A stretch of DNA of 64,000 nucleotides from an uncultured bacterium (GTDB lineage Bacteria; Zixibacteria; MSB-5A5; GN15; FEB-12), in contig CBDVDR010000007.1 of the NCBI GenBank assembly GCA_965372795.1, positions 32,001 to 96,000 of the forward strand. Reading direction: 5' to 3'. Positions within the stretch are counted from its first letter, which is position 1. The number at the start of each line of letters is the position of its first letter. A model generated the notes under the pieces. It did not search any database, was not told where the DNA came from, and saw nothing but the letters and a program-made list of their open reading frames with translations. This document shows, piece after piece, positions 1 to 64,000 of the stretch. Both the position numbers and the translations under genes were made by a program.

Positions 1-299
1 GGTGGAGTTATTCCTTTAGTGATTATCACCATAGGAACATCCTGTTTAAAAAGCTGATCAGAAATCTCGATTAAACGGTCCTGACTCAATCGACTAATAA
101 ACGCCATTTCTGTTTCACCGAGTACCTGAATCCGTCTATGCGGAAATCGCTCCATAAATCCGGTCAAGGCGAGACCCGGGCGATGTAACTCGGCATTGTT
201 GATTGGTTTTTTTAATCCACCCTGATTGCTGTTTAGAAGGGTTAGTTCTAAATCCTGGTTTCGTGTCGTATATAGTTTATCAACTGTTAATTCTGCCAT
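1..299 (-). CDS. hprK: HPr kinase/phosphorylase, N-terminal part (runs off window start)
   Basis: Manual translation from ATG at 299: MAELTVDKLY...ELHRPGLALTGFMERFPHRRIQVLGETEMAFI, the RPGLxLxG...RIQxxGxxE signature of the HprK N-domain. Confidence 0.9.
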   Translation of the reverse strand, partial: MAELTVDKLYTTRNQDLELTLLNSNQGGLKKPINNAELHRPGLALTGFMERFPHRRIQVLGETEMAFISRLSQDRLIEISDQLFKQDVPMVIITKGITP

Positions 300-365
300 A
301 TCAAAATATAAGTTCTTTCTAATTCTTAATGCAAGTAAGAAAATTGGGTCAAATTATAACAAAAT

Positions 366-395
366 AAAAGCCCGGCAGACTAAAACCGGGCTTTT
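366..395. terminator. Bidirectional intrinsic terminator after the PDZ gene
   Basis: AAAAGCCCGG-N10-CCGGGCTTTT inverted repeat. Confidence 0.75.
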
Positions 396-415
396 ACTAT
401 AAGAAAGGAAAATGC

Positions 416-1567
416 TTAATCATCTAATTTTTTATATAGTTCTTTCATCTCTTTTTGAAGAGTTTTTATTTCTTTTTTTAGATCATCCATTTCTTCATTT
501 TGAAACTGTTTTATTTCATTCTGTAAATCATCTAAATCATCGGAATAATAATAATCTGACCTAACTCTTGGAGTTCTAATGTCACGCAAGCCCTTTAATC
601 CTCTTAATCCTTGTAAACCTTGTAATCCTTGTAATCCTTTCAGACTTTCCTTAAGAGTATATAATTCAGGAGCATGGAAAGTCATATCATCATATTGCCA
701 ATAAGAGTTATCAGAAAAATCATCCGAATCAGCAACTTCGATTGTAAATTCCTTTTCCTTGCGATCTCTAATAATTTTGATATTGACTTTATCCCCTTCA
801 TCCAGGTCACTTATTATCTCAATTAAATCTTGAGAGTCATAAACTTTTTCATCATTGGCTTTTATTATAACATCACCGGCTTTCAGACCAGCTTTTTCAG
901 CAGGAGAATCTTCTACAACTTCAGAGATCAGAACACCTCTGCCTTTTTTAACGCCGAAATATTCTCCGAGCTGTTTATTTAGTTCAGAAAGATGAACACC
1001 GATGTATCCATGATTTTTGTTGTATCTGTTATTATGCCCAAATTGATAATACTTACGGCCATGGTTATCATCAAAATCGAAGTCGAAATCGTGATCGAAA
1101 TCAAAGTTGAAATCAAAATCATGATCATCATCATCGTCACTATAAACAATTATACGAGGAGACTTATTGTAGGACCATCTTCTGCTTGAGTTACGACCAA
1201 GAGTGACGTCTAACTTTTTTTCATCATTATCTCTAATAATAGTTAGAGTAATTTCATCTCCGTTTATTTTGTCATCAATGAAATCAATCAGATCATCAGA
1301 ATCGGTAATTTTCTTACCGTCCATTTTAATTACAACGTCTCCGTCTTTCAAACCCGCCTCTTCAGCAGGTGAGTCGTCGATGACACGGGCAATAAAGGCG
1401 CCATAATTGACAGATAAATCGTAATCTTCGGATATATCATAATCGACAGATTCAAGATATACACCCAGCCAGGCTTTTGAGGAACGCTTAGTTTTAGCAG
1501 AGCCAATTCCGACCGCGAAAATCACTATTAGTAAGCCTGTTAGGATAAGCATTAAATTCCGTCTCAT
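416..1567 (-). CDS. Exported tandem-PDZ-domain protein with no protease domain and a coiled-coil C-terminus
   Basis: Start MRRNLM (GGAGG upstream); signal peptide; two PDZ motifs (WLGV...DSPAEEAGLKDGDVV; YIGV...DSPAEKAGLKAGDVI). Confidence 0.8.
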   Translation of the reverse strand: MRRNLMLILTGLLIVIFAVGIGSAKTKRSSKAWLGVYLESVDYDISEDYDLSVNYGAFIARVIDDSPAEEAGLKDGDVVIKMDGKKITDSDDLIDFIDDKINGDEITLTIIRDNDEKKLDVTLGRNSSRRWSYNKSPRIIVYSDDDDDHDFDFNFDFDHDFDFDFDDNHGRKYYQFGHNNRYNKNHGYIGVHLSELNKQLGEYFGVKKGRGVLISEVVEDSPAEKAGLKAGDVIIKANDEKVYDSQDLIEIISDLDEGDKVNIKIIRDRKEKEFTIEVADSDDFSDNSYWQYDDMTFHAPELYTLKESLKGLQGLQGLQGLRGLKGLRDIRTPRVRSDYYYSDDLDDLQNEIKQFQNEEMDDLKKEIKTLQKEMKELYKKLDD

Positions 1568-1605
1568 AAAACCTCCGCAAAGTTTAATTTTGTATCTAAT
1601 TTTTA

Positions 1606-1632
1606 TACGACATGGTTGGGAAAGAGGTTTCA
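1606..1632 (-). promoter_or_regulatory. Possible ECF-sigma promoter for the PDZ gene
   Basis: TGAAAC-N17-CGTA on the minus strand, similar to SigW-type promoters. Confidence 0.3.
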
Positions 1633-1846
1633 AAAAACAAAATCTACCAGACATATCTAAGTATTAAATAGTCTTTGGGCAGATTATTAAGAGCGGTAAT
1701 AATCCCTTATGCCATTGGTTATTAAAGAGTTAAGGATTTCACACGGTAATTGGACAAAAATTACGATTATTAGGTTTTTAGGGTTTTAGATAATTGAATA
1801 ATGCCAATAATAATTCAAAGAATGGAGTAATTACCGATAAAATGTA

Positions 1847-1875
1847 TTGACAAACTTCATATATTTTTTATATAT
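1847..1875 (+). promoter_or_regulatory. Sigma70 promoter of tRNA-Asn
   Basis: TTGACA at 1847-1852 and a TATAT-rich -10 region, ~25 nt before the tRNA. Confidence 0.6.
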
Positions 1876-1899
1876 GTAGGCTCAATATTGAAACTACAC

Positions 1900-1972
1900 T
1901 CCCCTGTAGCTCAGTTGGTAGAGCAGCTGACTGTTAATCAGCGGGTCGCAAGTTCGAGTCTTGCCGGGGGAG
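1900..1972 (+). tRNA. tRNA-Asn(GTT), CCA not encoded; integration target
   Basis: TCCCCTG/CGGGGGA acceptor stem, AGCTCAGTTGGTAGAGC D-arm, CTGA-CTGTTAA-TCAG anticodon arm, GTTCGAGTC T-loop. Confidence 0.97.
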
Positions 1973-3478
1973 CTTTGTTATACGATTTTGCGAACTCCCA
2001 CTAAACTCAGGTAATTCAAAGATATCCAATATAATTTTATCTTGATAAATAATCACATCTTTAAGAATACATTGGATAGCTTCAGCTTGGTCTTTTGGTC
2101 CCAAAGCTTCAAATGCAATGCTGAAATCCTGTAGACTCTTTCTAACTAAATCTGCATCGTATTCTTCAAAAGCTTGTTCATTGATTTTTCTAGTAATTTC
2201 TTCTAATTCAAAATTTAGAATTTTTAAATTCTTTTCTCTAAATTCAATTTCTTTTTCTAAACGATCTATACTAATTTTCCCAACACCAATGGCTTGAACA
2301 TATTTATCAATTTGAGCTTCTAATTCAGAAATTCTCAGTTTGATCTTTTTAGCTTCATCTTCCAAGGGACCAATTTGATTTTTTAAATCACCATTTAGCT
2401 TTTCAATTGATTTATTTAGATAGGTTTCATTTTGGGATAAATCATAAAGATCATTAATTACGATTTTTTCAATTTTATTCGCATTAAAACTCTTAATTTT
2501 ACATACTCGATTACTAAAATTCATCGTTTTAGTACAGCGATAATAAGGTATTCGATTTATTGAGTTATCCTTATTTCTTTTTTGAGTATAATGGGGTGTC
2601 ATAACAGAACCACAATCACTACATCTAATTAAACCTTTTAATAGGTAAACTTTTTCAATCCTTGAAGTAGGATGACTTCTTGTTGGGTGCATTAATTGAA
2701 TTCTCTTAAATAGAGTTTCATCAATTATTGCTTCGTGTTGCCCTTTATAAATCTTTCCCTTTGATCGAGTTTTTCCTATATACACAGGATTTCTTAAAAT
2801 ATGAGCTATTGCACTTTTACTCCATCTACCATTTGATCGTGGTAAATAACCATACTTTTCCAATTCTAAGCGTAAACTACTTAATGAAGGATTTATACCA
2901 AAGTTATTAAACATAAATTTAATAATAGGTTCTTCTTCTGGATTCGGTAGAAGCTTTTTATTTTCCCTCAAATATCCATAAGGAGGTATGCCACCATTCC
3001 ATAAACCTTTTTGTGCTCTCTGTTGCATCTTATCACGTGTTCGATCTGAAATCATTTCTCTTTCAAATTGAGCAAAATCTAAAAGTATATTCCGTAGCAA
3101 GCGACCAGTAGGATGATTAGTATCAATATTTTGTGTAATAGAAACGAAGTTTACATTATATTTATCAAATTCTTCCATTAGAGTATGGAAATCTTTAACT
3201 GATCGAGTCAATCTATCAATCTTATAAACTAAAACACAATTGATTTTTCCTTTTTGGAAATCTCTGATCATTTCTTGTAATGCAGGACGTTTAACAGAAT
3301 CACCAGAAAAACCACCTTCTACATATACACGATAAATCTCATAATTATCCTGACTTTTACAATATGCTTCAAGCTTTTCTTTCTGTGAATCTAGAGAGCT
3401 ATAATCATTCACCATTTGACTACGACTTGATACACGAGTATAAAGAGCACAAATTATTTTATTTTTTTTCTTATCCAT
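1934..3478 (-). CDS. Large serine recombinase (integrase); 3' end runs antisense through the tRNA
   Basis: YTRVSS catalytic motif, KIDRLTRS, recombinase domain, Zn ribbon (CSDCG...YYRC...C), coiled coil; tail LPRQDSNLRPAD is the tRNA antisense. Confidence 0.95.
   Translation of the reverse strand: MDKKKNKIICALYTRVSSRSQMVNDYSSLDSQKEKLEAYCKSQDNYEIYRVYVEGGFSGDSVKRPALQEMIRDFQKGKINCVLVYKIDRLTRSVKDFHTLMEEFDKYNVNFVSITQNIDTNHPTGRLLRNILLDFAQFEREMISDRTRDKMQQRAQKGLWNGGIPPYGYLRENKKLLPNPEEEPIIKFMFNNFGINPSLSSLRLELEKYGYLPRSNGRWSKSAIAHILRNPVYIGKTRSKGKIYKGQHEAIIDETLFKRIQLMHPTRSHPTSRIEKVYLLKGLIRCSDCGSVMTPHYTQKRNKDNSINRIPYYRCTKTMNFSNRVCKIKSFNANKIEKIVINDLYDLSQNETYLNKSIEKLNGDLKNQIGPLEDEAKKIKLRISELEAQIDKYVQAIGVGKISIDRLEKEIEFREKNLKILNFELEEITRKINEQAFEEYDADLVRKSLQDFSIAFEALGPKDQAEAIQCILKDVIIYQDKIILDIFELPEFSGSSQNRITKLPRQDSNLRPAD
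1951..1996 (+). repeat. att site 0 (attL-like): tRNA half + GA core (1970-1971) + P' arm TTGTTATACGATTTTGCGAACT
   Basis: The arm is an imperfect reverse complement of the arm preceding the core at 11732. Confidence 0.85.
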
Positions 3479-4001
3479 TTACATTTTGTAATGGTTTTGA
3501 TCTTGTGATCCACCATTCCTTCAATTTTGAACCTAATATCAATAGTAAGGAACCACCGCCTAAAATCAAAAGGCTAAGATGCATTCCTACAATAGAAGGA
3601 TTTTCTTTTATGTAATTCTCTGCTTCTTTAGATCCGTGGCATTTTAATAAAAGAGAATAACTCAATATCTCTGCTTGAAATTCAGCTTTGGAAGTCTCTA
3701 TTTTATCAATTGAATCAAGGTGTATCATACAGTGTACAATTTCATGAAAAATTGTGTAATCTCTATGAAATTTAGATTTATTTGAATTTATAAAAATTGT
3801 ATTTCGCCCTTCTACAGTAATCGCTTCACCACTAAAATTTTCTGGAAACTTTGAAGATCTATTAATTGGGATATTCAGATGTTTTGCAAGTTTATAGGGA
3901 GATTTAAATGCTTCATTTGGTAGATTATCAAAAGAATCATATAATTTACTATAAGGTTCAAGCAATAAGTTTCGCCAAAAATTTTTAACCTTTTCAGTCA
4001 T
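3471..4001 (-). CDS. ImmA/IrrE-family metallopeptidase (putative anti-repressor) with hydrophobic C-terminus
   Basis: IFIN...R.YTIFHEIVH...EFQAE motif; overlaps the repressor and integrase genes. Confidence 0.8.
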   Translation of the reverse strand: MTEKVKNFWRNLLLEPYSKLYDSFDNLPNEAFKSPYKLAKHLNIPINRSSKFPENFSGEAITVEGRNTIFINSNKSKFHRDYTIFHEIVHCMIHLDSIDKIETSKAEFQAEILSYSLLLKCHGSKEAENYIKENPSIVGMHLSLLILGGGSLLLILGSKLKEWWITRSKPLQNVNG

Positions 4002-4357
4002 CTATTTTTTGCCTTCTTTTTCGCAATATCATTAACAACCTTTAGTACATCTTTAAGTTCTTTTTCAGAAAGAGTACCTGCAGCTCTAAATAACCTAGCC
4101 ATATTTGGCTTGTTATCTGAGAATTTTCCTGCTTCGGCAATAAGTTCATTAGAGTCAATATTTAGTACTTCCGCTATATCTCTAATTTTCTCATTTGAAG
4201 GTGGTTTCTGAATTCCCCGAAGTATCCTAGATAAATAACTAGGATTTATATTTGTTTCTGATGCTAACTTTCTAAGGGACATTCCTTGCTTATCCATCTC
4301 AGATTTTATTTTATCGCTAAAAAACTTACTTTGCTGTTTTTCAATTTTTTCACCCAT
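3998..4357 (-). CDS. XRE-family HTH repressor (ImmR/CI-like)
   Basis: MSLRKLASETNINPSYLSRILRG HTH; likely start MGEK at 4357 with GGAGG upstream. Confidence 0.85.
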   Translation of the reverse strand: MGEKIEKQQSKFFSDKIKSEMDKQGMSLRKLASETNINPSYLSRILRGIQKPPSNEKIRDIAEVLNIDSNELIAEAGKFSDNKPNMARLFRAAGTLSEKELKDVLKVVNDIAKKKAKNR

Positions 4358-4397
4358 TAAGGCAAATCCTCCATCAATTTTAATCAATATCAATAAT

Positions 4398-4481
4398 GTA
4401 TCCCACATAGTCAACACTTTTTTTACTTTTTCTAAGAAATTATTTAAAATAGACAAAATATATGTTGACTATTTAGGATAC
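4398..4481. promoter_or_regulatory. Divergent promoters with paired 19-bp inverted boxes (putative operators)
   Basis: TGTTGACTATGTGGGATAC (minus, 4398-4416) vs TGTTGACTATTTAGGATAC (plus, 4463-4481), 17/19 identical, each containing a TTGACT -35. Confidence 0.65.
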
Positions 4482-4499
4482 GGTTAGTAACCTCTAGGC

Positions 4500-4736
4500 A
4501 TGAAACAAAAAATATTAAAATGCAGAATGTTAGAAATTAGAAAAAATTGGAAAGGCAAAGGCTTGAGTTTAGCACAACTCGCTAACAAGGTCGGTTTAAG
4601 TAGATCATATATTTGCAAGATAGAGCAGAATCATCGAAAGCCAAGTGGTGAGGTCATGCTAAGAATTGCAAATTGTCTTAATTGCCAAGTAGAAGAAATC
4701 TTTTATCTAACAGAAGAAAAAGTTGAGAACTTGTAA
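4500..4736 (+). CDS. Cro-like XRE HTH protein
   Basis: LSLAQLANKVGLSRSYICKIEQ; divergent from the repressor. Confidence 0.85.
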   Translation: MKQKILKCRMLEIRKNWKGKGLSLAQLANKVGLSRSYICKIEQNHRKPSGEVMLRIANCLNCQVEEIFYLTEEKVENL

Positions 4737-4753
4737 TTTTTTTAAGAAAGTAT

Positions 4754-4939
4754 GTGCCCTATATAAGGCACATAAAGCGAATGAATCAATTAAAAGTTGA
4801 AAGGAGATTTGTACCCATAGAAAAGGTAAAAGCTGAAGAGTTGTCTAACGCTTTTTGGCGAATCTTAGTCGGAGGTGCAATATCTGCAACCTCCATTAAA
4901 CAAAAAATGTCCCTCAAAAAGGAGAATTACAATGGATAA
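4754..4939 (+). CDS. Small hypothetical protein (candidate directionality factor; start may be 4781)
   Basis: Fills the operon between cro and the SpoVG-like genes and overlaps the next start; function is inference from position. Confidence 0.4.
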   Translation: MPYIRHIKRMNQLKVERRFVPIEKVKAEELSNAFWRILVGGAISATSIKQKMSLKKENYNG

Positions 4940-5231
4940 CGAAATAATCGTTGAATTAAGACAAATTGAAGACAATAAATTTTCAAAAGCTAAAGCAGAA
5001 ATAACTCTGCAAACTCCTTTTGGTGAAATTACAATAACTAGAATGAGAGTAGTTCACCAAGATGGTAAAGATCCTTGGGTGGCATTTCCCGAAATACCAT
5101 ATCAACCTAAGGATTCTTCTGAAAAACGATACTTGAAAGTTATTTTGCCAAGTAAAAGATTAAGAGCTGCAATATCAGAAGCAGTACTTAATAAATATGG
5201 GAGTATGAAATTCAATGAGAAATCATTCTGA
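4932..5231 (+). CDS. SpoVG-like nucleic-acid-binding protein
   Basis: AAGGAG RBS; KAKAEITL...ITITRMRVV...WVAFPE resembles SpoVG. Confidence 0.65.
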   Translation: MDNEIIVELRQIEDNKFSKAKAEITLQTPFGEITITRMRVVHQDGKDPWVAFPEIPYQPKDSSEKRYLKVILPSKRLRAAISEAVLNKYGSMKFNEKSF

Positions 5232-5532
5232 TATCACAGCTACAATTCATCTATTTAAAGATGCTCAGAATCTTAAAGCTTATGCTGATGTAGCTATTAA
5301 AACTCGAATAGGCGAAATTACTATTCGTAGATTTAAAGTGATTTCAACTAATTCTGGTAAATTGTGGGTTGCACTTCCCCAATTTGAGTATCAAAAAATT
5401 CTTTCAACTTCTTATGTGGATGCAATTGTAACCACTAAAAGAGCATTTCGCAGAATTCAAAGATTAGTTTTGAATGAATACAAAAAGAAGATTCATCTGG
5501 AAAATTCCCATGTTCAGGTTGATCGCTCCTGA
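5215..5532 (+). CDS. SpoVG-like nucleic-acid-binding protein (paralog)
   Basis: LKAYADV...ITIRRFKVI...LWVALPQ. Confidence 0.7.
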   Translation: MRNHSDITATIHLFKDAQNLKAYADVAIKTRIGEITIRRFKVISTNSGKLWVALPQFEYQKILSTSYVDAIVTTKRAFRRIQRLVLNEYKKKIHLENSHVQVDRS

Positions 5533-5559
5533 CATGGGGGGCGTACGGTTTGCCCTAAT

Positions 5560-5661
5560 GAGAGCAGCTTCAAGGCTGCTCTCTGACCGGTGCCCAAGCC
5601 GCCGGGGTCCTATTGGCGAATGCCAATGGGCGGCGGCAACAAAGCGATTGCCCGAAGGGCA
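5560..5661. other. GC-rich multi-hairpin region upstream of rep (candidate single-strand origin or structured RNA)
   Basis: Three hairpins: GAGAGCAGC/GCTGCTCTC; GCCGCC..CCTATTGGC-GAAT-GCCAATGGG..GGCGGC; TGCCC-GAA-GGGCA. Confidence 0.5.
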
Positions 5662-5738
5662 TACTGGCTTCTTGGTTGCTCTTGTTTCTGGCGTCATTTG
5701 TTGTCTATCTGTCAACTCGCAATTTTGGAGGAATTTAT

Positions 5739-6458
5739 ATGGCTTCTTCACTTGATATTAATAAGCATAATCGAAACAAGTTCTGCGGAAGATATTCACT
5801 AAAAGGATATTTAGAACAAAATGGAGAAAAGAAAATTAGATACGCAAGGCTCGGATGTAAAGGATGGAACTGTCAAATATGTGGACCTAGAAAAGCTTCT
5901 AAGTATCGTCATTCAATCAAAGAACAAGCTCTAAAGTTAAACTTAGATAGATTTCTTACATTAACTTTGGATCCCAAAAAATGCAAACCACATAATTCCT
6001 TGCCACATATAAAAAAGAGTTGGGCTAAATTCAGAATTTCTTTAAAAAGAAAATATGGTCATAGCATTTCATTTATCTGTATTGTGGAATTCCAAAAAAA
6101 TGGTTATGCACACTTACATATTCTTGTTGATCGTTTTATACCTCAAAAATGGATATCACACGCTTGGAATTCTGTAGGTGGAGGAAAGATCGCATTTATT
6201 GAGAGAGTTGAATTAAAGAGTATTGCTTATTATATAACTAAATATTTAACTAAAGATACAAACTTCAATAATTCGGGGAAGCGATACCGAAAATGCACAA
6301 CATCTAGAAATATTAAACTAAATTATCATAAGAAATCAGGGAAATGGGTAGTTATGACAGTTCCTATTGAAGAAATACATAATTCTTATAAGAAACAACA
6401 ATCGAAAGAACATAGAGATATGTCTGGGATGTTACATTGGTTTGAGATTTCAGTATGA
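5739..6458 (+). CDS. Rolling-circle replication initiator (HUH endonuclease)
   Basis: GGAGG at 5727 then ATG 5739; CxxxxCxxC, motif I FLTLT, motif II HLHIL, motif III YITKY. Confidence 0.85.
   Translation: MASSLDINKHNRNKFCGRYSLKGYLEQNGEKKIRYARLGCKGWNCQICGPRKASKYRHSIKEQALKLNLDRFLTLTLDPKKCKPHNSLPHIKKSWAKFRISLKRKYGHSISFICIVEFQKNGYAHLHILVDRFIPQKWISHAWNSVGGGKIAFIERVELKSIAYYITKYLTKDTNFNNSGKRYRKCTTSRNIKLNYHKKSGKWVVMTVPIEEIHNSYKKQQSKEHRDMSGMLHWFEISV
5750..5764 (+). other. Putative double-strand origin / nick site (CTTG^ATA)
   Basis: ACTTGATATTAATAA matches 15 consecutive nt of the phiX174 origin and lies inside the 5' end of rep. Confidence 0.7.
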
Positions 6459-6555
6459 ATTGGTATGTATTTAATTACCTTGACTTAAAAAGGATCAATA
6501 ATTACATTTATACAAACAGGACTAATTCATCTAGAAAAAACTAGAGGGGAATCAC

Positions 6556-7101
6556 ATGGACCTAATCCCAGAATTTAAGAAATTTGCAAAAAAAAGAGCC
6601 AAAGAAATAAAGGCAATGACTGATGTTCAATTTACTCCTGAAACTGCTCAGGTTAACATTGCAGGTCAACAACTTCAATTCAAATTAAATGTAGAGCAAA
6701 CAGCTGCTTGGAAATTGTATGTTGAATTAAATACAAGGATCTCTACTCAACCCTTATCCAAAAAAGACGGGCTATTAAGGGAAGCATTATCTTCTCTTTA
6801 TATAATATTTGGAGTTACAAGAGATATTTTAAAAGAAGCTGGACCTGGCGTAGCAATCGGTCCAAATTCTTTTGGATATTATGCTATGGAAATTCTCAAT
6901 CAAGTTATAAGACCGTTGTTAGCAAAATGGAATCATAAATTACTTAATTGTTAAAAACATAATAAATTAAATTTATCTCAATTTGAACATTAAAAAAAAT
7001 GGAATAAACAAATAGCTTTACGAAAAGAGATTGAAAAAACAAGAAAAGTAATAATTGAATATAATAAATCTTTAGCCATAATCGCAGGGATTTCAAAATA
7101 A
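6556..7101 (+). pseudogene. Hypothetical gene interrupted by two in-frame TAA (6952, 6991)
   Basis: The same frame continues past both stops (KKWNKQIALRKEIEKTRKVIIEYNKSLAIIAGISK) to 6 nt before the TIR gene. Confidence 0.65.
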
Positions 7102-7107
7102 TAAGTT

Positions 7108-7584
7108 ATGATTAAAAGACAAGTTTTTATAAGCTTCCATCATAAAAATGAGCAATCTGTAGTAGACGATTTTGTGAATGCATTCAGCACTTACTATGAC
7201 GTTTTTACTGACAGATCTCTTGATAGAGCTGCAGATAGCGATGATACTGAATACTTAAATCAAGTATGTAGAGATGCCATAGAAGGTACAAGTATAACAA
7301 TCGTAATAATAGGTACTGAAACTGGTAAAAGAAAATTTGTAGACTGGGAAATTAAACATACTTTATTAAAAAAACATGGACTTCTAGCTATATTTCGACC
7401 AAACCTAGAAGATCACCTTACAAATTTGCCGAATCGCTTAATTGACAACATAAATTCAGGATATTCAAATTGGTATAAATACCCATCTTCTCCAGAAGAT
7501 CTGCGATTAATGTTAGAAAAAGCATACAATATAAACAAAGCTTTGATAGACAATAGTAGAGAAAAAATGAAAAGAAACCTATAA
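7108..7584 (+). CDS. TIR-domain protein, ThsB/MTH538-like
   Basis: VFISFHH, TSITIVIIGTETGKRKFVDWEI (conserved Glu). Confidence 0.85.
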   Translation: MIKRQVFISFHHKNEQSVVDDFVNAFSTYYDVFTDRSLDRAADSDDTEYLNQVCRDAIEGTSITIVIIGTETGKRKFVDWEIKHTLLKKHGLLAIFRPNLEDHLTNLPNRLIDNINSGYSNWYKYPSSPEDLRLMLEKAYNINKALIDNSREKMKRNL

Positions 7585-7616
7585 TGTTCTTAACGATAAG
7601 CCATTTGAGTATCTAA

Positions 7617-8261
7617 ATGAATATAAATAATTCGTATAAGTGGGATATTTTTATTAGTTACCATAGATTACCTGCAATTGAAAAATGGTTAAAAGAAATA
7701 TTAATTCCTTTACTCGAACTTCATCTACCAAGTTCATTGGGAAGAGAAGCAGATATATTCTGTGATGATAATATAAAAACTGGTAATCATTGGCCAAATG
7801 AATTGAGCGATGCATTAGCATATTCTAAAGTATTGTTACCAATTTGGACTGTACTTTATTTTCATCGAGAATGGTGTTTAAAAGAGTGGTTAACTATGGT
7901 CAACAGAGAATCTAAATTAAATAGTCTTTCAAGGGAAGAGCAATTTACATTAATCAAGCCGATAAGACTACTTGATGGAAATAAATATCCTATATTTGCT
8001 CAAAATACACAAAGTTTAACCTGTACTAATTATTTTACAACTTCTGAATGTTATAAACAAACACTCGAGTATATAAACCTAGAGAAAAAGATAACAGATT
8101 GGTGTAATAATGACTTAGGACAATCGATAGTTACTGCACCACCTTGTCAAGAATTTTGGTTAAATGAAGAATTTTCTAGAAATTCAATAAGAGCTTTAGA
8201 ATCACAAAGTGAAATGCAACCTATTGATTTAAACACAACACCAAGATTAGGTAATGAATGA
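7617..8261 (+). CDS. TIR-domain protein (TIR_2-like)
   Basis: WDIFISY, IFCD..I..G..WP..L..AL..S, YFHREWCLKEW. Confidence 0.85.
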   Translation: MNINNSYKWDIFISYHRLPAIEKWLKEILIPLLELHLPSSLGREADIFCDDNIKTGNHWPNELSDALAYSKVLLPIWTVLYFHREWCLKEWLTMVNRESKLNSLSREEQFTLIKPIRLLDGNKYPIFAQNTQSLTCTNYFTTSECYKQTLEYINLEKKITDWCNNDLGQSIVTAPPCQEFWLNEEFSRNSIRALESQSEMQPIDLNTTPRLGNE

Positions 8262-10747
8262 GTAAAATAATTACATTCTATTCTTACAAAGGTGGAGTTG
8301 GTCGTTCCATGGCATTAGCAAACGTTGCGGTAAAACTATCAGGATTGGGACATAAAACTCTTATAATAGATTGGGATCTTGAAGCTCCAGGATTGGAATT
8401 CTATTTTAAAGAATATTTGGATTTAAGTAAAATAAAAACTAAACCAGGCATTATTGATATTTTAAAAGGAGATCATTCTACAAATTTAAAATCAACTAAA
8501 TGGACAGATTGCATCTCAACAATTAGTATTGATAATGCAACTCCATCCATACATTTTATATCATCAGGTAGCAACAAAGATAATTATTATAAAAAAGTAC
8601 AAGAATTTGATTTAGATAGTTTCTTTAATAAGAATAAAGGACAATCCCTGTTATACGAATTAAGAAATGAATGGTTAAATACTTATGACTTTATCCTCAT
8701 CGATAGTCGTACTGGCATTACAGACTATGGAGGAATTTGTACTATTCTTTTACCAGATGTAAACATACTATTTGTGACAACTAACGATCAAAGTCTTACA
8801 GGTAGTGAATATGTATTTGAAAAAGCGCATCAAATTAGAAAACAACTCCCTTACGATTATGAAAACATTATTTTTGTTCCAATATTAAGTAGATATGATG
8901 CTACTGAAGAATATCAAATTTCACAAGATTGGATAAAAAAAATAGATAAATCATTGTCTAAACTTTATGAGAAATGGACACCAAGGAACATTATAACAGA
9001 AGAACTAATTCAACAAACAAGCATTCCTTATATCCCATATTTTAGTTACGGTGAAAGACTTGCAGTTTTAGAAGAAAGTTCATCAATGACTAGATCTTTA
9101 AGCAATGCATATGAGAACCTTTCAGCATTAATTGCAAATAATTTCCAATATCTTGATGATATGATAAATAATCGAAGAAGTTTTTTAGCAAGAGCTTCAA
9201 AAATAAAAAATAAAGATGACTTAAGATTGAGACACACTGTTCCGCTTGTAAATTCTCCAGATTTAATCCATTTAAATTATGATAATCATCAAAAATGGTT
9301 AAGTACAAATGGTTCTGCAGGAGATCAAATGGATATAAAAAACAAAGAATTTTTAAATTTAGAACTTTTTGATCTTAATTTAGGCAAGTCCGAATTCAAC
9401 ACTTCAACAATGAAGAACTCCAATTTCACTTTTATTGATTTTTCTCATTCATCTTATAGATATAGTAATTTTTCGGGATCCAAATTTACATCTTCAAACC
9501 TATCATCTATAGATGGTTTTAATGCAATCTATATTAATGTCATATTTGATGGTGTAAGCGCTACACTATCCGATTTGTCTACTAGCAATTTAACAGATGC
9601 TATAATTAAAAACTCTGATTTTTTTCAATCAAATTTAGATGATTGTAATATGCAAAATTCCAAACTTCAAAATTCAAACTTTGATCTTGCTAGTTTTAAA
9701 AATTCTGATTTGAACTCTTCGAATCTCGAGCATTCAAATTTTTATAGATCTAATTTTGCAAATGCAAACCTTAGATCATGCATTTGTTATGATGCAGATT
9801 TTAAAGGGGCTAACTTCAGTGATGCTAATCTAGCATATGCAAAGGGATTAAAAGAATCTCAACTAAAAATGACAATATTAGATTTTGCAAAATTACCTGA
9901 TCATATAAATTTTAGTGATTCACTAAATTCTTTTGGTAAAAATTTAAAAAGTGTACAGAGTTCATTTTGGATAACATCTATAATTGCACTTACTTATTTG
10001 TTTGCTCTTATAAATTACTTAACAATCGGTAACTCTAAAGAGTTTATTATTTTTTTACCAAATCTCCAAAATTTCGCCATTCCACAAATAATTGCAATTA
10101 TAATTTCCATGTACTAGTCACAAAGTTTATGGGATAAAATATCAAAATTACCATGTAGTTTTCCTGATGGTAAAACTCTTCATGAAAAAGGAGATTCTAT
10201 TTTTTTTGTAGGAAATATTTTTCCTACGCTCCAGAGAAATAACATAAGAGCTAATCCATTTAGGAGTATTCTATTCATAAGTTTGTATTGGGGATCTACA
10301 TCTATAATCTATGTTTCTGGTGCTTTTGTCATTTATACATATCCTAATTTTTATCCAGATACTAATTTCACTTTTTCCTTTATAGTTGCAATTTCATTAA
10401 GTTTAATAGGAATTTTATCATATTTTTATTCTAATATAAAGTTAGCTAAAAATAATAGACCAAGTTTTATTTGTTCTCACGAAGTAGCATTATTTAATTT
10501 GCCAAAAAAAATGTTTAAATATGAAATGTTAGATTTATTAGATAATTATGGAAGAATCTTAAGTTTAAGAAAAACAATTAGTATCAATGATGATATAGTG
10601 TGGAGTGTAAGGTTAGAGAGTAATTTTCAGGTACAAAAAGTGATAAAAAGTCTTGATCGTAGTAATTTTCATAATAAAGTGATAAGAGCTATTGGTATAC
10701 CGATTGGAGAGGAATTATCTAAAACTCTATATAATAGAGTCAAATAA
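8258..10747 (+). pseudogene. ParA-like (KGGVGR) ATPase + pentapeptide repeats + TM segments + RRM-like tail; one in-frame TAG at 10115-10117
   Basis: YSYKGGVGRS deviant Walker A, DWDLEAPG, DSRTG; pentapeptide repeats; the frame stays open after the TAG (SQSLWDKISKLPCSFPDGKTL...) and joins ORF 10283-10747. Confidence 0.7.
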
Positions 10748-10810
10748 TTTCATGATACACGATCTAAGGATTATATCTTAGCTTACCATAATTGATAGAA
10801 AAGTTGTCTA

Positions 10811-11557
10811 TTACTTCAACTTTATGACGTCAATTATTTCATCACCTTCATCTAAGTTAATTAACCTATCTCCATCTAATATTAAAACATCAGAAGAACC
10901 GATCCAGATACTAGTTGAATATGTATAATAGTCATCAACTTGATATAAACTTCCATCTAACATCTCTAATATTGAACCATCTCCTTTTACTTCATAAATA
11001 TATGCCTCTTCAACATCGCAAGAAGTTGCATAACTAGCTTCTTTTAATATATCACACCTATAAGATCTCTTACCTTCGATCCATATTTTCCATTGGTTGC
11101 TTACTCTGTAAAGTACTGCAGTCTTTCGATATCCTATATATCCTAAATATCCAGAAGTTATTTCAACAATAGCACCATTATCCAAAGTAACTACATCTTT
11201 AATATCAGAGTCTACTTTACTAATATAAGCAATATCTGAATTTGGAGATCCTTTTATATTGGTTGGATTACTTTTCTTCTGATTCACTATATTTTTTCGA
11301 AAGATTTCTGAGCATTCTTTATATCCCATCTCATAAATACCATTCATCAATTTATTTAATTTATTTTTCTCTAAGTCAGTTAATTTTCTTAATCCGATAG
11401 AATTACTCATAATCGTATCATTTTGAATTATTGATATAAAATTAAATTCAAATTGAGTAGTATTTTGAGCTAAACTAATTTGTACAATAAAGATAAGTAT
11501 AGTTAGTTGAATGTAGATATGCCTGATTAAGAAAAATAGTGATTTATTCTTTTTCAT
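10811..11557 (-). CDS. Exported hypothetical protein
   Basis: Long ORF with a signal-peptide-like N-terminus and an internally repeated beta-rich module. Confidence 0.6.
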   Translation of the reverse strand: MKKNKSLFFLIRHIYIQLTILIFIVQISLAQNTTQFEFNFISIIQNDTIMSNSIGLRKLTDLEKNKLNKLMNGIYEMGYKECSEIFRKNIVNQKKSNPTNIKGSPNSDIAYISKVDSDIKDVVTLDNGAIVEITSGYLGYIGYRKTAVLYRVSNQWKIWIEGKRSYRCDILKEASYATSCDVEEAYIYEVKGDGSILEMLDGSLYQVDDYYTYSTSIWIGSSDVLILDGDRLINLDEGDEIIDVIKLK

Positions 11558-11729
11558 AAAATACACCCTTATTTTTATAAGATTTAGCCTAATTTATTGA
11601 AAATATACTAAGAAGTCAATATAGTTACAATATAACAAATTACCTGAAGATAAGACCATTTTTGAATAACTTTATATCAAAAAAAAAAAATTAAATTTAA
11701 CTTATATAGATCGTTTTATAACGAATCTA

Positions 11730-11814
11730 ATAGTTCGCAATTCGTACAATACGGGGAGCTTAAGTTTTTCTACTCAACAACTTACTAAAATTCAATTTGT
11801 ACGGATTGCGAACT
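11730..11814 (+). repeat. att site 1: arm + GA core (11756-11757) + IHF-like box + displaced inverted arm
   Basis: AGTTCGCAATTCGTACAA (11732-11749) and TTGTACGGATTGCGAACT (11797-11814) form a 17/18 inverted repeat; the 32 bp at 11730-11761 are identical to 12579-12610. Confidence 0.9.
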
Positions 11815-12606
11815 TATGTTATAATTGATGATCAAGTCTAATTATTGTATATTATATTTTTGAAATTGAATGATTGAAATGATAATTAGTTTTATGATTA
11901 ATTTATATCCATGAGGTGTGTATGGAAAACAGTGAATTGATTCTAGAATATTTAAAGATATTTCTTACTTGGCCGGTTATTGGAGGTGTATTACTATTAA
12001 TTTTTATTTTCAATTTCAAATCTTCCATTGTAGGAATATTTAACAGAATAAGGAGTGCTAAGGTTGGTAATGTAGAATTTGAAGCCCCACTTATTCAAAA
12101 AGAGCTGAGTGATATAAAATCAGATCATACATTACTTGATAGTAATGTTATAGTGAACGATTCAAATGATAACTCAATTGATGAACAGACTTATAAGGAA
12201 AAATATGAAACCTTATTGGGGTTATATAACGATATTCAATTAGAATTTTATTTTGAAATGTTACTTAATATTTTATTTGGCACACAATTAAGATTATTAC
12301 AATCTATAAATAATATCGGAGATGATGGTATTGACTTAGATCGTATTTATCCTTTCTATAATGAGAATCTCTCTAAGAGCAAATTAACCAATTGGGGAGT
12401 CAATGATTTTTTGAGAATCTTAATTAATTACAATATAATTAATAAGAATGAATCTACGAATAAATATCAAATTACTCCAAATGGAACTAATTTTTTGTCA
12501 TATGTTGAAAAAAATCATAACCATAAATTTCAATCATTACAGTTTTAATATTATTTATCTATTAACAGCTTGAACCTTATAGTTCGCAATTCGTACAATA
12601 CGGGGA
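11756..12606. mobile_element. Unit 2: single-gene, integrase-less cassette (849 bp core to core)
   Basis: Flanked by identical 32-bp direct repeats. Confidence 0.8.
11922..12548 (+). CDS. Membrane-anchored hypothetical protein with a possible C-terminal winged helix
   Basis: GAGGTG RBS; N-terminal TM (LTWPVIGGVLLLIFIF); C-terminal YQITPNGTNFL. Confidence 0.7.
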   Translation: MENSELILEYLKIFLTWPVIGGVLLLIFIFNFKSSIVGIFNRIRSAKVGNVEFEAPLIQKELSDIKSDHTLLDSNVIVNDSNDNSIDEQTYKEKYETLLGLYNDIQLEFYFEMLLNILFGTQLRLLQSINNIGDDGIDLDRIYPFYNENLSKSKLTNWGVNDFLRILINYNIINKNESTNKYQITPNGTNFLSYVEKNHNHKFQSLQF

Positions 12607-12667
12607 GCTTTATTAATTCTCTTTCATATCAACAACTTACAACATTACAGATTGTACCTTTTCGACT
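12579..12667 (+). repeat. att site 2: arm + GA core (12605-12606) + IHF box + degenerate arm
   Basis: ATAGTTCGCAATTCGTACAATACGGGGAGCTT; TATCAACAACTTA at 12627-12639 fits WATCAANNNNTTR; TTGTACCTTTTCGACT. Confidence 0.88.
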
Positions 12668-12754
12668 AATCAATTTCTAGAAAATCTGAAACTTATATAA
12701 TAATCTTATTTTGTAAGTAGGAACGAAAATTAATCTTCCATCTGTTAGAAATAA

Positions 12755-12982
12755 TTGTTTTTCCTGTAGTTTGTGAACTGGTTCATCTAGGAAGTAGTAT
12801 TCACCCTCGGTCGCTGCATCGAGCATCCCGATAATGTTAAGCTGGGCTGAATTTCCTGCACCCTAAGGTCCCATGACGGTGACGAAGTCACCATCGTAGA
12901 TTTCCAATTTAACATGCCTGAGAACGTATGTGTTCACGCCACCGTTCTTATAGCTCTAGGTTATGTTGTCAAGTCTGATCAT
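12755..12982 (-). pseudogene. Truncated ABC ATP-binding gene
   Basis: MIRLDNIT*SYKNG...DFVTVMGP*GAGNS..LNIIGMLD...GEYYF; two TAG, broken Walker A, cut off near the cassette end. Confidence 0.8.
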
Positions 12983-13015
12983 AATGTCAATATCCTTCGA
13001 AAGTAATTCTTTGTT

Positions 13016-13086
13016 CTATTCATGTCGTATCGCGTCAATCGGATTGGCGATTAACGCGACGTTATGGACAGTCGCCTAGTGTGCAT
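13016..13086 (-). pseudogene. C-terminal remnant of an ABC permease paralog
   Basis: ALIANPIDAIRHE* matches the permease C-terminal motif. Confidence 0.6.
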
Positions 13087-13094
13087 AATTTTGT

Positions 13095-15470
13095 TTATTC
13101 AGAACGAAGAGCGTCCACAGGATTAGATCGCGCTGCCCGGAAAGCTTGCGAGCCGACCGTTACAGAAGCCACCATGAGCGCAATCAGAGTTGGTAGCAAA
13201 AACAGCCAGACGTTAAGTTCGATGCGGTAAGGGAATTGTTCCAACCAACCATTCAGCAGATACCACGCGATAGGCCAGGCAACCAAGCTGGATAAAGCCA
13301 CCAGAGTTATAAACTCCCGGGTCATCATCATGACCAACTGCTGGATAGAGGCACCAATCACTTTGCGAACGCCAATTTCCTTGGTTCGTCTCTCAGCCGC
13401 AAAAGCGGACAAACCCAAAAGACCCAGGCAGGCGATGAACACACCCAATGCGGAGAAGACGGAAAACAAATACATCAACTTGCGATAATCATCATAACGC
13501 TCGGAAATAAGGTTATCGAGATACTTCGCAACAGGTGCCTTTTCTGAGAATACTTCTTCGTACACCGAAGCAATTTGTGACTTCATTTGTGCTTGATTCT
13601 CGTCTGGCAATTCCAGGGCCAACACCCGCCCTATTGTATTTCGATGGAGAATCACTGTTGGCTGTATCTCGCTATTGAGAGGGTGCGCGTGAAAGTCCTT
13701 CACCACCCCAATCACAGTGAAGATTCTATCGGGTCTCATTAGCTGGAAACCAATCGGCTCCTTGATCCCCATTGTTTTAACCGCGGTTTCGTTGATCAAG
13801 ACCATGTTGGGGGTGTTTGAGTTTGCTTCGCTATCCCATGACTTGCCAGCAACGAGTTCTAATTTAAGCGTTTTGAAGTAATCGTTGTCTCCGGCAAGAA
13901 AATTAAACATTACTTTCTTGCCTTCGTCGTAGCTCTCAGGATGAAATGACAACAGGCTTGTCCTATTCTCGCCGGGGACCGCAGTGGCTATAGTAAGGTT
14001 TGACAGCCCAAGCCGGCTGAGGTCATTTTTGAACAGGACTTTTTTATCATTGGATGCTTTGTCGGGGAACTCATACAAAAGGATATTCTCGTGACTAAAC
14101 CCAAGGTCAGCCGCTCCGGCAAATTCAATCTGCTCGTTGATGCCAAAAGTGAGACACATGAGGATGATAGCACAGGTTGCCTGAAACGCAACCAATACAC
14201 GCCTTAGATTAAATCGACCGGTTGACGCGATAGCACTGTTTTTTAAAACCTCCTGTGGATGAAGTCGGGAAAGTACAATTGCCGGGTAACTTCCTGATAT
14301 CAGACCTACCAAAAGAATCAAACTCGGTCCGGCCAGCCAGACTATCGGACTTTCCATAAGACCGATTGAGAGAGGTTTGCCAGCATACTGTTCCATGGCT
14401 GGGATTGTTAATTCAAAAACCACCAATCCAGCCGCCATCGCTATAGTAACCATAATGACGGACTCAGCTAAAAATTGATGCGCCAACTGCCATCTTCCGG
14501 CACCAAACACTTTGCGAATCCCAACCTCTTTGGTTCGATGAGCCATACGAGCAGTAGTGAGATTGATATAGTTCATGCAGGCTATTACCAAAAGCAACAT
14601 GGCGATGCCTGAGAAAATATATATCGTCTCCATTGAACCCCTGGGATCAAGTTCGTTGCTTAGGTCTGGATTCAAGTAAATCGATAGCAAAGGTTGTAGT
14701 TCCAGTTTAAATTCATCAGCCTTGTCTCCCAGATGAACCGTAAGCAAATCCGGAATCTTAGCTTCAATAGATGCCAGATCGACGTCTTCAGACAAAAGCA
14801 AGTAGGTGTAAGCTTTACCCCACCAACCTTCCCAGGTGGTAAGATCCTCTCCCATAGTCTCAAGGGTTGCATAGGAAGCAAGGAAATTAGTTTTGAGCTG
14901 GGTGTTGTCCGGCATGTCACTCATTACGCCGGTAATAATCATTTCTATATCGTCATGAATTTTGACTGTTTGACCAATCGGATCACTGTTCGGGAAGAAG
15001 CTTTCACTGATACTCTGTGATATTATCAAGCTATTTGGGCTCAAGAGAGCGGTCGCTCGGTTTCCGTTTATGAGCGGAATAGAAAAGACCTCAAGCATTT
15101 CGGGATCGACCATCAGGAATTGAGTTTCTACAATAAACTTATCGTGTCCGAACTCTATTTTAACGTCCTTGTCCTGGTAAATTCTGGCCTGTTGTTCAAT
15201 TTCCGGCATAGTTTCTTTCAGGGCCGGTCCGGCTGGGTGCATGATATTGGCCGTTGAGATCATATCATCATCACGTTCCCAAAAGCAAACTACCCGGTAG
15301 ATATTATCGGCGTTCGGATAATGAGATTCGTAGCTATACTCGTATGAAACATACGCCAATATCAAAAGACAAGAACCCAAACCCAACGCGAGACCAAGGA
15401 TGTTGATACAAGTATAGAGCTTTTGTTTTCTTAGTGACCTCAAAGCGGTTCTCAGGTAGTTACGAATCAT
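13095..15470 (-). CDS. MacB/FtsX-like ABC transporter permease (duplicated-domain type)
   Basis: MIRNYLRTALR..., two RTKEV/IGI/VRKV.GA motifs, NPVDALRSE end. Confidence 0.92.
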   Translation of the reverse strand: MIRNYLRTALRSLRKQKLYTCINILGLALGLGSCLLILAYVSYEYSYESHYPNADNIYRVVCFWERDDDMISTANIMHPAGPALKETMPEIEQQARIYQDKDVKIEFGHDKFIVETQFLMVDPEMLEVFSIPLINGNRATALLSPNSLIISQSISESFFPNSDPIGQTVKIHDDIEMIITGVMSDMPDNTQLKTNFLASYATLETMGEDLTTWEGWWGKAYTYLLLSEDVDLASIEAKIPDLLTVHLGDKADEFKLELQPLLSIYLNPDLSNELDPRGSMETIYIFSGIAMLLLVIACMNYINLTTARMAHRTKEVGIRKVFGAGRWQLAHQFLAESVIMVTIAMAAGLVVFELTIPAMEQYAGKPLSIGLMESPIVWLAGPSLILLVGLISGSYPAIVLSRLHPQEVLKNSAIASTGRFNLRRVLVAFQATCAIILMCLTFGINEQIEFAGAADLGFSHENILLYEFPDKASNDKKVLFKNDLSRLGLSNLTIATAVPGENRTSLLSFHPESYDEGKKVMFNFLAGDNDYFKTLKLELVAGKSWDSEANSNTPNMVLINETAVKTMGIKEPIGFQLMRPDRIFTVIGVVKDFHAHPLNSEIQPTVILHRNTIGRVLALELPDENQAQMKSQIASVYEEVFSEKAPVAKYLDNLISERYDDYRKLMYLFSVFSALGVFIACLGLLGLSAFAAERRTKEIGVRKVIGASIQQLVMMMTREFITLVALSSLVAWPIAWYLLNGWLEQFPYRIELNVWLFLLPTLIALMVASVTVGSQAFRAARSNPVDALRSE

Positions 15471-15494
15471 GAATGTACACTCACTTTCTAAAAC

Positions 15495-15662
15495 CTATTC
15501 ATATTTTAGTGATTCAATCGGATTAGACGAAGCTGTCTTTATCGCTTGATAGCTATCAACAAAGCGAGCAATGCCGTTAGCCAGCCCGACTATATTGAGT
15601 AGAGTAATACCGTCCTGACGACGGGTCGATCTCAACGCGATCTTGAGAAAGTTCTTAAGCAT
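15495..15662 (-). pseudogene. 55-aa internally deleted permease paralog (N- and C-termini fused in frame)
   Basis: MLKNFLKIALRSTRRQDGITLLNIVGLANGIARFVD-SYQAIKTASSNPIESLKYE*. Confidence 0.75.
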
Positions 15663-16341
15663 GACGAGTCTTTATGTCTTCTGTTACAACAGCGCCATCG
15701 AAAAGGTTGATGGTACGACTGCAGTAGTCAGCGAATGCCTGAGAATGAGTGACCATTACGATCGTAGTGCCTTCTTCATTGAGTTTCGTCAGGCAGGTCA
15801 TCACATCCTGTCCGTGGGCTGAGTCAAGATTGCCGGTTGGTTCATCGGCGAGAATCAGTCTTGGATTGGCAACAACTGCTCTTGCAACAGCCACACGTTG
15901 TTGTTGACCACCTGATAACTGTTGTGGGAAATGCTTTGAACGGGCAATGATCTCAAACTCTTTAAGTGCCTTGTTGACGCGTGTTCTTCTCTCAGATGCG
16001 GCTATCCCGAGATAGAGAAGAGGCAGTTCGACATTCTCAAAGATGTTCAGTTCATCAATCAGGTTAAAATTCTGAAAGACAAACCCGATGTTGTTCTTGC
16101 GAAGACTGGCTCTTTGACGTTCGGTATATTTGGAGACTTCAGTTCCGAGCAAATGATATTCTCCCCCGGTTGGGTTATCCAGAAGTCCAAGAACATTCAG
16201 CAGAGTTGATTTGCCACAACCAGATGGTCCCATAATTCCGACAAACTCACCTTCTGCGATGTGGATTCCAATATCGTTTAGTGCCGTTGTCTCGATGTCT
16301 TCGGTGCGGTAAGTTTTTTGCAGGTTGACGGTACGAATCAT
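15655..16341 (-). CDS. ABC transporter ATP-binding protein (MacB/LolD-like)
   Basis: GPSGCGKS, LSGGQQQR, ILADEPTGNLD; start MIRTVNL with AGGAG RBS. Confidence 0.93.
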   Translation of the reverse strand: MIRTVNLQKTYRTEDIETTALNDIGIHIAEGEFVGIMGPSGCGKSTLLNVLGLLDNPTGGEYHLLGTEVSKYTERQRASLRKNNIGFVFQNFNLIDELNIFENVELPLLYLGIAASERRTRVNKALKEFEIIARSKHFPQQLSGGQQQRVAVARAVVANPRLILADEPTGNLDSAHGQDVMTCLTKLNEEGTTIVMVTHSQAFADYCSRTINLFDGAVVTEDIKTRHA

Positions 16342-16378
16342 GGTTATTACTCCTTTTAACATTGTCATTATATTTTTC

Positions 16379-17629
16379 CTATTTAAATACGAGTTGGTCA
16401 ATTTCGCCAAAAGTTTCATAGGAGGAAGTAACCACTTTTTCCCCCGGTTTAAGACCTTCAAGTACTTCGTAGTAGATTGAATTTGAACGCCCCAATCGGA
16501 TAACACGTTTTTTGGCCAGATTGTCTGTCTCATCTACAACATAAACCCATTGACCACCCGTGCTTTGCCAGAAAGCTCCACGCTTAATCAGAATTGCCTC
16601 GGAGGAGCCACCCAGATTAAGGCGGATACGAAGTGTTTGGCCACGTCGGATTCCTTTTGGAGCACTTCCGATAAATTGCAGGTCCACTTCAAAGCGACTG
16701 TTAACAACCTCAGGGTAAATTTTCTCAACCAGCAGTTCAATGTCTTCATCATCAAAAGTAGAGGTTGCTTTTTGTCCGACCTGTACTCTTGAGAGATAAT
16801 GCTGGTCCACCTGGACTCTCGCTTTGAAACCTACCGGGATATCTATTCTCCCCAACTGTTCACCACGATTCTTAGTTTGTCCAATTTCTGCATTCAACGA
16901 AGTCAACTGCCCGTCTATCGGGGCTCGTAACGTAAGATTATCGAGTTTTTGTTTTACCATATCAAAATTGTCTTCCATGCGTGTCAATCCCTCTTGAAGT
17001 TGACCAACCTGAGTCTCCCTGAAAACAGAATCTTGTCGAGCATTTTCAACTGTTAACTCAAACTTAGCGGCGTAGTACTCAAATGTCTCTTTGGCTTCAT
17101 CGAACATTCTCACCGAGATTAACTCCTTTGTCAGAAGCGCTCGAAATTCTTCGTAAGTACGCTTTTTCTGAGATAATTGGTACTTGAGATCAAGCAGTTG
17201 TTCGGCCATTCGAAGCCGATTCTGCTGCATAGCTAAACGAGTGTTTCGTAAGTTATTCGATTGCTGAAAAAGCTCTGCTTCACGAAACATGATATCCAAA
17301 AGAAGATTAGTATTAGCCAGTCGCAGAATAGGGTCGCCTTTGTTGACATAAGAACCTGCCTCAACAAATACCGAGTCCACCTGTCCACCTTCAGTTGCAT
17401 CCAGAAATATCGTCCGAAGAGGAATCACTGTGCCTGTTTCAGGAATGAACTCCTGAAATTCACCTACGGTTACATCTGAAATAGAAATACGTTCGATATC
17501 GACACTGAGTCTGGAACTGTGATCTCCAAAAATTAGATTGTATAGAATTAAAATAGTCGCCAGTCCACCCACTGATAAGTAAGCAATCATTTTGATTGTC
17601 CAGAATTTCCGTTCGATCAGTCTATCCAT
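16379..17629 (-). CDS. Efflux periplasmic adaptor (HlyD/MFP family)
   Basis: N-terminal TM, lipoyl-like EGGQVDSVFVE.G..V.KGDPI, long helical hairpin. Confidence 0.88.
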   Translation of the reverse strand: MDRLIERKFWTIKMIAYLSVGGLATILILYNLIFGDHSSRLSVDIERISISDVTVGEFQEFIPETGTVIPLRTIFLDATEGGQVDSVFVEAGSYVNKGDPILRLANTNLLLDIMFREAELFQQSNNLRNTRLAMQQNRLRMAEQLLDLKYQLSQKKRTYEEFRALLTKELISVRMFDEAKETFEYYAAKFELTVENARQDSVFRETQVGQLQEGLTRMEDNFDMVKQKLDNLTLRAPIDGQLTSLNAEIGQTKNRGEQLGRIDIPVGFKARVQVDQHYLSRVQVGQKATSTFDDEDIELLVEKIYPEVVNSRFEVDLQFIGSAPKGIRRGQTLRIRLNLGGSSEAILIKRGAFWQSTGGQWVYVVDETDNLAKKRVIRLGRSNSIYYEVLEGLKPGEKVVTSSYETFGEIDQLVFK

Positions 17630-17724
17630 ACGAGAGATGTCACTCATACACTATTTCTCACAATCTATGTTGCAGTTCAATATTTTTAAGACGGCCAAAT
17701 AGCGTCTCGGTTGCTAAAAGACAT

Positions 17725-17833
17725 TACAATAATCGTGCCAGTTCAAGTAAGTCGTTGTTATACAACAAAACTAATGGTATTGCGGTGGGGTTTTACTGCC
17801 CGCTTATGGAGGTTTGCTGTACGAATGCGTACA
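17725..17833 (-). promoter_or_regulatory. Sigma54 promoter with IHF-like site and activator UAS for the exporter operon
   Basis: TGGCACGATTATTGTA (-24/-12, 17740-17725); TAACAACGACTTA IHF-like box; TGT-N10-ACA palindrome at 17818-17833. Confidence 0.7.
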
Positions 17834-18006
17834 CTAAATCCCTTGCCCCAAAGCAACTATCGGATTACTTTGTATGTAAGTCACTGTTAATCAACGATCT
17901 GAATTGTTTTCTCGTGATGGTATGTTTTCTGCTTTCATCTTTACATTGAAAGCAACAACGATTAGAAATGCACAAGAAGTGAAAGTGACAATGGAGTGTG
18001 TGACGA

Positions 18007-19392
18007 ATGAGCGAATTGAATTTTAGTTCAAGCCGAATCCTTGTAGTCGATGACGACCCTGATGTGCTTTTGGCGGCACGACTTCTGCTTAAGCAGCATG
18101 TCGCCGAGGTAGTCACCGAACCTGATCCCAATCGAATCCAAGAACATCTTGGCACGAGCGATTTTGATATCGTGATGTTGGATATGAATTTTACACGGGA
18201 TCAAACGAGCGGTGAAGAGGGGCTCCATTGGCTCAAGCAGATTTTGAAATGGGATCCCGAGATGGTCGTAGTAATGATCACTGCATACGGTGACGCCGAA
18301 ATTGCCGTTCACACGATCAAGAGCGGAGCGACTGATTTTGTTCTAAAGCCGTGGCAAAATGAAAAGCTGCTTGCCACGATGTTCTCCTCTCTGAAGCTTC
18401 ACCACTCACAAAAAGAGGTTGAGAATCTTAAGCAGTCTCGACGACAGTTAAGTGCCGACATGGATCAGCCGTTTGGGGATTTTATTGGTTCAAGTAAGGC
18501 AATGAAAGAGGTGATCGCCACTATCGCAAAGGTGGCGGTAACCGACGCGAACGTTTTGATAACAGGGGAGAACGGGACTGGTAAAGAATTGGCCGCAAGG
18601 GCAGTTTACCGACGATCGCTTCGTGCTGGTGAAGTATTTGTCAAAGTTGATATGGGATCAATAGCCGAGACGCTGTTTGAATCGGAGCTGTTTGGTCATG
18701 TAAAGGGAGCTTTCACCGATGCGAGAGAAGATCGCGCAGGCAGATTTGAGATTGCATCAGGGGGGACGCTTTTCCTCGACGAAATCGGAAATACTCCGAT
18801 CACACTACAGGCTAAACTATTGACCGTTTTGCAAAGTCGCCAGGTTACCAGAGTAGGTTCAAATAGTACAACACCAATTGATATTAGACTAATATCAGCC
18901 TCGAATATGCCGCTCGAGGAATTGGTCGAAAATAAGCTCTTTCGCCAGGATTTGCTCTATCGAATCAATACCATAGAGATTGTTTTACCGCCACTCAGAG
19001 AGAGGATTGATGATATTGATGATCTGGCAGAGTATTATCTCAAGATGTATGCGGGGAAATATAAGAAGAGCGTGAATGGTATCACGCCTGCTGGAATTAA
19101 TAAGCTCAAATGCCAACCCTGGCGCGGCAACATAAGAGAGCTTCAGCATACGCTCGAACGAGCGGTTATAATGAGCGAGTCGGATCAGTTGACACCGGAT
19201 GATTTCCCGTTTAGTCAAAGTGGTGATTTGGCTGACTCAAAACTTATGGCGAGTCATAATTTGGAAAAGATTGAGCGGACTATAATTGTTCGCGTACTCT
19301 CTTTGAATGACAACAATATCAGCCATGCTGCCGAAGTATTGGGACTCACACGCACATCACTTTATCGTCGTATGCAAAAACATGGTCTTTAA
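18007..19392 (+). CDS. Sigma54-dependent response regulator (NtrC family)
   Basis: Receiver domain, GENGTGKE, GAFTDA, C-terminal Fis HTH. Confidence 0.95.
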   Translation: MSELNFSSSRILVVDDDPDVLLAARLLLKQHVAEVVTEPDPNRIQEHLGTSDFDIVMLDMNFTRDQTSGEEGLHWLKQILKWDPEMVVVMITAYGDAEIAVHTIKSGATDFVLKPWQNEKLLATMFSSLKLHHSQKEVENLKQSRRQLSADMDQPFGDFIGSSKAMKEVIATIAKVAVTDANVLITGENGTGKELAARAVYRRSLRAGEVFVKVDMGSIAETLFESELFGHVKGAFTDAREDRAGRFEIASGGTLFLDEIGNTPITLQAKLLTVLQSRQVTRVGSNSTTPIDIRLISASNMPLEELVENKLFRQDLLYRINTIEIVLPPLRERIDDIDDLAEYYLKMYAGKYKKSVNGITPAGINKLKCQPWRGNIRELQHTLERAVIMSESDQLTPDDFPFSQSGDLADSKLMASHNLEKIERTIIVRVLSLNDNNISHAAEVLGLTRTSLYRRMQKHGL

Positions 19393-20728
19393 GCATTTTA
19401 GAATACAAATAATCTCGCGCGTTCTCATTTTATGTGTGACTATTTTGGCTGCAGCCTGGCTCCTGAGTGCAACTGAAAAGTATGCCACGACCGGGATGGT
19501 TATCCTATTGTTCATTCTACAGGTGATCTTTCTCATTCGATTTGTTGAAAAAACAAATCACACGATGGCAGAGTTCCTGCAAGCGATTGAATACGACGAT
19601 TTTACTCAGTCTTTCGGGAATGTTGCAAGCGGCAAATCGTTCGACGAGTTGAATCAGGCCTTTGTTAAAGTTTCTGCGAATTTCCGAGAGGTTCGTCTGG
19701 GGAGGGAGGAAAATTACAGATACTTGCAGACGGTCGTTCAGCATGTTGGAGTCGGCATGGTAGCATTTCAGGAGAGCGGAGAGGTCGAACTTTTTAACTC
19801 TACCGCCAAGAAGATACTGCAATTGGCTTCATTGAAGAATATCAATGACCTTAAAATGAAAAGTCCGGAACTTTTAGAACGTATTAAATTTCTCAATCCG
19901 GGAGAGCGCGATCTGGTTCGAGTCACAATTGATAAAAACTTGGTACAACTGTCTCTTTTTATGACTATCCTTAGGATGCGCAATCGCAAAATAACTCTGG
20001 TGTCGTTTCAGAATATCTCCGCTGAGCTTAACGAAAAAGAGATGCAGGCATGGCAGAATCTTATCAGGGTGTTCACTCACGAAATAAAAAACTCTTTGAC
20101 GCCGATCAGTTCTTTGGCTGGAACTATAGAAACTCTCTTAGTTCCAATTACGTCGCAACTAAACGTGAAGAATCGGGAGAGCATTACTGATATCTCCGAG
20201 GCTCTTACGACAATCAAGAGTCGTTCAGAAGGCTTACATGAGTTTATTAATGCTTATCGTGATCTGACAAACCTTCCCCAACCTGTGTTTGAATCGTTCA
20301 AGGTGACCTCTATGTTTGAGCGGGTTGGACAGCTTGTGAAAGATCAAATTCAATCTGGGGGGATTAATTACTGTGTAGAACTATCGAATCAAACCCTCTC
20401 GGTTACAGCAGACAGCAAAATGATCGAACAGGTGTTGATCAATCTGATCCTTAACTCAATCCAGGCTTTGAATGGATGTGAAAAACCGAAATTAAAAGTG
20501 TGTGGGTTTGTTGATTATCAGAATCGAGTAACAATTACTGTCGAAGACAATGGCCCGGGGATTGCGAATACGGCGATTGACAAAATATTCGTACCGTTTT
20601 TTACTACTAAGAAAACCGGCTCAGGAATTGGCCTAAGTCTGTCAAGGCAAATCATGCGTCTTCACAAAGGTGAACTAACTGTTTCGTCTGAACCAGATAA
20701 ACGCACAATCTTAACCATGCGCTTCTAA
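19382..20728 (+). CDS. Sensor histidine kinase (NtrY-like)
   Basis: Two TMs, PAS-like region, THEIKNSLTPI H-box, DNGPG and GSGIGL boxes. Confidence 0.93.
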   Translation: MVFKHFRIQIISRVLILCVTILAAAWLLSATEKYATTGMVILLFILQVIFLIRFVEKTNHTMAEFLQAIEYDDFTQSFGNVASGKSFDELNQAFVKVSANFREVRLGREENYRYLQTVVQHVGVGMVAFQESGEVELFNSTAKKILQLASLKNINDLKMKSPELLERIKFLNPGERDLVRVTIDKNLVQLSLFMTILRMRNRKITLVSFQNISAELNEKEMQAWQNLIRVFTHEIKNSLTPISSLAGTIETLLVPITSQLNVKNRESITDISEALTTIKSRSEGLHEFINAYRDLTNLPQPVFESFKVTSMFERVGQLVKDQIQSGGINYCVELSNQTLSVTADSKMIEQVLINLILNSIQALNGCEKPKLKVCGFVDYQNRVTITVEDNGPGIANTAIDKIFVPFFTTKKTGSGIGLSLSRQIMRLHKGELTVSSEPDKRTILTMRF

Positions 20729-21109
20729 GATGACCATTTGAGCCACAATTGATTATCTGCTTAGGAATTCTCTGCCAGCATAATCACGACAAGATGCAAT
20801 AAAATCTACCATAAAGCCTGTGCTATTTAAATACCGTTTCAACATTCTTGAATTCAGTTTCCATCTGACATAAAGAAAAATGTGTCTTAGATTTCAACTA
20901 CACTTGTCCGGATTGTTTGAAGACATTCAATTCTTTATTCCTAAATTTCATTATATCAACTATGCTTATGCCGCAGTTCTAAATTAGTCCACGATGGCCC
21001 GCCATTATATTTATTATTTCCGAATAGTGGTTCAAATCCTTTTGCTTGCCATATGTGTCCCTAATTTAAAAGGATATTGAAGTAATAACATTGTTAGAAT
21101 ACATCAAAA

Positions 21110-21195
21110 AGTTGCGAAATTCGTCTAATTGGGGGAGCTTTATAATCATAAAAATTTGAACCACTTACACAATAGCTTTATCGCACATTCGAACT
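21110..21195 (+). repeat. att site 3: arm + GA core (21135-21136) + IHF-like box + degenerate arm
   Basis: AGTTGCGAAATTCGTCTAATTGGGGGAGCTT ... TGAACCACTTAC ... TTCGAACT. Confidence 0.8.
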
Positions 21196-21291
21196 TTAAG
21201 CCACTCTTTCTCGTTATTCCACTATCAGTTAAGGAAAGTTGTATAGCTTTTTAACAGCTTGTACTTTTACTCTTTAATCCTGTTCAATAAA

Positions 21292-21308
21292 TAGACTTGA
21301 CAAGTCTA
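21292..21308 (+). promoter_or_regulatory. TTGACA -35 inside a perfect 8-1-8 palindrome (putative operator)
   Basis: TAGACTTG-A-CAAGTCTA. Confidence 0.5.
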
Positions 21309-21388
21309 CGCATTTTTTTAATTTAACTTTGTACTTATAAAATACTACTCAATTTTTTATAAATCGAAAACAGATGAAAGGTTTTAAT

Positions 21389-22159
21389 ATGAAGTACTTA
21401 TTTATTCTTGTTGTTCTTTGCCTGCTGATAATTGGCTGTTCTGATAATCCCGTCAAAAGCAGTAACGGTTTTATTTCCGTAGAATCCTTTGATGCTCCTG
21501 CTCCGGAAGGCATTGAGCATTTATATTTACATGTTCTTGAAGTATCAACTCATCATTCAGATGACGGTTGGATAGTTTTATCGGAACCTGATACGGTCAT
21601 CGATTATATGGAATTGATAAACGGTATAACTGTTTTGTTAGCCGATAGCGTTTCTCTCCCTGTTGGTGACTACGAGCAAATGAGACTGTTGTTGTCTGAC
21701 TCCAATGAAATTGTTATTGAAGGCACAACTTATGACTTAACTACGCCAAGTGCGCAACAATCCGGGATTAAACTCAATCTGAATTTTTCTGTTGAAGAGA
21801 ACCAACTGATAGAAATCTATGTTGATTTTGATATTTCAAAATCAGTTATCAGTGCCTCATCAAAGTATATACTCACTCCGACATTCCGTGCTTTCAAACA
21901 AATTTTATCTGGCACTATTGCCGGAACAGTCGTTGATGCTCTTGGCGACCCGCTTGAAAATATAACGATTGACGTTGCTGGAGTAGAATATGCAACATCA
22001 ACAATTACTGATGCTGAAGGCAATTATCTTTTGATACTTCCTGAAGATACCTATGATATTACTGCAACAGCTGAAAATCTGACAGCTAATAAGACTTATA
22101 CCGGCGTAGAGTTAAATCCTCTTGATGAATTGACAGGATTTGATTTTATAATGGAATAA
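21389..22159 (+). CDS. DUF4382-like lipoprotein with a C-terminal carboxypeptidase-regulatory-like Ig domain
   Basis: Lipobox IIGC; DAP..., GDYEQMRL, TPSAQQSGIKL, VDFDISKS; GTIAGTV...G.Y. Confidence 0.8.
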   Translation: MKYLFILVVLCLLIIGCSDNPVKSSNGFISVESFDAPAPEGIEHLYLHVLEVSTHHSDDGWIVLSEPDTVIDYMELINGITVLLADSVSLPVGDYEQMRLLLSDSNEIVIEGTTYDLTTPSAQQSGIKLNLNFSVEENQLIEIYVDFDISKSVISASSKYILTPTFRAFKQILSGTIAGTVVDALGDPLENITIDVAGVEYATSTITDAEGNYLLILPEDTYDITATAENLTANKTYTGVELNPLDELTGFDFIME

Positions 22160-22177
22160 TGATAAAAATAATAGATC

Positions 22178-22206
22178 AAACCGCCTGATTTTCAGGCGGT
22201 TTTTTT
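22178..22206 (+). terminator. Intrinsic terminator
   Basis: ACCGCCTGA-TTT-TCAGGCGGT followed by a T run. Confidence 0.85.
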
Positions 22207-22325
22207 GTCAATTAATATAAAAGCTAAACTCTTTGATTGTTGATCAGGTTACCTATAAGAGAAGAGCAAACTTCATCCACAATTTCTTAGATTTTCTCAA
22301 AAAAACTGCTGATCGTTGCTCAACC

Positions 22326-22356
22326 AGTTACAAAACTCGTCCAATTGGGGGAGCTT
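22326..22356 (+). repeat. att site 4 (distal attR-like end of the array), GA core at 22351-22352
   Basis: AGTTACAAAACTCGTCCAATTGGGGGAGCTT; not followed by the IHF box or inverted arm. Confidence 0.8.
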
Positions 22357-22515
22357 TTGACCGCACACACAATGTGTTTTTTTATTGCAAATTCAGACAA
22401 AACATTATTGATTTTAAAATCAATATTAAATGACAAACCAGTATAATATTCTGTATTTTGTCGAAACCACATCGGTTTCGACCTACCAAAACTTCTAAAA
22501 CTGTGAGTTTGTATT

Positions 22516-24339
22516 ATGAATACAATGATTAGGTTTCCGTCAATCAGTCTTTTATTCAACGGCATAGCTACAACGTTCATGCGTTTTCCTTTCGTTCTCT
22601 TAAGCGCCATAGTGGGGACGATTGCCGCTATTAACCTTGTAGATTTCACCAAAGCACCCGATGAGTTTGTTCTGCAAAAGGTGCTGATGGCTGCTGTACT
22701 GGGTCTGTCGCTGTTTATAGCTCTGGCCGTATTTTCAGAAAAACAACAGTTAAGTAGAGGAATCTCCTTAACACTTAAGCTGGGCGGAGTGCTTCTGCTG
22801 GTGGCCTATTATTTTTCGCTGCCCGATCTCGTAAATAACCCGGAGATTCATCTCATACGCTTTATGCTTCTGAATGTCGGTTTACATTTTCTGGTGGCAT
22901 CCCTACCCTTCATCGGAGGAAATCAGATCTGCGGTTTCTGGCAATTCAACCTGTCACTGTTCCTGCGGTTCCTGATCGCAGCCCTCTACTCATCCGTGAT
23001 GTACATCGGTTTGATGATTGCCCTGGCCTCGGCTGACCATCTCTTCGGTTTTGATGTTAAGGAGGAACGTTATTTACAACTATGGATAATCGTTGCAGGG
23101 ATTTTTAATACCTGGATATTCTTAGCCGGAGTACCTCGTAACCTTGAGGAATTGAACAGTTCTGACAAATACCCCAAAGGATTGATGGTTTTTACTCGAT
23201 ATATCCTGCTTCCACTGGTGGCTTTGTATTTTATCATCCTGTTCAGTTACGAGATGAAAATAATCTTCACTTGGAACTGGCCCAAAGGCTGGGTGTCACA
23301 GCTTGTCCTTTGGTATTCGGTTGTTGGCATTCTTTCCCTGTTGCTTTTGTATCCGCTTAGAGAGCGAGTTGGAAACCTGTGGATCAAAATGTTTTCCAAG
23401 TGGTTTTTCCGCGCCTTAATTCCGCTGGTCGTGATGCTCTTTCTAGCCATAATCAGGCGAATTTCAGACTATGGTATCACCGAGAGTCGTTACTTTGTGT
23501 TGGCTATGGCGATTGGGCTCTTCGTAGTTGTTATCTATTTCATATTTAGCAAAGTCAAAGATATCAGGATTATTCCACTTGTTATTTGTGTCTGTGCGCT
23601 TCTTTCTGCATATGGTCCGTGGTCGGCTTTTTCGGTTTCAAAGAAAAGTCAGCAAGAACGACTGGAGGATATTCTGATTGAGAACAAAATTGTGGTTGAT
23701 GGATCAACACATGAAGCTCTCAGTGACTTGCCTCTTGAGGATAGAAAAGAGATGAGCAGTATTATCAAATACCTAACTGATGTACATGGTGTCGAGTCGT
23801 TCAATAAATGGTTTTCTGGCACGGACATAGACTCATTAAAACCCACACCTGATTATACTATAGAGCATCAAATTGCAGGCATGATGGGTTTTGAGTATAT
23901 TTCCCGCTTTGGTCAATCAGGTTCTAAAGAATTTTTCAGGTTTAACACAACGGGCAGGTCTGCTGTGAATATCGAAGGTTATGATTATCTTGTAAGGTTT
24001 GACTGGGTTCCCAAGCATGATTCTATAGAAGTAATAATGTTAGGCGATGATTCATGCTTCATGCGATTTTATCAGGATCAATCCGTTTTCACATTGTCAC
24101 TTGATAATGATTCCACAAGTTTTGAAAATATTACTAAACTTTCACTTAATGAACAGTTTTCAGAATTGTTGACTACTACTAGCAACGAAAATTTGGAGCA
24201 GGATCAATTAACATTTAAGTTTTCAGGTGGCAATATTGATGCTGTGGCAGTAATCTACTTTATCAGTGGATTCAAATGGAACGATTCACTGGAAATCAAC
24301 AACATGAGCATGCAAGTAGTATTGCGTAAACAAAATTAA
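22516..24339 (+). CDS. Multi-TM membrane protein (DUF4153-like)
   Basis: RFP start, many TMs, WNWPKGWVS, RISDYGITESRY, GPWSAF. Confidence 0.75.
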   Translation: MNTMIRFPSISLLFNGIATTFMRFPFVLLSAIVGTIAAINLVDFTKAPDEFVLQKVLMAAVLGLSLFIALAVFSEKQQLSRGISLTLKLGGVLLLVAYYFSLPDLVNNPEIHLIRFMLLNVGLHFLVASLPFIGGNQICGFWQFNLSLFLRFLIAALYSSVMYIGLMIALASADHLFGFDVKEERYLQLWIIVAGIFNTWIFLAGVPRNLEELNSSDKYPKGLMVFTRYILLPLVALYFIILFSYEMKIIFTWNWPKGWVSQLVLWYSVVGILSLLLLYPLRERVGNLWIKMFSKWFFRALIPLVVMLFLAIIRRISDYGITESRYFVLAMAIGLFVVVIYFIFSKVKDIRIIPLVICVCALLSAYGPWSAFSVSKKSQQERLEDILIENKIVVDGSTHEALSDLPLEDRKEMSSIIKYLTDVHGVESFNKWFSGTDIDSLKPTPDYTIEHQIAGMMGFEYISRFGQSGSKEFFRFNTTGRSAVNIEGYDYLVRFDWVPKHDSIEVIMLGDDSCFMRFYQDQSVFTLSLDNDSTSFENITKLSLNEQFSELLTTTSNENLEQDQLTFKFSGGNIDAVAVIYFISGFKWNDSLEINNMSMQVVLRKQN

Positions 24340-24375
24340 TTGTTCTTTGCTCGTTTTATTTTAATAGCTGCTAAC

Positions 24376-26727
24376 CTACGGAATATACGGGATAGCACCC
24401 ATGTCATTTCGCGAATTATCAGGGTCGTTATACATCGGATCAGGGTCACCTGTATTTATGCAGGGTGATAAAGGTTGCAGTCCATAATCAAACAGCATAG
24501 GATCGTCAAACAGTGGATCTGAAATGATATTCCCCACTCCGGCAGTTGCTCCACCATACGGACTCGGGCTGTCCCAGATGCAGTTGTACCTGAGTCTATC
24601 CGGATTGTAGACACCTTTTATTGCAGCGATTGTACCACCCACAATAATATTATTGAATACCTGAGGGGTGCCATTAACTGTTGAAATGCCTATTCGACCG
24701 GGACTTATAATAGTGTTGTTGTGGATGCTCGCAGTATAACCCAAGTCAACTCTGATTTCCCCGTAAGCATAATTGTTATATATCAAATTATAGCTGATCG
24801 TCACACCGTGACCAAAATCAAGAAGCACAGCACCGCCATAACCAACCGGTAAACTTTGATTATCATAGATTATATTGCGTGTTACGATAGAGTAATTACA
24901 ATTGGATATAGTAACACCACCTCCGTAGTGATGATCCGAACTGGAATTATTATGCATGATATTCCCTTCAATTCGTACCGTTGTCGCACGACAATAAATC
25001 CCTGAAAGACCGCCTCCGGAGATGTCAAATCCTTCAATCACCGAACCGACCGGTTCAAGACTATTCAAACTTATGACCGGCAGGGTGTTGTCAGAGGCTA
25101 CCAAAAATGTCTCATACGGACCGTTCTCACTAAGAAGAATAAGTTGTTTGCGAATGAAATTTATTGTCTCTACATACGTTCCCGGCGCTACAAGAATAGT
25201 ATCCCCGTCAAAGGCGTCGTTAATAGCCGACTGGATGGTCGAATACTGGGATGGCACTCTCCTTGGCGCTGGTCGGTATGAAGGACATACCGGAAGATCG
25301 GCACCGTTTAAGAACAAATAACTCACCAAATAAGTAACATCACTAATATTTACTTTGTCATCGGAACTGCCATTGACATTGGCTTCTTCCAAACAGCATA
25401 TGTCATCACCATTCAAATACAACCATTCAATAAGCCTGGTCAGATCAGAAATAGTAACATCTTCCTGATCATCACAGTTAACATTACCGGTGAAGTCTTC
25501 GCAACAACTTGCACAAACATCTCCAGTACCGTCTCCTTCAGAGTCAAGCTGGTCGGGATTGAAATCCTCAGGACAGTTATCAATCGGGCAGGTTGAAGCC
25601 AAAAAGCCCGGGTCACCAAATCCATCACCGTCCGTATCGGTACACTCGTCACATTCATCACCGATTCCGTCGTTATCAGCGTCACTTTGAGAGTTATTAG
25701 CTATCTCCGGACAGTTATCACAAATATCACCTCTACCGTCATTGTCAATATCCTCCTGCAGAGGGTTAGTCTGGTCGGGACAATTATCGCAGGCATCACC
25801 AAAATCATCTGAATCTGAATTTGTCTGGTTGCTGTTAAATGAATCGGGACAGTTATCACACAGATCGCCATTGCCATCATTGTCAATATCGTTCTGAGAC
25901 GGGTTTGAATCGGCGGGGCAGTTATCACAAACATCTCCATACTCATCACCGTCACTGTCGCTCTGTGATGGATTAGCATCTTCGGGACAGTTGTCGCATA
26001 GATCGCCATACCCATCTATATCACCATCAGTTTGTGCATTATTTGAATTTTCCGGACAGTTATCGCACAGATCGCCAATATTATCAAAATCGATATCAGC
26101 TTGGTCGGGGTTATAGTCGTTCTGGCAGTTGTCACACATTCCGGCAAACCCATCTCCATCCGGGTCGCTTTGTCCGGCACACTTGTCAATCAAAAAACAG
26201 TGCGGTCCGTCCCAATCAGGGTTAACATCTCCAGTATTAGTTGACCAGGTCCAGTTTCCCGCCGGAGGATAATGGCTCGAATCAAGACATATCTGCTTAT
26301 CGTGAAAGATAGTATCAATAGGGCCAACCGAAATCGTGTAAACAATTTCGTTGAATCCATCAGGAATGCCCGTTTCGAATATTAGAAATCCGCCAAACCC
26401 AATCGTATCCGCTCCAATTCCATCATTACTGAATTCATTTATGAAAGTCTGAGTATACATTTCGGATGTTATGACACCCGTCTCAGTCGCCGTCGTAGCA
26501 CTCCATTGAGCATCGTCCGGGGAGTAAACTCTGAAGCCAATTGTATGACCCTTGATGTTCTCACCAGAATTATTGATCATTCGGATGTGGAAAGCGATTG
26601 TTTCATTAGTGCCAACATGATCTCCCGCGTATGAACCATCGACATGATCAAGTGACATCCAGTTTTGAGCGGCAAGGCTCACAGAGAGACTAAGCATAAG
26701 CATGGTAGATAAAATTAAGCGAATCAT
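24376..26727 (-). CDS. Secreted modular protein: thrombospondin type-3 repeats, dockerin-like domain, beta-helix
   Basis: Signal peptide; repeated DxDxDGxGDxCDNCP; CC..FTGNVNCD...TISDL..LI..L; VPSQYSTIQSAI...DTILVAPGTY. Confidence 0.85.
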   Translation of the reverse strand: MIRLILSTMLMLSLSVSLAAQNWMSLDHVDGSYAGDHVGTNETIAFHIRMINNSGENIKGHTIGFRVYSPDDAQWSATTATETGVITSEMYTQTFINEFSNDGIGADTIGFGGFLIFETGIPDGFNEIVYTISVGPIDTIFHDKQICLDSSHYPPAGNWTWSTNTGDVNPDWDGPHCFLIDKCAGQSDPDGDGFAGMCDNCQNDYNPDQADIDFDNIGDLCDNCPENSNNAQTDGDIDGYGDLCDNCPEDANPSQSDSDGDEYGDVCDNCPADSNPSQNDIDNDGNGDLCDNCPDSFNSNQTNSDSDDFGDACDNCPDQTNPLQEDIDNDGRGDICDNCPEIANNSQSDADNDGIGDECDECTDTDGDGFGDPGFLASTCPIDNCPEDFNPDQLDSEGDGTGDVCASCCEDFTGNVNCDDQEDVTISDLTRLIEWLYLNGDDICCLEEANVNGSSDDKVNISDVTYLVSYLFLNGADLPVCPSYRPAPRRVPSQYSTIQSAINDAFDGDTILVAPGTYVETINFIRKQLILLSENGPYETFLVASDNTLPVISLNSLEPVGSVIEGFDISGGGLSGIYCRATTVRIEGNIMHNNSSSDHHYGGGVTISNCNYSIVTRNIIYDNQSLPVGYGGAVLLDFGHGVTISYNLIYNNYAYGEIRVDLGYTASIHNNTIISPGRIGISTVNGTPQVFNNIIVGGTIAAIKGVYNPDRLRYNCIWDSPSPYGGATAGVGNIISDPLFDDPMLFDYGLQPLSPCINTGDPDPMYNDPDNSRNDMGAIPYIP

Positions 26728-27324
26728 AAAGCATCCTCCACGAAACATAACTGATTTCATTATAATCGTACAGCTATCCCGGGTTTTACATATACAAGTT
26801 TTAAAAATTCAGTTTATCCCTTACTATAATTTTAAATATATATAAATATCTACGAATGAGCAATAATTTTATCGTTCCCAAAATAGCAAATCTATTTTTT
26901 TTCAAACAACAATAAAAATTTTCAACGACCCATATAAATCCAATTTAATTCACTTCTTTCAAAATTGTTCAGTTGTTAAAAGTCAGAGCTTATCGAGATA
27001 GAAGCGACCTTCACCGAAGTTGTAATTTGGTTTCCAACATGAACGATGTGCATGCCGATGCGTTCAGGGTCAAAATAATTGACAACAGTAGTGCTAATCC
27101 TAACCAGTAATTTATTCTTTTGCTCACAAATACAACCTTTCGAATTATATAAATACACTTAGATATATTTATTCACTCCTTTATATGGACCTGCAAGACT
27201 CTTATAAGTTGCCAGCTGCAATTTCAATATTCCAAGGAAGTTTAAATTGCTCATTAATCTTTGACTGCATCGGCTGTTTATGATCTCTCTAACCCCCTAC
27301 GTACAACAAACTTAAAGATTTCGA

Positions 27325-27352
27325 TTGACAAAATTTAAAAAATCCCTATAAT
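27325..27352 (+). promoter_or_regulatory. Consensus sigma70 promoter of typA
   Basis: TTGACA-N16-TATAAT. Confidence 0.8.
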
Positions 27353-27494
27353 AGTCGGGCTTTTAGTATTTTCCGGGCAGTTAAAATTCTGTTCGGATTT
27401 TTTTCTGCCAGATAATTCCTGAAAGTTTAATTGGTAGATTTTTTTGAAATTTATTTTAAGCAGGTTTTCTGCTCTTTGAAAGGTGTATTTTTTA

Positions 27495-29408
27495 ATGACT
27501 GATATCGCTAATATCCGAAACCTCGCAATTGTTGCTCATATTGATCACGGTAAAACTACTCTCATTGATTCTGTCTTCAAAGCTACCCAGACTTTCCGCG
27601 ATAATCAGGAAGTTGCCGAACGTCTCATGGACAACAACGTAATAGAACGTGAACGCGGTATTACTATTCGTTCAAAACATTGCACCGTATCATGGAAAAA
27701 TAACCTGATCAATATTATTGATACTCCCGGTCATGCCGATTTCTCAGGTGAAGTGGAACGGGTCCTTTCGATGGTTGACTCGGTTTTATTGTTAGTCGAT
27801 GCTAATGAAGGTCCGATGCCACAGACTCGTTATGTACTTATGCGCGCCTTGAAACTTGGACTTCGCCCGATTGTCATTGTCAATAAAGTTGACCGCCCGA
27901 ACGCCCGCCCTGATTATGCCTTGAATAAAACATTTGATCTCTTTATCGAATTAGGTGCCACTGACGAACAGGCGCATTTCCCGGTACTATACGGCTCCGG
28001 TTTAGATGGCTGGTTTGTAAATGATTTGGACAAAAAAGAACCTAAAGGGATGGATGCCCTCTTTCAGACAATCATTGATGAAGTTCCTCCGCCACAGGTC
28101 AATAAGGATGGTGAATTTTTAATGCAGGTCAGTTCGCTCGATTGGAATGACTATATCGGACAAATCGGATGCGGACGAGTATTAAGCGGGTCGTTGAAAA
28201 AAGGTGAAGAGTTCACCCGCATGGTTACCAGATTGAAAGATCCGACCTCTAAGGATAAAGATTGGGAATTTGTTTCATCTTCAAAAGCTAAGGGTATCCA
28301 CATGTGGATCACTCGCGGATTGACACGGGTTGAAACTGATAAAGTTTCTGCCGGAGATATTGTCTGGTTAGCCGGACCTTCTGAAATCGGAATCGGTGAT
28401 ACATTCTCAAAAAATGAAGACCCAAAAGAAGCATTAAAACCGCTTGAAATTGAAGAACCAACTCTTTCAATGTTTTTCTTAGTCAACAATGGTCCATTCT
28501 CAGGACAGGACGGCACAGCGATTATGCTTCGTCAGTTAAAAGATCGTCTCGAAAGAGAACTTCGCGTCAATGTTGCGCTTCGGATGGAAGATATCGGTCG
28601 CCCCGATGGTGTCAAAGTTTCAGGTCGCGGTGAACTTCATCTGGCTATCTTAATTGAAGAGATGCGTCGTGAAGGTCTTGAGTTCTGTATCTCCCGCCCG
28701 GAAGTTATCACTCAGATAGATGAAAACGACAATGTTTTAGAACCGATGGAACAGCTTATTATTGATGTTCCGGAAATACATCAGGGCATCATCATTGAAA
28801 AACTTGCCAAACGTAAAGGCGAGTTGACTACGGTTGAAAATCATGGCACCAAAACAATCCGCATCGAATTTGAAATCCCAACCCGTGGTTTAATCGGATA
28901 TCGCTCCGAGTTTTTGACTGACACTCGTGGTCTGGGTATTATGGCTTCCCGTTTTGTAGGCTATGGTTCCTGGCGCGGTGATATTATTTCCAGAAACAAA
29001 GGTTCCGTTGTTAGTATTGAAAAAGGTATTGCCACCGCTTATGCTATTGAAGGGCTTCAGGAACGGTCAGCTATTTTTATTGAACCAACAGAAAAAATAT
29101 ATAACGGTCAGATCATTGGCGAAAATTCCAGAAATATGGATATGACCTGCAACCCGACCAAAAAGAAAAGTCTGACCAACCACCGGTCTTCGACAAAAGA
29201 TATCGGCGTCAAACTTGATGTTCCGCGCAAGATGACTTTGGAACAGGCGATGGAATGGATCCGCGATGATGAACTGGTTGAGGTCACCCCAAAAACTATT
29301 CGGATGCGTAAAACAATTTTGGATTTTGATGATCGCCGTCGTGCCGAGAAAAAACAGATGGCTCTGGATGAAAGCACCAACAGTTTACATTCCCGCCCGG
29401 CTGTGTAG
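27495..29408 (+). CDS. typA: Translational GTPase TypA/BipA
   Basis: [42 protein letters not shown]. Confidence 0.95.
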
Positions 29409-29494
29409 CACCCTTCGGGTGTTTTTCTCTGGCGACACACATATAGAGTTTATTTTTCCATAAAAAAGGATTCGTTTCTTCACTTCTGCAGAGC

Positions 29495-29660
29495 CTCATA
29501 AAGATGCCGCTCTTTTTGCATTAAAAGAACTTGGAAATTATTATTTGGTGACCGCACAAAATCAGAGATCTAAGCAAATATAAAACGAGGGATTGATCTT
29601 GGCATGGATCAACGTTTTGTTGATTCGTTAAGGCAAAACTCTCCATTGTTGGGATTATAA
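29495..29660 (+). pseudogene. 3' fragment paralogous to the end of gene 32170-34194
   Basis: Shares TTTTTGCATTAAAAGAACTTGG.AATTATTATTT and ATCTTGGCATGGATCAACGTTTTG...TTATAA with 34028-34194. Confidence 0.8.
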
Positions 29661-29752
29661 ATCCTGAATTGTCAATTCTCTGGGAGTCATGCTCTACTTA
29701 GCTGCTTCTTAATTTAGAAAAAGTGCCAAACTTAAGTAAAACCCAAATACAG

Positions 29753-30235
29753 TTAGCTCATTAAAATTTCCTCTTCACAGCATTCATCAGAACCAGACCG
29801 AAATTTTACCAACTGATAACTAAGATTCGGATTGAGTTGCTTGACCATCGCATCCATAAATTTTAGCGAACCTTTCCGGCATAGTGTCTCTTTGGTTTCG
29901 TTATCAATACCCACTGATTGAGCTGCGTCGTAAACAGGGCACCGGGAACAACGGACCACCATCCTTTTTGGGCTTTTCTCGATAACCTCCGAAGTAATCC
30001 CAAAAGCATCCTTAATCGAATGGAGTGCCACCATAGTCGCGGTACTGATATCAATATCCTTATCGCCAAATTGTTCCTTTATCCTTCTTCCGTTCGCATC
30101 GCCCATCATCTCATTGACCTTGACACTCAGATCAATGGCATGCTCCATACCGATCTCCTGACTAACCAAGTTCAAATAGGCATAGAAGAAGGTTAATCCG
30201 TTCCGGGCTCCTTCCAATATTTCTTCAGTTGCCAT
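29753..30235 (-). CDS. Cys-rich V4R/ATC-hydrolase-like fold protein
   Basis: RCSRCPVYD...LC...DECCEE pattern. Confidence 0.55.
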   Translation of the reverse strand: MATEEILEGARNGLTFFYAYLNLVSQEIGMEHAIDLSVKVNEMMGDANGRRIKEQFGDKDIDISTATMVALHSIKDAFGITSEVIEKSPKRMVVRCSRCPVYDAAQSVGIDNETKETLCRKGSLKFMDAMVKQLNPNLSYQLVKFRSGSDECCEEEILMS

Positions 30236-30732
30236 TTTGTTGATTCCTTTCTTTTAAGATTAGGGTTGCCGATCAATCAAGATTTCCCGGTTATTAATAT
30301 TTGAATGAGCAAAGCTCATTGAATTGACAATAATTCTCTGGTTTTTCTGAGTGATTACTCGAATGAAGACATAATTAACGACGTGTTGCTATTGCCAGTT
30401 GTTCTTAAATTGAATCTGGACAGACTCTCGTTATCTATCCTCATAGAAGGCTGTATCTATTAGAAACTTGGATTGAGTGGGCTCACATCCATTCTCGATA
30501 AATATACCGATAATGGCATTATTGTCAAGGGATTAGCTGAAATTGTCATGAGCACAGGACTTCTGACCAACTCAAGAATTCTACTCCCAAATTCCACACT
30601 AAAACTTTGGTGATTAAGAAATGAAAAATATCTATAGAGAAAGGAGCCAACATGTCTAAAATCGTACACCATACACTCAAAAAGACAGAAAATGTAAAAC
30701 ATGAATTTCTACAAACATTAAAAATAACAAAA

Positions 30733-30923
30733 CGAACCCATTTCGTTGTAAGAACTTATTACCATATGAGGTTACAGCAAATTTTATAGTAAAGTAAATG
30801 TTTGATTTTGATAAATTTTAAAATAAATAAACCCGAACATACTACGCCAGAGAAAAACACACGAAGTGTGCGAACCCAATTCGTTGTATTCATAAACGTC
30901 AGAAAGAGTTACGCCGAATTTTT
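30733..30923 (+). repeat. Two imperfect direct copies of CGAACCCAwTTCGTTGTA-N~20-GTTAC..AATTTTA
   Basis: Copies start at ~30733 and ~30871. Confidence 0.55.
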
Positions 30924-30969
30924 AAGGTTTTATAAAACCTTGCAATAAAAGTAGTTATACCTCAAAAAA

Positions 30970-30996
30970 GACAGGTTCACAGGGATCCTGCCCTAC
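30970..30996 (-). repeat. GTAG-type REP-like palindrome
   Basis: Minus strand GTAGGGCAGGATCCCTGTGAACCTGTC. Confidence 0.55.
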
Positions 30997-31091
30997 TTAA
31001 CTTTAGGTTGCATGGTGGGTATCATATACCTTTATTTAAAGTGTAAAACATTGCTCTTTCTGAGTTTTGTTATCTTTTCAAAGGAGATATC

Positions 31092-32042
31092 ATGAAAAGA
31101 ACGATTATTGTTAGTTTAGCGATTTGCTTCATGGCAGTAATAGCTTGGAGTGAAGATCAACCATTAAACCTTAAAGAATCCGAAGGCTTCATTGATGTTA
31201 CCGGTGGAAAGGTCTGGTGTCGGATTGTCGGAGATGGAGCGCGAACACCGCTGTTAGTCTTACATGGCGGTCCGGGTGTATCAAGTAACTATCTGAAACC
31301 GCTGGAGGCTCTGGGAACAGACCGTATAGTAATTTTCTATGATCAACTCGGCGGCGGCAAATCACCTGGTCCTTCTGACACTACCTTATGGACTATAGAA
31401 CATTTTGTCGAGGAAATTTCTCAGGTACGCGAGGCTTTGGGTTTGAAAGAAGTCCATCTGTACGGACACTCCTGGGGTACAATGTTAGCGGTGGATTATC
31501 TTCTCACTCGCCCTACCGGTGTAAAAAGTCTTGTTCTGGCGAGTCCCTTTCTTAGTGCTCCTCGCGGGATTCACGATGCCGACAGCCTGCTGGGTACACT
31601 GCCGGATTCATTGCAAACGGTAATCAGACATCACGAACAAGAAAGAACAACAGCATCCCCTGAATATCAGTCGGCCTTAATGGTCTACTATGGTACTTAC
31701 TTTGCACGTCGACAACCCTGGTCCGATGAATTAAACAATGCCTTTGCTGAATTGAACCAAGCCTTATATGGATATATGTGGGGACCCAGCGAGTTCACTG
31801 TTACAGGGATACTCAGCGATTATGATCAAACTAACCGCCTCGGCGAAATCACCACACCAACCCTGTTGACAGCAGGACAATTCGATTATTGCGTCCCTGC
31901 AACAATCAAATATTATCAAAGTTTGATTCCCAACTCAGAGGTTGTCATACTTGAGAATTGCGCCCATTTGACAATGCAAGATGATCCGGTCGCCGATATA
32001 AAAGTTATCCGTGATTTCCTGAACAAGATAGAAAGTAAATAA
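31092..32042 (+). CDS. Proline iminopeptidase-family alpha/beta hydrolase, exported
   Basis: HGGPG, YDQLGGG, GHSWG nucleophile motif. Confidence 0.9.
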   Translation: MKRTIIVSLAICFMAVIAWSEDQPLNLKESEGFIDVTGGKVWCRIVGDGARTPLLVLHGGPGVSSNYLKPLEALGTDRIVIFYDQLGGGKSPGPSDTTLWTIEHFVEEISQVREALGLKEVHLYGHSWGTMLAVDYLLTRPTGVKSLVLASPFLSAPRGIHDADSLLGTLPDSLQTVIRHHEQERTTASPEYQSALMVYYGTYFARRQPWSDELNNAFAELNQALYGYMWGPSEFTVTGILSDYDQTNRLGEITTPTLLTAGQFDYCVPATIKYYQSLIPNSEVVILENCAHLTMQDDPVADIKVIRDFLNKIESK

Positions 32043-32169
32043 GAAGAATGGCAGAACCTCTAAACACACTTCGTGTGATTAATTATATAGCAAATAATTT
32101 AATATCTAAACATTAAATAAGTCTTTTTTTCTACTTTACTCCAGAAGGAAATTAACTATAATTTAAAAT

Positions 32170-34194
32170 ATGATAAGGACAAAATTATCAACATCACAAA
32201 ACAGGGTAGAAATTCTATATCTAATCACACTTCTGTTGTATTTAGGTGCATCGTTTATCCCTGAGTACCGAGTTTGGGGATTTTCTGTTTGGAGTCATCA
32301 ACCTGTTTATATCCCAATAATTCTATCAATTTTAAGTATTGCTTTATTTTCTTATTCCATTAATAATGATATTTCAAATTCTAATAATACAGAATCTACA
32401 AAGCAATTTTGGTTATTTTCTATAATTATATTTATCAGTTTTGTTTTACTTTTTATAGTTTTTCGTTCACGTGCTCATTTTTTAGGTGACGGTTATACTG
32501 TTCTATCAATATTGTCATCCGATGACCCGCTTTTAAAATCTCGTGAAATTGGAGAAGTGTACGCTCATTTATGGCTTAAGGACTTGTTAGCCTATGGAGG
32601 TGAGAAAGCGGCACTTTTGAGCTTTCAATTGATTTCAATTATCTCCGGAGCTTTATTTTTATTAACCACCTTGTATTATTCATTTAAACTGTTCACTAAT
32701 AATAAAAATCGAATTCTATTTTCACTCGGAATAATATCCGGTGGATATATGCTAATGTGCTTTGGTTATGTCGAGAACTACTCGATTTTTGTTTTATCTG
32801 TTCTAGTTTATACATTTTTAGGATTATCTATATCGCTTGGGAAATCCTCACGATGGCTGATAATACCTGCCCAAATTGCAGCTGTTATATTTCATATCTT
32901 TGGTGTAACGCTGATACCTGCAACAGTATATCTCTTATTTTCAAACTCAAAATATGGTAATAAATTAAAAAATATAGATAAGAAAACTAAAACACTAATT
33001 CTATTTGTTTCAGCTATTGGAGCAGTTGCCGGTTTCATATACTACTACAAAACAAATTTCTTCTTCTATTACTCTATCGTACCATTTATTTCTGATAAAT
33101 TCACATTGGATAATTACAGTATGTTTTCAATTGCTCATCTTTTGGATATGATCAATCTACTAGTGCTTGTCATCCCGGGAATAGGGTTATTATTGCTAAG
33201 TTTGTTCACGACCAAAATATCAATTCTATTAAAAGAGAGTCATTATTTCTTTTTGATGTTATTGTCTGTTTCTGTTTTAGGTGCGTCATTCATTTTTGAT
33301 CCAAAACTTGGAATGGCAAGAGACTGGGATTTGTTCTCATATATTGCGATTCCTATTTCAATTTTCTTTTACTACTATTTAATTCGTAATCGAGCAAATT
33401 TCCCTACTAACGTAACAATAGTTTTATTATCAATTTTCCTGGGATTCTTTTCTCTTTCAGCCAGAGTTATCAGTATCAATCAACCGGAAGTAGCAGTTGA
33501 GAATTTTACCGACTATATCAACTTAGATAAAGGTAAAAATCGAAATGCGAGATATCTTCTGGCAACTTACTACAAAAACATGGGTGACAATTTAGCAGTT
33601 AAAGAAATAGTAAAAAAATGGAATACCGATTATCCGGAAAGAGTTGTATTTCAAACCGGGTTTGCCTTAAAGAATGAAGGTAAAATAGTTGAAGCATCAG
33701 GATATTTTCAAAAAGTAATGCAAATGAACCCATCCTATATTGATGCCTGGATTAATTATGGTGAATGCTTAACTAATTTAAAAAGATATAGCGAAGCAAT
33801 CCAATATTTAGAGGTAGGGGTTGGCTTAAGCCCCTATGATGCGAGTGGTTATAATAACCTTGGGGTTTGTTTTATGGGTACTGCTCAATATGATAAAGCA
33901 GAAAAAGTACTAAAAACTTGTGAGTCTTTGCCACAAGTAACTTTTGTGACTTTGTATAATCTAACTACTTTGTATCGATTGACAAGAGACCACGAACTGT
34001 ATCTGGAGTATTTAATAAAATCAGGGACTCATAAAGAAGCAGGCCTTTTTGCATTAAAAGAACTTGGTAATTATTATTTAGTAACAGCCCAATACCAGAG
34101 AGCTAAACAGATTTATTTAAGAGGTATTAATCTTGGCATGGATCAACGTTTTGAAGATTCCTTAAGACAAAATTATCCAATGCTTGGGTTATAA
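32170..34194 (+). CDS. Multi-TM membrane protein with C-terminal TPRs
   Basis: Many TMs, HFLGDG, GYVENY, RDWDLF; TPR-like helices. Confidence 0.75.
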   Translation: MIRTKLSTSQNRVEILYLITLLLYLGASFIPEYRVWGFSVWSHQPVYIPIILSILSIALFSYSINNDISNSNNTESTKQFWLFSIIIFISFVLLFIVFRSRAHFLGDGYTVLSILSSDDPLLKSREIGEVYAHLWLKDLLAYGGEKAALLSFQLISIISGALFLLTTLYYSFKLFTNNKNRILFSLGIISGGYMLMCFGYVENYSIFVLSVLVYTFLGLSISLGKSSRWLIIPAQIAAVIFHIFGVTLIPATVYLLFSNSKYGNKLKNIDKKTKTLILFVSAIGAVAGFIYYYKTNFFFYYSIVPFISDKFTLDNYSMFSIAHLLDMINLLVLVIPGIGLLLLSLFTTKISILLKESHYFFLMLLSVSVLGASFIFDPKLGMARDWDLFSYIAIPISIFFYYYLIRNRANFPTNVTIVLLSIFLGFFSLSARVISINQPEVAVENFTDYINLDKGKNRNARYLLATYYKNMGDNLAVKEIVKKWNTDYPERVVFQTGFALKNEGKIVEASGYFQKVMQMNPSYIDAWINYGECLTNLKRYSEAIQYLEVGVGLSPYDASGYNNLGVCFMGTAQYDKAEKVLKTCESLPQVTFVTLYNLTTLYRLTRDHELYLEYLIKSGTHKEAGLFALKELGNYYLVTAQYQRAKQIYLRGINLGMDQRFEDSLRQNYPMLGL

Positions 34195-34203
34195 ATTTCA
34201 AGA

Positions 34204-36894
34204 TTAGTTTAGGCTGCTATAGGATTCGTATTTTTCAAGTAGTGCTTTAAAGCGAGGGATGTTTTGTAACGGCGCAAAAATCGGATCGGCTCTTAAATAT
34301 TTAACTGAGCTCCAGGATGGAATTGATAAGAGCAACTCAAGTTCTTCAATTGCATTATCATATTCTCCAACGATTGTGTATATAGTAGCCATGACCATGA
34401 CTGCGTCCGGTCCTCACCAGTGGCAGTCGTCAACCGACATCAACTCCTTGGATGTTTTACCCGCTTTTATAGCTTCTTCTTTATTACCCATTAAGGCATA
34501 TGTGAGACCAAGTTCTGCAAAGGCATGAAACTCGGGTTCACCTTGATCAATAATATTAGTTAAGATAATCCTTGAAGAATCATAATAAATTAGAGCCGAA
34601 TCATGATGTCCTGAGAGTTCATATAGATGGCCTATGTTCATCTGTATAATATGAGGTGATCGCTCAGCAATCGTTCCTTTAATATTGCTTAACTTTCGAA
34701 TATTCTCTATTTCAATTTGAGGGTCATATAAATCAGGAATGTATCTCCACAGCCCAAGTGAGGTACCTGAAGTCAGTTCATAGGTTGATATTTCAGCCAA
34801 TCCAACTTTTTCATATAATGTTTTAAATTCTTCAACATCGTATTCGATATTACCATAACGCAGAAGGTTAATTAAAACTTTCAGATACGCAGCATCAGCA
34901 TTATTAGGATCCAGAACCAGAGCACGATTTATATAATTATCCGCTTCTTCGTAATTCCTAGTCATACTTAAACTATTGGCTATGTAAAAGTATCTTCTAT
35001 CAGACAAGGGGTCAATTCGGATAGCTTCTTCAAATTTTTCATTCGCTTCATCCCATTTTCCCTGACGCATTTTAACAATTCCAATAGCCTGTGAGAGTTC
35101 GGCATTGCTGGTAAGTTCGGATTTGGCTCTATTAAATGATGACAATGCTTTTTCGTAATCTCTTTCGATATAATTGGAATAGGTACCCATCGCAATTTGA
35201 GCGGTTGGCAAAGTAGGATCAAGAGCCAGTGCTTTTTCAGCAGCTTTTAAAGCTTCATTTTTATGATATTTTCCATTGACCGATGTAAAATGAAAATTAA
35301 AGGTCGAATGATTCATTGATTTTTGAGCCCAGGCTAAAGCGAAATTTGAGTCAAGGGCTATGGCTGAGTCAAACATATTTATAGATCCCTGAAAATCAGA
35401 CATCCGTAAATTATGACTTGAAATCTCAAGACCCCGAAGATAAAAATTATACGCCGCCATATTTGTAGTCGGAGCATAATCAGGAGCCAGTTTATCTGTT
35501 TCCACTAAAGTCAAGCCTAAGGCGATTACAATCTGTTCAGCTATTTTTGATTGAACATCAAATATTTGCACTAATTGTTGCTCATAAATATCCGACCACA
35601 TCAGATAATTATCACTGGTTTTGGTCAATCTGGGGGTAATGCGAATACGGTCGACTTCACCGGATTTATCCCAACGTATAGTCGCCTCAAGAACATAATC
35701 GGAATTGGTTTCCTGTCCGATTTGTTCAATGCTCTTGTCAGTCTCTTTAAATTTATCAGCAGTTCTTGGTGAAATAACACGCAGTCCCTTTACAGTCGAC
35801 AAACGTGAACTGATTTCATCACGAATACCATCGGAAAAATATTCATCCTCTCCGGCACCAAGATTCTCAAACGGTAACACAATCAATACTGGCGGTTTAT
35901 TTACTATTTGTTCGGGTTGATTATAAAAATACATAAAACCGATTACAATTATAAGAAAAACTGCAACCGCTGACATTTTGAAATATAAATTTTTAAATGA
36001 CGTCTCATGTGTTCTACCAGAAGGATAGGTATGTGATTGCGAATCATACATGAGTCTTTTTAAGTCAGCAATGACACCCTCGGCTGACTGATATCTGAGT
36101 TCTTTGTCTTTTTCGATAAGTTTTAAAATAATATCCTGCAACTTATCTGGAACGTCTGATTTATACCTGTTAATTGGTTCCGGATTACTTTCAATAATAG
36201 CTTTTAATGTCGCGCCTTCATTATCACGCTTAAAAGGAGTTCTTCCGCATAATAATTCATACAGCACGATACCCAATGAAAAAAGGTCCGAACGGTGGTC
36301 GATATCTCTCCCTGAAATTTGTTCGGGTGACATATATGAAACAGTTCCAAGGGTCGAACCGGTTTTGGTTAGTTTATCATCACCCTCTGTGGCAGCTAAA
36401 CCAAAATCCAGCAGTCGTATTCTATTTGTCCTATCAAGGGCAATATTAGCAGGTTTTATGTCTCGATGGGTAATGCCATGTCGATGTGCTTCCCCCAGTC
36501 CCTGACATATTTGCAAGGCGAATTCGATGATAGCATCTGCCGGCTGTGGTTTCTCTTTTATGAAATAACGCAGCGAATGTCCATCAATATTTTCCATAAC
36601 AAAAAAAGGACGACCATTAAACTCACTTACTTCGTGGATAGTAACAATATTTGGATGGTTCAGCTTTGCAACAGCTTGAGCCTCTCTTTGAAATCGTTTT
36701 TTAATATCATCATTATTTAAGAATTGTGTAGGAAGAAATTTCAGGGCAATATTTCGTTTCAGTTTTGTATCTTCAGCCAGATAAACCTCACCCATACCAC
36801 CGGCACCAATTTTTTCAATTATTTTGTATTGATGAACCACGGTTCCTTTAGTCAGAACAACAACTGTTCGGGTATTGTCATCTTTTTGATTCAT
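34204..36894 (-). CDS. Hanks-type Ser/Thr kinase - TM - TolB-N-like - TPR protein; in-frame TGA at 34414-34416 (candidate Sec)
   Basis: GAGGMGEVY, HRDIKPAN, DFG, YMSPEQ; VLPFENLG; TPRs; the frame continues 69 codons past the TGA to ...LRADPIFAPL...RFKALL. Confidence 0.85.
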
Positions 36895-37258
36895 TATACC
36901 TTCACGATCAGGTTTACACTTTTTAGCTTAAGACTATACTCCAATTTTGAGTGAATTCAATATACAATATCTTTATTTTCAACCAAGACTTTATTGATAA
37001 ATTTTACCTACATTACTAAAATCTACGATAGGAATAAGTTATTTTCTGAAAATATTGAGATATATACTAATCAGATATTTTTATATTAAGTATTTGAATG
37101 AAAGATGCTTATAGAGATTAATATTGGGTCATAAATTATATGTATTCTAATTGTAATCAATCAATCTTTGAGTTATAATCGACTAAAAGGGCTAAATAAA
37201 AGCCTTGTGTGATTCGTCAGTAATTGATATAATTTAGTAACTCAAACCGGGAATAAAT

Positions 37259-38191
37259 ATGTCAAGAAAATTTACTAGAAGATCATTTATCAAGAGTAGC
37301 GCCACTCTCGGAGCGGCAACCCTTGCCGGCGGTTATCTTTTGCCGGAAATATTAAATGCCACCGAAATCACCAAACTCGACATAGCGTCAGTAGCAGGAA
37401 CCGACTATTACCAGGATACTATTGAATCAGTCAGAATGCTTGGCGGGATGAACAAATTTATTACAAGCGGTGATAAGGTTGCCATCCTTCCGAACGCAAT
37501 TGGGAAATATCCGGCGACAACCGTCAATCCGTTAGTTTTATTGGCAACTATTGCGATGTGCTTTGAAGCGGGCGCAAAAGAGATAAACCTTATTAAGGGA
37601 GTTTCTGAAAAATATTGGAACGGAAAAAATATCACCGATGATCAAATGGCTGCCTTTCAGAGATGCACTATCTCTAAACAGGAATTTGATATCATGCCAA
37701 TCAAGGATGGAATAGCACTCAAGGAAGCGCATATCAGCAAAGATCTGATGAATGCCGATAAATTTATCAATCTCGCTCATGTGAAACACCACAGCGGGCC
37801 ACAATTTACCGGCCTGCTTAAAAATTTGATGGGTGCCTGTCCTCATAACCCTACCAATAAATTTTTCCATTTTGGCTCGAATGCCTCTGATTGGTATGGA
37901 GATATAGATTTTCTTTCACAGTGTGTGGCAGATTTGAATATTTTGAGGAAACCTGACCTCTGTATTGCCGATTCGACCGAATTCCTGATTACTAACGGAC
38001 CATTCGGTCCCGGTGAAGTTAAAAAATCAGACACAGTTACTGCCGGGTTGAATCCGGTAGCAGTCGATGCCTTTTGTACCAAATTCCTTTCCTTAAAAAT
38101 TGAGGCTGTTGCGATGATCAAAATGTCGGCTCAGCATGGTCTGGGCGAAATGAATCTTGATAAACTGAACATTAAAGAAGCGATTGTCTGA
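37259..38191 (+). CDS. DUF362-family protein with Tat signal
   Basis: TRRSFIK twin-arginine; GDKVAILPN, KHH...LKNLMG, NPVAVD. Confidence 0.8.
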   Translation: MSRKFTRRSFIKSSATLGAATLAGGYLLPEILNATEITKLDIASVAGTDYYQDTIESVRMLGGMNKFITSGDKVAILPNAIGKYPATTVNPLVLLATIAMCFEAGAKEINLIKGVSEKYWNGKNITDDQMAAFQRCTISKQEFDIMPIKDGIALKEAHISKDLMNADKFINLAHVKHHSGPQFTGLLKNLMGACPHNPTNKFFHFGSNASDWYGDIDFLSQCVADLNILRKPDLCIADSTEFLITNGPFGPGEVKKSDTVTAGLNPVAVDAFCTKFLSLKIEAVAMIKMSAQHGLGEMNLDKLNIKEAIV

Positions 38192-38198
38192 AAAACTC

Positions 38199-38687
38199 AT
38201 GAAAATATTAATTCTTATAATAGGTTTAGGCGTCCTTTGGAGTGGATGTAGCCAGAATTGCTCAAACAAAAGTATTGGCAGGTATTTTCCTGATAATAAC
38301 GAAGTTGTTGGATGGGTGGCAAATGACACCGTACGGACATTTGTTGGTCAAGATCTTTTTAAATTGATCAACGGCGGAGCCGAGCTGTATCACGAAAATG
38401 GGTTTGTTCAAATTGTCACTTTGACTTTTGGAAACAGTACCAACCAGGAGATCAGCATTGAAATTTATGAGATGGGCACCCCCGATGGCGCAACGGATTC
38501 CTATATGAGCAAAATTTCACCCGCAGGAAAAAAGGTCGAAATAGGCGACGAGGCTCTCCTGAACAGTTATTATTTAAATTTCAGACAGGGGAAATATATT
38601 GTTACGCTGGTCGGATATAGCGATGACACTGAAACAATTAGTGGACTAAATGGGCTGGCAAAGGTCATTTCTACAAACATTGATTAG
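38199..38687 (+). CDS. Lipoprotein (DUF6599-like)
   Basis: Lipobox WSGC; LFKLINGGAELY, IEIYEM. Confidence 0.65.
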   Translation: MKILILIIGLGVLWSGCSQNCSNKSIGRYFPDNNEVVGWVANDTVRTFVGQDLFKLINGGAELYHENGFVQIVTLTFGNSTNQEISIEIYEMGTPDGATDSYMSKISPAGKKVEIGDEALLNSYYLNFRQGKYIVTLVGYSDDTETISGLNGLAKVISTNID

Positions 38688-38805
38688 TTTAGTTCTATTT
38701 TATTAATAAAAATTAAATCTTTTATAAACTTTTTCCGAATAGTATAGTTATAAGTTCGTAATACTAATTTCAAATTAATATTTATAATAATAAGAAAACA
38801 ATGCT

Positions 38806-39915
38806 TTGGAACTTAAATTTAAGCAAATAGAAAACTTAGACGATTTTCTACCAATCAAAGAGCAGTGGAACACTTTGGTTAAATCAACTCAATTGGACCA
38901 TGCCTTTTTTAGACATGAATGGTTTTCCTGCTGGATAAAACATATTAAACCAAAAAGCCAGTTAATGATTCAGACTGCCTGGAAGGGCGATCAACTGGTG
39001 GCGGCGGCCCCGATGCATATTATCAAAGAGGTTCGCAAGGGAACCCCGTTGAACCTGCTTAGTTTTCTGGTCTCGGGCATATCCCCCCGTTGTAATTTTA
39101 TAATCCATCCCTCAATAGATGAAAAATTATTTTTTGATTCTTTGTTTAACATAAAAGGGTGGAATGTAATCGAGCTGCAGGCGTTGGAAGAAAGCCAGGA
39201 GACAACCAAAATATTTCTAAAGTATCTGAAAAACAAAAGCAAACCATTCTATATCGAAGAGGGACTTCAGTCTCCTTATGATAATTTTGAGACAGACTGG
39301 GATGCTTATTTAGAAAATCGCTCAAGGAAATTTAAATATAATTACAAAAGTTCATTAAAAAGAATGAACAAAGCCAAGTCCTATCATATTTTATCAATCG
39401 ATACCTATGATGAATTTGAGAAATATTTTGATAAGCTGATTGAGATTTCCGGAAAAAGCTGGAAGAGTAAATTCAAGACTGATTTATACAATGTTCCAGC
39501 GTTAGCAAAATTTTATCTTGAGTTCAGCCGAATCGGTTCAGCCGACAAGCTGTTTGGAATGATATTATTATTTATCAATGATGAGCCGGTTGCCTTTGAT
39601 TATTTTTTGAAAAATCGTAATCGGAAAGTCGGGCTGCGCTGTGATCATGATGAAAATTTTAAGTATTATATGCCGGGAATTTTCATTCATAATCACAATA
39701 TTAAATCAATGTTTGACGATGAAGACGCCTGGGAGTTTGATTGCTCGGGGATGAAATCTGATTTTAAACTTGAGATGGTTGATAAAATCAGAAAGCATAT
39801 TGATATTACGGTTGGTTCGGCCAGTCTTTACAGTAAATTTTTGATGCTGTGTAAAAGGATGTTAATGATAAAGTCTGGGGCGATGCCTTTTCATTTAAGT
39901 TACAAAGTAAAATAG
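38806..39915 (+). CDS. GNAT acetyltransferase, CelD/BcsL-like
   Basis: W..L......F..HEW...W, LVAAAP, SWK, Y.PG; paralog of 40982-42052. Confidence 0.8.
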   Translation: MELKFKQIENLDDFLPIKEQWNTLVKSTQLDHAFFRHEWFSCWIKHIKPKSQLMIQTAWKGDQLVAAAPMHIIKEVRKGTPLNLLSFLVSGISPRCNFIIHPSIDEKLFFDSLFNIKGWNVIELQALEESQETTKIFLKYLKNKSKPFYIEEGLQSPYDNFETDWDAYLENRSRKFKYNYKSSLKRMNKAKSYHILSIDTYDEFEKYFDKLIEISGKSWKSKFKTDLYNVPALAKFYLEFSRIGSADKLFGMILLFINDEPVAFDYFLKNRNRKVGLRCDHDENFKYYMPGIFIHNHNIKSMFDDEDAWEFDCSGMKSDFKLEMVDKIRKHIDITVGSASLYSKFLMLCKRMLMIKSGAMPFHLSYKVK

Positions 39916-39916
39916 T

Positions 39917-40975
39917 TTAATTCTTTAACATCTCTCTGATGGCGAATTTAATAATTCGTATCGAAGCTTCTGCTTTAGAATCTCCATAGATATTAAATCG
40001 TTTTAATTTGAACAAATCTAAACCTGAAGTTGAACTTTTTATAATTCCCGATTGAGTTGTAAACCCCACTTTATACCCAGCCTCTGATGAAGCACGGGCA
40101 ACCCGATCATCAAATGAACCCGCCGGATAGCAGATAGACAAAACATTTTTTAATAATTTAGTTTCAAGCATCTCTTTGGAAATAACTGCTTCACGAGAGA
40201 TTTCTTCATCTGATAATTGCGCCATTTTACGATGGGTTTTTGAATGAGATTCAATATCGATTTTAAATTTCGAGATATGTTTGAGTTCTTCCCAGGTCAT
40301 GCATCTGATCGGCAATTTATATTCCAAGCGGGAAATTGAAACCATTTTTTCAACACAACTATCAAGTTCGGCTTGCATCATTTTATCAAGGGCGTTTACA
40401 AGTTTAGGACAGATTTCAAAACGATTAAAAGTTTCTTCCGTTTGCGCCGATTTTATTATTGTGGCTATGGAATTTGGGAAGGTGCTACTTTCCCGGACAA
40501 TATCCTGCCATCCTTCCCAGGAAATATAATGCATCAAATTTGAAATTTGGAGATGCCAGAATTTTTTGTCGGAATCAACATAATCAGTCGGGACAAAGAT
40601 TGTTGCCGGGCAATTAAATTTCTGAAGGGCAGGTAAAGCGTTTTGGATAAAATCGTAGTCGCCGTCGTCGTAGGTTATCAGGGCAGAATTTTTTGTCAGC
40701 TTTTTTTCATTAGTAACTATTTTAACAAATTCAGCTATTGTAAGAGTTTTGAAATAACTGTCTATTGCCTCAATCTGGTTTTGGTGAACGGTTTTATCCA
40801 AGCCCTGATCATAGGACATAAAATAATCATTTGGGTTGCTGTCGGTTATGCGATGAAATGTAAACACCATGAGCAGTTTTTTTTGGGTTAGTAAATTGAG
40901 CATAAACAGACATAATCTTACCAACCCTGTATAATAAATCAGTTTATTGATACTCTGTTTGATTGATGTTGCCAT
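39917..40975 (-). CDS. Polysaccharide deacetylase (NodB-like)
   Basis: FHRI, ITYDDG, SHSKTH, YPAG. Confidence 0.88.
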   Translation of the reverse strand: MATSIKQSINKLIYYTGLVRLCLFMLNLLTQKKLLMVFTFHRITDSNPNDYFMSYDQGLDKTVHQNQIEAIDSYFKTLTIAEFVKIVTNEKKLTKNSALITYDDGDYDFIQNALPALQKFNCPATIFVPTDYVDSDKKFWHLQISNLMHYISWEGWQDIVRESSTFPNSIATIIKSAQTEETFNRFEICPKLVNALDKMMQAELDSCVEKMVSISRLEYKLPIRCMTWEELKHISKFKIDIESHSKTHRKMAQLSDEEISREAVISKEMLETKLLKNVLSICYPAGSFDDRVARASSEAGYKVGFTTQSGIIKSSTSGLDLFKLKRFNIYGDSKAEASIRIIKFAIREMLKN

Positions 40976-40981
40976 ATTTTC

Positions 40982-42052
40982 TTATTTTGAACGTAATAGC
41001 TTCTGTTTTGCAAAAATCAATAAATTGCCAATAATACCCGGAGAACCAAAAGTAATATCAATATGTTTTCTGATATCGGGCACAAGTTTCGCTTTATGCT
41101 CGGTAATGTGTCCGGTCAAATCATACTCCCATTTTTCGCCACTGTCCATCAGCTCTTTAATAACATGGTTATGAATTACAGTTCCAGGCATATAGAAACT
41201 GAATTCTTCATCATATTCCCATCGCAATCCAGCCAGTCGGTTGTCGTGATTCAAATAGTAACTAAAGGCTGCCATTTTATTATTCACAAAAAGTATATAT
41301 AATACAAAAAGGTTATCCTTTGAGCCTAATCGACTAAAAGTTTTATAAAAATTAGCCATTTCCGGCATTGATTTAAAATCGGTCCCGCCCTTGGCTTTCC
41401 AGCTTTTACCTGAAACTTCGACTAATAATTCATAAAATTCTTCAAAATCCTCAAAATTATCGACTTTGATTATCTCAAAATCACCTGCTTTTTTGAGCCG
41501 ATTGGGATATTTACGATAGTTGTTTTTGAAATTTCGCGATTTTTTTTCTAAATAGGATTCCCAATTGGGGTCCAACATTTCATAGGGCGACTGGATACCA
41601 TTTTCTACGACAACTTTCCTCTTTTTTTTCAGATAATTTACAAATTTTATCGTGAGGGGATTATCAGCCTCAACTGATTTCAACTCGCATATATCCCACC
41701 CTTTAATTTTAAAAATTATATCAAAAAACAGAGTAGGATCATACGATTGATCAATAAGAAAATTACATCGGGGTGAAACACTGGATTTCATAAATGATAG
41801 AATTCTAAGATTAAGTTCTTTTCGAATATCTTTGATAATATGCAATGGCGCCGCCGCTACCAGTTTATCTTTATCCCAACAAGTTGGCACGACCAGACGG
41901 CTGTCGGTCATCAAATTCCGTATCCAGCTTTCGAACCATTCATGCCTCATAAAAGCATGGTCAATCCCGGTTGCTTTTGCGAGATTATTCCATTGAACTT
42001 TCAGGCTGCAAAACTTTTCAAAAGTTGTTATTAGTTCAAATCTCAATTTCAT
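40982..42052 (-). CDS. GNAT acetyltransferase, CelD/BcsL-like
   Basis: Paralog of 38806-39915 (DHAFMRHEWF, SPRCNF, GKSWK). Confidence 0.8.
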   Translation of the reverse strand: MKLRFELITTFEKFCSLKVQWNNLAKATGIDHAFMRHEWFESWIRNLMTDSRLVVPTCWDKDKLVAAAPLHIIKDIRKELNLRILSFMKSSVSPRCNFLIDQSYDPTLFFDIIFKIKGWDICELKSVEADNPLTIKFVNYLKKKRKVVVENGIQSPYEMLDPNWESYLEKKSRNFKNNYRKYPNRLKKAGDFEIIKVDNFEDFEEFYELLVEVSGKSWKAKGGTDFKSMPEMANFYKTFSRLGSKDNLFVLYILFVNNKMAAFSYYLNHDNRLAGLRWEYDEEFSFYMPGTVIHNHVIKELMDSGEKWEYDLTGHITEHKAKLVPDIRKHIDITFGSPGIIGNLLIFAKQKLLRSK

Positions 42053-42147
42053 ACGTTTATAAAATCATCAATTCCTAAGCATAATGCTACAATTGTTCAA
42101 ATTTAGTGTCTAATTTAAATATCGGTTTTTATGAGTAAAAATTTAAA

Positions 42148-42864
42148 CTAATTCCAGTATAATCCTTCAGGCGGAGTTTTGATAAAGATATGCAATTTTC
42201 TGGTTGGGTGCGGCCAGTATTGATAATAAGTAATTTTGATGCCAAAAAGTGACAGATGGTATGATTCGCCAACTAACTTGAAATTCATTCTTTTATGCAC
42301 CATTATTGAATATTTATTTAAGGAATTGACTGCTGCATAGACTACATTTTTATTTATATTTTTAAATGATTGATTTAACTTATTAATGGCAACCGGGAAA
42401 AGTCCTTTAAGGCGAACAGATTTATCAGAAGCTCCTCCATAAAAAATGACTCCTTTATCCCCCGGGTCTAATATAGAACCGCCTAATTTTAAATACCTCT
42501 TTCCAGGTGAGCCCCAAATTTGTGTAAGGATTTTGTCATCCTGACCTAATATGTAACATCGATCGCCATTGTCTAACCGTTCTTTAAGCAGATTTTTGCT
42601 AATACCTGTTTTGAGGAAGAGATTACCATCATCTATTGTTGCAAATCTTTGGAAATATCCATTCAATTCTCGGGTTCTAACTTTAGGCTGGTCCGTTCTT
42701 AACAACACGGCATGCATATAATTAAAGAACCTATCATTTGACCGCCACGAAATGGCATAAAATAGTTCATCAATGTTTAATTTAAACAAGTGATTAAATA
42801 AATTTCCAATTGATTTAAATTTATTATTCATACTATTTAATAATTCATAAGAGAAATGTTTCAA
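42148..42864 (-). CDS. GNAT-like protein
   Basis: Tandem paralog of 42916-43587; R.KGL, N..S...H. Confidence 0.6.
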   Translation of the reverse strand: MKHFSYELLNSMNNKFKSIGNLFNHLFKLNIDELFYAISWRSNDRFFNYMHAVLLRTDQPKVRTRELNGYFQRFATIDDGNLFLKTGISKNLLKERLDNGDRCYILGQDDKILTQIWGSPGKRYLKLGGSILDPGDKGVIFYGGASDKSVRLKGLFPVAINKLNQSFKNINKNVVYAAVNSLNKYSIMVHKRMNFKLVGESYHLSLFGIKITYYQYWPHPTRKLHIFIKTPPEGLYWN

Positions 42865-42915
42865 TAAATCTGAATAACCGTCTATAATTTCATCGGTTAA
42901 AAAAAATATTAATAA

Positions 42916-43587
42916 TTAATTCCAGTACAATCCTTTGGGAGGGGTTTTAATAAATATATGTAATTTTCTGGTTGGGTACGGCCAATGATGATAATAGGTA
43001 AATTTTATACCAAATAGTGCCAGATGGTATGTTTCGCCCACTATTTTAAAATTTTTGCGGGCATGAATTTCTCTCGAGTTCTGGTTCATAACTAAAATAG
43101 CACCATAGAACTCAGTTACTCCGTCTCTTTCAAAAGCTGCGTATAATTCCTTACATGCAACTCGGTAGAGACCTTTATTCCTCATCGAAACATCGGTAAA
43201 GGCACCATAAAGAATACAGCCATTTTCCCCCGGATCTATAATTGTTCCACCATATCGGGCATATCGTTTACCAGGCGATCCCCAGAACATACAAAGAACC
43301 TTTTCATCTTTTCCAATAATAAAGCATTTATCATTATGTTCAAGACGCTCTTTAAGGAGTTGTTTGTCTACTCCGGCCTTTTCCAAAAGATCAGCATCTT
43401 CAAAGGTAGCAAATCTTTGAAAGAAATCCGGCAGTTCGGCTGATTGTAGAATTGGGGATATGTTTTTTGCCAACAAAGTATGAACATAAACAAAAAGCCA
43501 ATTTGGTAAACGCCAATTAATAGCATTCAAAACATAGTCATAGTTTAGCTTAAATAGTTCTTTTATGAAGAGTTTTGCTTGTGCCAT
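42916..43587 (-). CDS. GNAT-like protein
   Basis: YGAFT...RNKGLY, NQNS...H; C-terminus nearly identical to its neighbour's. Confidence 0.65.
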   Translation of the reverse strand: MAQAKLFIKELFKLNYDYVLNAINWRLPNWLFVYVHTLLAKNISPILQSAELPDFFQRFATFEDADLLEKAGVDKQLLKERLEHNDKCFIIGKDEKVLCMFWGSPGKRYARYGGTIIDPGENGCILYGAFTDVSMRNKGLYRVACKELYAAFERDGVTEFYGAILVMNQNSREIHARKNFKIVGETYHLALFGIKFTYYHHWPYPTRKLHIFIKTPPKGLYWN

Positions 43588-43780
43588 TTATGTCCTCGTT
43601 AGGATTTCGATTTCGAAAATTCAGTTTATATCATTATAATCGACATATTTCTGTCAGTTATTTAGTTTATTATATTGGATTGTCTATGTCCATAGCTTTT
43701 ACGCTTTTATAATGGTTTTCGTTATTATTTTAAGTTAATTTTGGGTAGAAATACAGATTTAAAATTGGTTAATTGTAATG

Positions 43781-43861
43781 GAGCAGACAGAGACGTCTGC
43801 GCCCACAATGTTAAAAACAGATAAATCAAACAAGGCTGGAACAGGCATGCCTGTTCCCTAC
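43781..43861 (-). repeat. Two REP-like palindromes (GTGG/GTAG heads)
   Basis: GCAGAC-AGAGAC-GTCTGC..CCAC and a perfect 20-bp GGAACAGGCATGCCTGTTCC followed by CTAC. Confidence 0.6.
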
Positions 43862-44161
43862 TAATAATAATCGCATTAGTTTTGATTGCAAAGTATATAT
43901 ATGTGTGCTGTGGAGTCCTTATTTGCAGCTGTAAATTGTGGACCGACAGCTAACAATTAAAGAAAACATAAATTGTATTATTTGTCTTGAATTGGTTTCG
44001 CTTTGTCCGCAGCACTATATTGATGGTTAATAAAATCTATCTTTTTTATTGACTAAATAATTAAATTTTCTATTTCTTAATATCAACAAGACTTAATTTG
44101 TAAACTTACTAATTTTAAAAATTGAGTAAATATTAATTGTTATCAAACTCACGAGGGTAAA

Positions 44162-44866
44162 ATGAAAAATTATAAAAAATATTTAGCTTTTACAATTATC
44201 TGTCTAATTGCTTTTGGGTGCGGACAAGAAAAAAAAGATAAATTTCATTACAAAACTATCACCGAGGTCGACAGTCTTCATGTAACAACTACTTATGCCA
44301 ATGATTTTGTAAATGTTCTCAAAATTGAGTTGCATGAAAAAGAACAGATTCCGGCTCACAGCAGTAAAGCCAGGTTAATCTATTCGATGAGTGATTATTC
44401 TACTATGCTTATAATGGGTGCAGACAGTCTGGCAAAAGAGTGGCAAACCGGCGATGTGCATTGGCATGATGATGCCCCACACGCAATAGACAATATCGGT
44501 ACTACAACTGCAAAGTTTTTAGCTATCTCCAGAACCGATATGGAACTCCCCGGAATTGATACTACAAAACAAATAGATGACTTATCCAAAATTAATTCAG
44601 AGGCGGCTCAAATACTTTTTGGAAATGATATCCTGGAAGTTGTACGTGTAAATCTTTCAGCCGGTGATGAAATAATTTCCCATTATGGCATCAACCGCCT
44701 GTTTTATTCAGAGTCCGATCTTCATTTAGAACTCACCGGAGAATCTGATCTGGTTGTCGAATTGACCTTGCAAAAGGGAGAAATTCGCTGGTTTTTACCA
44801 AGCAGCCAAGCCTTAAAAAATATGAGTGAGAATTCGGCTCAATTTCTGATTATATCTTTTAAGTAA
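44162..44866 (+). CDS. Lipoprotein with tandem cupin-like domains
   Basis: Lipobox AFGC; H....RLIY...GDVHW....H...N.G motif repeated. Confidence 0.65.
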   Translation: MKNYKKYLAFTIICLIAFGCGQEKKDKFHYKTITEVDSLHVTTTYANDFVNVLKIELHEKEQIPAHSSKARLIYSMSDYSTMLIMGADSLAKEWQTGDVHWHDDAPHAIDNIGTTTAKFLAISRTDMELPGIDTTKQIDDLSKINSEAAQILFGNDILEVVRVNLSAGDEIISHYGINRLFYSESDLHLELTGESDLVVELTLQKGEIRWFLPSSQALKNMSENSAQFLIISFK

Positions 44867-44879
44867 AGAAGATCAAGAT

Positions 44880-44909
44880 GGCAGATCTCAGTCAGTGAGA
44901 CCTGCCGAC
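44880..44909 (-). repeat. REP-like palindrome between convergent genes
   Basis: GGCAGATCTCA-GTCAG-TGAGACCTGCC followed by GAC. Confidence 0.5.
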
Positions 44910-44959
44910 GGTATATTTCGTTAGACAGTTTGTATAGTTGAACCAGTACCCATCGAAAC

Positions 44960-46444
44960 TTATTTATTATCTAATGTCTTTATAATAAGATTTGAAATTT
45001 TATGTAAAATCAACATCGCGGCACCATCATAATTTGCCATAACTGCTACGGTGTAACCGCAATCCATAAACATATCCAAAACAGCATTGATTCCCGGCGC
45101 CCCGCCGTTATGCCCGATAATTCTTTGACCATTATTTATTTCATCGCCAAATAGATAAGCATATTTCATGTCGGGACCCATTTCAACTTTACCAGTGGTT
45201 ACAGCATCAAAATATTTTTTATCAAGCAGGGTGTAATTTCTTAAGGCAATATCAAATTTAAGCAAGTCCTCAACCGTTGAGTATCCCCCGCCCGCAGGGC
45301 CGCCTTTGGATGCATGCATAAAAAGATTGTTCATCCAATAATCGGTTGGCTCGCCATTGTAGTCTCTTTTTGTATATCCGATAGCGAGGTTTTCAACCGG
45401 TCGGTCAACTTCGTAACAGTCGGTGTTTATCATCCCGGCTGGTTTTGCTATATTCTGGCGTATATATTCATCGTAGGACATACCTGAAATTTTTTCGATA
45501 ATCAGTCCGAGAATAATCGGTCCGCAGTTGCTGTATGAGAATCTTTCACCCGGTTCAAAATCTAAGGGGTTTTCAGCAGTCAGATCGGCAAGTTGCTGAA
45601 CAGTTTTGATTTCCCACCATTTAGCATTAAAAAGCGGGTCCCAATAATCGCCGGTTCCTGAAGTATGGGTCAGCAGGTGATGAATTGTAACTTTATTTTT
45701 CACATCTTCGTTCGGGTAGTCAGGAAGGTGCTGTCCGACAAAATCATCAAAAGATAGTTTACCATTTTGCACCAGCTGTCCAATAGCCACCCCGGTGAAC
45801 ATTTTGTTCATTGAGCCAAGATTAAATTTTGTATCGAGTTTGTTTGGAACCGAATATCTTTTGCAGGCTTCTCCATCGACCCGGGTATATAACGGTATTC
45901 CATCTTTGGCAACCATCACAGCCCCTGAGAATTTGTCTTTGGCAACCAACCCATCGATAAATTCATCGAGATAAGTTTTCATTTTCTCAGCAGTCAGTTT
46001 TCCTTCGGGGAAAACTTCGTTCGGATCATCCGCCGGTCTTAAATCGAAAGCCGCCCATCCATGCGGTGGCAGCGTGTCAAACATCATTCCCAGCCAGGCA
46101 AATTCAATCCCACCGCTCGGATTGATTCCTTTGGTTAAAACTTCAATTTGATATTCTTTGTTTTCTGTAATATTTAAAAGCTCAATACCACCGAGGTCTT
46201 CAAATACAAATTGAAATAGTCCTAACCTGCGTTCAAGTACGTTCGCGCTGTCAACTGCTTTGGGATCCTCAAGGATATAATTTTTCCAGTTTTCCTCGAT
46301 CCCGGAGTTTAGGGCCGTAGTGAATTTTTTAAGATGTTTACCGGCATGAGTTTCCGGATAATCAAAATTTTCGTTTACAGCATTAGACGTCGAAAAAGTA
46401 AGTAATGCGATTGTCAGTGTGAAGAACAGATAACGATATTTCAT
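44960..46444 (-). CDS. Serine hydrolase, beta-lactamase class C/PBP-like
   Basis: SMNK, LLTHTSG, YSN, GHNG motifs; signal peptide. Confidence 0.9.
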   Translation of the reverse strand: MKYRYLFFTLTIALLTFSTSNAVNENFDYPETHAGKHLKKFTTALNSGIEENWKNYILEDPKAVDSANVLERRLGLFQFVFEDLGGIELLNITENKEYQIEVLTKGINPSGGIEFAWLGMMFDTLPPHGWAAFDLRPADDPNEVFPEGKLTAEKMKTYLDEFIDGLVAKDKFSGAVMVAKDGIPLYTRVDGEACKRYSVPNKLDTKFNLGSMNKMFTGVAIGQLVQNGKLSFDDFVGQHLPDYPNEDVKNKVTIHHLLTHTSGTGDYWDPLFNAKWWEIKTVQQLADLTAENPLDFEPGERFSYSNCGPIILGLIIEKISGMSYDEYIRQNIAKPAGMINTDCYEVDRPVENLAIGYTKRDYNGEPTDYWMNNLFMHASKGGPAGGGYSTVEDLLKFDIALRNYTLLDKKYFDAVTTGKVEMGPDMKYAYLFGDEINNGQRIIGHNGGAPGINAVLDMFMDCGYTVAVMANYDGAAMLILHKISNLIIKTLDNK

Positions 46445-46607
46445 ATAATCCTCCATCAATATTTAAAGCTTATTTAATCTAAGACAACATAACTGGCAAA
46501 TAGCAACATTTTATTTGAGGATTGCGTCTAATCACATCCTTGACAACAAAGGATACTTTCTATATCCTGAATTAGAATAAGTTGTCGATATTTTATGAGA
46601 GGAAACC

Positions 46608-48767
46608 ATGAACTACACATCTCAAAAAAAAATTGCGTCAATCTTCACATTTGTTCTTTTATTCATCATAATCCCGAATGTTATTTGTTCACAAAATCTT
46701 CCCCCTGAGACAAAAAAACAGACTGTTTCGGATGAATATCATGATGTGACCGTTTCTGAAGATTATCGCTGGCTTGAAGACTTTACATCTAGCGAAGTCA
46801 AAGAGTGGAATAAATCACAAAATGGATATACCCGTGACCATCTGGATAATCTTCCGGCACGTAATTTAATTAAAAAACAGCTACAAGAGTTACTCGGGGG
46901 TTCTTCAACCGATTATTATAGTATAAAACTTGTCAACGGCACAATTTTCGCATTGAAATTTCAACCACCTAAAGAACAGCCTTTGTTTATAACACTTGAG
47001 TCGCTTGATGATCCTTCGACTGAAAAAATAATTCTCGATGTGACCGAGCTTGATAGTGAAGCGACAACTTCAATAGATTTTTATGTACCTTCAACGGATG
47101 GAAAATTGGTTGCGATTTCTCTTTCTAAAAAAGGAAGTGAGATTGGAGATATTTATATATTAGATTTGGCTACCGGTGAAATGCTTGAGGATGTTGTACC
47201 GCGAGTCAATGGTCCAACCGCCGGCGGTGACGTTGCCTGGGTGGCTGATAATTCCGGTTTCTATTATACTCGTTACCCCCGTGAAGGTGAACGCCCTCAA
47301 GAGGATCTTCAATTTTATCAGCAGGTTTACTATCATCAGCTTGGCACAAGTACTACCGAAGACAAATATGCTATCGGGGAAGAATTTCCATATATAGCCG
47401 AAATAGTCTTAGAAGAATCAGACGATGCTAAATCATTTATTGCCACGGTTGCTAACGGTGACGGTGGTGAATATGCCCATTATCTTTTGAATCAAACCGG
47501 TGAATGGCATAAGATTGCTGATTTTGAAGATTTGAGTCCGGTGGCAACATTTGGAAGTGACAATTCAATTTTCCTGTTATCACGTTTCAATGCCCCAATG
47601 GGTAAAATACTTAAACTCGCACCGGAAGAAATAGATATTACAAAAGCGATAGTAGTTGTCCCGGAGTCTGATGTTACTATCAAGTATTTTCAACCGGTTG
47701 ATAAATATCTTTATATATCAGATTTAGACGGTGGACCTTCAAAGTTGCGTCTGGTTGATATTACAACTTTTGAACAAAAAGAAATACCCGTTAAAGAAAT
47801 ATGTTCTGTCAGAAATTTAATCGCTTTGGATAATAATGAACTTCTTTTCAGGTGTGGAAGTTACACTGAACCATCAGCATGGATGCGTTTCAATCCTGAA
47901 AAATGGAAAATATCGCTGACTGGATTATATATGACATCACCAGCTGATTTTTCTGATATTGAAGTGACCCGTGAGTTTGCAACTTCTAAAGATGGCACCA
48001 AAGTCCCACTCAATATTATCAGGCGAAAAGGGACTGAACTTAACGGTGAGAATCCAACTATTCTTTATGGATATGGAGGATATGGAATTAGTCTCATGCC
48101 ATATTTTGATCCTGCAATGCGACTTTGGTTTGATCAGGGAGGGATTTATGTCATTGCCAATATTCGCGGAGGCGGTGAGTATGGCGAAGAATGGCATCTT
48201 CAGGGTAATTTAACCAAAAAACAAAATGTGTTTGATGATTTTGCGGCAGGTGCTGAATACCTTATTGAACAAAAATATACCAATCCCAAAAAACTTGCCA
48301 TCAAAGGCGGCAGTAACGGCGGGTTGCTGATGGGAGCGGCTTTTACTCAGCGTCCGGAACTGTTTGGATGTGTAGTATCCTATGTTGGTATTTATGATAT
48401 GTTGCGAGTTGAGCTTGATCCGAATGGGGTATTTAATATAACAGAATTTGGAACGGTTAAAATTCCGGAACATTTTGAGGCTCTGTATGCTTATTCACCA
48501 TATCATAATGTAAAAGACAATACGTCTTATCCGGGAATTATATTTTTAACCGGCGATCATGATGGCAGAGTTAACCCAGGTCAGTCGCGTAAAATGACAG
48601 CCCGGATGCAAACAGCTACAAATTCTGGTAAACCGATATTCCTGAGAACATCTGCAAAAAGCGGACATGGCGGCGGGACAGCTTTGAGTGAAAAGATTGA
48701 ACGGGAAACTGATGTGTTTTCTTTTATAGTTGATCAATTGGGAATAAATTTCAAATATGATAAGTAA
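46608..48767 (+). CDS. Prolyl oligopeptidase (S9A), exported
   Basis: DYRWLED, RGGGEYG, GGSNGG, DHDGRV, GHG. Confidence 0.93.
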   Translation: MNYTSQKKIASIFTFVLLFIIIPNVICSQNLPPETKKQTVSDEYHDVTVSEDYRWLEDFTSSEVKEWNKSQNGYTRDHLDNLPARNLIKKQLQELLGGSSTDYYSIKLVNGTIFALKFQPPKEQPLFITLESLDDPSTEKIILDVTELDSEATTSIDFYVPSTDGKLVAISLSKKGSEIGDIYILDLATGEMLEDVVPRVNGPTAGGDVAWVADNSGFYYTRYPREGERPQEDLQFYQQVYYHQLGTSTTEDKYAIGEEFPYIAEIVLEESDDAKSFIATVANGDGGEYAHYLLNQTGEWHKIADFEDLSPVATFGSDNSIFLLSRFNAPMGKILKLAPEEIDITKAIVVVPESDVTIKYFQPVDKYLYISDLDGGPSKLRLVDITTFEQKEIPVKEICSVRNLIALDNNELLFRCGSYTEPSAWMRFNPEKWKISLTGLYMTSPADFSDIEVTREFATSKDGTKVPLNIIRRKGTELNGENPTILYGYGGYGISLMPYFDPAMRLWFDQGGIYVIANIRGGGEYGEEWHLQGNLTKKQNVFDDFAAGAEYLIEQKYTNPKKLAIKGGSNGGLLMGAAFTQRPELFGCVVSYVGIYDMLRVELDPNGVFNITEFGTVKIPEHFEALYAYSPYHNVKDNTSYPGIIFLTGDHDGRVNPGQSRKMTARMQTATNSGKPIFLRTSAKSGHGGGTALSEKIERETDVFSFIVDQLGINFKYDK

Positions 48768-49013
48768 AATAAATCTACTTATCAATGTGTAAAATTGTCT
48801 GGCAGTTATTCATTGTGACTTTTTATAGTTCCACCTATAAATGGAATACATAAATATGTGGAACTTCTTTTTCTCTTTAACGTAAACTAATTATCTCGTT
48901 GTAAAATAACGAGTTATGCTTTATGTTTTCGTCTTACAGAAGATAATTAAATGTTAATAATAAAAATTATAGCTAAAATGTTGCTTTTTATTGATTGAGG
49001 TGTCTTAGCAGTG

Positions 49014-49589
49014 ATGGAAAGAAATAGGAACCTATTTTGGGAGCTCGTTGAGGGCGAACATCTAAAAGCCAGAGGATTCTGTCGAAAGCTAATTGGCAAT
49101 CGACAGGATGGTGATGACCTGTATCAGGACTCTCTGGTGACTGCTCTTTCAAAATTTGATAGTCTACGGGAGATAAATTCTTTTCGACCGTGGTTTTACC
49201 GGATTATTGTAAATCATTTTAAAAACACAATCCGCAGACCCTGGTGGACAAAAATTACTCCTATGACAAAGGAAATTTCGGAAAGTCTTGGCGGTAAAGA
49301 CCCGTTTGATGCTTATTCTGCCCGACAGCGCCTTGAAGTTGCTTTCAAAGTCCTTAAACCGGAAGATCAAACTCTGGTAACTTTGTTCGAACTTGAAGGC
49401 TGGTCAATAGCCGAACTTGCAGAGAGCTACGATAAAAATATCGGAGTGATCAAAATGCGACTTTCCCGTTCCAGAGCGAAGATGCGTAATGCTCTAATGA
49501 AAGCTTCTCCATCGACGAAAAAGGAAGCCGTTAAAATTTTTAAAACTGAGGACCGAATATGCGTTGCTACCAAGCCAGGCAAGAACTGA
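49014..49589 (+). CDS. ECF RNA polymerase sigma factor
   Basis: DDLYQD, FRPWFYRI, region 4 (EGWSIAELA...VIKMRLSRSR). Confidence 0.9.
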   Translation: MERNRNLFWELVEGEHLKARGFCRKLIGNRQDGDDLYQDSLVTALSKFDSLREINSFRPWFYRIIVNHFKNTIRRPWWTKITPMTKEISESLGGKDPFDAYSARQRLEVAFKVLKPEDQTLVTLFELEGWSIAELAESYDKNIGVIKMRLSRSRAKMRNALMKASPSTKKEAVKIFKTEDRICVATKPGKN

Positions 49590-50965
49590 ACCGACTAGGT
49601 TGGTCAGATACAAAAATTGCCCAAGAAATGCAGTTGGTTCAGCACCTTCAGAACTGTCCTGCCTGCGCCGGACTTCTCAAGGCTGAACAGTCATTAAAGA
49701 GTGACCTCAGAGCGGCATCATTGAATGATAACGAAGAGGTGATACCTATGTCAGTTTTGAAGGCTCGGGTCGAGTATCAGGCTGCAAAAGTACCACAAGT
49801 AACTTTCATGGAGAAACTGCTCATGGCACCACTAAACAATCTGTTCACAAAACGCCCGAAGCTCGGTATTGGTCTGGCTGTTACTATTGTAGCCCTGCTT
49901 ATCTCAGCTTTGGTACCGTTTACTTATGACAACACTATCGGTTACGAAGTAGCCTTTGCCGGTGTTGACCGTACTTTAGCAATGGATCAGGATAAGATTC
50001 AGGATATTTTGTTAAAGCTTGGCGTTGAAGATGCTGCAATTGATGTCTCTGATTGCGAAGCGACATGTAAACTTTTTATCTCGGATCTGAAATCTTCATC
50101 TGATGCTCAAATGATCAAAGCCGCCTTTATAAATATTGATCAAGTTGAACTTCTGCATGATATTAAAGAGATGGTTTCAAAAGAATCCGGAACTTTGATC
50201 CATAAGGTTAAAATTGATCTATTGTCTTCATCAGATAATGTATTTTTCTCAGAAGATGATGCTCATAAAAAAGTTATTGAAATCTTTGGTGACAGTATGA
50301 CTGCTGAACTGATTTTTATCTCTGAAGATTGTAGTGAACTCGATTCTTTGCATTTTAAAATGGGAGATGCCAAAGAGGGCGATTTTGCATGGTTTGGAGC
50401 CGAAATCAATGTTGATTCAGATGATGTAACTGAAAACGTAAATGTTATTGCAAAATATATTAAAATCGGTGATTCAAACTGTAACATTACCGGATTAGAA
50501 GGTATTGATTTTGAAAATCTGACAGATGAAGATATTCAAAAGCTTAAAGATCTGGGCTATGTAGTAGAAATCATTGAAAGTGCTGATGGTACTACCATGG
50601 TTAAGCTGATGATGACTGATGTTACATTTTCTGGTGACCCAACCGAAGATGATGATGAAGCAGCCAAAGAAAATCCGGACCTCCCGGAAGGATATACTCT
50701 TTCACAGAATTATCCAAACCCGTTTAACCCGACTACAACAATTTCATATTCACTTCCAAAGAGTGAGCATGTTACTATAGATATTTATAATATCAATGGT
50801 CAGGTTGTTCGTTCGCTGGTTGATCAGGTTATGTCGGCTGGTACGCACACAATCGAGTGGGATGCGACTTCTGATGGCGGTACCAAAGTTGCGACAGGCA
50901 TGTATCTCTACCGTTTTAATGCCGGTGATATTAGTGAAACCAAGAAGATGACTTTGATGAAATAA
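49559..50965 (+). CDS. Zn-binding anti-sigma factor with TM and a C-terminal FlgD/T9SS-like domain
   Basis: C...HLQNCPAC; one TM; QNYPNPFNPTTTI...YNINGQ.V..L...G.Y.Y...KKMTLMK. Confidence 0.75.
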   Translation: MRCYQARQELNRLGWSDTKIAQEMQLVQHLQNCPACAGLLKAEQSLKSDLRAASLNDNEEVIPMSVLKARVEYQAAKVPQVTFMEKLLMAPLNNLFTKRPKLGIGLAVTIVALLISALVPFTYDNTIGYEVAFAGVDRTLAMDQDKIQDILLKLGVEDAAIDVSDCEATCKLFISDLKSSSDAQMIKAAFINIDQVELLHDIKEMVSKESGTLIHKVKIDLLSSSDNVFFSEDDAHKKVIEIFGDSMTAELIFISEDCSELDSLHFKMGDAKEGDFAWFGAEINVDSDDVTENVNVIAKYIKIGDSNCNITGLEGIDFENLTDEDIQKLKDLGYVVEIIESADGTTMVKLMMTDVTFSGDPTEDDDEAAKENPDLPEGYTLSQNYPNPFNPTTTISYSLPKSEHVTIDIYNINGQVVRSLVDQVMSAGTHTIEWDATSDGGTKVATGMYLYRFNAGDISETKKMTLMK

Positions 50966-51009
50966 CAGGCGTGGCCTGTTTGATATAAAATAAATTTACT
51001 TCATTTCGT

Positions 51010-51036
51010 AAAAAAACCCGCTCGGCGGGTTTTTTT
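51010..51036 (+). terminator. Intrinsic terminator
   Basis: AAAAAAACCCGC-TCG-GCGGGTTTTTTTT. Confidence 0.85.
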
Positions 51037-51059
51037 GTAATAATTTTGATTTAATAAAA

Positions 51060-51093
51060 AAAAAGTGCCCGCCAACCACAGACAGGCACTTTT
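51060..51093 (-). terminator. tRNA-Glu terminator
   Basis: AAAAGTGCC...GGCACTTTT with an A run on the plus strand. Confidence 0.65.
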
Positions 51094-51100
51094 CGAATTT

Positions 51101-51172
51101 TAGCGGTAAGGGGAATCGAACCCCTGTTTGATGGATGAGAACCACCGGTCCTAACCACTAGACGATACCGCC
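51101..51172 (-). tRNA. tRNA-Glu(CTC), CCA not encoded
   Basis: GGCGGTATCGTCTAGTGGTTAGGACCGGTGGTTCTCATCCATCAAACAGGGGTTCGATTCCCCTTACCGCTA. Confidence 0.95.
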
Positions 51173-51579
51173 ATATTCAATGCGTAACGCTAAAAAGCAA
51201 CACAGCCGAGTATATCGGTTTAAATATCCCTTGTCAAGCAGACGCAATCCGTTGAACAACACAGCGTTATGCGATATTGCAAATCTAATCCACTGATAAT
51301 AAACAGCTTACTCAATATCACTTTTTTGCAATAAATTGAAAATAATTCAAAAATAATCACTTCCCAAATTTTGAAAGTCGATATATTAGCATTTGAGTTT
51401 AATTATAACAGATGTCAAATTCAAAAAAAGTGCTTATCGCTGTAACATTACGGGATATAAATAGTTATAAATAATAAGCACAATAGGTTAGCAGACATTA
51501 AATTATTAAATCATATTTTGCTAATCAGTTTGAGGTTTTCTATATTTGAGGTAACACAGCAACTTAGTTGGAGGAAAAA

Positions 51580-54048
51580 ATGGCTCAGCCAAAGAAAATA
51601 AAACAGATAAAAGGTATAAAAGCTAAAGATTTATTATATCTAATTGATTATAAACCATCCGGAATTAAAACCTCAGATGATCTAAAATCACGAAAATCAA
51701 GTATTGGGCAGGAACGTGCGATTGACGCTATAAAAACCGGACTAAATGTGAAAAGTCGCGGTTATAATATATTTGTAAGCGGACCATCGGGCACCGGACG
51801 CACTTCCTCAATAAAAAGACTTCTCGAAGAACTTGAATATGAAAAACCTGAATTAGTTGATTACTGTTATGTAAATAATTTCAAAAACCCCGATCTCCCG
51901 AAACTTCTTGTTTTTAATGCTGGCGAGGGTCGCCGTTTTAAAAAAGATATGTCTTATCTGATCAATTCTTTGCGGAAAATTGTACCAAAAATATTTATGA
52001 GCGAAGATTACAAAGACCGTCAGAGTCGTATCTCCCGTGAATTTGAGGGTCGCCAGAAAGATCTGATTAAAAAATTCGAAGAGAAATTAAGTGAAGCTGG
52101 TTTTGTAATGGTTCAAATCCAATCCGGATTAGGAGTACGAAACGAAATTCAACCACTATATGAAGAGGAACCGGTTCCTTTTGAAAAACTTGAAGTTATG
52201 GTTGAAGAAGGAAATTACTCTCTTTCGCAACTTGACGAACTTCGCCGTAAATGGGATAGTTTAAGGCGCGAGTTTGATGTTACCTCAATAGAATCAAAAA
52301 AATTATCAAATAAACTTGAAGATGCCATCGAAAAATTGAACTACTCAATGGTGGCACCGCTGGTAACCGATAAAATCAATCTTCTGAGCAAAAGATACTC
52401 TTATGAAAAAGTTATCGACTATTTGAACGATGCTCAAGAAGCTCTGCTTGATGATCTTGATCGTTTTCGCGAGGCACAACCCCGGCGGGGCGAGGAAGAA
52501 CCTCCCCCATTTAGAAAACGCGAACCGTTTGAAGAGTTTAGTATAAATCTATTTTTGGATAACTCTGAAACTGATAAAGTACCAATAGTAATCGAAAAAT
52601 CGCCAACATTTAGTAAACTTTTCGGATCATTAGAACGGGTTGTCGACCGTTTTGGTTACTGGCGGACAGATTTTACGCGAATTTTTTCCGGTTCAATGGT
52701 TAAAGCCGCCGGTGGTTTTTTAATTATCAATGCTATGGATATTTTGATTGAGCCGGGAGTCTGGACTCAATTAAAAAGAACATTACTTAACGGTGAATTT
52801 GAAATGGCGGGTTCTGATCCATTTGGAATGTTTGCCGGATCAAGTATCAAACCGGAACCAATTCCGCTTAATATTAAGGTTATCTTAAAAGGTGACGCCA
52901 AAACCTTTGGTTTACTTTATCAGTTAGACGAAGATTTTAAAAAGATTTTTAAAATTAAAGCAGAATTTGATTCGGTTATGAAGATAACCAATAAAAATAT
53001 TAACAATTATTTTGAATTCATTCGAACTGTTATCGATAACGATAACCTGATGGCATTTGATTTGTCCGGAATGCAGGCGATTGTTGAATATGGAACAAAG
53101 CTAAGCGGCAAAAAAGGCAAAATTACAACTCAGTTCACCTATATCTCAGATATGGTTCGTGAAGCTAATTATTGTGCCTCAAAACGGAAAACAAAAGTTG
53201 TCAGCCGCGAAGATGTTCATTGTGCCATTAAACTGAAGCGCCGTCGTTCAAATATGGTCGAGGAGAAAATTCAAGAGCTTTATGATGAAAATGTACTAAT
53301 GGTTTCTACATCAGGCAAAGTTGTTGGCCAGATAAACGGATTAGCTGTTTATAGCCAGGGTGATTTTGCTTTTGGACGACCGACACGAATTACTGCCGCA
53401 ACATCATTAGGCAGAGCAGGCGTGATCAATATTGAACGTGAAGCAGATTTATCAGGACCAACACATAATAAAGGGATTCTGATTCTTACCGGATATCTCA
53501 GACATCTGTTTGCCCAGGATAAGCCAATGATAATGTCAGCCTCAATATCATTCGAACAATCATACAGCGGCGTCGATGGTGATTCGGCTTCATCAACAGA
53601 AATGTATGCGATCTTATCGTCCTTGTGTAATGTTCCATTAAAACAAGGCATTGCTGTAACAGGATCAGTCAATCAAAAAGGTGAAATTCAACCAATTGGC
53701 GGCGCAAATGAAAAAATCGAAGGATTTTATGACGTTTGCAAAGCAAAACGGTTGACCGGAACTCAGGGCGTGATGATCCCTCATCAAAATGTAAATGATT
53801 TGTTATTACGGCCTGATGTGATTGATGCTATCAAAGCTGGAAGTTTTCATATCTATCCTGTGAAAACGATTAATGAAGGAATAGAAATACTCACCGACAT
53901 TCCCGCCGGGAAAAAACTTGCCAATGGTAAATTTACCAAGGGAAGTTTGATGGAAATGGTTGATGATAAACTTCGTGAGATGGCTTTAGCCTTTCAAAAT
54001 TTCGGACGAGATACTAAAACAAAAAACAATAACAACAACGATAAATAA
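51580..54048 (+). CDS. Lon-like (S16, LonB/LonC-type) protease
   Basis: IGQERA, GPSGTGRT, GQINGL, EQSYSGVDGDSAS, IGGANEKIEGF. Confidence 0.9.
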   Translation: MAQPKKIKQIKGIKAKDLLYLIDYKPSGIKTSDDLKSRKSSIGQERAIDAIKTGLNVKSRGYNIFVSGPSGTGRTSSIKRLLEELEYEKPELVDYCYVNNFKNPDLPKLLVFNAGEGRRFKKDMSYLINSLRKIVPKIFMSEDYKDRQSRISREFEGRQKDLIKKFEEKLSEAGFVMVQIQSGLGVRNEIQPLYEEEPVPFEKLEVMVEEGNYSLSQLDELRRKWDSLRREFDVTSIESKKLSNKLEDAIEKLNYSMVAPLVTDKINLLSKRYSYEKVIDYLNDAQEALLDDLDRFREAQPRRGEEEPPPFRKREPFEEFSINLFLDNSETDKVPIVIEKSPTFSKLFGSLERVVDRFGYWRTDFTRIFSGSMVKAAGGFLIINAMDILIEPGVWTQLKRTLLNGEFEMAGSDPFGMFAGSSIKPEPIPLNIKVILKGDAKTFGLLYQLDEDFKKIFKIKAEFDSVMKITNKNINNYFEFIRTVIDNDNLMAFDLSGMQAIVEYGTKLSGKKGKITTQFTYISDMVREANYCASKRKTKVVSREDVHCAIKLKRRRSNMVEEKIQELYDENVLMVSTSGKVVGQINGLAVYSQGDFAFGRPTRITAATSLGRAGVINIEREADLSGPTHNKGILILTGYLRHLFAQDKPMIMSASISFEQSYSGVDGDSASSTEMYAILSSLCNVPLKQGIAVTGSVNQKGEIQPIGGANEKIEGFYDVCKAKRLTGTQGVMIPHQNVNDLLLRPDVIDAIKAGSFHIYPVKTINEGIEILTDIPAGKKLANGKFTKGSLMEMVDDKLREMALAFQNFGRDTKTKNNNNNDK

Positions 54049-54056
54049 CAAAAATT

Positions 54057-54090
54057 TGATGCATGTATGATTCGAATCATGCATGCATCA
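54057..54090. repeat. 34-bp near-perfect palindrome
   Basis: TGATGCATGTATGATTC-GAATCATGCATGCATCA (one mismatch). Confidence 0.7.
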
Positions 54091-54247
54091 TTCGTTCACG
54101 ATCAATTTTTTCTAATCATTCATTCAAAATTATAAAAACTGATTAAATTTTATTTTTAAATAATAAAGTTTTATTAATGTTTTTTCTTGACATAATTTTA
54201 AAAAAGGCTTTTTTTTTGATGAACAAACAAAACATGGAGGATGTTCA

Positions 54248-54559
54248 ATGCGCAAAGCTAAAAAAACCACAAAGAGAAAAGTCGCCAAGAAAAAAGTGGT
54301 AAAGAAAAAAGTTGCTAAAAAGAAAGTAGCGAAGAAAAAAGTCGCTAAGAAAAAAGTAGCAAAGAAGAAAGTAGCCAAGAGAAAAGTTGCTAAAAAGAAA
54401 GTCGTGAAGAAAAAAGTAGCCAAGAAAAAAGTCGCTAAGAAAAAGGTTGCTAAGAAGAAAAAAACTAAATGCGCTGGCAAAACCAAAGCCGGTAAAGCTT
54501 GTAAACGCTTCACTGACGGTAGAGGGAAATTCTGCTCGGTTCATAAAAAGAAAAGATAA
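54248..54559 (+). CDS. Histone H1-like basic protein (12 K[KR]KV[AV] repeats) with a C3H tail
   Basis: GGAGG RBS, upstream TTGACA, 15-nt repeats with synonymous variation, downstream terminator. Confidence 0.85.
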   Translation: MRKAKKTTKRKVAKKKVVKKKVAKKKVAKKKVAKKKVAKKKVAKRKVAKKKVVKKKVAKKKVAKKKVAKKKKTKCAGKTKAGKACKRFTDGRGKFCSVHKKKR

Positions 54560-54573
54560 ATTATCTTTTAAAT

Positions 54574-54606
54574 AAAAAACGCAGTCTTAAAGACTGCGTT
54601 TTTTTT
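54574..54606. terminator. Bidirectional terminator
   Basis: AAAAAACGCAGTCTT-A-AAGACTGCGTTTTTTTT. Confidence 0.9.
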
Positions 54607-54629
54607 GCTTTAAATTTAAATATCAAATT

Positions 54630-57600
54630 TTAGAAATCAGCCCCAAGCGAGAAATAGTAGGTCGGCTTAGCCGATATTTGAGCAAAATCAGTTGCCCAGG
54701 CTAAGTCATATCTCAGTAATAAAAAGCCAAGATTGGCTCTCATTCCAAAGCCAAAACCTGTTTTAATGTCCTGAAGCCGCTTTTCTCCACCTTCGGAAGT
54801 CCCACCTTTAAATCGGTTTTTAAACCAGGCAGCACCAATATCTGAAAAAATTGCGCCCTGCACCCGACTGATAATCAAAGGCAGAGGGAATCGCATGGCA
54901 AAATAATCAATCATTGGAAAGCGAAATTCCATGTTTATTAGGCCGTACCGGGTTCCGTTTATCCCATAATATGGCAAACCCCGCATCGGCGTAATTATAT
55001 CAGCAAAATAAAGATTTTCAACTTCATACACCGAGGCATCAAGGGTTCGATTACCAATCCAGTTAGTTGTACCGCCAAGGAAATATAATTTAGGAGTTTT
55101 TCCTGAAGAGGCTCCACCGGAAACTCGGAACGCAAACGAATATGTTTTATTAAAATGCCAATATTTTCTATAATCCACTTCTAATGAATTGTAGTCAATG
55201 TCATTTGAATCAAAAAGATTTATTCCTTTTGAGAGAGAGATTTTTGCTCGTCTTCCATTTACCGGACCAGTAATCCCCCAGATTATATTATCAGTAACGT
55301 AAGAAAAGTTACCTGTGAAAACTTTCGAGTTCCGGTCAGACCTATTATCAACAATATCGTAATATTGGCGATCTATGAAGGAATGTGTGGCACTCATCTC
55401 AAGACGGCTGAAAATTGAATAAGGTCGGCTGGCAAAGAATTGTAAGCCGTAAAACCTGTCAGAAAATAGAAAATCGTTGGCGTCAATATAGAAATTTTTC
55501 GAATGAAAAATGCCAAACCCTAATCTGGTTCTCTTTTTATTGTTAAAATAATAAACCTGGATATTCGATTGATCAATCGTATTGACTAAATCTGTGGCGA
55601 GATAAAATTGATGATTACCAAGGTAATCTGAGAAAACAAAATATGATTGACCTCTTAATCCAAAGAATGTGTCATAAGAAAAACCACCTCCGACATAGTC
55701 TGGTGTAAATTTAACCTTATATTCGTTAATCTCATATTCACCATTAGTAAGAAGTCCGGGAATTGAATCAAATGACGTTGGTTCTTCAAGAGGTATATCT
55801 AAGCCCGATTCATCTTCCTCCCGGGCAATATCTCTCATTAAAGAATCAAGAGGACTTTTTTTATCATCGCTGACAAAAACAAACTCATCGTCATAAATTC
55901 CGGTTGATCGGACCGTTTTTTCATCTTCAGGATCAGAATTTTCTTTTTCAGATGAAGTTGTCGTATCGGATACTTGAGCCAGCTCAACCGCTGTTGAGTC
56001 AGATTCAGAGTCTGCTACGGTTTCTTTAGCAGGTTTTTGGATTGTTGTATCTTTGGCTTTATGTTTAGCGAGGATATTATTGGGATCTTCTTTTTTCAAA
56101 AGGTCATATTCCCCGGTAACAAAGTCAGATAATGTCAGAACGCCATTTTCACCAACGGGTACTAATTCTTCAAGCATAAAGATATCAAAAGCGCCCTGAT
56201 GAAATGATGAGAACGCAATATTATCACCATCAGGCGACCAGCTAATCGAACTTACTCCGGTAAGAATATCCGTCAGACTATAATATTGAACGGTATCCAA
56301 AAATCCGATATAGATGTTATCAATTCCATTTCTATTAGATATAAAAGCAACTTTTTTTCCATCCGGCGATACTCTTGGATATTTATTGTCACCGGCACCA
56401 ACATCTAACGGCTTGACTTCTTTATCAGCAAAATCTACTCGAAAGAGATTGTATTTCCCATAATTAAAATCTCCCGGCAGAAGAGCGCCTTTATCGACAT
56501 AAATATTTTCTTTATCATAAATTTGATTTGTCTGAGGATGTGATCGATCAGATGAGAAGATGAGTCCATCGGAACCTTTCAGCCAAGTGGGAGTCACATC
56601 ATCAAATCTATCTTCAGTTATCTGGATAACATCATCATTATCTACATTATATACAAACAGATTTCTTGTATTTCCTTTAAGTGCTGAAAAGGCAATTTTG
56701 ATTCCATCAGGCGACCATACCGGTGAAATAATGTTGTAATAATCGAATCTTTTTTTAAGATAAGTTTTCTTTTTTTTAACATTGTAAAAAAACAGAGCTT
56801 CTTTACCTTCTGATTTTGCAACAAACACCAGACTTCGGCCATCAGGTGAGAAAGAAATTCCTGAGACATAGGAATGAAGCGATTCTAAATCTCCCGTTCG
56901 CTGAGATTTTACGAGCCTCTCGACATGGGTTCCGTTTTCAGAAGAGATCAAAACAATCTCAGTATAATCTGATTTGTCAGTAAAAATTGCCAGATGATCA
57001 CCATCAGGAGTGAATTCCGGTTTTTCATTAAAATAAGATCCGTCTTCACGGGCATGAGTAAGTTGTTTGGCTATTTCATCAGTTTCTTTTCGCTTGGCAA
57101 TTTCAGGCCAGTACCGGCGTTTCATCTCTTTTGAAAAATCTTTCCAGAAATCTTTCATCGTTATTCCAAGAGCATATTTCATCGCCTTATTCATGGTTAG
57201 ATGAATTTTACCCTTCATTAATATTTTGCCGAGTTTTTCCTCTCCATATTTTTCGGCAATATATTTAACCATTGCCTGCCCCTGCTTATAGGCGAGGAAA
57301 CCTCCCAGATATTCCGGTGGCGCCAGATATCCGTTGATCGTGGCATCGCGTACGAACATATCAGAATTATAATCCCAGCCATGCCGTGAGGAATATTCGG
57401 CGTAACCTTCGGCAAACCATAAAGGCAGGGCAAACAGCCTTTGTCTTGATAAAAGAGATGAAAAAACATTTCCATACACCATATCATAAATAACAGCATG
57501 GGTTAATTCATGATGAAGGACATGCCTTAAAACTTCATAAGAACCAGTAAACGGAATAACTATTCGGTTTTTGAAGGCTTCGGTAAAACCTCCGGTACCT

Positions 57601-57920
57601 TCACCGATAAGAGAAGAAATAATATTTGTTTGTTGGAAGTCATTATGAGAATTGTAAAGAAAGACCGGTATTCTTTTTTGAATTTTGTAGTTTAATTCAC
57701 GGGTGACCTCTACATAAGCCGACTCAAGAACAGTTGCCGTAAACTTTGCTGTCGGGTAGGCACTTTCGTAGAAATGAATATCAAAGTGACGGGTTTGGAT
57801 ATAATCCCAATCGAAATCTTTATATCTAACCTTGTTTTTCCCAAAATATGTTTCCTGAGCGTAAACATCAACTATTAGCAAAGTGAGGATTATAAAAATA
57901 AAAAGAAATGTTTTCCTCAT
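54630..57920 (-). CDS. Omp85/BamA-TamA family protein with N-terminal metallopeptidase-like and PD40 propeller domains
   Basis: FGKNKVRY, HELTH...WFAEG, WSPDG repeats, MRG, barrel ending ...GADF. Confidence 0.85.
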   Translation of the reverse strand: MRKTFLFIFIILTLLIVDVYAQETYFGKNKVRYKDFDWDYIQTRHFDIHFYESAYPTAKFTATVLESAYVEVTRELNYKIQKRIPVFLYNSHNDFQQTNIISSLIGEGTGGFTEAFKNRIVIPFTGSYEVLRHVLHHELTHAVIYDMVYGNVFSSLLSRQRLFALPLWFAEGYAEYSSRHGWDYNSDMFVRDATINGYLAPPEYLGGFLAYKQGQAMVKYIAEKYGEEKLGKILMKGKIHLTMNKAMKYALGITMKDFWKDFSKEMKRRYWPEIAKRKETDEIAKQLTHAREDGSYFNEKPEFTPDGDHLAIFTDKSDYTEIVLISSENGTHVERLVKSQRTGDLESLHSYVSGISFSPDGRSLVFVAKSEGKEALFFYNVKKKKTYLKKRFDYYNIISPVWSPDGIKIAFSALKGNTRNLFVYNVDNDDVIQITEDRFDDVTPTWLKGSDGLIFSSDRSHPQTNQIYDKENIYVDKGALLPGDFNYGKYNLFRVDFADKEVKPLDVGAGDNKYPRVSPDGKKVAFISNRNGIDNIYIGFLDTVQYYSLTDILTGVSSISWSPDGDNIAFSSFHQGAFDIFMLEELVPVGENGVLTLSDFVTGEYDLLKKEDPNNILAKHKAKDTTIQKPAKETVADSESDSTAVELAQVSDTTTSSEKENSDPEDEKTVRSTGIYDDEFVFVSDDKKSPLDSLMRDIAREEDESGLDIPLEEPTSFDSIPGLLTNGEYEINEYKVKFTPDYVGGGFSYDTFFGLRGQSYFVFSDYLGNHQFYLATDLVNTIDQSNIQVYYFNNKKRTRLGFGIFHSKNFYIDANDFLFSDRFYGLQFFASRPYSIFSRLEMSATHSFIDRQYYDIVDNRSDRNSKVFTGNFSYVTDNIIWGITGPVNGRRAKISLSKGINLFDSNDIDYNSLEVDYRKYWHFNKTYSFAFRVSGGASSGKTPKLYFLGGTTNWIGNRTLDASVYEVENLYFADIITPMRGLPYYGINGTRYGLINMEFRFPMIDYFAMRFPLPLIISRVQGAIFSDIGAAWFKNRFKGGTSEGGEKRLQDIKTGFGFGMRANLGFLLLRYDLAWATDFAQISAKPTYYFSLGADF

Positions 57921-58017
57921 TTTGAATCACCAACCTTTTCTTAAAAAAAATTATTTTATAAATAACGGATAAAAGTCCCGAACCATTTTCAATATTTAGT
58001 CTCTCAGATAAAATCTG

Positions 58018-59289
58018 TTATTCTTTTACTCTAATTATATCGGCTCCAAGGCTGACTAACTTGTCTTCTAATTTACTATAGCCACGATCGACATGATAGA
58101 CTCTAAGTACTTCAGACTTTCCTTTTGCAGCAAGACAGGCAACAACAAGTCCAGCCCCAGCTCTAATATCCGGTGCCATAACTTCTGCTCCAATCAGATT
58201 ATCAACTCCCGCAATAACCGCTTTTCCTTCAGCCACGGTTATATCGGCACCTAATCTTCGAAGTTCCATTGCGTGAACAAACCTATCTACAAAAACAGTT
58301 TCAGTGATGTAAGAAGTTCCCGAAGCGACCGTTGTAGCCGCCATTAAACAAGCTTGTAGATCAGTTGGGAATCCGGGATATGGGAATGTCGTTGTGGTTA
58401 AAGAAGATAACTTTTTTAATTTTTCCGGTGCCGATATAGTTAATCCAGATTTAGATATCTGAATATCGCATCCCATTTCAATTAATTTATGGTTTACAAC
58501 CGTTAATGTACTGGGATCAATTCCTGTCAAAGTAATGTTTCCGCCTGTAATCGCAGTCGCAAACATATATGTTCCAGCGACTAATCGATCACCAGAGACA
58601 GCATATTCCACTGGATTAAGTGTCTTAACCGGTTCAATAACGATATTTGGACTTCCGGCTCCTCTAATTTTTGCTCCGGCTAAATTCAAAAAATTTGCAA
58701 CATCAATAATTTCCGGATCACAAGCTGCATTAGTTATATAGGTTGGTTTTCTGGCAAAAACTGCACCGAACAATATATTTTCCGTTCCAGTATGAGAAGG
58801 TCGATCAAAATAGATTGATCCTCCTTGCAAAGGATTTGCTTTTGCAGTAACATAACCTCCCGATTCTTCGATTGTAGCACCCATGCTTGCAAAAGCTTTA
58901 ATATGAAAATCTACCGGACGTGATCCCAGCGAACATCCACCCGGCAGAGAGACTTTGGCTTCTCCCAGTCTTGATAAAAGTGGTCCCAGCACTAAGAAAG
59001 AAGCCCGCATTTGACGCATAAGCTCATACGGAGCCGTATTTTGAATGATATTCTCGGCATTTATTCTCATGATCCCCGATTCCGGATCATAAGAGATTTT
59101 TGCCCCGAGATATTCCATGACTTTAATGACAGTGTTGATGTCTCTCAAAGGAGGTACATTTTTTACAACTGTCTCCCCTTTATCAACAAGTAACGCCGCT
59201 ACTATTATCGGTAGCGCAGCATTTTTTGAACCATCAACTTGAATCGTTCCCTTTAAGGGCTTCCCGCCGTTTATAATAAACTTATCCAT
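58018..59289 (-). CDS. murA: UDP-N-acetylglucosamine 1-carboxyvinyltransferase
   Basis: GSKNAALP, LPGGCSLGSRPVDFH, PGFPTDLQ, DIRAGA, DRGY. Confidence 0.96.
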   Translation of the reverse strand: MDKFIINGGKPLKGTIQVDGSKNAALPIIVAALLVDKGETVVKNVPPLRDINTVIKVMEYLGAKISYDPESGIMRINAENIIQNTAPYELMRQMRASFLVLGPLLSRLGEAKVSLPGGCSLGSRPVDFHIKAFASMGATIEESGGYVTAKANPLQGGSIYFDRPSHTGTENILFGAVFARKPTYITNAACDPEIIDVANFLNLAGAKIRGAGSPNIVIEPVKTLNPVEYAVSGDRLVAGTYMFATAITGGNITLTGIDPSTLTVVNHKLIEMGCDIQISKSGLTISAPEKLKKLSSLTTTTFPYPGFPTDLQACLMAATTVASGTSYITETVFVDRFVHAMELRRLGADITVAEGKAVIAGVDNLIGAEVMAPDIRAGAGLVVACLAAKGKSEVLRVYHVDRGYSKLEDKLVSLGADIIRVKE

Positions 59290-59442
59290 TAAGTATCCTC
59301 ATTAATTAGACTCTAACTAATAGTGAAAAGATTAATAATTTCTTTCAAAAACAGATTATAATTTCTTGAGATTTAATTTCTATGAAAATTGGTTAAAAAG
59401 AAAGTTTTAACAATAAATTTACAGAAAAAAGGGGTATTAAGA

Positions 59443-60000
59443 TTAGAATTCGATCTGAGTTTCTTTCTCTTTTTCAGTTTCACTTAAACTTGTCCGAACC
59501 CGATCAAAAAAATCAATTGCTTCCGGATCACAATAATCCGGCATTGTCCAGGGTAATTGACGATAGGTGCCGCGGGAATAAATCAGAGCAATTTCAACGA
59601 AAACTCCGTCTTTAAAATAGATATTGCAATTACTCTCTCTATGAGAAGTTATCACAACATTATCAGCAGTTATAATACAAGGATCAATATTAACTGTGCG
59701 AAACAAAAAGTCCCCGACTTTGTCAGCAAAATTAGGTTCTATTTTAAAACATGTGTCCTTTAATTCAACCAGAGAACTCCTGCTAACCGGTTTCTCAAAT
59801 GAGATAAATCGGCGAAGAAGATTTTCACCCATTTCTTCACGATACTCTTGAGCCTGAGAAGTTTCGATCTCCATGGTTTCAAATTCTACCGGACCGAATT
59901 TTTTCTCAAGAGCACTGACAGCATCTGCTAAGGCATCCATAGATGAATATATAAGAGAAACTACCAGCTTCCCGTTTGATGGTATTTGTTTTCGAGCCAT
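59443..60000 (-). CDS. DUF4416-like protein
   Basis: Y.EEMG..L.R.F, RTVNIDP, LPWT.PDY. Confidence 0.7.
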   Translation of the reverse strand: MARKQIPSNGKLVVSLIYSSMDALADAVSALEKKFGPVEFETMEIETSQAQEYREEMGENLLRRFISFEKPVSRSSLVELKDTCFKIEPNFADKVGDFLFRTVNIDPCIITADNVVITSHRESNCNIYFKDGVFVEIALIYSRGTYRQLPWTMPDYCDPEAIDFFDRVRTSLSETEKEKETQIEF

Positions 60001-60080
60001 AAATTATAATGCTATGAAAAGTAGTAAGAAATCAACAAAAACTGTTGATAGTCGACAGTTTTCAAGCCATCAGATATTTC

Positions 60081-61619
60081 TTACAACCACAGCTTCCGAT
60101 CCAAAGTTCTATACTGTACCGCCTCGGCTACATGCCCCAATTGGATATTCTCAGATCCTTCAATATCCGCAATAGTACGGGAAACTTTCAAAATTCTGTC
60201 ATACGCCCTAGCCGATAAGCCTTGTTTTGTTATCGCCAAAGATAACAGTGATTGCGATTTATCATCAATTTTACAGTATTTTCTCGTATCTCGTGATTCC
60301 ATGTGAGCATTACAGAAAATATTTTCTTCATTCTTAAATCGTTCGATTTGAAATTTCCGACTATCATTAACCCTTTTTCGTATAGCAATTGAATTTTCAC
60401 CAGATGTTTCTGAAGATAATTCTTTAAATTTAACTGATGGAACTGTGATATGGATATCAATTCTATCCATCAATGGACCCGAAATTCGTGACATATAGCG
60501 TTGAATTTCAGAGGTCGAGCAATTGCATTCATGTTTCTGGTCACCATAATATCCACAAGGGCAGGGATTCATTGCGGAAATCAACATAAATCCCGCCGGA
60601 TAAGTCAGAGTTGTTAAAGCTCGAGAAATTGTAACACTGTTATCCTCCATTGGTTGTCTTAACATCTCCAGAATATCCTTTTTAAATTCTGGTAATTCAT
60701 CAAGAAACAAAACTCCATGATGAGCTACTGAAACTTCTCCCGGTTTTGGAATTGTCCCTCCTCCAATGAGACCAGCATAAGAAATCGTGTGATGAGGAGA
60801 TCGAAACGGTCTGGTAGCTATCAAAGCGGTATCAGATGGCAATCGACCGGCAACCGAATGTATTTTAGTAGTTTCAAGAGCCTCTTTAATAGACATATCA
60901 GGCAAAATACTTGGCATTCTTCTGGCAAGCATCGTTTTCCCCGACCCGGGGGGACCCACCATGATAATATTATGTCCTCCTGCGGCAGCAACTTCGAGAG
61001 CCCGTTTTGCAGATTCCTGACCTTTCACATCAGAAAAATCTGTCATATATTTACGCGCCTGTTCAAAAACTTCAGAAATATTAATTTTATATGGTTTCAA
61101 ACTTGTTTCATCTTCTAAAAAATGAATCGCTTCCTGTAATGAGCTAACCGGATATACGGGGACTGTATCAGCCATCGCCGCTTCTTTGGCATTTTGTTTG
61201 GGTACAATCATCCCTTTAATCCCATTTTCTTCTTTAAAATTCATTGCCATAGGAAGAATCCCGGGTACAGGTCGAAGAGAACCATCAAGCGACAGCTCAC
61301 CTAATATTACAAAATCGTCACATCGGTCCCGAAGAATTTGTCCGGTTGCCGAAAGGATTCCTACCGCAATCGGCAAGTCAAAAGCCGAACCTTCCTTTTT
61401 AATATCCGCCGGAGCTAGATTGATCGTTACTCTTTTTGCCGGAAACATAAAATCTGAATTTTTAATTGCAGCCGTCACTCGTTCTTTAGATTCGCGTACA
61501 GCCCCATCGGGAAGTCCAACAGTCACAAAAGCCGGCAGTTGCTGCTGAATATCAGCCTCAACTTGAACAGTATATGCATCAACTCCAAGGGTTGCGGCAG
61601 AAATAATTTTTGATAACAT
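60081..61619 (-). CDS. comM: YifB/ComM Mg-chelatase-like AAA+ ATPase
   Basis: VGLPD.AVRES, NLAPAD..KEG, GPPGSGKTM, RPFRSPHH, NPCPCG, SARAY. Confidence 0.9.
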   Translation of the reverse strand: MLSKIISAATLGVDAYTVQVEADIQQQLPAFVTVGLPDGAVRESKERVTAAIKNSDFMFPAKRVTINLAPADIKKEGSAFDLPIAVGILSATGQILRDRCDDFVILGELSLDGSLRPVPGILPMAMNFKEENGIKGMIVPKQNAKEAAMADTVPVYPVSSLQEAIHFLEDETSLKPYKINISEVFEQARKYMTDFSDVKGQESAKRALEVAAAGGHNIIMVGPPGSGKTMLARRMPSILPDMSIKEALETTKIHSVAGRLPSDTALIATRPFRSPHHTISYAGLIGGGTIPKPGEVSVAHHGVLFLDELPEFKKDILEMLRQPMEDNSVTISRALTTLTYPAGFMLISAMNPCPCGYYGDQKHECNCSTSEIQRYMSRISGPLMDRIDIHITVPSVKFKELSSETSGENSIAIRKRVNDSRKFQIERFKNEENIFCNAHMESRDTRKYCKIDDKSQSLLSLAITKQGLSARAYDRILKVSRTIADIEGSENIQLGHVAEAVQYRTLDRKLWL

Positions 61620-61846
61620 TTTTTCCTTCCTCAGATTAAATTAACCGCCGGCTCCGCCCTTGGACCCCCCTCATCTCTGTCTCAGACATAGAGCCAGCGG
61701 TAATCGTAATCCATTACCGAATTGGTATTATGTTTCTATTTTCTAAGATGAATTGAGGCACTGACAGGGGACGTCAGTTTTTATATATAAAAAAAGCGGC
61801 ACTAAAAATAGTACCGCTCAATTATTCGATTTTAAAATAATTTTTA

Positions 61847-62320
61847 TTATTCAGAAGGAATGCGATATAACTGAATTTCTTTAAATAAACCATCAATATA
61901 TTGAGTTAATCTAAGAGTATCTGAGTTACCTTGTCTAATCAAAGAAAACTCACCTTTTGGGTTTGTACTTTCTTCACAAGCATTACAACCGGCTTTTTCA
62001 TCAGGAATGCTATGAAGCTGATTCAACAATATACCTTCACTAAGATTATATCTTCCATCAACACGACAAATACACCAGTCAGCATTAAATACTTCACTTG
62101 TATCAATCTGCATGACGTAGGTTGAGTCAGTGAATATCCAGGTAATAGTCTGTAATTTTTCAGTAGAATTACTACTGCCAAAATCAGATGTCACAGCATA
62201 AGTACCGACAAAATTGCCTTTTAATTCAGACTCTGATTCCAAAATAATATCGCTTGAACAACCAATAATTAGTGCGTATAAAACGCCAAAACACAATCCA
62301 AGAAGGAACAACTTTTTCAT
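61847..62320 (-). CDS. Lipoprotein
   Basis: Lipobox IIGC, AGGAG RBS; terminator-like hairpin at ~61790-61820. Confidence 0.7.
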   Translation of the reverse strand: MKKLFLLGLCFGVLYALIIGCSSDIILESESELKGNFVGTYAVTSDFGSSNSTEKLQTITWIFTDSTYVMQIDTSEVFNADWCICRVDGRYNLSEGILLNQLHSIPDEKAGCNACEESTNPKGEFSLIRQGNSDTLRLTQYIDGLFKEIQLYRIPSE

Positions 62321-62632
62321 CTAATAATCTCCTATGTTTCCAAGATGGACAATATACTTACCGGATATAGATTGCACAACCCCAAAATAGAAATATTCAT
62401 AGTTATAGACGGATTATTTCAAATCTTTGTCAAATTTTGGGGTTTAATAATTTAAATGAATTAATCACATTCGTAGAATATTTTATCTATACTATTAAAT
62501 TAATTTTAAGCAAAAAATCAAAAATCGAACCTGAGATGTAACTCTTTAGCTATAAGGGCATTATAAGAGGCGTGGAGGTGCTAATGGTTCGACAAAGAGG
62601 ACTATTAAATTCTACTTTTAAAATTGTGACTA

Positions 62633-62660
62633 TTGACAAATTAAGATTATATATTATAAT
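62633..62660 (+). promoter_or_regulatory. Consensus sigma70 promoter with no downstream plus-strand ORF
   Basis: TTGACA-N16-TATAAT. Confidence 0.75.
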
Positions 62661-62665
62661 TTATT

Positions 62666-62737
62666 GAAGTTTGCCGGTGGTCTTACGTAGGAACTTCCCC
62701 TCTGTTTCTAAACCTCCATTGGTAAGCTTCTTTTTTT
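62666..62737 (+). ncRNA. Candidate small RNA (~72 nt)
   Basis: Starts 6 nt after the -10; 15-bp stem (62666-62680 / 62716-62730) with four G-U pairs; T7 tail. Confidence 0.55.
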
Positions 62738-62738
62738 G

Positions 62739-63143
62739 TTAAAACTTACTATTCCCTGTTTCAATTTCATACCCGGCATTTTTCCAGGCAATAATTCCAC
62801 CCACTACATTGGAGACGTTGGTATATCCAATTGAAACAAGATATCGGGTAATAATTCCACTTCTTCTTCCCGAGCGACAGAACAGATAAATTTCGGTTTC
62901 TTTATCTTTAGGGAGCCTATCGAGATTTTCTTCAATTTTATCGTGAGAAATTAAATCATCTGTAAAAGACAGATGCCCTTCAATGAATTCCGGTTCAGTG
63001 CGAACATCAATCACATAAATTTCTCGTCCGGATTCAGATATTTCTTTTAACTGGGTGACAGAGATCGATGATGAAGTGTCACTTTCTGAACATCCAAAGG
63101 TTAAAATTCCTATGGTTGCCAAAAAACTTGCAAATTTTCTCAT
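62739..63143 (-). CDS. Rhodanese-domain lipoprotein
   Basis: Lipobox TFGC, IDVRTEPEF..GH, CRSGRRS, GGIIAW. Confidence 0.88.
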   Translation of the reverse strand: MRKFASFLATIGILTFGCSESDTSSSISVTQLKEISESGREIYVIDVRTEPEFIEGHLSFTDDLISHDKIEENLDRLPKDKETEIYLFCRSGRRSGIITRYLVSIGYTNVSNVVGGIIAWKNAGYEIETGNSKF

Positions 63144-63156
63144 ATTCGACTTTTTC

Positions 63157-63627
63157 CTAATTTTCATTTGGTATTGCTTTAAATGTGTAAATTTTCCATT
63201 TCCCGTTCAATTTGTGGAGACCAAATTTGGATAAATAGCCTTTTGAACTTTTTTTATCTATAAATGACACTTCAACGGTCGCTGTTTCACCGAAATTCTC
63301 AACATTACCGATAATTCTCTGGTATGAGAACCATCTGGTTTTAGTTAAGCCATCCTCGGTTAAATCTTCAAGGAGTTGTTGAGGAGAGGTAAATACCCTC
63401 GGTTCATCATCGCTATGAAAGGCATAGTCCTCGGTAATATTTTTCATTAATTCGGCTAGATCTAAAAAGTGCGTTAAAGCAGCTTTATCATCCTTTTCCA
63501 TCGCTCCAAAGAAACTGATAACTGTTTTTTTGGGATCATCAGATCCAGAGTCAGAACAACCCGGTGCAAAAATCAACAAACAGAGCATCAGAGTAATTGC
63601 GCCTAACAATGATTGTTTAGTAAACAT
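63157..63627 (-). CDS. Lipoprotein, NTF2-like fold possible
   Basis: Lipobox APGC; DPKKTV..FF.AM; L.K.NGKWKI. Confidence 0.65.
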   Translation of the reverse strand: MFTKQSLLGAITLMLCLLIFAPGCSDSGSDDPKKTVISFFGAMEKDDKAALTHFLDLAELMKNITEDYAFHSDDEPRVFTSPQQLLEDLTEDGLTKTRWFSYQRIIGNVENFGETATVEVSFIDKKSSKGYLSKFGLHKLNGKWKIYTFKAIPNEN

Positions 63628-63628
63628 T

Positions 63629-64000
63629 TTACATACTACCTGTTAAAGTTATTCGGTGGCTGTCACCAAGATCGGCTCCGGGTGAAAATGAATAAGAAAC
63701 TTGCATATTTCTAACATCGAATCCAAACCCTAATGAAAGTCCGGCAAGATTATCTTCTGAACCTTCAGCCACATAATTCGATCCGAAACTATTCCATCCC
63801 AGCCTGAAATAAATCGGTTCCAATTCATAATATTCAGCTCCAATTGCAAAGACAATATCATTATCAACCGGGATAATCAGATCAGATGAAAGCTGAACCG
63901 GCAGACCTCGCGGCTTAATGGCAATTCCCGTTCTAACCGTAAGAGGCATCCGATATTTTTCATCTCCAAAGCCAGATAATTGTTTGCCAAGGTTTTGAAT
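63629..64000 (-). CDS. PorV/PorQ-like outer-membrane beta-barrel, 3' part
   Basis: QNLG...P...R.G, GAEY, GLSLGFG, DLGDSHRITL; runs off the window end. Confidence 0.65.
   Translation of the reverse strand: MQNLGKQLSGFGDEKYRMPLTVRTGIAIKPRGLPVQLSSDLIIPVDNDIVFAIGAEYYELEPIYFRLGWNSFGSNYVAEGSEDNLAGLSLGFGFDVRNMQVSYSFSPGADLGDSHRITLTGSM

Follow-up and report, generated by a model that had tools for sequence, protein, structure and literature searches.

Gene content of the tRNA-Asn locus

The window (the whole 64-kb stretch of DNA that was analysed) carries a tRNA-Asn(GTT) gene at 1900–1973 on the plus strand (ARAGORN); of the assembly's 46 tRNAs it is the sole tRNA-Asn. The exact core sequence GGGGAGCTT occurs five times in the 64 kb, starting at 1967 (core 0), 11753, 12602, 21132 and 22348 (cores 1–4), always on the plus strand, as against a mean of 0.23 and a maximum of 2 in 100 dinucleotide-preserving shuffles. 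The repeats of the array are non-random, and their start-to-start spacings delimit four units of 9786, 849, 8530 and 1216 bp; positions and spacings agreed exactly with those in an earlier note on this DNA. GC content was 24–31% in units 1 and 2 and 42–48% in unit 3, compared with 38% for the genome; the composition of the units is foreign. The left flank, a PDZ-protease gene and tRNA-Asn, is syntenic in many relatives, and the right flank of the array showed no synteny in relatives, so that no empty site could be demonstrated.

Unit 1 (1976–11761) is a 9.8-kb element between an attL (tRNA arm, core, P' arm) and an attR (P arm, core). Its large serine recombinase (LSR; 514 aa, 1934–3478, minus strand) adjoins attL and consists of Resolvase, Recombinase and Zn_ribbon_recom domains (Pfam PF00239, 9e-42; PF07508; PF13408). 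It matches the PHROG 95 integrase (7e-126), and its relatives in PDB are the TP901-1, SPbeta and A118 integrases. The last 10 codons run across core 0 and within tRNA-Asn, where the stop codon lies; in the computed excised form, the frame would enter the P arm and give 520 aa, identical through residue 504. The LSR gene is intact and its product is presumably active; unit 1 is likewise intact and probably still mobile.

Pfam and PHROGs assigned the adjoining genes to an ImmA/IrrE metalloprotease (3471–4001, minus strand), a cI-like helix-turn-helix (HTH) protein (3998–4456, minus strand) and a Cro-like HTH protein (4500–4736, plus strand), a set that would form a phage-like switch. Two SpoVG-like ORFs, the first scoring under the Pfam curated cut-off, and a replication initiator follow at 4875–6458 on the plus strand (PF04026, PF23343; phrog_3419); the initiator itself (5613–6458, plus strand) is of the rolling-circle type (Pfam/PHROG). 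The cargo at 7108–10117 (plus strand) encodes a ThsB-like TIR protein, a second TIR protein and a ParA-like ATPase with pentapeptide repeats (Pfam), and matched the ThsB and PDC-M50B/PDC-M28B models of PADLOC, making it a candidate TIR-based defence cluster. The two ORFs at the right end (10283–10747, plus strand; 10811–11566, minus strand) went unmatched in Pfam, PADLOC and PHROGs. No directionality factor was found. Unit 1 showed no second, DsiA-like small serine recombinase, and the array showed no genes for conjugation or mobilisation.

The other three units read on the plus strand and end in a P arm plus core. Unit 2 (11762–12610; GC 24–26%) ends in core 2 with its arm (12581–12610), and its single non-nested ORF of at least 60 aa (11916–12548, 210 aa) had only hypothetical proteins as look-alikes in the ESM Atlas (score 0.96). 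Unit 3 (12611–21140), ending in a type-A P arm and core 3 (21110–21140), encodes on the minus strand a MacB-type permease, an ABC ATPase and an HlyD-type fusion protein, and, after these transporter genes, a sigma-54 response regulator and a histidine kinase on the plus strand (Pfam). Its permease lacked a close counterpart in 22 of the 25 relatives, a genome of the same genus included; this marker gene is thus not fixed and syntenic among relatives, in support of the earlier reading. Unit 4 (21141–22356) ends in a type-A P arm and core 4 (22326–22356) and likewise has a single non-nested ORF of at least 60 aa (21374–22159; DUF4382 and CarboxypepD_reg). Neither a recombinase nor a remnant of one was found in units 2–4. 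The proposed division into one recombinase-bearing unit, in which Pfam places the LSR, and three recombinase-free units, two of them with one gene each, was thus correct. Gene orientation in the array is not uniform, and no attC-like feature was seen. The sequence after the last core (22357–22390, plus strand) reads by eye as a short A/T-rich hairpin and a T run and is likely the native tRNA trailer, that is, the B' side; the hairpin was not called by a terminator scan, and a type-A arm at a metagenome locus (L070) is followed by a comparable trailer.

Junction arms and the predicted attachment site

The attL site (1951–1996, plus strand) comprises a B arm formed by the T-arm and acceptor 3' strand of tRNA-Asn, core 0 (1967–1975) and the P' arm TGTTATACGATTTTGCGAACT. 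Each of cores 1–4 is directly preceded by a related arm of 21–22 nt, which is AGTTCGCAATTCGTACAATAC at cores 1 and 2, AGTTGCGAAATTCGTCTAATTG at core 3 and AGTTACAAAACTCGTCCAATTG at core 4. The attR-type junction at the right end of unit 1 (11732–11761, plus strand; AGTTCGCAATTCGTACAATAC and core 1) is identical to junction 2 over 30 nt. Arms 3 and 4 have 19 and 15–16 of 32 ungapped positions in common with arms 1 and 2; they are of another subtype than these, the recombinase's own, and may originate from another recombinase lineage.

The right arm after core 0 is an inverted copy of the left arms, with null fractions of 0.001 (arms 1 and 2), 0.002 (arm 3) and 0.009 (arm 4). The arm before core 1 and this P' arm, being inverted copies, together form a predicted attP of 51 bp with the layout TCGT-10-GA-10-ACGA and the outer motifs AGTTCGCAA and TTGCGAACT. 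Its inverted similarity score was 7 versus a null mean of −7.2, a value reached by 0.1% of 5000 random pairs; the site symmetric about GA that the earlier note had described could thus be rebuilt, and from this symmetry GA would be the crossover. The AGTTCG of the T-arm begins 19 nt before GA and the AGTT of the P arms 24–25 nt before it, as previously counted. The outer motif of the tRNA arm is therefore about 5 bp nearer the centre than that of the P arms, which fits the 5-bp shift between attB and attP motifs described for serine integrases (PMC3783163).

The other four right arms did not mirror the left arms (null fractions 0.07–0.98); for those of cores 1–3, compared with every left arm, the fractions were 0.07–0.63. 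Since these three right arms of the internal junctions are not P'-type half-sites, the recombinase-less units have attR-type ends only. The P arms could not be aligned to the tRNA past the 9-nt core and are conserved among themselves. In a set of 20 junctions, drawn from the window, nine other genomes and metagenome contigs, the search pattern left 11 arm positions free; these had a mean of 1.36 bits, compared with 0.33 and 0.29 bits in the flanks, which marks the P arm as a discrete conserved site. The left end of unit 2 (11762–11820, plus strand) is also conserved: an AT-rich stretch with CAACAACTTAC at 11775, then TTGTACGGATTGCGAACT, has homologues at 12611–12670 and 21141–21200 (repeat family D6, motif scan), and the left ends of units 2–4 align with left ends from genomes G015, G097, G132 and G136.

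Arrays in relatives and junctions in metagenomes

Of 159 other genomes of the order, nine had the same arm plus core, and a reversed control pattern gave no match in these 159. Five of the nine contain arrays (at least two sites in one orientation), which begin at tRNA-Asn in G015, G088 and G097. A large serine recombinase was present in one of these five arrays, and the recombinase-less units of the relatives had no serine or tyrosine recombinase (61 ORFs scanned; tblastn). The independent array of G136 has a recombinase 27% identical to the LSR; the only right arm there that mirrors left arms adjoins this recombinase, the two left arms that it mirrors are 18 kb and 45 kb distant, and one site bears an 18-nt tRNA-Asn fragment. 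Overlap of a core with a serine recombinase gene was seen in three arrays. Single-gene units with the conserved junction module made up of arm, core and left end were found in the window, G088 and G136, a 61-bp unit with a complete arm in G097, and an RRM-domain gene in units from four genomes. In one metagenome, two contigs were alike in the junction and its downstream side (84.6% over 104 nt) and different upstream.

Homologues of the LSR in 284 other genomes of the phylum were at most 40% identical, no close relative was present in genome_contigs or viral_contigs, and its attL-type site was absent from other genomes except for one match, probably by chance; the arrays of relatives therefore cannot be tied to this LSR. 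Neither attP nor an emptied-site junction was present in the assembly. Only one public run had words in common with the flank (share 0.06), and its contigs held no junction of the source organism.

Probable accretion at tRNA-Asn, alternative explanations and known systems

Given the sites and their symmetry, the genes present and the recurrence in relatives, we favor, with a probability of roughly 0.6, the view that large serine recombinases have stacked integrative elements in tandem at the 3' end of the single tRNA-Asn gene, through accretion and cis-mobilisation. The LSR, with a directionality factor, would pair attL with attR1, or just as well with attR2, which has an identical P arm; pairing with attR3 or attR4 would be less certain. 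As the LSR could pair attL with any compatible attR, unit 1 would leave alone or take downstream units along, units left behind would come to lie directly against the tRNA, and between hosts units would be gained or dropped. Units 2–4 retain only an attR-type right junction and a conserved non-P' left end, and, their circles lacking a P' half-site, would be unable to integrate on their own. The conserved left ends of units 2–4 are left unexplained by this model.

It is possible, though doubtful, that units 2–4 are inert scars, namely decayed serine-recombinase elements that landed successively at tRNA-Asn and whose junctions are now unused, with unit 1 alone mobile, by itself. This would agree with arms 3 and 4 being unlike the recombinase's own, with the lack of a surviving recombinase remnant in units 2–4 and of a recombinase in four of the five relatives' arrays, and with the absence of a circle junction or strain polymorphism from the contigs of the one flank-sharing run; decay to recombinase-less elements is also given in reviews as the way in which tandem structures usually arise (PMC5704250; bioRxiv 10.1101/2020.12.28.424599). 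However, random decay should not spare both ends, whereas conservation across genera is far higher in the arms than in their flanks, the units have conserved left ends too, complete arms persist in units down to 849 bp (61 bp in G097), and arms 1 and 2 match exactly over 30 nt. Quite unlikely is a cassette system working like an integron, in which a serine recombinase acting in trans would cut out every recombinase-less unit as a separate circle and put it back at the tRNA. Such movement is suggested by the single-gene units with their junction module in the window, G088 and G136, by the metagenome contig pair and by the recurrent RRM-domain gene, but the RRM gene has differing flanks and arm types and was therefore not moved as a unit. 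Moreover, because the internal right arms do not mirror the left arms, a unit circle would have no canonical attP, whereas serine integrases are described as limited to attP × attB, or attL × attR with a directionality factor (PMC3783163); mixed gene orientation in the units also argues against it, and none of 13 metagenome stretches, seven of them whole contigs, had a terminal overlap of at least 15 nt.

It is most improbable that the repeats are not recombination sites at all but arose by chance, as an intergenic repeat family or as displaced tRNA 3' ends from tyrosine-integrase islands. The core is indeed a tRNA 3' end, as in such islands, and the G136 fragment extends to 18 nt, but 0.23 cores are expected by chance, the mutually conserved arms cannot be aligned to the tRNA past the core, no scanned unit has a tyrosine recombinase, a serine recombinase gene lies over a core in three arrays, and the arm pattern is confined to the tRNA-Asn array in this genome. 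The integron-like reading in the earlier note is partly supported: recombinase-less units with the same arm and core do recur elsewhere, but an independent circle for each unit is not supported, given the unmirrored right arms. Similarly, the proposal that one recombinase stacks all cassettes is supported by the LSR adjoining attL and by the matched attP, but not by arms 3 and 4, which are of another subtype.

The array resembles integrons as a row of short units, some single-gene, split by a repeated recombination-site sequence at a fixed chromosomal anchor, but it lacks the IntI tyrosine recombinase, an attC-type folded site and a common promoter, and has mixed gene orientation and units of up to 8.5 kb with operons. 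Tycheposons of Prochlorococcus, previously named as the nearest analogue, are also tRNA-anchored islands with replication genes and cargo, in which newcomers push older elements inward and which are strewn with degenerate remnants and partial tRNAs (bioRxiv 10.1101/2020.12.28.424599). On the other hand, 910 of 937 are reported there to have tyrosine recombinases, and partial tRNAs flank them, whereas the window has a serine recombinase, 9 nt of repeated tRNA and arms not derived from the tRNA. CIMEs of ICE/IME tandems are att-flanked, recombinase-less residents in tandem with a newcomer at a target-gene end, with composite excision possible, but are described mainly with tyrosine integrases and conjugative elements and keep attL and attR (PMC5704250), unlike the window units with their recognisable attR-type arms only and no conjugation or mobilisation genes seen.

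The ssrA islands of Dehalococcoides and the SCC composite islands are nearer analogues than tycheposons. In SCCmec with ACME or COMER (PMC7029739) and in the Enterococcus cassette chromosome (PMC6222049), serine recombinases insert elements at the 3' end of a single essential gene, short direct repeats split the arrays into modules, and recombinase-less modules are mobilised by a neighbor's recombinase; SCCmec excises alone or, more rarely, together with ACME (PMC7029739). SCC differs in its protein-coding target, rlmH (orfX), its pair of recombinases, CcrA/CcrB, or CcrC, and its inverted repeats at both module ends, the mirrored right arm of the window being limited to the recombinase unit. 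The ssrA islands lie in tandem downstream of a single-copy stable-RNA gene, are bounded by direct repeats of its 3' end, and have a reverse-strand serine recombinase (DsiB, about 540 aa) next to attL and, before each direct repeat, a conserved motif that cannot be aligned to the gene, the counterpart of the P arm (PMC3146451; McMurdie et al. 2011). Many ssrA islands are without an integration module and were proposed to be cis-mobilizable by accretion (PMC3146451). Unlike these islands, with tmRNA as target and a 20-nt repeat, the window has tRNA-Asn and 9 nt, another host lineage and other cargo, and units with conserved left ends, and DsiA-like and other integration-module genes were not seen in unit 1. 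As these nearer analogues are already published, the earlier claim of novelty was too strong; the array is clearly a new example of a form of foreign-gene stacking already known from other bacteria.

Attachment sites and recombinase at the tRNA-Asn gene

The 64-kb window contains five exact copies of the 9-nt sequence GGGGAGCTT (1967, 11753, 12602, 21132, and 22348), always on the + strand, against a mean of 0.23 and a maximum of 2 copies in dinucleotide-preserving shuffles of the window. The five cores and the unit spacings claimed in the earlier note (9786, 849, 8530, and 1216 bp from core to core) are thus confirmed. The first copy, core 0, forms the 3' end of a tRNA-Asn(GTT) gene (1900-1973), to which all five cores are identical. 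This gene is single-copy; of the 46 tRNAs that the 3.35-Mb assembly encodes, no other is a tRNA-Asn.

The block between cores 0 and 1 (unit 1, 1976-11761) bears a gene for a large serine recombinase of 514 aa with Resolvase, Recombinase, and Zn_ribbon_recom domains (1934-3478, minus strand). The N-terminal catalytic domain is of the resolvase type (PF00239, 9.3e-42, residues 11-159) and is accompanied by a C-terminal recombinase domain (PF07508, 5e-16) and a zinc ribbon (PF13408, 2e-14). Relatives with solved structures are the integrases of TP901-1 (catalytic domain, 8e-24), SPbeta (over residues 32-478), and A118 (C-terminal region, 1e-10), and the integrase family PHROG 95 matches at 7e-126. 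The motif Y-T-R-V-S-S is read at residues 13-18, and its serine is presumably the nucleophile. The stop codon of the recombinase gene falls within tRNA-Asn, and therefore the attachment site lies within the 3' end of the recombinase gene. In the excised form, as computed, the reading frame would run on into the arm before core 1 to give a protein of 520 aa that is unchanged to residue 504, so that integration exchanges the C-terminal residues, 10 in the integrated against 16 in the excised form (window 1934-1973 and 11700-11761). No directionality factor was recognised. A tblastn search of the window with the recombinase returned the gene itself only, with no recombinase remnants in units 2-4. 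The same genome carries two more large serine recombinase genes (G000:C10:64701-65978 and G000:C4:23609-24985), whose products are 27-29% identical to that of the window.

A related arm precedes each of cores 1-4: AGTTCGCAATTCGTACAATAC before cores 1 and 2, identical over 30 nt including the core, AGTTGCGAAATTCGTCTAATTG before core 3, and AGTTACAAAACTCGTCCAATTG before core 4. Elsewhere in this genome the arm pattern was absent, save for one match with 2 mismatches on another contig. The reverse complement of the 26 nt to the right of core 0 aligns with all four left arms (those of cores 1-4), and the mirror scores of arms 1-4 were reached by 0.1%, 0.1%, 0.2%, and 0.9%, respectively, of 5000 random window pairs. 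Arm 1 joined to the arm after core 0 gives a 51-bp symmetric attP (TCGT-10-GA-10-ACGA, with outer AGTTCGCAA / TTGCGAACT). The earlier proposal of a 51-bp site symmetric about GA is borne out by this inverted similarity, which only 0.1% of random pairs match. We infer that GA is the position of the 2-bp crossover. The sequence AGTTCG lies 19 nt before GA in the tRNA arm and 24-25 nt before it in the P arms (the left arms of cores 1-4), a spacing that agrees with the description in PMC3783163 of a zinc-ribbon motif that lies 5 bp farther from the centre in attP than it does in attB. The right arms of cores 1-4 mirror no left arm (null fractions 0.07-0.98), and junctions 1-4 are therefore attR-type, not attP-type, consisting of a P arm, the core, and then something else. 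No B' motif was recognisable in the sequence after core 4, and the terminator scan called no terminator there.

Units 2, 3, and 4 have mutually related left ends: an AT-rich stretch is followed by a CAACAACTTAC-like motif (11775, 12630, and 21158) and, ~18 nt further on, by a TTCGAACT-like motif. A motif scan found no copy of this left end inside unit 1, where one would be expected if the units formed by deletion from an internal site.

Gene content of the units

Apart from the recombinase, unit 1 encodes an ImmA-like protease, cI-like and Cro-like regulators, two SpoVG-like ORFs, a rolling-circle-type replication initiator, and further ORFs without assigned function; no capsid, conjugation, or mobilisation genes were seen in it. 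Its cargo comprises two TIR proteins, the first of them ThsB-like, and a ParA-like/pentapeptide protein (7108-10117), which match candidate-defence models of PADLOC (ThsB, PDC-M50B, PDC-M28B). No ThsA-like partner was seen for this TIR cluster, which is possibly a variant defence cluster. The only ORF of unit 2, 210 aa long, has no family match; the ESM Atlas clusters closest to it consist of hypothetical proteins about as long. In unit 3 a MacB/ABC/HlyD exporter is encoded together with a sigma-54 two-component pair, and a DUF4382 lipoprotein-like gene stands alone in unit 4. The GC content is 24-31% in units 1-2 and 42-48% in unit 3, with 38% for the whole genome.

The earlier note had named fixed and syntenic units 2-4 in relatives as the outcome that would speak against its reading. 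What was found does not fit that outcome: at E <= 1e-80, 22 of the 25 relatives searched, the same-genus genome among them, lack a counterpart of the unit-3 permease, whose best match, 43% identical, comes from another family.

Related arrays in other genomes and metagenomes

The left flank of the locus, where a PDZ protease gene precedes tRNA-Asn, shows conserved synteny across many genomes of the family. The right-flank gene (DUF4153) is close to tRNA-Asn in no relative and is located elsewhere. In the same-genus genome G001, hydrogenase-maturation genes follow tRNA-Asn on a contig that stops 1.5 kb further along. A conserved hairpin and then a TGTATGTGGGA-like sequence lie directly after tRNA-Asn in loci of several genera (L028 of G024, L029 of G035, L007 of G001, L030 of G021, and L042 of G010); in G024 and G035 they fall within the 3' end of another, tRNA-overlapping serine recombinase gene, and in G001 no recombinase follows within the remaining 1.5 kb of the contig.

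The arm and core were searched for with the pattern AGTT-N6-7-TCGT-NN-AAT-NN-GGGGAGCTT. Matches came from 9 of the order's 159 other genomes, where the reversed control gave none, and from 13 metagenome stretches, viewed with 2 kb on each side. By eye, 11 of these stretches are arm-like beyond the fixed letters, two of them being the same sequence as the genome G015, and 2 are doubtful. After removal of three stretches (the two G015 duplicates and one doubtful case), 20 junctions were compared. The 11 arm positions left free by the pattern had a mean of 1.36 bits, against 0.33 bits for the 40 nt upstream and 0.29 bits for the 20 nt downstream; the arm is therefore a sharply bounded conserved site. 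Fourteen matches to a 16-letter arm pattern in viral_contigs were judged by eye to be chance, since none has the outer AGTT motif.

At least two sites in the same orientation are present in 5 of the 9 pattern-bearing genomes. In G015 they lie at the tRNA, +1193, and +5566; in G088 at the tRNA, +2027, and +3704, where the two units hold one gene each, for FG-GAP/dockerin and LVIVD/BACON proteins; and in G097 at the tRNA, +1517, and +1578, so that one unit is merely 61 bp long. G100 has four sites, and G136 has eight over ~55 kb, several of its units holding one gene for a large dockerin or T9SS-tailed protein. G016 carries a similar array with a different arm type. Sites +1517 and +1578 of G097 (L092) are both complete and of different arm subtypes, with an 'empty' unit of 61 bp between them. 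The 4.4-kb recombinase-less unit of G015 (L044) contains ~276-bp tandem repeats at about 3100-4400, counted tRNA-first, which appear as staggered self-matches between G015 and the metagenome loci L067 and L073. In G136 the array (L095/L096/L116; G136:C1, about 3.91-3.97 Mb) has no intact tRNA-Asn within 24 kb upstream, and one internal site has an 18-nt fragment of the tRNA-Asn 3' end. Locus L069 has what looks like a degenerate tRNA-Asn 3' half after its arm and core, with its own GGGGGAGCC end, possibly a displaced tRNA end within an array.

A tally of the units between sites gave ~3 with a recombinase among 23 units in 8 arrays, and the arrays of G015, G088, G097, G100, and G016 have none. 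A Pfam scan covered 61 ORFs of at least 80-90 aa from relatives' arrays, taken from outside the G136 unit that bears the recombinase and without a 760-aa ORF that runs across two loci; it detected a single Mutator-family transposase but no recombinase of the serine or the tyrosine type. Among the five multi-site genomes only G136 has a recombinase within the array; it is 27% identical to that of the window, and the end of its gene overlaps a core. The sole mirroring right arm in G136 is the one beside this recombinase, and it mirrors two left arms, 18 kb and 45 kb away. G024 has a third recombinase lineage (24% identical) that overlaps tRNA-Asn, with an attR-type site 17.2 kb downstream. Relatives of the window's recombinase at 34-35% identity occur in G017 and G033, 1.3 kb downstream of tRNA-Asn and behind the native terminator; the remaining relatives in phylum genomes are not close to any core, and none of these relatives was drawn on as evidence.

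None of the 13 metagenome stretches showed the terminal overlap of a circular cassette contig. One public read run shares 6% of the left-flank words, and its contigs, metagenomic and from other organisms, cover mainly the tRNA and scattered low-identity pieces. A contig joining 21140 to 12627, with 17 other letters between, was considered as a unit-3 circle and was read as another organism's homologous arm/core/left-end junction.

Proposed accretion at tRNA-Asn and known systems

The best-supported interpretation is tandem accretion with cis-mobilisation at tRNA-Asn. Serine-recombinase elements would land at the end of tRNA-Asn, and the recombinase unit could then be excised when attL recombines with the unit's own attR, or with another one farther right if that is compatible, so that recombinase-less units would either travel along or stay behind. 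This interpretation fits the persistence of recombinase-free arrays, the identity of arms 1 and 2 in the window, and the presence in G097 of the conserved left end directly after the tRNA. It also respects the rule that serine integrases pair attP only with attB, or attL with attR, as set out in PMC3783163. Circles of single units would not contain the P' half-site (the arm right of core 0), so a canonical enzyme would probably not re-insert them independently. Of the interpretation in the earlier note, serine-recombinase stacking at tRNA-Asn is thus retained and independent unit circles are not. The conserved left ends of units 2-4 are not accounted for by accretion and cis-mobilisation.

Two other readings bear on the recombinase-less units. 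That units 2-4 are inert scars seems unlikely to us, and we give still less credence to a true trans-acting cassette system, in which arm, core, and left end would form a two-sided module and a family of serine recombinases would act in trans to move recombinase-less units into and out of a tRNA-Asn-linked array across the whole of this phylum-level lineage. Under such shuffling many units would be single genes for secreted or surface proteins, and the left end CAACAACTTAC ... TTCGAACT would be a second, unconventional binding site through which unit circles could recombine; if true, this would be the serine-recombinase counterpart of the integron. Several observations argue against an active system of this kind run by a single enzyme. 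Relatives of the recombinase reach at best 40% identity in 284 other genomes of the phylum, and the search of genome_contigs gave one unrelated weak match and that of viral_contigs none. The attL-type pattern occurs only in this genome and in one probably chance match (3 for the reversed control), and arms 3 and 4 are of a subtype that is common in other genomes and is not the recombinase's own. RNA-recognition-motif (RRM_1) genes with 69-82% nucleotide identity lie inside units of G097, G100, G159, and G136 (L092, L093, L098, and the G136 array), yet they stand in either orientation with different flanks and arm types; it is therefore the gene, not the unit, that these genomes have in common.

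Accretion with cis-mobilisation has close precedents. The ssrA islands of Dehalococcoides have the same layout in nearly all respects: as described in PMC3146451, they form a tandem series in which the 3' end of the gene is repeated at each boundary, a conserved non-homologous motif lies just upstream of each repeat, a ~540-aa serine recombinase is encoded on the reverse strand at attL, and many islands without an integration module are proposed to be cis-mobilizable. For composite SCC islands, experiments reported in PMC7029739 show that a serine-recombinase element is excised alone or with a recombinase-less neighbour; accretion and CIMEs are reviewed in PMC5704250. The window shares with the ssrA-GI and SCC types units arrayed in tandem at a single-copy gene's 3' end, with a direct repeat of that end bounding each one, and, together with G136, a recombinase beside attL along with recombinase-less units. 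Unlike the DsiA and CcrA systems, it has no second, small serine recombinase, only one of the 23 ORFs in window 1-26760 having a Resolvase domain. Tycheposons are described as mostly tyrosine-recombinase elements flanked by partial tRNAs (bioRxiv 10.1101/2020.12.28.424599), whereas the window repeats just 9 nt of the tRNA. The integron-like character suggested earlier holds only in part: there is no IntI-type enzyme (0 of the same 23 ORFs match the Phage_integrase family) and, in contrast to attC cassettes with their co-oriented promoterless genes, the internal junctions have no inverted symmetry and gene orientation is mixed. TIGER/Islander demands one integrase per island (PMC12424338), and therefore recombinase-less units such as these would go unlisted there. 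No publication on tRNA-Asn arrays of this lineage came up in a literature search, which was directed at other questions.

We conclude that the locus is a well-preserved case of a known arrangement, in which the target and the host lineage are new and the left end is unexplained. Serine-recombinase stacking behind a single-copy stable-RNA gene extends beyond Dehalococcoides (tmRNA) and staphylococci (rlmH) and is now seen at tRNA-Asn, in a little-studied environmental lineage whose arrays carry genes for defence, for transporters along with their regulators, and for large secreted proteins of the dockerin or T9SS-tailed kind. As a test case the window is unusually clean: its recombinase is intact and has a matched attP, and of its four attR sites two have arms that are identical and the other two are of a related subtype. 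How far a serine integrase tolerates alternative attR partners determines whether adjoining blocks of genes move together with the element.

Follow-up and report, generated by a model that had tools for sequence, protein, structure and literature searches.

The region between positions 1967 and 22356 of the window (the whole 64-kb stretch of DNA analysed) is probably a composite island of stacked, related integrative elements, in which the alternative C-terminal tails encoded for the integrase at each downstream attachment site arise as a by-product of the dyad symmetry of the site. The island would occupy the 3′ end of the sole tRNA-Asn gene and comprise four segments (A–D), the tRNA-distal end of each consisting of a P arm and the same 9-bp core. 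Of these, just the 9.8-kb segment next to the tRNA gene appears to be an intact integrative element; it encodes a large serine integrase, regulators of the ImmA/XRE type, a Rep of the rolling-circle type, and TIR-type cargo. The features are collected in Table 1.

Table 1. Features of the tRNA-Asn island, in window coordinates.
Feature	Position	Strand	Remarks
tRNA-Asn (GTT)	1900–1973	+	ARAGORN; integration target
Large serine integrase (int), 514 aa	1934–3478	−	Pfam Resolvase, Recombinase, and Zn_ribbon_recom
attL core GGGGAGCTT	1967–1975	+	overlaps tRNA 3′ end; K-L-P codons of the integrase on the − strand
P′ arm of attL	1976–2005	−	encodes ...FSGSSQNRIT; includes half-site AGTTCGCAAAATCGT
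ImmA/IrrE-type metallopeptidase	3471–4001	−	Pfam Peptidase_M78, 2.5e-08; upstream of int
XRE-type HTH regulator	3998–4456	−	Pfam HTH_3, 4e-12; upstream of int
SpoVG-like ORF 1	4875–5231	+	Pfam SpoVG, below cut-off
SpoVG-like ORF 2	5215–5532	+	Pfam SpoVG, at cut-off
Rolling-circle-type Rep	5613–6458	+	Pfam REP_ORF2-G2P, 2.3e-15
Cargo: ThsB-like TIR protein, second TIR protein, ParA-like P-loop protein with pentapeptide repeats	7108–10117	+	candidate defence genes
Site 1 (core, P arm, tail frame)	11702–11761	−	core 11753–11761; tail KLPVLYELRTIRFVIKRSI, then stop
P′-type 9-mer TTGCGAACT, displaced	11806–11814	+	45 nt right of site-1 core
Site 2 (core, P arm, tail frame)	12551–12610	−	core 12602–12610; tail KLPVLYELRTIRFKLLIDK, then stop
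Segment C: MacB/FtsX-type ABC permease, ABC ATPase, HlyD-type adaptor; sigma-54 response regulator and histidine kinase	12611–21131		domain search
Site 3 (core, second-lineage P arm, tail frame)	21066–21140	−	core 21132–21140; tail KLPQLDEFRNFLMYSNNVITSISF, then stop
Segment D	21141–22347		single DUF4382 lipoprotein gene, 21374–22159
Site 4 (core, decayed P arm, tail frame)	22297–22356	−	core 22348–22356; tail KLPQLDEFCNWLSNDQQFF, then stop

ARAGORN finds a single tRNA-Asn gene in the assembly. The core occurs in the window as five exact copies, those of attL and sites 1–4, which span 20.4 kb and all lie on the plus strand, with none on the minus strand; the whole 3.35-Mb genome holds 20 copies on both strands, and the expectation is ~0.12 per 20 kb. 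Within the P′ arm, the half-site AGTTCGCAAAATCGT reads on the plus strand as the 9-mer TTGCGAACT at 1988. Of the four sites, site 1 mirrors the present P′ arm best and is therefore the likely cognate attR of the intact element. The displaced copy of the 9-mer to its right is a misfit with a simple junction. A P arm and core close each of segments B, C, and D, none of which encodes a recombinase. The GC content is 0.299 for segment A, within the lowest 0.07% of genome windows, 0.255 for segment B, 0.347 for segment D, and 0.433 for segment C, within the top 0.7% of the genome's 8.5-kb windows (genome 0.381, sd 0.020), and it jumps just past site 2, which closes the 0.85-kb segment B. The assignment of the cargo as candidate defence genes stems from Pfam domains and PADLOC matches (ThsB and PDC-M50B/PDC-M28B).

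The integrase carries a catalytic Resolvase domain (PF00239, 9.3e-42, residues 11–159), followed by Recombinase (PF07508, 5.1e-16) and Zn_ribbon_recom (PF13408, 2.2e-14) domains, and its residues R15-V16-S17 hardly vary among 35 homologues. A tyrosine integrase identity was rejected, as all of its Pfam domains are of the serine-recombinase type. The order of domains, a long coiled coil, and short dyad-symmetric att sites are shared with the characterised large serine integrases of the phiC31, Bxb1, A118/LI, and TP901-1 type; long helices at residues 349–396 and 402–434 are present in the AlphaFold2 model of the homologue P0018. Those characterised integrases have an attP outside the coding region and mostly target protein-coding genes. 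The best matches in phage and plasmid collections are at most 38% identical. The ORF ends in ...SSQNRITKLPRQDSNLRPAD followed by a stop codon, and its final 40 nt, which specify the last 13 residues, are antisense to the tRNA.

Judged from sequence, an integrase frame that crosses the crossover is the family-wide layout. In this family, attP would lie within the 3′ end of int, with the crossover at K/W-L-P codons that are the antisense of the tRNA 3′ tip; integration would therefore swap the last 12–30 codons for ones encoded by the antisense tRNA, and excision would bring back the tail encoded by the P arm. Among the best 120 of 4278 homologues, a script assigned tRNA-antisense tails (xDSNx) to 101, a stop within two codons after W-L-P to 8, P-type tails to 5, and an "other" tail to 1, while 5 remained unclassified; by eye, P0004 of these five belongs to the P type and P0047 and P0110 to the tRNA type, while two are truncated proteins. 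Within the same best 120, integrated-state tails extend 1 to 88 residues beyond W-L-P. Every P-type tail seen, at the window sites and related loci as well as in these homologues, extends at least 12. The stop codon falls inside an antisense tRNA in 31 of 183 evaluable related loci. Close relatives in MAGs of Planctomycetales, Krumholzibacteriota, Nitrospira, and Latescibacterota all run into antisense tRNA-Asn or tRNA-Ala, with attR tails WLLVLDGLRTLRVEFARSF (stop), WLPGLYPRRTLRF..., and WWSKLNDLRTISFDSI (stop), and the other two large serine recombinases of the same genome end inside antisense tRNA-Ser genes. This clade of tRNA-targeting serine integrases is very large. These results bear out the initial annotation in placing attP within the integrase gene, with the integrated form ending in tRNA-antisense residues, and in expecting different proteins from the two states: the excised form would end in residues encoded at the far end of the element, and natural homologues bear such tails. 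The crossover that it had placed in the Leu codon agrees, within 1–2 nt, with the dyad centre of the reconstructed site.

Going by the layout described in PMC3146451 (McMurdie et al. 2011), the closest precedent is DsiB, the serine recombinase of the ssrA-specific genomic islands of Dehalococcoides. As in those islands, the large serine recombinase gene adjoins attL, its frame runs on through attL into sequence antisense to the target RNA gene (the dsiB frame is described as always doing so), and tandem units bounded by short direct repeats lie downstream of the target. Some ssrA islands are described as lacking an integration module, for which the authors invoke accretion, and DsiB is suggested to be perhaps fully functional only on the circle or beside an adjacent island (PMC3146451). 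The systems differ in their target: the ssrA islands use the tmRNA gene at its T-loop, with a repeat of 20 bp, and the present island the tRNA-Asn 3′ tip, with a 9-bp core. The island here also lacks the six-gene integration module of the ssrA islands, which includes a second, small serine recombinase (DsiA) and homologues of RecF, ParB, and Mom; the neighbours of its int gene encode a peptidase of the M78 family, an HTH protein of the XRE type, SpoVG-like proteins, and Rep. As far as the available text of PMC3146451 goes, it does not give the mirror-image account of the tail developed below. A change to the 3′ end of the integrase gene upon integration is also described for other attP-in-int systems, namely Mx8 IntP/IntX and the SSV type (PMC6070905 and PMC4383910). 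The analogy drawn earlier to Mx8 and SSV1 captures the tail swap by an attP within int; those enzymes are, however, tyrosine recombinases of different chemistry and site architecture, no tyrosine recombinase domain is present here, and the described ssrA islands provide a serine precedent.

Re-reading the minus strand in the integrase frame gave peptides identical to the five in-frame tails reported earlier, including the shared stop, which falls at codon 20 of sites 1, 2, and 4. The synonymous differences noted at the time are real (ATT/ATA and AGA/AGG between sites 1 and 2; TTA/TTG and GAA/GAG between sites 3 and 4) but few: synonymous and non-synonymous codon differences number 2 versus 6 for sites 1/2 and 2 versus 9 for sites 3/4, and 2/0 and 2/3, respectively, over the first 13, homologous codons. 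Past codon 13, neither pair has any sequence in common. At each of the four sites, frame 0 stays open longer than the other two frames. From a random position on the AT-rich minus strand of the island, a stop-free run of at least 16 codons has a probability of 0.32 and one of at least 7 codons a probability of 0.59, so that the length of the open frame alone is within chance. The site-4 frame ends at a terminator-like hairpin with a T run on the minus strand (22327–22309).

The DNA dyad best explains the "LPxLxExR" motif of these tails, as far as sequence comparison can tell, and the first ~10 tail codons appear to be fixed by the binding site. Because the attP of a serine integrase is a dyad, the P arm would mirror P′ as its reverse complement with the codon phase kept; the tail (E/D)-(L/F)-R-T is then the antisense translation of the (G/S)-S-Q of the integrase. 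The arms bear this relation: they form an inverted repeat in codon phase, in which the conserved tail residues (L-R-T) are read, in phase, from the strand opposite the codons of the penultimate peptide of the integrase (S-S-Q). When P′ was compared with the reverse complement of P, in an alignment that includes one single-base gap, the observed score for the window attL was reached by 0 of 2000 shuffles for site 1, 1/2000 for site 2, 13/2000 for site 3, and 90/2000 for site 4. The idea that every site serves this integrase goes too far: the mirroring is good at sites 1 and 2, less good at site 3, and marginal at site 4. At other loci, the counts are 0/2000 (L016), 0/2000 (L020), 12/2000 (L185), and 149/2000 (L018), such that inverted-repeat arms are found in 4 of 5 complete attPs (at most 12/2000), L018 being not above shuffles.

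The two arms also appear to co-vary. In the main family, P′ reads GGT/AGT TCG CAA and P reads TTG CGA ACT; in the L185/L021/L181 subfamily, the P′ arm reads GGT TTG AAA (G-L-K), and the P arm, seen in the single locus L185, reads TTT CAA ACC (F-Q-T). P-arm DNA came from 8 sites, and synonymous positions of the P′ arm were compared in 11 loci with GC contents of 0.30–0.62. The codon at −6 is TCG wherever the residue is Ser (8/8) and TTG wherever it is Leu (3/3). All 11 loci use CGT for Arg(−3), and all 11 have NGT at position −7 even though the residue there is G, S, or C. Since these synonymous sites are fixed, the constraint acts at the level of DNA. Modelling of the tail, which the initial annotation had called for, was carried out with AlphaFold2 on the natural P-tail homologue P0018 (mean pLDDT 81.8); residues 488–525, from 12 residues before W-L-P to the end, have pLDDT values below 50, and the tail is helix-free. 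A selected helical motif, as proposed earlier, is therefore disfavoured by the antisense relation, the co-variation of the arms, the fixed P′ codons, and the model. Low pLDDT is no proof of disorder because the tail may fold on DNA or a partner. The tail would thus be a tolerated, probably unstructured by-product, and a symmetric DNA site, more than a designed switch, seems to be what gives rise to the alternative tails.

The initial annotation had instead proposed that the P-arm tail is a functional C-terminal module: the circular and integrated enzymes would differ, possibly as a switch of directionality or stability, and alternative tails would be kept at the downstream sites. This lacks support and is distinctly unlikely. 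It would account for the minimum length of the P-type tails and the longest frame being frame 0, and natural homologues do bear tails of the site 1/2 or 3/4 type, e.g., P0018 (...WLPVLYELRTLNF...) and P0035 (...WLPQVDDFRTFL...), with VLYELRT common 7/7 to P0018 and sites 1/2 while the proteins are ~57–59% identical overall. A like suggestion is made for dsiB in PMC3146451, and the changed int 3′ end of Mx8 altered enzyme behaviour (PMC6070905), so that the by-product reading cannot be assumed. Against the switch, dyad symmetry accounts for the very residues that are conserved, which co-vary with the P′ arm, and the fixed synonymous sites of that arm point to DNA. The paired sites share nothing past codon 13, the open length past the motif is within chance, and the modelled tail is helix-free at low pLDDT. 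Integrated-form tails of such variable length are also hard to fit with a specific "off" state. A broader version, in which integration state writes the C-terminus across the clade, the P-arm tail tunes synapsis or directionality, and stacked P arms provide alternative isoforms and cargo sizes, is very unlikely; if true, the circle would make an integration-competent isoform and the prophage another, forming a built-in state sensor.

Returning to the island, the four downstream sites are most likely the P arms of four stacked related elements, three of them without an integrase. The array would have grown by successive integrations beside the tRNA gene with loss of older integrases, i.e., tandem accretion, and the tail at each downstream site would be open in frame because the integrase of a related element read through that P arm. 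Integrase pseudogene remnants were looked for in segments B–D and none were found, and alignments of the tRNA-proximal ends of these segments with the 3′ end of int score no better than shuffles; accretion is therefore drawn from layout and composition only. An attL is not expected as the target of a serine integrase, which counts against this history.

Local duplication of an att site with its flank could instead have made the pairs 1/2 and 3/4, leaving two elements and not four. The left arms do pair up, over 30 nt for sites 1 and 2 (0/1000 shuffles at the observed score) and 28 nt for sites 3 and 4 (1/1000), sites 1 and 2 also share a right flank of 38 nt (1/1000), and the short segments B (0.85 kb) and D (1.2 kb) contain a single gene apiece. 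The similarity nevertheless stops within ~50 nt of the core on either side, the segments after the two copies are unrelated, so that there is no visible tandem unit, and the right flanks of sites 3 and 4 show no likeness above shuffles (238/1000), which makes duplication unlikely.

Stacked elements may still be mobile together. In an active modular array, the integrase would pair attL with site 1, 2, 3, or 4 and release circles with variable cargo, mobilising segments that lack an integrase in the way proposed for CIMEs and ssrA islands; such an array is possible but rather doubtful, and excision via downstream sites with extra cargo is plausible by analogy. As the five cores do not differ, the crossover dinucleotide matches wherever in the core it lies. 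For the first 10 tail codons (30 nt), sites 1 and 2 have the same P arm; that of site 2 mirrors P′ just as well, and the site-3 arm is still above chance. The site-4 arm, marginal in the dyad comparison, is decayed in the motif (CGC to TGT). Serine integrases integrate unidirectionally, and excision requires a recombination directionality factor, for which no candidates were identified here. The public runs found cover only small shares of the element as contigs and show no att joints, a comparison with no power. Precedent for such mobilisation is discussed in PMC3146451.

The arrangement of att-flanked, integrase-less segments beside an intact element at one target is also shared with ICESt1-related elements (Pavlovic et al. 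2004, cited in PMC3146451). These reportedly undergo tandem accretion and are cis-mobilisable, with a tyrosine integrase and long identical repeats.

The 514-aa integrase carries Resolvase, Recombinase, and Zn_ribbon_recom domains, which identify it as a large serine integrase rather than the tyrosine type to which the initial annotation had implicitly compared it. A 9-bp core, GGGGAGCTT, straddles the 3′ end of tRNA-Asn (the attL core) and recurs at four downstream sites (sites 1-4), with no other copy in the window; the 3.35-Mb genome holds 20 copies, both strands together, and one tRNA-Asn gene. The in-frame tails earlier listed for the four sites were reproduced exactly from the DNA left of each core copy. 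The integrase codons at the crossover are W-L-P in homologues, where W is TGG, the antisense of the encoded CCA, and K-L-P in the window, where the codon is AAG, not TGG, because the local tRNA-Asn gene does not encode CCA.

Coordinates and composition of the features discussed (positions within the window unless a contig or locus is named)
Feature	Position	Strand	Size	GC	Remarks
Two-PDZ protein gene, left flank	416-1654				Long acidic D/F/H-rich and GL(Q/R/K) repeat stretches
tRNA-Asn(GTT)	1900-1973	+
Integrase ORF	1934-3478	-	514 aa		Final 40 nt antisense to tRNA-Asn
Segment A, tRNA-proximal			9.8 kb	0.299	Lowest 0.07% of 8.5-kb windows; genome mean 0.381
Cargo of segment A	7108-10117
Site 1 core	11753	+	9 bp
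P′-type 9-mer	11806-11814		9 nt
Segment B			0.85 kb	0.255	Without integrase
Site 2 core	12602	+	9 bp
Segment C, between sites 2 and 3	12611-21131		8.5 kb	0.433	Top 0.7% of windows; without integrase
Site 3 core	21132	+	9 bp
Segment D			1.2 kb	0.347	Without integrase
Site 4 core	22348	+	9 bp
L002, second large serine recombinase of the same genome	G000:C10:63201-67478
L003, third large serine recombinase of the same genome	G000:C4:22109-26485
tRNA 3′-end copy in L016	2283-2303		21 nt

The exchange of tails is genuine and is general in the family. Among the candidates scored, 4278 homologues of the integrase were retained at E ≤ 1e-20, and these relatives are spread over many uncultured phyla. 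A script assigned tail classes to the best 120 of the 4278 (52-60% identical to the window integrase): 101 end in tRNA T-arm antisense, such as WLPGLDSN or KLPRLDSNQRPAD before the stop, eight stop at most two codons past W-L-P, five have P-type tails, and one falls into an "other" class. The five left unclassified by the script were judged by eye to be one P-type, two tRNA-type, and two truncated. In close relatives from four other phyla, the gene reads into antisense tRNA-Asn or tRNA-Ala genes, and three close relatives retain a recognisable attR with the P-arm tails WLLVLDGLRTLRVEFARSF (stop), WLPGLYPRRTLRF..., and WWSKLNDLRTISFDSI (stop). Of 183 evaluable related loci, 31 have an integrase frame that terminates within an antisense tRNA, and nine amino-acid specificities are represented. 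L002 and L003, which are 27-29% identical to the window integrase, likewise end inside antisense tRNA genes, namely tRNA-Ser(TGA) and tRNA-Ser(GCT). Labelled by eye from translations, a Rep-like gene lies upstream in L003 and a tyrosine-recombinase-like gene upstream in L002.

The window is one clear example of widespread serine integrases that insert at tRNA 3′ tips and whose gene spans its own recombination site. For annotation, most database C-termini in the family are tRNA-antisense read-through rather than the native end. The best relatives in viral contigs are at most 46% identical and match only partially, so the family is not typical of the phages in the collection searched; in phage and plasmid records, the best match is at most 38% identical. 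The metagenome scan took in 80 of 594 loci, few of them close, which left too few P arms for dN/dS.

The P-arm motif is best accounted for by the symmetry of the attachment site. When the site is rebuilt from attL and site 1 and read in the integrase sense, AGTTCGCAAAATCGTA and TACGAATTGCGAACT flank the core as an inverted repeat. The CGTA and TACG blocks lie 20 nt apart, which puts the dyad centre in the Leu codon, to within 1-2 nt, in agreement with the earlier placement of the crossover in that codon. The dyad was evaluated by local alignment of the P′ arm (the integrase-side half of the site) with the reverse complement of the P arm (the half left of each downstream core), counting the shuffles that reached the observed score. 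For attL paired with sites 1, 2, 3, and 4, these numbered 0, 1, 13, and 90 of 2000, respectively; among related loci, the counts were 0/2000 for both L016 and L020, 12/2000 for L185, and 149/2000 for L018.

The outer motif mirrors codon on codon about the Leu codon (negative numbers on the P′ side, positive on the P side). The opposed codons are Q(-5) CAA and L(+7) TTG, S(-6) TCG and R(+8) CGA, and S/G(-7) AGT/GGT and T(+9) ACT/ACC. A subfamily made up of L185, L021, and L181 has GGT TTG AAA as its P′ arm. L185 is an uninterrupted attP and the only one of the three loci for which a P arm was available; this P arm is TTT CAA ACC. Its peptide pair has changed from S/R to L/Q, as base pairing demands. 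Synonymous positions are constrained in 11 loci that span a GC range of 0.30-0.62: Ser(-6) is TCG in 8/8, Leu(-6) is TTG in 3/3, Arg(-3) is CGT in 11/11, and codon -7 is NGT in all 11 despite its varying residue. Judged by sequence comparison, synonymous fixity together with co-variation of the arms is the mark of a DNA-binding site rather than of a selected peptide. When the ends of integrase ORFs not associated with a tRNA were scanned for inverted repeats resembling attP, short internal hairpins were the only matches. One stretch of DNA would be protein-coding, a protein-binding dyad, and a rebuilt tRNA end, and the att site illustrates how apparent peptide conservation can stem from DNA constraint.

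The initial annotation had proposed that excision restores a helical tail and that this alternative C-terminus may act as a directionality or stability switch. The idea that a new integrase 3′ end has such a role is kept alive by the tyrosine system Mx8, in which, according to PMC6070905, the integration-derived 3′ end changes enzyme behaviour. For the family described here it is not supported. Tails of integrated forms in homologues range from 1 to 88 residues past W-L-P; the tails of the site pairs (1/2 and 3/4) have nothing in common past codon 13, and the open-frame length past the motif is within chance. The four synonymous codon differences singled out earlier do exist, but they are accompanied by 15 non-synonymous ones over the whole tails. 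P0018 is a natural homologue whose tail reads VLYELRTLNF...; in its AlphaFold2 model, mean pLDDT is 81.8 over the whole model and below 50 for residues 488-525, from 12 residues before W-L-P through the C-terminus, and no helix is predicted in the tail. A protein search with the P0018 C-terminus alone gave four matches. On these alignments, the tail motif is most simply a reflection of the penultimate codons of the integrase itself, dictated by the dyad-symmetric attP.

The site 4 frame ends at a terminator-like hairpin with a T run, both on the integrase strand. A native terminator here was rejected: the ACACA/TGTGT hairpin is weak (z = +1.44) and was not called by the terminator scan, which also found none in the tails of sites 1-3.

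At seven loci (L182, L191, L196, L198, L227, L234, and L246), which carry more distant relatives with 38-45% integrase identity, perfect inverted repeats, 55-316 nt long, flank the integrase on both sides, an arrangement absent from the window. The outer ends of the repeats contain 4-9 nt of a tRNA 3′ end, and the second copy, about 0.2-3.9 kb upstream of the integrase, has its core in the opposite orientation and for that reason does not qualify as a normal attR. In L016, a Planctomycetales relative, a copy of the tRNA 3′ end about 160 nt past the attR P arm looks like the remnant of an older junction.

The most likely reading of the four downstream sites is that they are the P arms of related elements stacked one after another. 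The left arms of sites 1 and 2 resemble each other at a score that 0/1000 shuffles reach, and those of sites 3 and 4 at a score reached by 1/1000; a right flank is common to sites 1 and 2 only (1/1000 shuffles), and the pairs may have arisen by local duplication. With the sites taken as stacked P arms, the arrangement is what tandem accretion at a single target by related elements would give: an intact element lies at the tRNA, followed by three integrase-less segments of contrasting composition, each segment being closed by a P arm and the same core. An attL is not an expected target for a serine integrase. Segments B-D hold no integrase remnants, and a tblastn search of the rest of the window gave no integrase fragment either (best E = 3.7). 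Alignment of the tRNA-proximal ends of these segments with the integrase 3′ end does not rise above shuffles. The right flanks of sites 1-3 were considered as integrase 3′-end remnants, a reading dropped when 225-481/500 shuffles reached the score, and 69-956/1000 in the comparison with attL. The exact P′-type 9-mer TTGCGAACT, which has 11 copies in the genome and four inside the island, lies to the right of the site 1 core at a distance of 45 nt rather than 13 nt. It may represent a half-site, displaced or degenerate, where segment B starts.

The right-flank protein (DUF4153) occurs in 13/31 genomes searched, including the window's own, with relatives 37-60% identical, and tRNA-Asn adjoins its gene in 0/9 loci scanned. 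These relatives are too distant for attB to be defined from empty-site synteny. Among public reads, only Logan contigs from one marine study contained 0.05-0.10 of the element's words, with three runs giving fragments and no joint at any att site.

Like the window, the Dehalococcoides ssrA islands form tandem arrays at one target, bounded by a direct repeat and in some cases without an integration module, as set out by McMurdie et al. (PMC3146451); unlike the window, they target the tmRNA T-loop and carry a different gene module. The gene for their serine recombinase, DsiB, also reads across attL into the antisense of its target. The authors propose that full function of this enzyme may be limited to the circular form or to a position next to another island. 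Mx8 and SSV, as covered by PMC6070905 and PMC4383910, are tyrosine systems, unlike the serine integrase of the window. The 2015 Islander paper (PMC4383910) describes serine integrases as not known to target tRNA genes. A full-text literature search, with subscription journals and supplements outside its reach, found no paper describing this tRNA-targeting serine-integrase family and none giving the mirror-tail explanation. As a tool, such an integrase would have its predicted attB inside a tRNA gene, and tRNA genes are conserved throughout the bacteria.

Segment C encodes a MacB-type ABC exporter, an HlyD adaptor, a sigma-54 response regulator, and a histidine kinase. This segment was probably acquired, from a source other than that of the AT-rich element. 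The latter comprises the integrase, an M78 peptidase, an XRE regulator, two SpoVG-like ORFs, and a rolling-circle-type Rep, followed by its cargo: two TIR proteins, one of them ThsB-like but with no ThsA-like partner in evidence, and a ParA-like P-loop protein with fused pentapeptide repeats. The cargo looks like a defence module, and its genes match the PADLOC candidate families PDC-M50B and PDC-M28B.

Follow-up and report, generated by a model that had tools for sequence, protein, structure and literature searches.

Tandem gene units at tRNA-Asn in an uncultured member of the Zixibacteria, and a conserved box with a displaced arm, at the left ends of those without a recombinase, that may form an accessory module

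The analysed window is a 64,000-nucleotide stretch from an uncultured Zixibacteria bacterium, in which mobile gene units lie in tandem downstream of a tRNA-Asn gene. The GGGGAGCTT core is present five times on the + strand (1967, 11753, 12602, 21132 and 22348), and the same search of the window found no copy on the − strand. Core 0 is the 3′ terminus of tRNA-Asn(GTT) itself (1900..1973, + strand), whose last bases are GGGGAGC. As direct repeats, the five GGGGAGC cores split the DNA after the tRNA into four segments: an island of 9.8 kb that encodes a large serine recombinase (LSR), and three units lacking one. The recombinase has 514 aa and is encoded at 1934-3478 on the − strand, with its last ~13 codons crossing the junction into the tRNA gene. 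It contains the domains PF00239 Resolvase (9e-42), PF07508 Recombinase (5e-16) and PF13408 Zn_ribbon_recom (2e-14), which bears out the initial annotation in assigning the array to a serine recombinase. This is the only recombinase of the array, with the domains of an LSR and not the size of a small resolvase (~200 aa). No tyrosine recombinase domain was found among the 21 ORFs scanned between 1 and 26.8 kb.

The island, element 1 (1972..11757), has a GC content of 23-33%, except for one bin of 41%. Besides the recombinase it encodes an ImmA-like peptidase, an XRE repressor, two SpoVG-like proteins, a rolling-circle-type Rep, a ThsB-type TIR, a second TIR and a ParA+pentapeptide protein. Unit 2 (11758..12606) is 849 bp long, at ~25% GC, with a single ORF (11916-12548; 210 aa, no family). 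Unit 3 (12607..21136; 39-48% GC) encodes a MacB-type permease, an ABC ATPase, HlyD, an NtrC-type regulator and a histidine kinase, and unit 4 (21137..22352; 1216 bp) has a DUF4382 lipoprotein gene at 21374-22159. Five direct-repeat cores with one recombinase gene, and integrase-less units with att at both ends, correspond to tandem accretion of the CIME type. Relatives have similar arrays at 7 syntenic loci.

We then compared the junctions, counting arm and box positions from the A of GGGGAGC; all junction features below are given on the + strand. At site 0, the T-arm of the tRNA serves as the B arm, on the host side, and has its AGTT at -20. On the element side, element 1 has a normal P′ arm (1974..1996), which lies within the recombinase reading frame and ends with TTGCGAACT at +25 (1996). 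Site 1 has a P12-type left arm and core (11732..11759, AGTT at -25), followed by the box TCAACAACTTAC (11774..11785), ending at +28, and by an arm (11797..11814) that repeats the P12 arm in inverted form (17/18) and ends only at +57. Site 2 repeats this order with a P12-type left arm and core (12581..12608), a box (12629..12640) ending at +34 and a displaced arm (12652..12667) ending at +61, with a 1-nt deletion in its CGAACT motif. Sites 1 and 2 are mutual copies (88% across 49 nt and 75% across 36 nt). At site 3, a P34-type left arm and core (21103..21138, AGTT at -26) precede the box TGAACCACTTAC (21157..21168), ending at +32, and a displaced arm (21180..21195) with the terminus TTCGAACT at +59. 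The terminal site 4 consists of a P34-type left arm and core (22319..22354) followed by native flank, with neither box nor arm after the core.

These counts reproduce what the initial annotation had reported: arm ends at 25 bp after core 0 and at 57, 61 and 59 bp after cores 1, 2 and 3, and the bare site 4. Its claim of a box 27-29 bp before each displaced arm end agrees with measured distances of 29, 27 and 27, and the box is roughly midway between core and arm. The inverted repeat that it saw at site 1 is an 18-pair stem on the + strand, and 17 pairs plus one mismatch on the − strand.

As for the nature of the arms, the part of PMC3783163 used here describes LSR sites whose distal motif sits 5 bp nearer the core in attB than it does in attP. 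Element 1 follows this grammar: the tRNA arm has AGTT at -20, the left arm of the element itself has it at -25, and the inverted AACT has its end at +25. The displaced arms of site 1, site 2 and genome G004 align over ~19 nt with normal P′ arms, namely that of site 0 and two in G042, and also with the P12 arm once this is reverse-complemented (alignment A2). The displaced arm thus corresponds to the half-site that LSR-bearing elements normally have on the element side, moved 32-39 bp outward, and is, as judged by alignment, a genuine P′-type recombinase half-site block. The inserted stretch between core and arm holds a conserved ATCAAY..STTAC box. Instead of a short site of 40-50 bp without auxiliary sequence, we find conservation out to +57..+64 in sites 1-3 and in five other genomes.

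The core-box-arm layout is also found after tRNA-Asn-type cores in five other Zixibacteria genomes (G015, G004, G083, G085 and G086), so that it spans five genera, including that of the window. In these genomes the box ends at +34/35 and the arm at +61..64, with a spacing of 27-29 bp. The columns without variation (alignment A1) comprise the core, the AA and the CTTA within the box, and the ACT within the arm; the spacer is unconserved, and similarity stops directly past the arm. Sharing between arrays to the right of the tRNA is otherwise limited to short junction-centred matches, a 282-nt match at 69% (L075/L076) and two weak matches of L082. Beyond those matches, nothing common to the arrays was found right of the tRNA, and the cargo is unrelated. 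A pattern scan of 108 genomes of the family gave 18 places, 6 of them true, and in 160 genomes of the order 6 of 20 were true, all behind a tRNA-Asn-type core in both scans. One further case came from the 19 P34-type sites in public genomes (L230), in which, as we counted in the printed sequence, a box-like motif runs to +35 and the arm to +63. The initial annotation had suggested seeking the motif downstream of tRNAs in related genomes and named non-conservation as evidence against its proposal; box and distal arm are kept in homologous junctions of other genera.

Within the window, the box pattern with at most 1 mismatch has 4 matches against 1.09 expected, a count reached by 1 of 100 shuffles. 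The fourth match (22320-22331) is the outer part of the site 4 left arm. In terms of bending proteins, the initial annotation had called the site 2 box a perfect IHF match, and with its flanking bases (12627-12639) it is indeed an exact WATCAANNNNTTR, which we take to be the E. coli-derived IHF consensus; against this E. coli-derived yardstick site 1 has one mismatch and site 3 is beyond 1 mismatch. The window as a whole holds 9 matches to this consensus against 9.3 expected. Because it is not enriched, a single perfect match means little alone.

We also compared 43 junctions of 19 genomes with shuffles. The box is present in 14 of the 43 (shuffle mean 0.49), and the arm, with at most 1 mismatch at +41..+75, in 7 (shuffle mean 0.62). 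Both occur together in 7 junctions (shuffle mean 0.012), one of which, in G086, was found by the box and arm pattern itself, and the box has no displaced arm in 7 further junctions. The exact IHF consensus lies at +9..+42 in 6 junctions (shuffle mean 0.036) and in 6 of the 14 boxes, though this consensus is derived from E. coli and may not be that of Zixibacteria. Left ends are related by descent, so junctions are not independent trials and the counts overstate their independence. With box and arm together in only 7 of 43, the module is one left-end family among several.

Our tentative reading, at a probability of about 0.4, is that integrase-less cassettes have an attachment site that is long and asymmetric, in which box and displaced arm make up a non-crossover accessory module, as can be compared with Sin resH. 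They would form the element-side end of recombinase-less gene cassettes that tRNA-targeting LSRs stack behind tRNA-Asn. The entire junction of ~95 bp (left arm, core, box and distal arm) would be the cassette recombination site, in which box and arm may bind extra recombinase and perhaps a bending protein. Such a module could aid a recombinase supplied in trans, here that of element 1, in recognising or regulating the cassettes, while the DNA adjoining the tRNA would stay without a normal P′ arm. The parallel is the Sin resolvase site, with a crossover site, an HU/IHF-bent spacer and a regulatory site II; the sections of PMC2764113 used here give resH/resF as a precedent for a serine recombinase with a bent spacer and a distal recombinase site. 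Counting against an accessory module, the corresponding part of PMC3783163 describes LSRs as having no need of accessory sites or factors. The initial annotation's premise that serine integrases need no bending factor is therefore right for LSRs (PMC3783163) but does not extend to small resolvases such as Sin, which use HU/IHF (PMC2764113). The distance from core to arm varies from 57 to 64 bp, a spread of 7 bp or ~0.7 helical turn, so core and arm are not helically phased, unlike those of known res sites. Stacking can also proceed without the module, because internal junctions in G042 and G086 have a normal, undisplaced P′ arm. We also count against this reading that unit 3 has a P12-like left arm and a P34-type right arm. 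Public runs showed no joints from excision at the sites, but these runs consisted of contigs and carry little information on the point.

A somewhat unlikely alternative to an accessory module is that nested sites have left a fossil. A unit that was tiny or had been emptied would once have lain between the core and a normal junction, and a ~20-bp deletion would have taken the inner left arm and the core of that junction, leaving the outer left-arm motif (the box) facing the P′ arm in a functionless module that is now carried along. In direct orientation the box does resemble P34-type left arms in their outer part, as the fourth match in the window illustrates, and a weight matrix derived from 24 left arms has its best + strand match at +17..+23 in 7 junctions (p 0.006-0.10 each). 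Box and arm together span 33-35 bp, which is what a full site (~53 bp) would measure after losing ~19-20 bp. G083 has an “empty” unit of 61 bp whose two arms are intact, and degenerate arms and pseudo-tRNA ends are common in the arrays, such as G085 at 2704 and the repeats of G042. However, box and arm are kept across five genera while the spacer between them is unalignable, the window alone has three versions of the layout, and the displaced arm of site 1 is still 17/18 identical to its P12 arm. ATCAA....TTR also suits the boxes better than the left arms, being exact in 6 of 14 boxes but in 0 of 24 left arms, 5 of which have it with at most 1 mismatch.

The model of the initial annotation, that host IHF bends the DNA at the box and so brings in the distal arm to work as the right half-site, so that the core-proximal DNA stays attB-like for new insertions at the tRNA, appears improbable. 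The excess of the IHF consensus in the junctions favours it, and the genome does have one IHF-like gene alongside one HU-like gene, but both score under the curated NCBIfam cut-offs, and the consensus carries the E. coli reservation given above. The distal arm as a recombinase half-site block is supported; precise delivery is argued against by the ~0.7-turn variation in core-to-arm distance. On geometric grounds, one U-turn would also flip the polarity of the arm and place it near the crossover rather than at +17..+25. A tRNA that stays open to new units is compatible with the layout, as element 1 is inserted between the tRNA and a box and arm end, and in G083 and G086 such an end directly follows the tRNA itself. 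The displaced arm is not required for this, since junctions with normal P′ arms (G042, G086) also served further stacking. Slightly less probable still is another left-end function, as tRNA trailer or terminator, promoter of cassette genes, or operator for a different DNA-binding protein. The module would always have adjoined the tRNA when inserted, and other left-end types in arrays are plain terminator hairpins (G115, and a second array on contig C16 of the same genome). Against it, terminator-like sites are absent from 11400-13200 and from the modules in 20700-22600, promoter-like matches are at or under shuffle level, the first cargo genes have either orientation, and no Rfam family matches. 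An attC-like hairpin, in which left arm and displaced arm pair in rolling-circle ssDNA to give the substrate, is highly improbable. Element 1 does encode a rolling-circle-type Rep, and the proposal holds for site 1, which folds as ssDNA at -16.8 kcal/mol (z -6.0; 0 of 200 shuffles as good). It fails for sites 2 and 3, which fold like shuffles on both strands (z -0.1 to -0.9), and for the other genomes, where the arm shares only ~8 nt with the left arm; serine recombinases, moreover, act on duplex DNA. As a general feature, the ssDNA hairpin is close to refuted.

The value of serine integrases as tools lies in short sites that work without helpers. If the accessory reading is true, a natural family of sites that combines a conserved distal half-site with a box resembling that of a bending protein would mean that LSRs can be regulated by site architecture, and would explain how recombinase-less gene units collect at tRNA genes of uncultured bacteria. 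A wider version, which we regard as doubtful, is that tRNA-targeting LSRs of Zixibacteria run integron-like cassettes through a regulated site of ~95 bp (crossover, IHF/HU-bent spacer and distal recombinase site), with a kind of accessory control that until now is known from small resolvases alone, allowing capture and release in trans at a tRNA gene. Sites, enzyme and candidate host factors are all defined, making the idea amenable to simple plasmid assays. If the module is merely a fossil, the array remains a clear case of serine-recombinase accretion at a tRNA gene. The searches made in the literature on the phylum found no serine-recombinase tRNA arrays.

Among known systems, SCC composite islands, driven by Ccr recombinases, also have recombinase-less, att-flanked units in tandem. 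Integron attC arrays are similar in their rows of variable cargo, with a conserved recombination site as the only sequence shared between arrays. They differ in using a tyrosine integrase and a folded ssDNA attC; here we found neither an IntI-type integrase with attI, with no tyrosine integrase in the 21 ORFs, nor conserved hairpin folding, and the crossover is mid-junction, not at the edge of the conserved sequence. CIMEs beside ICEs/IMEs, in the portion of PMC5704250 used here, are likewise recombinase-less units with att ends, in tandem with a recombinase element at the end of one target gene. Unlike the present array, the cases described there use tyrosine integrases, no extended left-end architecture is described in that portion, and serine-recombinase IMEs are reported to insert within dispensable genes. 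In the excerpt of PMC6188088 used here, IS607-family serine transposases place several recombinase dimers on the element end, beyond the crossover site, as may also occur here. That enzyme is of another type, with an N-terminal DNA-binding domain, and belongs to a transposon rather than a tRNA-specific cassette.

The recombinase itself belongs with the LSRs of Listeria A118 (LI integrase), Bxb1 and phiC31, as treated in the same part of PMC3783163, in terms of its three domains and of the imperfect inverted half-sites around a short core, and the site of element 1 conforms to their 5-bp shift. Textbook LSR sites in that source have 40-50 bp, with accessory sequence unnecessary, whereas here a tRNA gene is targeted at its 3′ end and integrase-less junctions are conserved to +61..64, with the P′ block displaced by 32-39 bp and a box between. 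This longer form can be compared with Sin resH, the engineered resF (PMC2764113) and Tn3 res (PMC2602789). As far as the parts of these sources used here describe them, they serve small resolvases at fixed spacings, in replicon dimer resolution and not cassette stacking, while our junctions belong to an LSR and vary by 7 bp from core to arm. They combine a crossover site, a spacer bent by HU/IHF and a distal non-crossover recombinase site in direct repeat, over ~90-115 bp, an arrangement that our junctions may parallel, with bending and binding putative in our case.

The tRNA-Asn(GTT) gene lies at 1900-1973, and its last bases, GGGGAGCTT, form core 0 (1967). Four further copies of GGGGAGCTT are found downstream, at 11753, 12602, 21132 and 22348, always on the plus strand, each with an arm resembling the tRNA T-arm on its left side. 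These left arms are of two types, with sites 1 and 2 carrying the near-identical "P12" type and sites 3 and 4 the "P34" type. The cores divide the region into four units. Element 1 (1972-11757, 23-33% GC except for one bin of 41%) encodes a large serine recombinase (LSR) of 514 aa, whose reading frame extends over the junction into the tRNA. Its other genes are an ImmA/XRE pair, two SpoVG-like genes, a rolling-circle-type Rep, two TIR proteins and a ParA-pentapeptide protein. Unit 2 (849 bp) holds a single ORF of no family, unit 3 (8.5 kb, 39-48% GC) a MacB/ABC/HlyD exporter with an NtrC-type two-component pair, and unit 4 (1.2 kb) a DUF4382 lipoprotein. This confirms a recombinase gene spanning its own junction, T-loop-like arms and units devoid of an integrase. 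As for the order of insertion, we infer that the newest unit adjoins the tRNA.

Within element 1, the stretch 7108-10117 contains a ThsB-type TIR gene, a second TIR gene and a ParA-like ATPase fused to pentapeptide repeats, which looks like defence-type cargo. A separate repeat of about 35 nt, forming a hairpin with a 9-bp stem, is located at 22458-22496, upstream of a DUF4153 gene. Among the 40 relatives searched, 17 share it, and in them as in the genome itself it has many copies (84-97% identity).

Measured from the core A, the motif AGTT(CG) begins at -20 in the tRNA and at -25 in the P12 arm; its inverted form at site 0 ends at +25. For A118-family integrases, host and element half-sites are described as differing by the same 5 bp (PMC3783163), and element 1 obeys the site grammar of serine integrases. 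Since the symmetry centre falls on the core A, either GA or AG could be the crossover dinucleotide. Such LSRs are common within the order, adjoining tRNA-Asp, tRNA-Asn or tRNA-Ser genes. A search of public genomes for close relatives of this recombinase returned one weak match and no other.

Recounted from the A of GGGGAGC, the distances reported in the initial annotation are correct at sites 0 to 3. Site 0 has no box (the conserved ATCAAY..STTAC motif) and its inverted arm ends at +25. At site 1, the box ends at +28 and the arm at +57, 29 bp apart; at sites 2 and 3 the box ends at +34 and +32 and the arm at +61 and +59, both 27 bp apart. Box and arm are indeed both absent from the terminal site 4, site 2 has a perfect box (an exact WATCAANNNNTTR match), and site 1 does contain the 17/18 inverted repeat. 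The box pattern has 4 matches in the window against 1.09 expected, the fourth being the left arm of site 4. The IHF consensus shows no enrichment over the whole window, with 9 matches against 9.3 expected. Because sites 1 and 2 are mutual copies, the window supplies at most two independent cases.

Some left ends in relatives have kept this layout. A core, box and displaced arm occur in five other genomes, behind P34 sites (G015, G004), directly behind a genuine tRNA (G083, G086) or behind a pseudo-tRNA end (G085). In these genomes the box ends at +34 or +35, the arm at +61 to +64, and 27-29 bp lie between the two ends. All six genomes with the layout belong to one family and to five genera; upstream, the HPr-kinase/PDZ/tRNA-Asn synteny is common to seven loci. 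An alignment of eight left ends (A1) is invariant at the core, at two places in the box (AA and CTTA) and at ACT in the arm. The spacer is unalignable and similarity stops directly past the arm.

A search by left arm and core collected 43 junctions from 19 genomes. The box was found in 14 of them (shuffle mean 0.49), the arm in 7 (0.62) and both together in 7 (0.012), counts that are not of independent events, as the left ends are related and one of the 7 (G086) was found through the box-plus-arm pattern itself. Exact matches to the IHF consensus, which derives from E. coli and may not be that of Zixibacteria, were present in 6/43 (shuffle mean 0.036). Looser pattern scans gave 63, 18 and 20 places; a reversed control pattern matched frequently in the first scan and at 20 and 25 places in the latter two. 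We retained only those places with a tRNA-type or P-arm left side. The full layout was recovered at 6 of the 18 places in 108 family genomes and at 6 of the 20 in 160 order genomes, all behind tRNA-Asn-type cores.

Public genomes were scanned with the P34 arm, and of the 80 matches read 19 were true sites. One locus, L230, is a further full case, with a box-like motif ending at +35 and an arm at +63 (counted by hand), and another, L217, has an arm and no box. P34-type arms with a tRNA-Asn-type core were also seen in public MAGs labelled Planctomycetia and Actinomycetes (L202, L204, L207), which reflects either a wide spread of these elements or mis-binning.

In alignment A2, the displaced arm and the roughly 10 nt preceding it match normal P' arms, the element-side right half-sites (one at site 0, two from G042), and also the reverse-complemented P12 arm. 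This match points to a genuine element-side half-site block, shifted outward by 32-39 bp. The box sits within the inserted stretch, about midway from core to arm, and resembles the outer part of the P34 left arms in direct orientation. A left-arm weight matrix hits at +17 to +23 in 7 junctions, all on the plus strand (p 0.006-0.10). Left arms fit ATCAA....TTR exactly in 0/24 cases and within one mismatch in 5/24, and the boxes fit it better, which weakens an already moderate case for the box being a direct copy of the left arm. We take the likeness as a lead only. Other left ends in the arrays include plain terminator hairpins and a second family, where a different distal block comes after the box (G091, G085).

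Box and arm are conserved but the spacer is not, the spacing from box to arm is fixed, homology ends at the arm and the module is found only beside these cores. On these grounds we consider, with a probability of roughly 0.4, that the whole junction of about 95 bp may be the recombination site of the integrase-less cassettes, with crossover at the core and the box and displaced arm acting in cis as a non-crossover accessory module. Against this stand the unphased core-to-arm distance (57-64 bp), the presence of the module in some junctions only, the normal arms at internal junctions of G042 and G086, and the enzyme of element 1, since LSRs are described as needing no accessory sites (PMC3783163). 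Somewhat less probably, box and arm are instead a fossil of nested sites that lost the inner core. Such a deletion would account for the 33-35-bp span and would explain why the box resembles the left arm, and its raw material is seen in an "empty" 61-bp unit of G083 (L075, 2804-2872, reverse strand), made of a P34 site, 33 nt, a P12-type arm and a second core without cargo, but the selective conservation of box and arm would be left unexplained.

The displaced arm had also been proposed to let units keep inserting at the tRNA, through IHF bending that delivers a distal half-site. Internal junctions with normal arms exist in G042 and G086, so stacking is independent of the module, and a single U-turn would miss the normal half-site position. 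Contigs C29 (4514-4810) and C11 (88294-88593) of the genome encode two HU/IHF-family proteins, one of them HU-like and the other IHF-like, and both score under curated cut-offs. As for an attC-like single-stranded hairpin, the idea fits site 1 and no other site. Neither the promoter nor the terminator scans picked up anything at the modules, and the sole Rfam matches were the tRNAs.

A second array is present in the same genome behind tRNA-Asp (contig C16, 38734-64020; loci L040 and L034). It has its own LSR of 490 aa overlapping the tRNA-Asp end, and six P34-like arms with cores matching the tRNA-Asp 3' end. The units between them carry a PEP carboxylase, a Ser/Thr kinase-TPR protein, an APH-aminotransferase fusion and a nitroreductase. 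In G001, a sister species of the same genus, a remnant of about 125 nt of a C16-type recombinase tail lies directly behind tRNA-Asn (L150, 1640-1770), followed by hydrogenase genes. This rules it out as an empty-site reference; its right flank has no synteny with the window. On the reverse strand of L083 (G042), a stretch of about 90 nt is present twice (2964-3060 and 5748-5840) and combines a normal P' arm with a recombinase-tail remnant. One copy is behind tRNA-Asn and the other behind a P34 site, and no recombinase gene was found within the 12 kb examined.

What the arrays share right of the tRNA is limited to short matches centred on junctions, a 282-nt stretch at 69% (L075/L076) and two weak L082 matches. 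Cargo is unrelated between arrays and runs in both orientations. Homologues of the unit 2 protein among 108 family genomes amount to two weak matches (E 1.6e-4 and 4.6e-4), too few and too weak for cassette movement to be traced via cargo. Element 1 and unit 2 have low GC. In the best public read runs, at most 0.24 of the sampled words were present. Unit 3 genes (about 13.0-20.95 kb) were found on short contigs, at 90-97% identity, in four marine-sediment or cold-seep runs, where element 1 and unit 2 were next to uncovered, as was nearly the start of unit 4 (the stretch compared ended at 21879). These contigs span no joint at any site and are uninformative on excision.

Lastly, the nearest precedent for the core-box-arm junction, by analogy, would be Sin resH, where a crossover site is followed by an HU-bent spacer and then by regulatory site II; in resF, IHF bends the spacer when its site is placed at the spacer centre (both from part of PMC2764113). 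In the limited literature searched, no account of tRNA-gene cassette arrays of the serine-recombinase type came up. The new element here is the conserved left end with box and displaced arm. ICE/IME systems are known in which integrase-less elements accrete in tandem, and IMEs with serine recombinases are described as having their insertion sites inside genes, in the part of PMC5704250 relied on here. Those accretion systems use tyrosine integrases, whereas the present array is associated with a serine recombinase at a tRNA gene.

Follow-up and report, generated by a model that had tools for sequence, protein, structure and literature searches.

The window analysed here, a 64,000-nt stretch of contig CBDVDR010000007.1 (assembly GCA_965372795.1, Zixibacteria) to which all coordinates refer, carries on its minus strand an open reading frame of 826 aa (34414..36894) that closes at a TGA codon, with the frame staying open for another 69 codons up to a TAA stop (34206-34204). 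If the TGA is read through, the whole gene spans 34204..36894 (minus strand) and comprises 896 codons plus the TAA; the ORF translation agrees here with an earlier reading made from the letters of the window (the sequence-only reading), which had described an 896-aa kinase continuing for 69 codons past the TGA. The window's own database entry, P0002, is the 826-aa form, with ...CHW as its last residues.

Residues 23-271 (36082..36828, minus strand) match the protein kinase family PF00069 with 179 bits, against a Pfam cut-off of 31.7. The translation shows a GAGGMG Gly-rich loop, the Lys in IALKF, HRDIKPAN, DFG and SPE, which are the catalytic motifs of kinases of this type. With a domain score above the cut-off and the catalytic motifs present, the product is assigned to the Hanks-type Ser/Thr protein kinases. 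A single membrane helix is predicted at approximately residues 303-325 (35920..35988, minus strand), the only strongly hydrophobic 19-residue window of the protein (Kyte-Doolittle maximum of 2.27 at residue 303). Because this lone hydrophobic segment lies C-terminal to the kinase domain, the CxxU motif described below is predicted to be extracytoplasmic.

The predicted sensor region consists of two parts. The first is an extracytoplasmic alpha/beta domain with the sequence LPFENLG...DEYF (residues 336-458; 35521..35889, minus strand), delimited by the strands and helices at residues 7-129 of AF2 model m738f7043f46a, in which the pLDDT of this domain is mostly above 90. The second is a TPR-type helical superhelix (residues 479-895; 34210..35460, minus strand) that contains both the CxxU loop and a C-terminal "TPR end" module. 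The superhelix is seen in the AF2 model as helices at model residues 150-566, the top Foldseek matches of the sensor model are TPR superhelices, and TPR_1 and TPR_2 exceed their Pfam cut-offs in the kinase product, while NCBIfam NF047558 ("TPR end-of-group") is matched at residues 835-887, after the proposed selenocysteine (Sec), at 53.4 bits (cut-off of 32). With respect to the genes beside the kinase, Pfam gave no redox or selenium link, and a tblastn comparison of four neighbouring proteins with 84 orthologue loci, including 1.5-2.8 kb of flanking sequence, gave no match.

The in-frame TGA and the codons after it

The codons on which the sequence-only reading was built (GAC, then TGC-CAC-TGG-TGA-GGA-CCG at 34425-34408, then GAC GCA GTC ATG GTC ATG GCT) are present on the minus strand letter for letter. 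The TGA (34414..34416), the proposed Sec827, does stand three codons after the Cys824 codon TGC (34423..34425), which gives the CxxU motif, and is followed by an 11-nt spacer (34403..34413) that encodes Gly-Pro-Asp-Ala and has the same length as the spacer of E. coli fdhF. All 24 fetched loci (24 genomes of the same order, 31-68% identity) have TGA in the same alignment column, inside C-[HF]-[WL]-U-[GS]-P, with an invariant Cys codon (24/24), and in these orthologues the CxxU residues are the best conserved block of the entire sensor domain.

The same codon is found in the best 11 places beyond the genome's own in the family search and in the best 20 places of the order search, 19 of which have one TGA and 1 two. 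Among 10 further places, 8 carry TGA at the column, 7 as CHWU and 1 as a C-S-P-U variant in which the hairpin is kept 6 nt further downstream. The homologue check proposed along with the original claim thus comes out in its favour, in that every orthologue examined has TGA at the column and a conserved hairpin. A search of public genome and metagenome contigs with the pattern TGYYWYTGGTGHGGNCC-N7-GTNATGGNNATG, in which TGA, TGC or TGT was permitted, returned 37 genome-contig and 53 metagenome-contig matches, with TGA in 90/90 and TGC or TGT in 0/90. The TGA, 11 nt and RGTCATGGTCATGGCY form a nearly invariant 30-nt signature, which makes the family easy to find.

The 69 codons past the TGA (34207..34413, minus strand), which encode the final helices of the TPR part together with the conserved ending, show codon-position variabilities of 0.48/0.33/0.66, compared with 0.46/0.32/0.64 in the 45 upstream codons, and amino-acid identity is 0.43 downstream of the TGA versus 0.41 upstream. 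The tail after the TGA measures 63-70 aa in 24/24 orthologues. Gly-Pro in the spacer is conserved with variable third codon positions, indicating that the spacer appears to be translated. Judged by this comparison, translation continues in frame through the 69 downstream codons, under constraint like that on the upstream ones. Explaining the stop codon as a nonsense mutation, pseudogene or misassembly of this one genome has nothing in its favour beyond the presence of the codon in the frame, and the comparative data refute it, with the same codon in 24 genomes and 90 further public contigs and purifying selection downstream; we give it practically no credence.

The hairpin downstream of the TGA

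The SECIS-like hairpin (34387..34402, minus strand) consists of a 5' arm AGUCAU (34402-34397), a loop GGUC (34396-34393) and a 3' arm AUGGCU (34392-34387). Pairing is kept in 144/144 cells across 24 sequences, for which RNAalifold predicts the identical helix, and the closing pair in the 90 pattern matches is G-C in 81, U-A in 4, A-U in 4 and G-U in 1. Third-position variability is 0.058 in the hairpin versus 0.64-0.66 in the flanks. The Val codon of the stem is GTC in 24/24 orthologues and 90/90 pattern matches; elsewhere GTC makes up 287/962 Val codons in the 24 genes and 3/28 in the window gene. Since 4/6 pairs never vary in the 24 sequences and two Met codons cannot vary, the covariation rests on one pair and one U-G to U-A change.

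The bSECIS consensus, as worded in the legend to Fig. 2 of PMC13188914, has an apical loop of 3-9 nt, an upper stem of 4-16 bp, G in the first two loop positions and a UGA-to-loop distance of 16-37 nt, and the hairpin of the family fits all of these (loop of 4 nt, GGUC or GGGC; stem of 6 bp; distance of 17 nt). The stability given for the model in the same source, a minimum free energy of -7.5 kcal/mol or lower (PMC13188914), is not reached by the hairpin alone, for which the values lie between -4.3 kcal/mol (in the window gene) and -7.3 kcal/mol (the best of 88 distinct sequences, with a mean of -6.3). When the UGA plus 42 nt is folded, 81/88 sequences are at or below -7.5 kcal/mol, but the minimum-energy fold includes the hairpin in only 27/88, and that of the window gene (-8.2 kcal/mol) is a competing structure without it. 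Unlike in the bSECIS model, no conserved lower stem was detected beneath the window hairpin, and an Rfam scan of 34300-34480 returned chance-level matches only, with no SECIS family.

The sequence-only reading had placed the loop GU 19-20 nt after the UGA, which holds by coordinates, and had likened the hairpin to the SECIS of E. coli fdhF, a likeness borne out by the K-12 record with its 11-nt spacer and GGUC loop at 18 nt. The two elements share the UGA, the 11-nt spacer, a short upper stem and the GGUC apical loop; they differ in the UGA-to-loop distance (17 nt in the window gene versus 18 nt in fdhF) and in the upper stem, where RNAfold predicts for fdhF a bulged U that the window hairpin, with only 6 bp, lacks. 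In the same genome, comparable hairpins occur 12-14 nt from the UGA of three credible selenoprotein genes, with the loop GGU in the gene for SelD, GGA in that for a Prx with T-P-G-U and GGUC in that for a Trx-like protein with W-U-T-W-C. We regard the window hairpin as a candidate for a lineage-specific minimal SECIS. Scanning the whole genome crudely for a GG-loop hairpin behind a TGA proved unspecific (31 TGA candidates versus 31 for TAA and 19 for TAG), and the scan served solely to read the hairpins of these three genes.

The weakness of the window hairpin, the competition of Sec insertion with RF2 and a Sec recoding efficiency in E. coli stated as 30-40% in PMC4513850 would all suit a UGA that mainly terminates, with the 826-aa protein as the working form and the full-length one made occasionally or when selenium is plentiful, so that the codon would act as a selenium-dependent isoform switch instead of supplying a catalytic or sensing residue. 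We consider this highly unlikely, given that constraint is no weaker on the 69 downstream codons than upstream and that these codons complete the TPR fold at high AF2 confidence, and given that CxxU is the best conserved block of the sensor domain, an indication that the residue itself matters and not just the stop.

The same stretch could also hold a split gene, in which ribosomes would terminate at the UGA and reinitiate at the AUG 15 nt further on (34398), aided by the stop-overlapping GAGG, to give an 826-aa kinase and a 64-aa peptide. The UGAGG is indeed Shine-Dalgarno-like, with an AUG 12 nt after it, two AUG codons are conserved, and a 64-aa ORF lies at 34204..34398, but the frame is retained in 24/24 orthologues and 90/90 pattern matches, Gly-Pro between UGA and AUG is conserved with synonymous variation, and uninterrupted relatives are collinear straight through the loop. 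In addition, a start site would have no need of the conserved hairpin whose closing pair covaries, and a cytoplasmic 64-aa peptide would have no signal sequence with which to reach a domain across the membrane. We see a very slight chance for this arrangement.

Selenocysteine machinery and relatives without TGA

All four of selA, selB, selC and selD, which the sequence-only reading had suggested looking for, are in the genome, with SelA at 425 bits, SelB at 324 bits, SelD at 389 bits and a tRNA-Sec at 68.9 bits (cut-off of 47) that ARAGORN calls as SeC with anticodon tca. SelD carries an in-frame TGA of its own, followed by a hairpin; no Sec-containing formate dehydrogenase was found in this genome. 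SelA is encoded in 152/160 genomes of the order, as well as in 5/5 genomes behind differently labelled matches, and because of this wide occurrence the co-occurrence of the TGA form with the Sec machinery is uninformative within the order. A SelA match is missing in two TGA-form genomes, G084 (86% complete) and G085 (78% complete).

TGA had been called a normal stop elsewhere in the window, and we observe that it closes 3/29 open frames of at least 250 codons there, the kinase frame included; the DUF362 gene (37259-38191) is another of these. Many orthologues of the kinase gene also end at TGA as their true final stop. Judged from these gene ends, TGA has not been reassigned. Reading of the UGA by a non-Sec tRNA, through near-cognate insertion of Trp or Cys or under a changed genetic code (table 4 or 25), is compatible with a frame that is open under any code with TGA as a residue. 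Against it stand the real TGA stops in orthologues and other genes, the lack of in-frame TGA in SelA, SelB and other large genes, and a hairpin of SECIS geometry adjoining a Cys in an order where SelA is so common (152/160 genomes), and we hold it to be extremely improbable.

Non-Sec paralogues, with a Ser/Thr kinase, membrane helix, TolB-like domain and TPR, occur in Zixibacteria and other bacteria, one of them in this genome (C16:60871-61275). They share the architecture, a length of ~870-900 aa and the ending LLSIPS...PLR.HPRF.ALL.KY, and are collinear through the site, but their loop reads P-[VIL]-S-K-D-A-x-x-G-P, with Asp at the Cys column of the Sec clade and a variable residue at the Sec column; they lack the hairpin, and their next helix does not read V-M-V-M-A. 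Across the relatives without TGA, the Sec column holds R, D, S, A, I and others, and the Cys824 column holds Asp, Glu or Asn. In a quick IQ-TREE tree, a branch with 100% SH-aLRT separates 40 Sec rows and 1 long-branch non-Sec row from 22 non-Sec rows.

Cys is found at the Sec column in 0/147 full-length representatives, and a Cys-form pattern gave 1 match in 285 genomes of the phylum, outside any ORF and in a stop-riddled frame, which is the rate of the reversed-pattern control. Because no homologue has Cys at the Sec column, the Sec/Cys pairing by which selenoprotein families are customarily recognised (a mark that is not strictly defining) is absent from the sequences compared. A search for homologues with TGA or Cys at this position had been proposed in the sequence-only reading; TGA is there in more than 100 relatives and Cys in none of those compared. 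Homologues that never carry Cys or TGA here had been named as grounds for rejecting the claim, and, read literally, this is not the case, since more than 100 relatives carry TGA.

A proposed selenium-dependent receptor kinase and known systems

The conserved TGA column, the hairpin, the reading frame and the Sec machinery together support the interpretation of this locus as a Sec kinase. On this comparative evidence, the UGA at 34416-34414 is probably decoded as selenocysteine, making the product a genuine selenoprotein, one 896-aa membrane receptor kinase, and the kinase most likely belongs to a widespread, mis-annotated family of selenium-containing sensor kinases. Gene callers routinely cut CxxU selenoprotein genes at TGA. 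Public gene calls for this family end at ...CHW in 8/50 protein matches, and in 3 among the best 150 representatives, indicating that annotation pipelines and selenoprotein databases miss it. One of the proteins cut at ...CHW is named by NCBI as an ordinary TPR kinase.

Among the best 25 of the 38 NCBIfam families matched, none is a selenoprotein-specific model. Table 1 of a 2026 review (PMC13188914), with 119 prokaryotic selenoprotein families or subfamilies, has no kinase or TPR entry, in agreement with the initial statement that this is not an established selenoprotein family, and the words "kinase" and "TPR" are absent from the BSepDB main text and from a part of its supplement that leaves family table S2 outside its scope.

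By the canonical bacterial pathway, from which we infer this step, SelB with Sec-tRNA(Sec) would bind the 6-bp GGUC-loop hairpin 11 nt after the UGA and outcompete release factor 2. The resulting protein would join a cytoplasmic Hanks kinase, through one membrane helix, to an extracytoplasmic alpha/beta and TPR sensor, in which Cys824-His-Trp-Sec827 would lie in the loop that leads into one of the last TPR helices, and Sec would occupy the N-terminal end of this helix. In the AF2 model (model numbering), the motif loop comprises residues 490-498 between helices 476-489 and 499-513, with Sec as residue 498 at the N-terminal end of helix 499-513 and all-helical surroundings. Cys824 and Sec827 could form a reversible selenenylsulfide, or a binding site for soft metals or chalcogens, and the state of the pair may alter the conformation or ligand binding of the sensor and so set kinase output. 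This sensing mechanism is put forward tentatively; the sequence-only reading had proposed redox- or metal-responsive signalling, and we can only infer a redox or chalcogen sensing role.

If true, the Cys-Sec switch would make cytoplasmic Ser/Thr phosphorylation responsive to environmental redox state, sulfide, polysulfide, selenium or soft metals. Since a UGA specifies the residue, the length of the receptor (896 aa versus 826 aa) would also depend on the supply of selenium, tying signalling to selenium status at two levels. The full proposal, a first selenium-dependent receptor kinase in which an obligate outward Cys-Sec pair serves as a selenenylsulfide/chalcogen switch and selenium supply decides between a whole and a truncated receptor, is a speculative and, in our judgement, rather unlikely one. 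To our knowledge, almost every bacterial selenoprotein described so far is a redox enzyme, a carrier or a binding protein; an outward-facing Sec in the sensor of a membrane Ser/Thr kinase would extend selenium biology to signal transduction. The family would also offer a clean case for why Cys cannot replace Sec, because no Cys form was found in the searches made here.

With respect to known systems, thioredoxin-fold CxxC/CxxU oxidoreductases share with the kinase only a motif at the N-terminal end of a helix: the AF2 model has no thioredoxin fold around the motif, its Foldseek matches are TPR proteins, and no thioredoxin-like family is found among the Pfam matches or the best 25 of the 38 NCBIfam families. 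The CxxU selenoproteins catalogued in Table 1 of PMC13188914 include FCYXU-type TonB-dependent receptor, SelW-like, AhpD-like and BtuF families, which have in common with the kinase a CxxU motif with a single Sec and, in the TonB receptor and BtuF entries, an envelope or extracytoplasmic site. Unlike in these families, the motif of the kinase is placed in a TPR loop instead of a thioredoxin or AhpD fold, the searches gave no Cys-form relatives, and the protein belongs with the signalling kinases rather than with oxidoreductases, transporters or binding proteins.

The alpha/beta domain and the first helices resemble the periplasmic domain of E. coli CadC (3ly8, 3ly9 and 3lya; target-normalised TM of 0.64-0.65), a notable non-repeat structural match and, like the kinase, a single-pass membrane signalling protein. 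CadC switching involves a periplasmic disulfide. CadC differs in its DNA-binding output and in a pair that is Cys-Cys, not Cys-Sec, and stands elsewhere in the structure, at an identity of only 11-12%. Sec has also been proposed in a protein of kinase fold, selenoprotein O (SelO), which in eukaryotes has its Sec near the C-terminus within CxxU; SelO differs from the kinase in being a pseudokinase that AMPylates and in having neither a membrane part nor a TPR part, and a "Selenoprotein O-like protein" (PF02696) is among the entries of Table 1 in PMC13188914. A putative Sec "histidine kinase" of marine Deltaproteobacteria, described as unverified by its authors in PMC8318568, belongs to another family and, like the receptor kinase discussed here, places a proposed Sec in a sensor kinase.

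The kinase gene and its surroundings

The membrane Ser/Thr kinase gene holds, on the minus strand, an 826-aa ORF (34414..36894) closed by an in-frame TGA at 34416-34414, three codons past a Cys codon at 34425-34423, and the frame then runs on for 69 further codons to a TAA at 34206-34204. A sequence-only reading had proposed a selenoprotein kinase here from a CxxU motif and a SECIS-like hairpin; the minus-strand sequence it relied on (GAC TGC CAC TGG TGA GGA CCG GAC GCA GTC ATG GTC ATG GCT) is present in the window, and translation confirms both the 69-codon continuation and the 896-aa read-through product. This product combines a Pkinase domain (residues 23-271; 179 bits against a cut-off of 31.7) whose catalytic motifs are visible in the translation, a single hydrophobic segment (residues 303-325) and a C-terminal part with TPR families, including an NCBIfam "TPR end" module at residues 835-887, past the TGA. 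Reassignment of the codon to an amino acid can be excluded, since genes of this family themselves use TGA as a stop: many orthologues have it as their genuine final stop, and it terminates 3 of the 29 long open frames of the window (the kinase frame counted among them), in keeping with the earlier description of TGA as a normal stop elsewhere.

The gene is convergent with that of a 674-aa TPR protein (32170-34194, plus strand) and divergent from a DUF362 and DUF6599 pair (37259-38687, plus strand), in which the TGA stop of DUF362 and the start of the following ORF overlap. Within the orthologue flanks compared, none of the window neighbours is conserved beside the orthologues. The window also holds two Acetyltransf_6 (GNAT) genes clustered with a polysaccharide deacetylase gene (38806-42052), probably a cell-envelope modification locus, as well as genes for a thrombospondin type 3 repeat protein of 794 aa (24376-26760, minus strand) and the translational GTPase BipA/TypA (27483-29408, plus strand).

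Conservation of the TGA and of the frame past it

With the last 299 residues of the kinase as query and stop codons read through, we observe an in-frame TGA in all 11 best places outside the source genome (61-genome sample of the family) and in all 20 best places across 160 genomes of the order (19 with one, 1 with two). All 24 loci fetched, from 24 genomes and with 31-68% identity over the query part, have TGA at the same column within C-[HF]-[WL]-U-[GS]-P and a tail of 63-70 residues closed by a genuine stop. Ten additional places with one TGA gave CHWUGP in seven, nothing comparable in two, and C-S-P-U in one paralogue (L179) that has two extra codons and a hairpin displaced by an equal amount; in this hairpin the U-G pair is replaced by C-G. 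A degenerate nucleotide pattern matched 37 times in a one-genome-per-species contig set and 53 times in metagenome contigs, and although it allowed TGA, TGC or TGT at the codon and any GTN for Val, 90 of 90 matches have TGA and 90 of 90 have GTC. Matches and fetched loci overlap, giving 88 distinct sequences combined. These comparative data exclude a pseudogene or sequencing error, and the homologues (24/24 loci, 90/90 matches) keep both TGA and hairpin at the column where the sequence-only reading placed them.

The taxonomic labels that depositors gave the named pattern matches (L070-L106) vary widely, from Zixibacteria and "Ignavibacteria"/Ignavibacteriales to Calditrichaeota, Neomarinimicrobiota and FCB group; either some of these labels are loose or the kinase family spans phyla of the FCB group. 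Certain genomes carry an expanded set of the genes, with five TGA-bearing copies in one genome compared (G035, contigs C27 and C26; L023, L176-L179), several of them clustered on one contig, and the metagenome contig behind L109, L110 and L133 is a further instance.

In a word-indexed protein search, 8 of 50 matches end exactly at ...CHW; these are truncated gene calls, one of which, from Zixibacteria, NCBI names as an ordinary TPR Ser/Thr kinase, and full-length matches read S/K-D-A-x-x-G at the site. An exhaustive search of 1.84 billion representatives returned 5094 proteins (E <= 0.001), and among the best 150 of these three are cut at ...CHW. The Cys-equivalent column of the other 147 holds Asp (109), Glu (24) or Asn (10), and the Sec column holds R, D, S, A, I, E, V and others, with Cys in none of these 147. 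A CHWCGP codon pattern gave one match in 285 genomes of the phylum, outside any ORF and equal to the control rate. The anticipated alignment of TGA or Cys at this column was therefore found for TGA, with the Cys form absent among the 147 relatives and the 90 pattern matches. In a quick maximum-likelihood tree, a branch with 100% SH-aLRT separates 22 non-Sec rows from the 40 Sec rows, which are joined by a single non-Sec row on a long branch; this is compatible with a single origin of the Sec site and its long retention thereafter. The single row is the database protein P0026 (869 aa), which reads P-W-S-S-G with Ser at the Sec column; it may have lost Sec, or its position within the Sec clade may be a long-branch artefact.

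Codons +10 to +45 past the TGA have position variabilities of 0.48/0.33/0.66 and an amino-acid identity of 0.43, compared with 0.46/0.32/0.64 and 0.41 for the 45 codons upstream. Gly-Pro immediately past the TGA is conserved while third codon positions vary, and G-P stands at the equivalent place in uninterrupted relatives. A stop at the UGA followed by a restart, producing a separate 64-aa peptide, is disfavoured by the conserved frame and Gly-Pro, by the collinearity of uninterrupted relatives across the site and by the conserved element being a covarying hairpin; moreover, a cytoplasmic 64-aa peptide would be unable to join an extracytoplasmic domain. Sec insertion may well go together with partial termination, which would yield two isoforms.

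The hairpin and the Sec machinery

The hairpin, R-GUCAU / GG(U/G)C / AUGGC-Y, starts 11 nt past the UGA and is paired in 144 of 144 cells of the 24-sequence alignment, for which RNAalifold independently predicts the identical helix. Four of its six pairs are invariant in that alignment; the closing pair is G-C in 81, U-A in 4, A-U in 4 and G-U in 1 of the 90 pattern matches, and in two orthologues U-A replaces a U-G pair, which costs a change of Ala to Thr. Third-position variability is 0.058 over the five hairpin codons versus 0.64-0.66 on both flanks, and Val codons elsewhere in these genes are GTC in only 287 of 962 cases. Such frozen synonymous sites are a stronger argument for the hairpin than its pairing and covariation. 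The geometry (4-nt loop opened by GG, 6-bp stem, 17 nt from UGA to loop) agrees with three of the four published bSECIS consensus constraints (Fig. 2 legend, PMC13188914). Stability is the weak point, with -4.3 kcal/mol for the hairpin alone in the window gene (mean -6.3 over the 88 distinct sequences) and a minimum-energy fold of the region that is frequently a competing structure.

As the proposal presupposes, the source assembly (3.35 Mb, 98.65% complete) encodes tRNA-Sec (68.9 bits, cut-off 47; SeC with anticodon tca in ARAGORN), SelA (425 bits), SelB (324 bits) and SelD (389 bits). Of the 160 genomes of the order, 152 carry SelA, so the lineage as a whole uses Sec, and a co-occurrence test of TGA form and Sec machinery within the order is uninformative. 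Taken together, we consider the UGA of the kinase gene likely to be decoded as Sec.

Three credible selenoprotein genes of the source genome, all outside the window, carry hairpins 12-14 nt past the UGA. The SelD gene (L019; G000:C4:204174-205094) is itself a selenoprotein gene, with its TGA in S-C-A-G-U and an 8-bp hairpin with loop GGU at 12 nt. A Prx of the AhpC/TSA family (L166; G000:C2:208214-208573), adjoining a second, uninterrupted AhpC/TSA gene, has one in-frame TGA in T-P-G-U and a 7-bp hairpin with loop GGA at 13 nt, and a candidate Trx-like selenoprotein from a crude genome scan (D-W-U-T-W-C; G000:C1, offset 228843 on the reverse-complemented contig, minus strand) has a 9-bp hairpin with loop GGUC at 14 nt.

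The predicted Sec site and known selenoproteins

An AF2 model of residues 330-896 (63-row alignment; mean pLDDT 92.2, pTM 0.92) shows an alpha/beta domain that leads into a long TPR superhelix. The CxxU motif lies in a loop (model residues 490-498), with Sec as model residue 498 at the N-terminal end of helix 499-513 (V-M-V-M-A), which is encoded by the hairpin. Foldseek matches include TPR superhelices; a notable match outside the repeat proteins is the CadC periplasmic sensor domain (TM 0.64-0.65 on target). The loop is a conserved hot-spot across the whole family (P-x-S-K-D-A-x-x-G-P), which fits a functional site rebuilt around Cys and Sec. Judging only by the motif, its position and the predicted location of the domain, the Cys-Sec pair could act as a selenenylsulfide switch, or as a soft-metal or chalcogen site, tuning the kinase.

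That this is not an established selenoprotein family is in line with a 2026 review, whose Table 1 (119 selenoprotein families and subfamilies) has no kinase or TPR entry and whose text mentions "kinase" solely for PSTK (PMC13188914). Kinase and TPR terms are likewise absent from the main texts of the deep-Sep, GOS and BSepDB papers and SelCysML, and from the accessible part of the BSepDB supplement; full-text literature searches gave no report of such a selenoprotein kinase, and the kinase's NCBIfam matches listed include no selenoprotein-specific model. An unverified Sec "histidine kinase" listed for Deltaproteobacteria (PMC8318568) belongs to a different family. The kinase family is unusual in its signalling context and in having no Cys form found. 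The recoding mechanism itself is canonical, and the suggested SECIS-like hairpin with fdhF-like spacing is borne out by the pairing, the frozen third positions and the E. coli K-12 record, where the fdhF spacer is 11 nt, the same as in the kinase gene, and the GGUC loop lies 18 nt past the UGA compared with 17 nt here.
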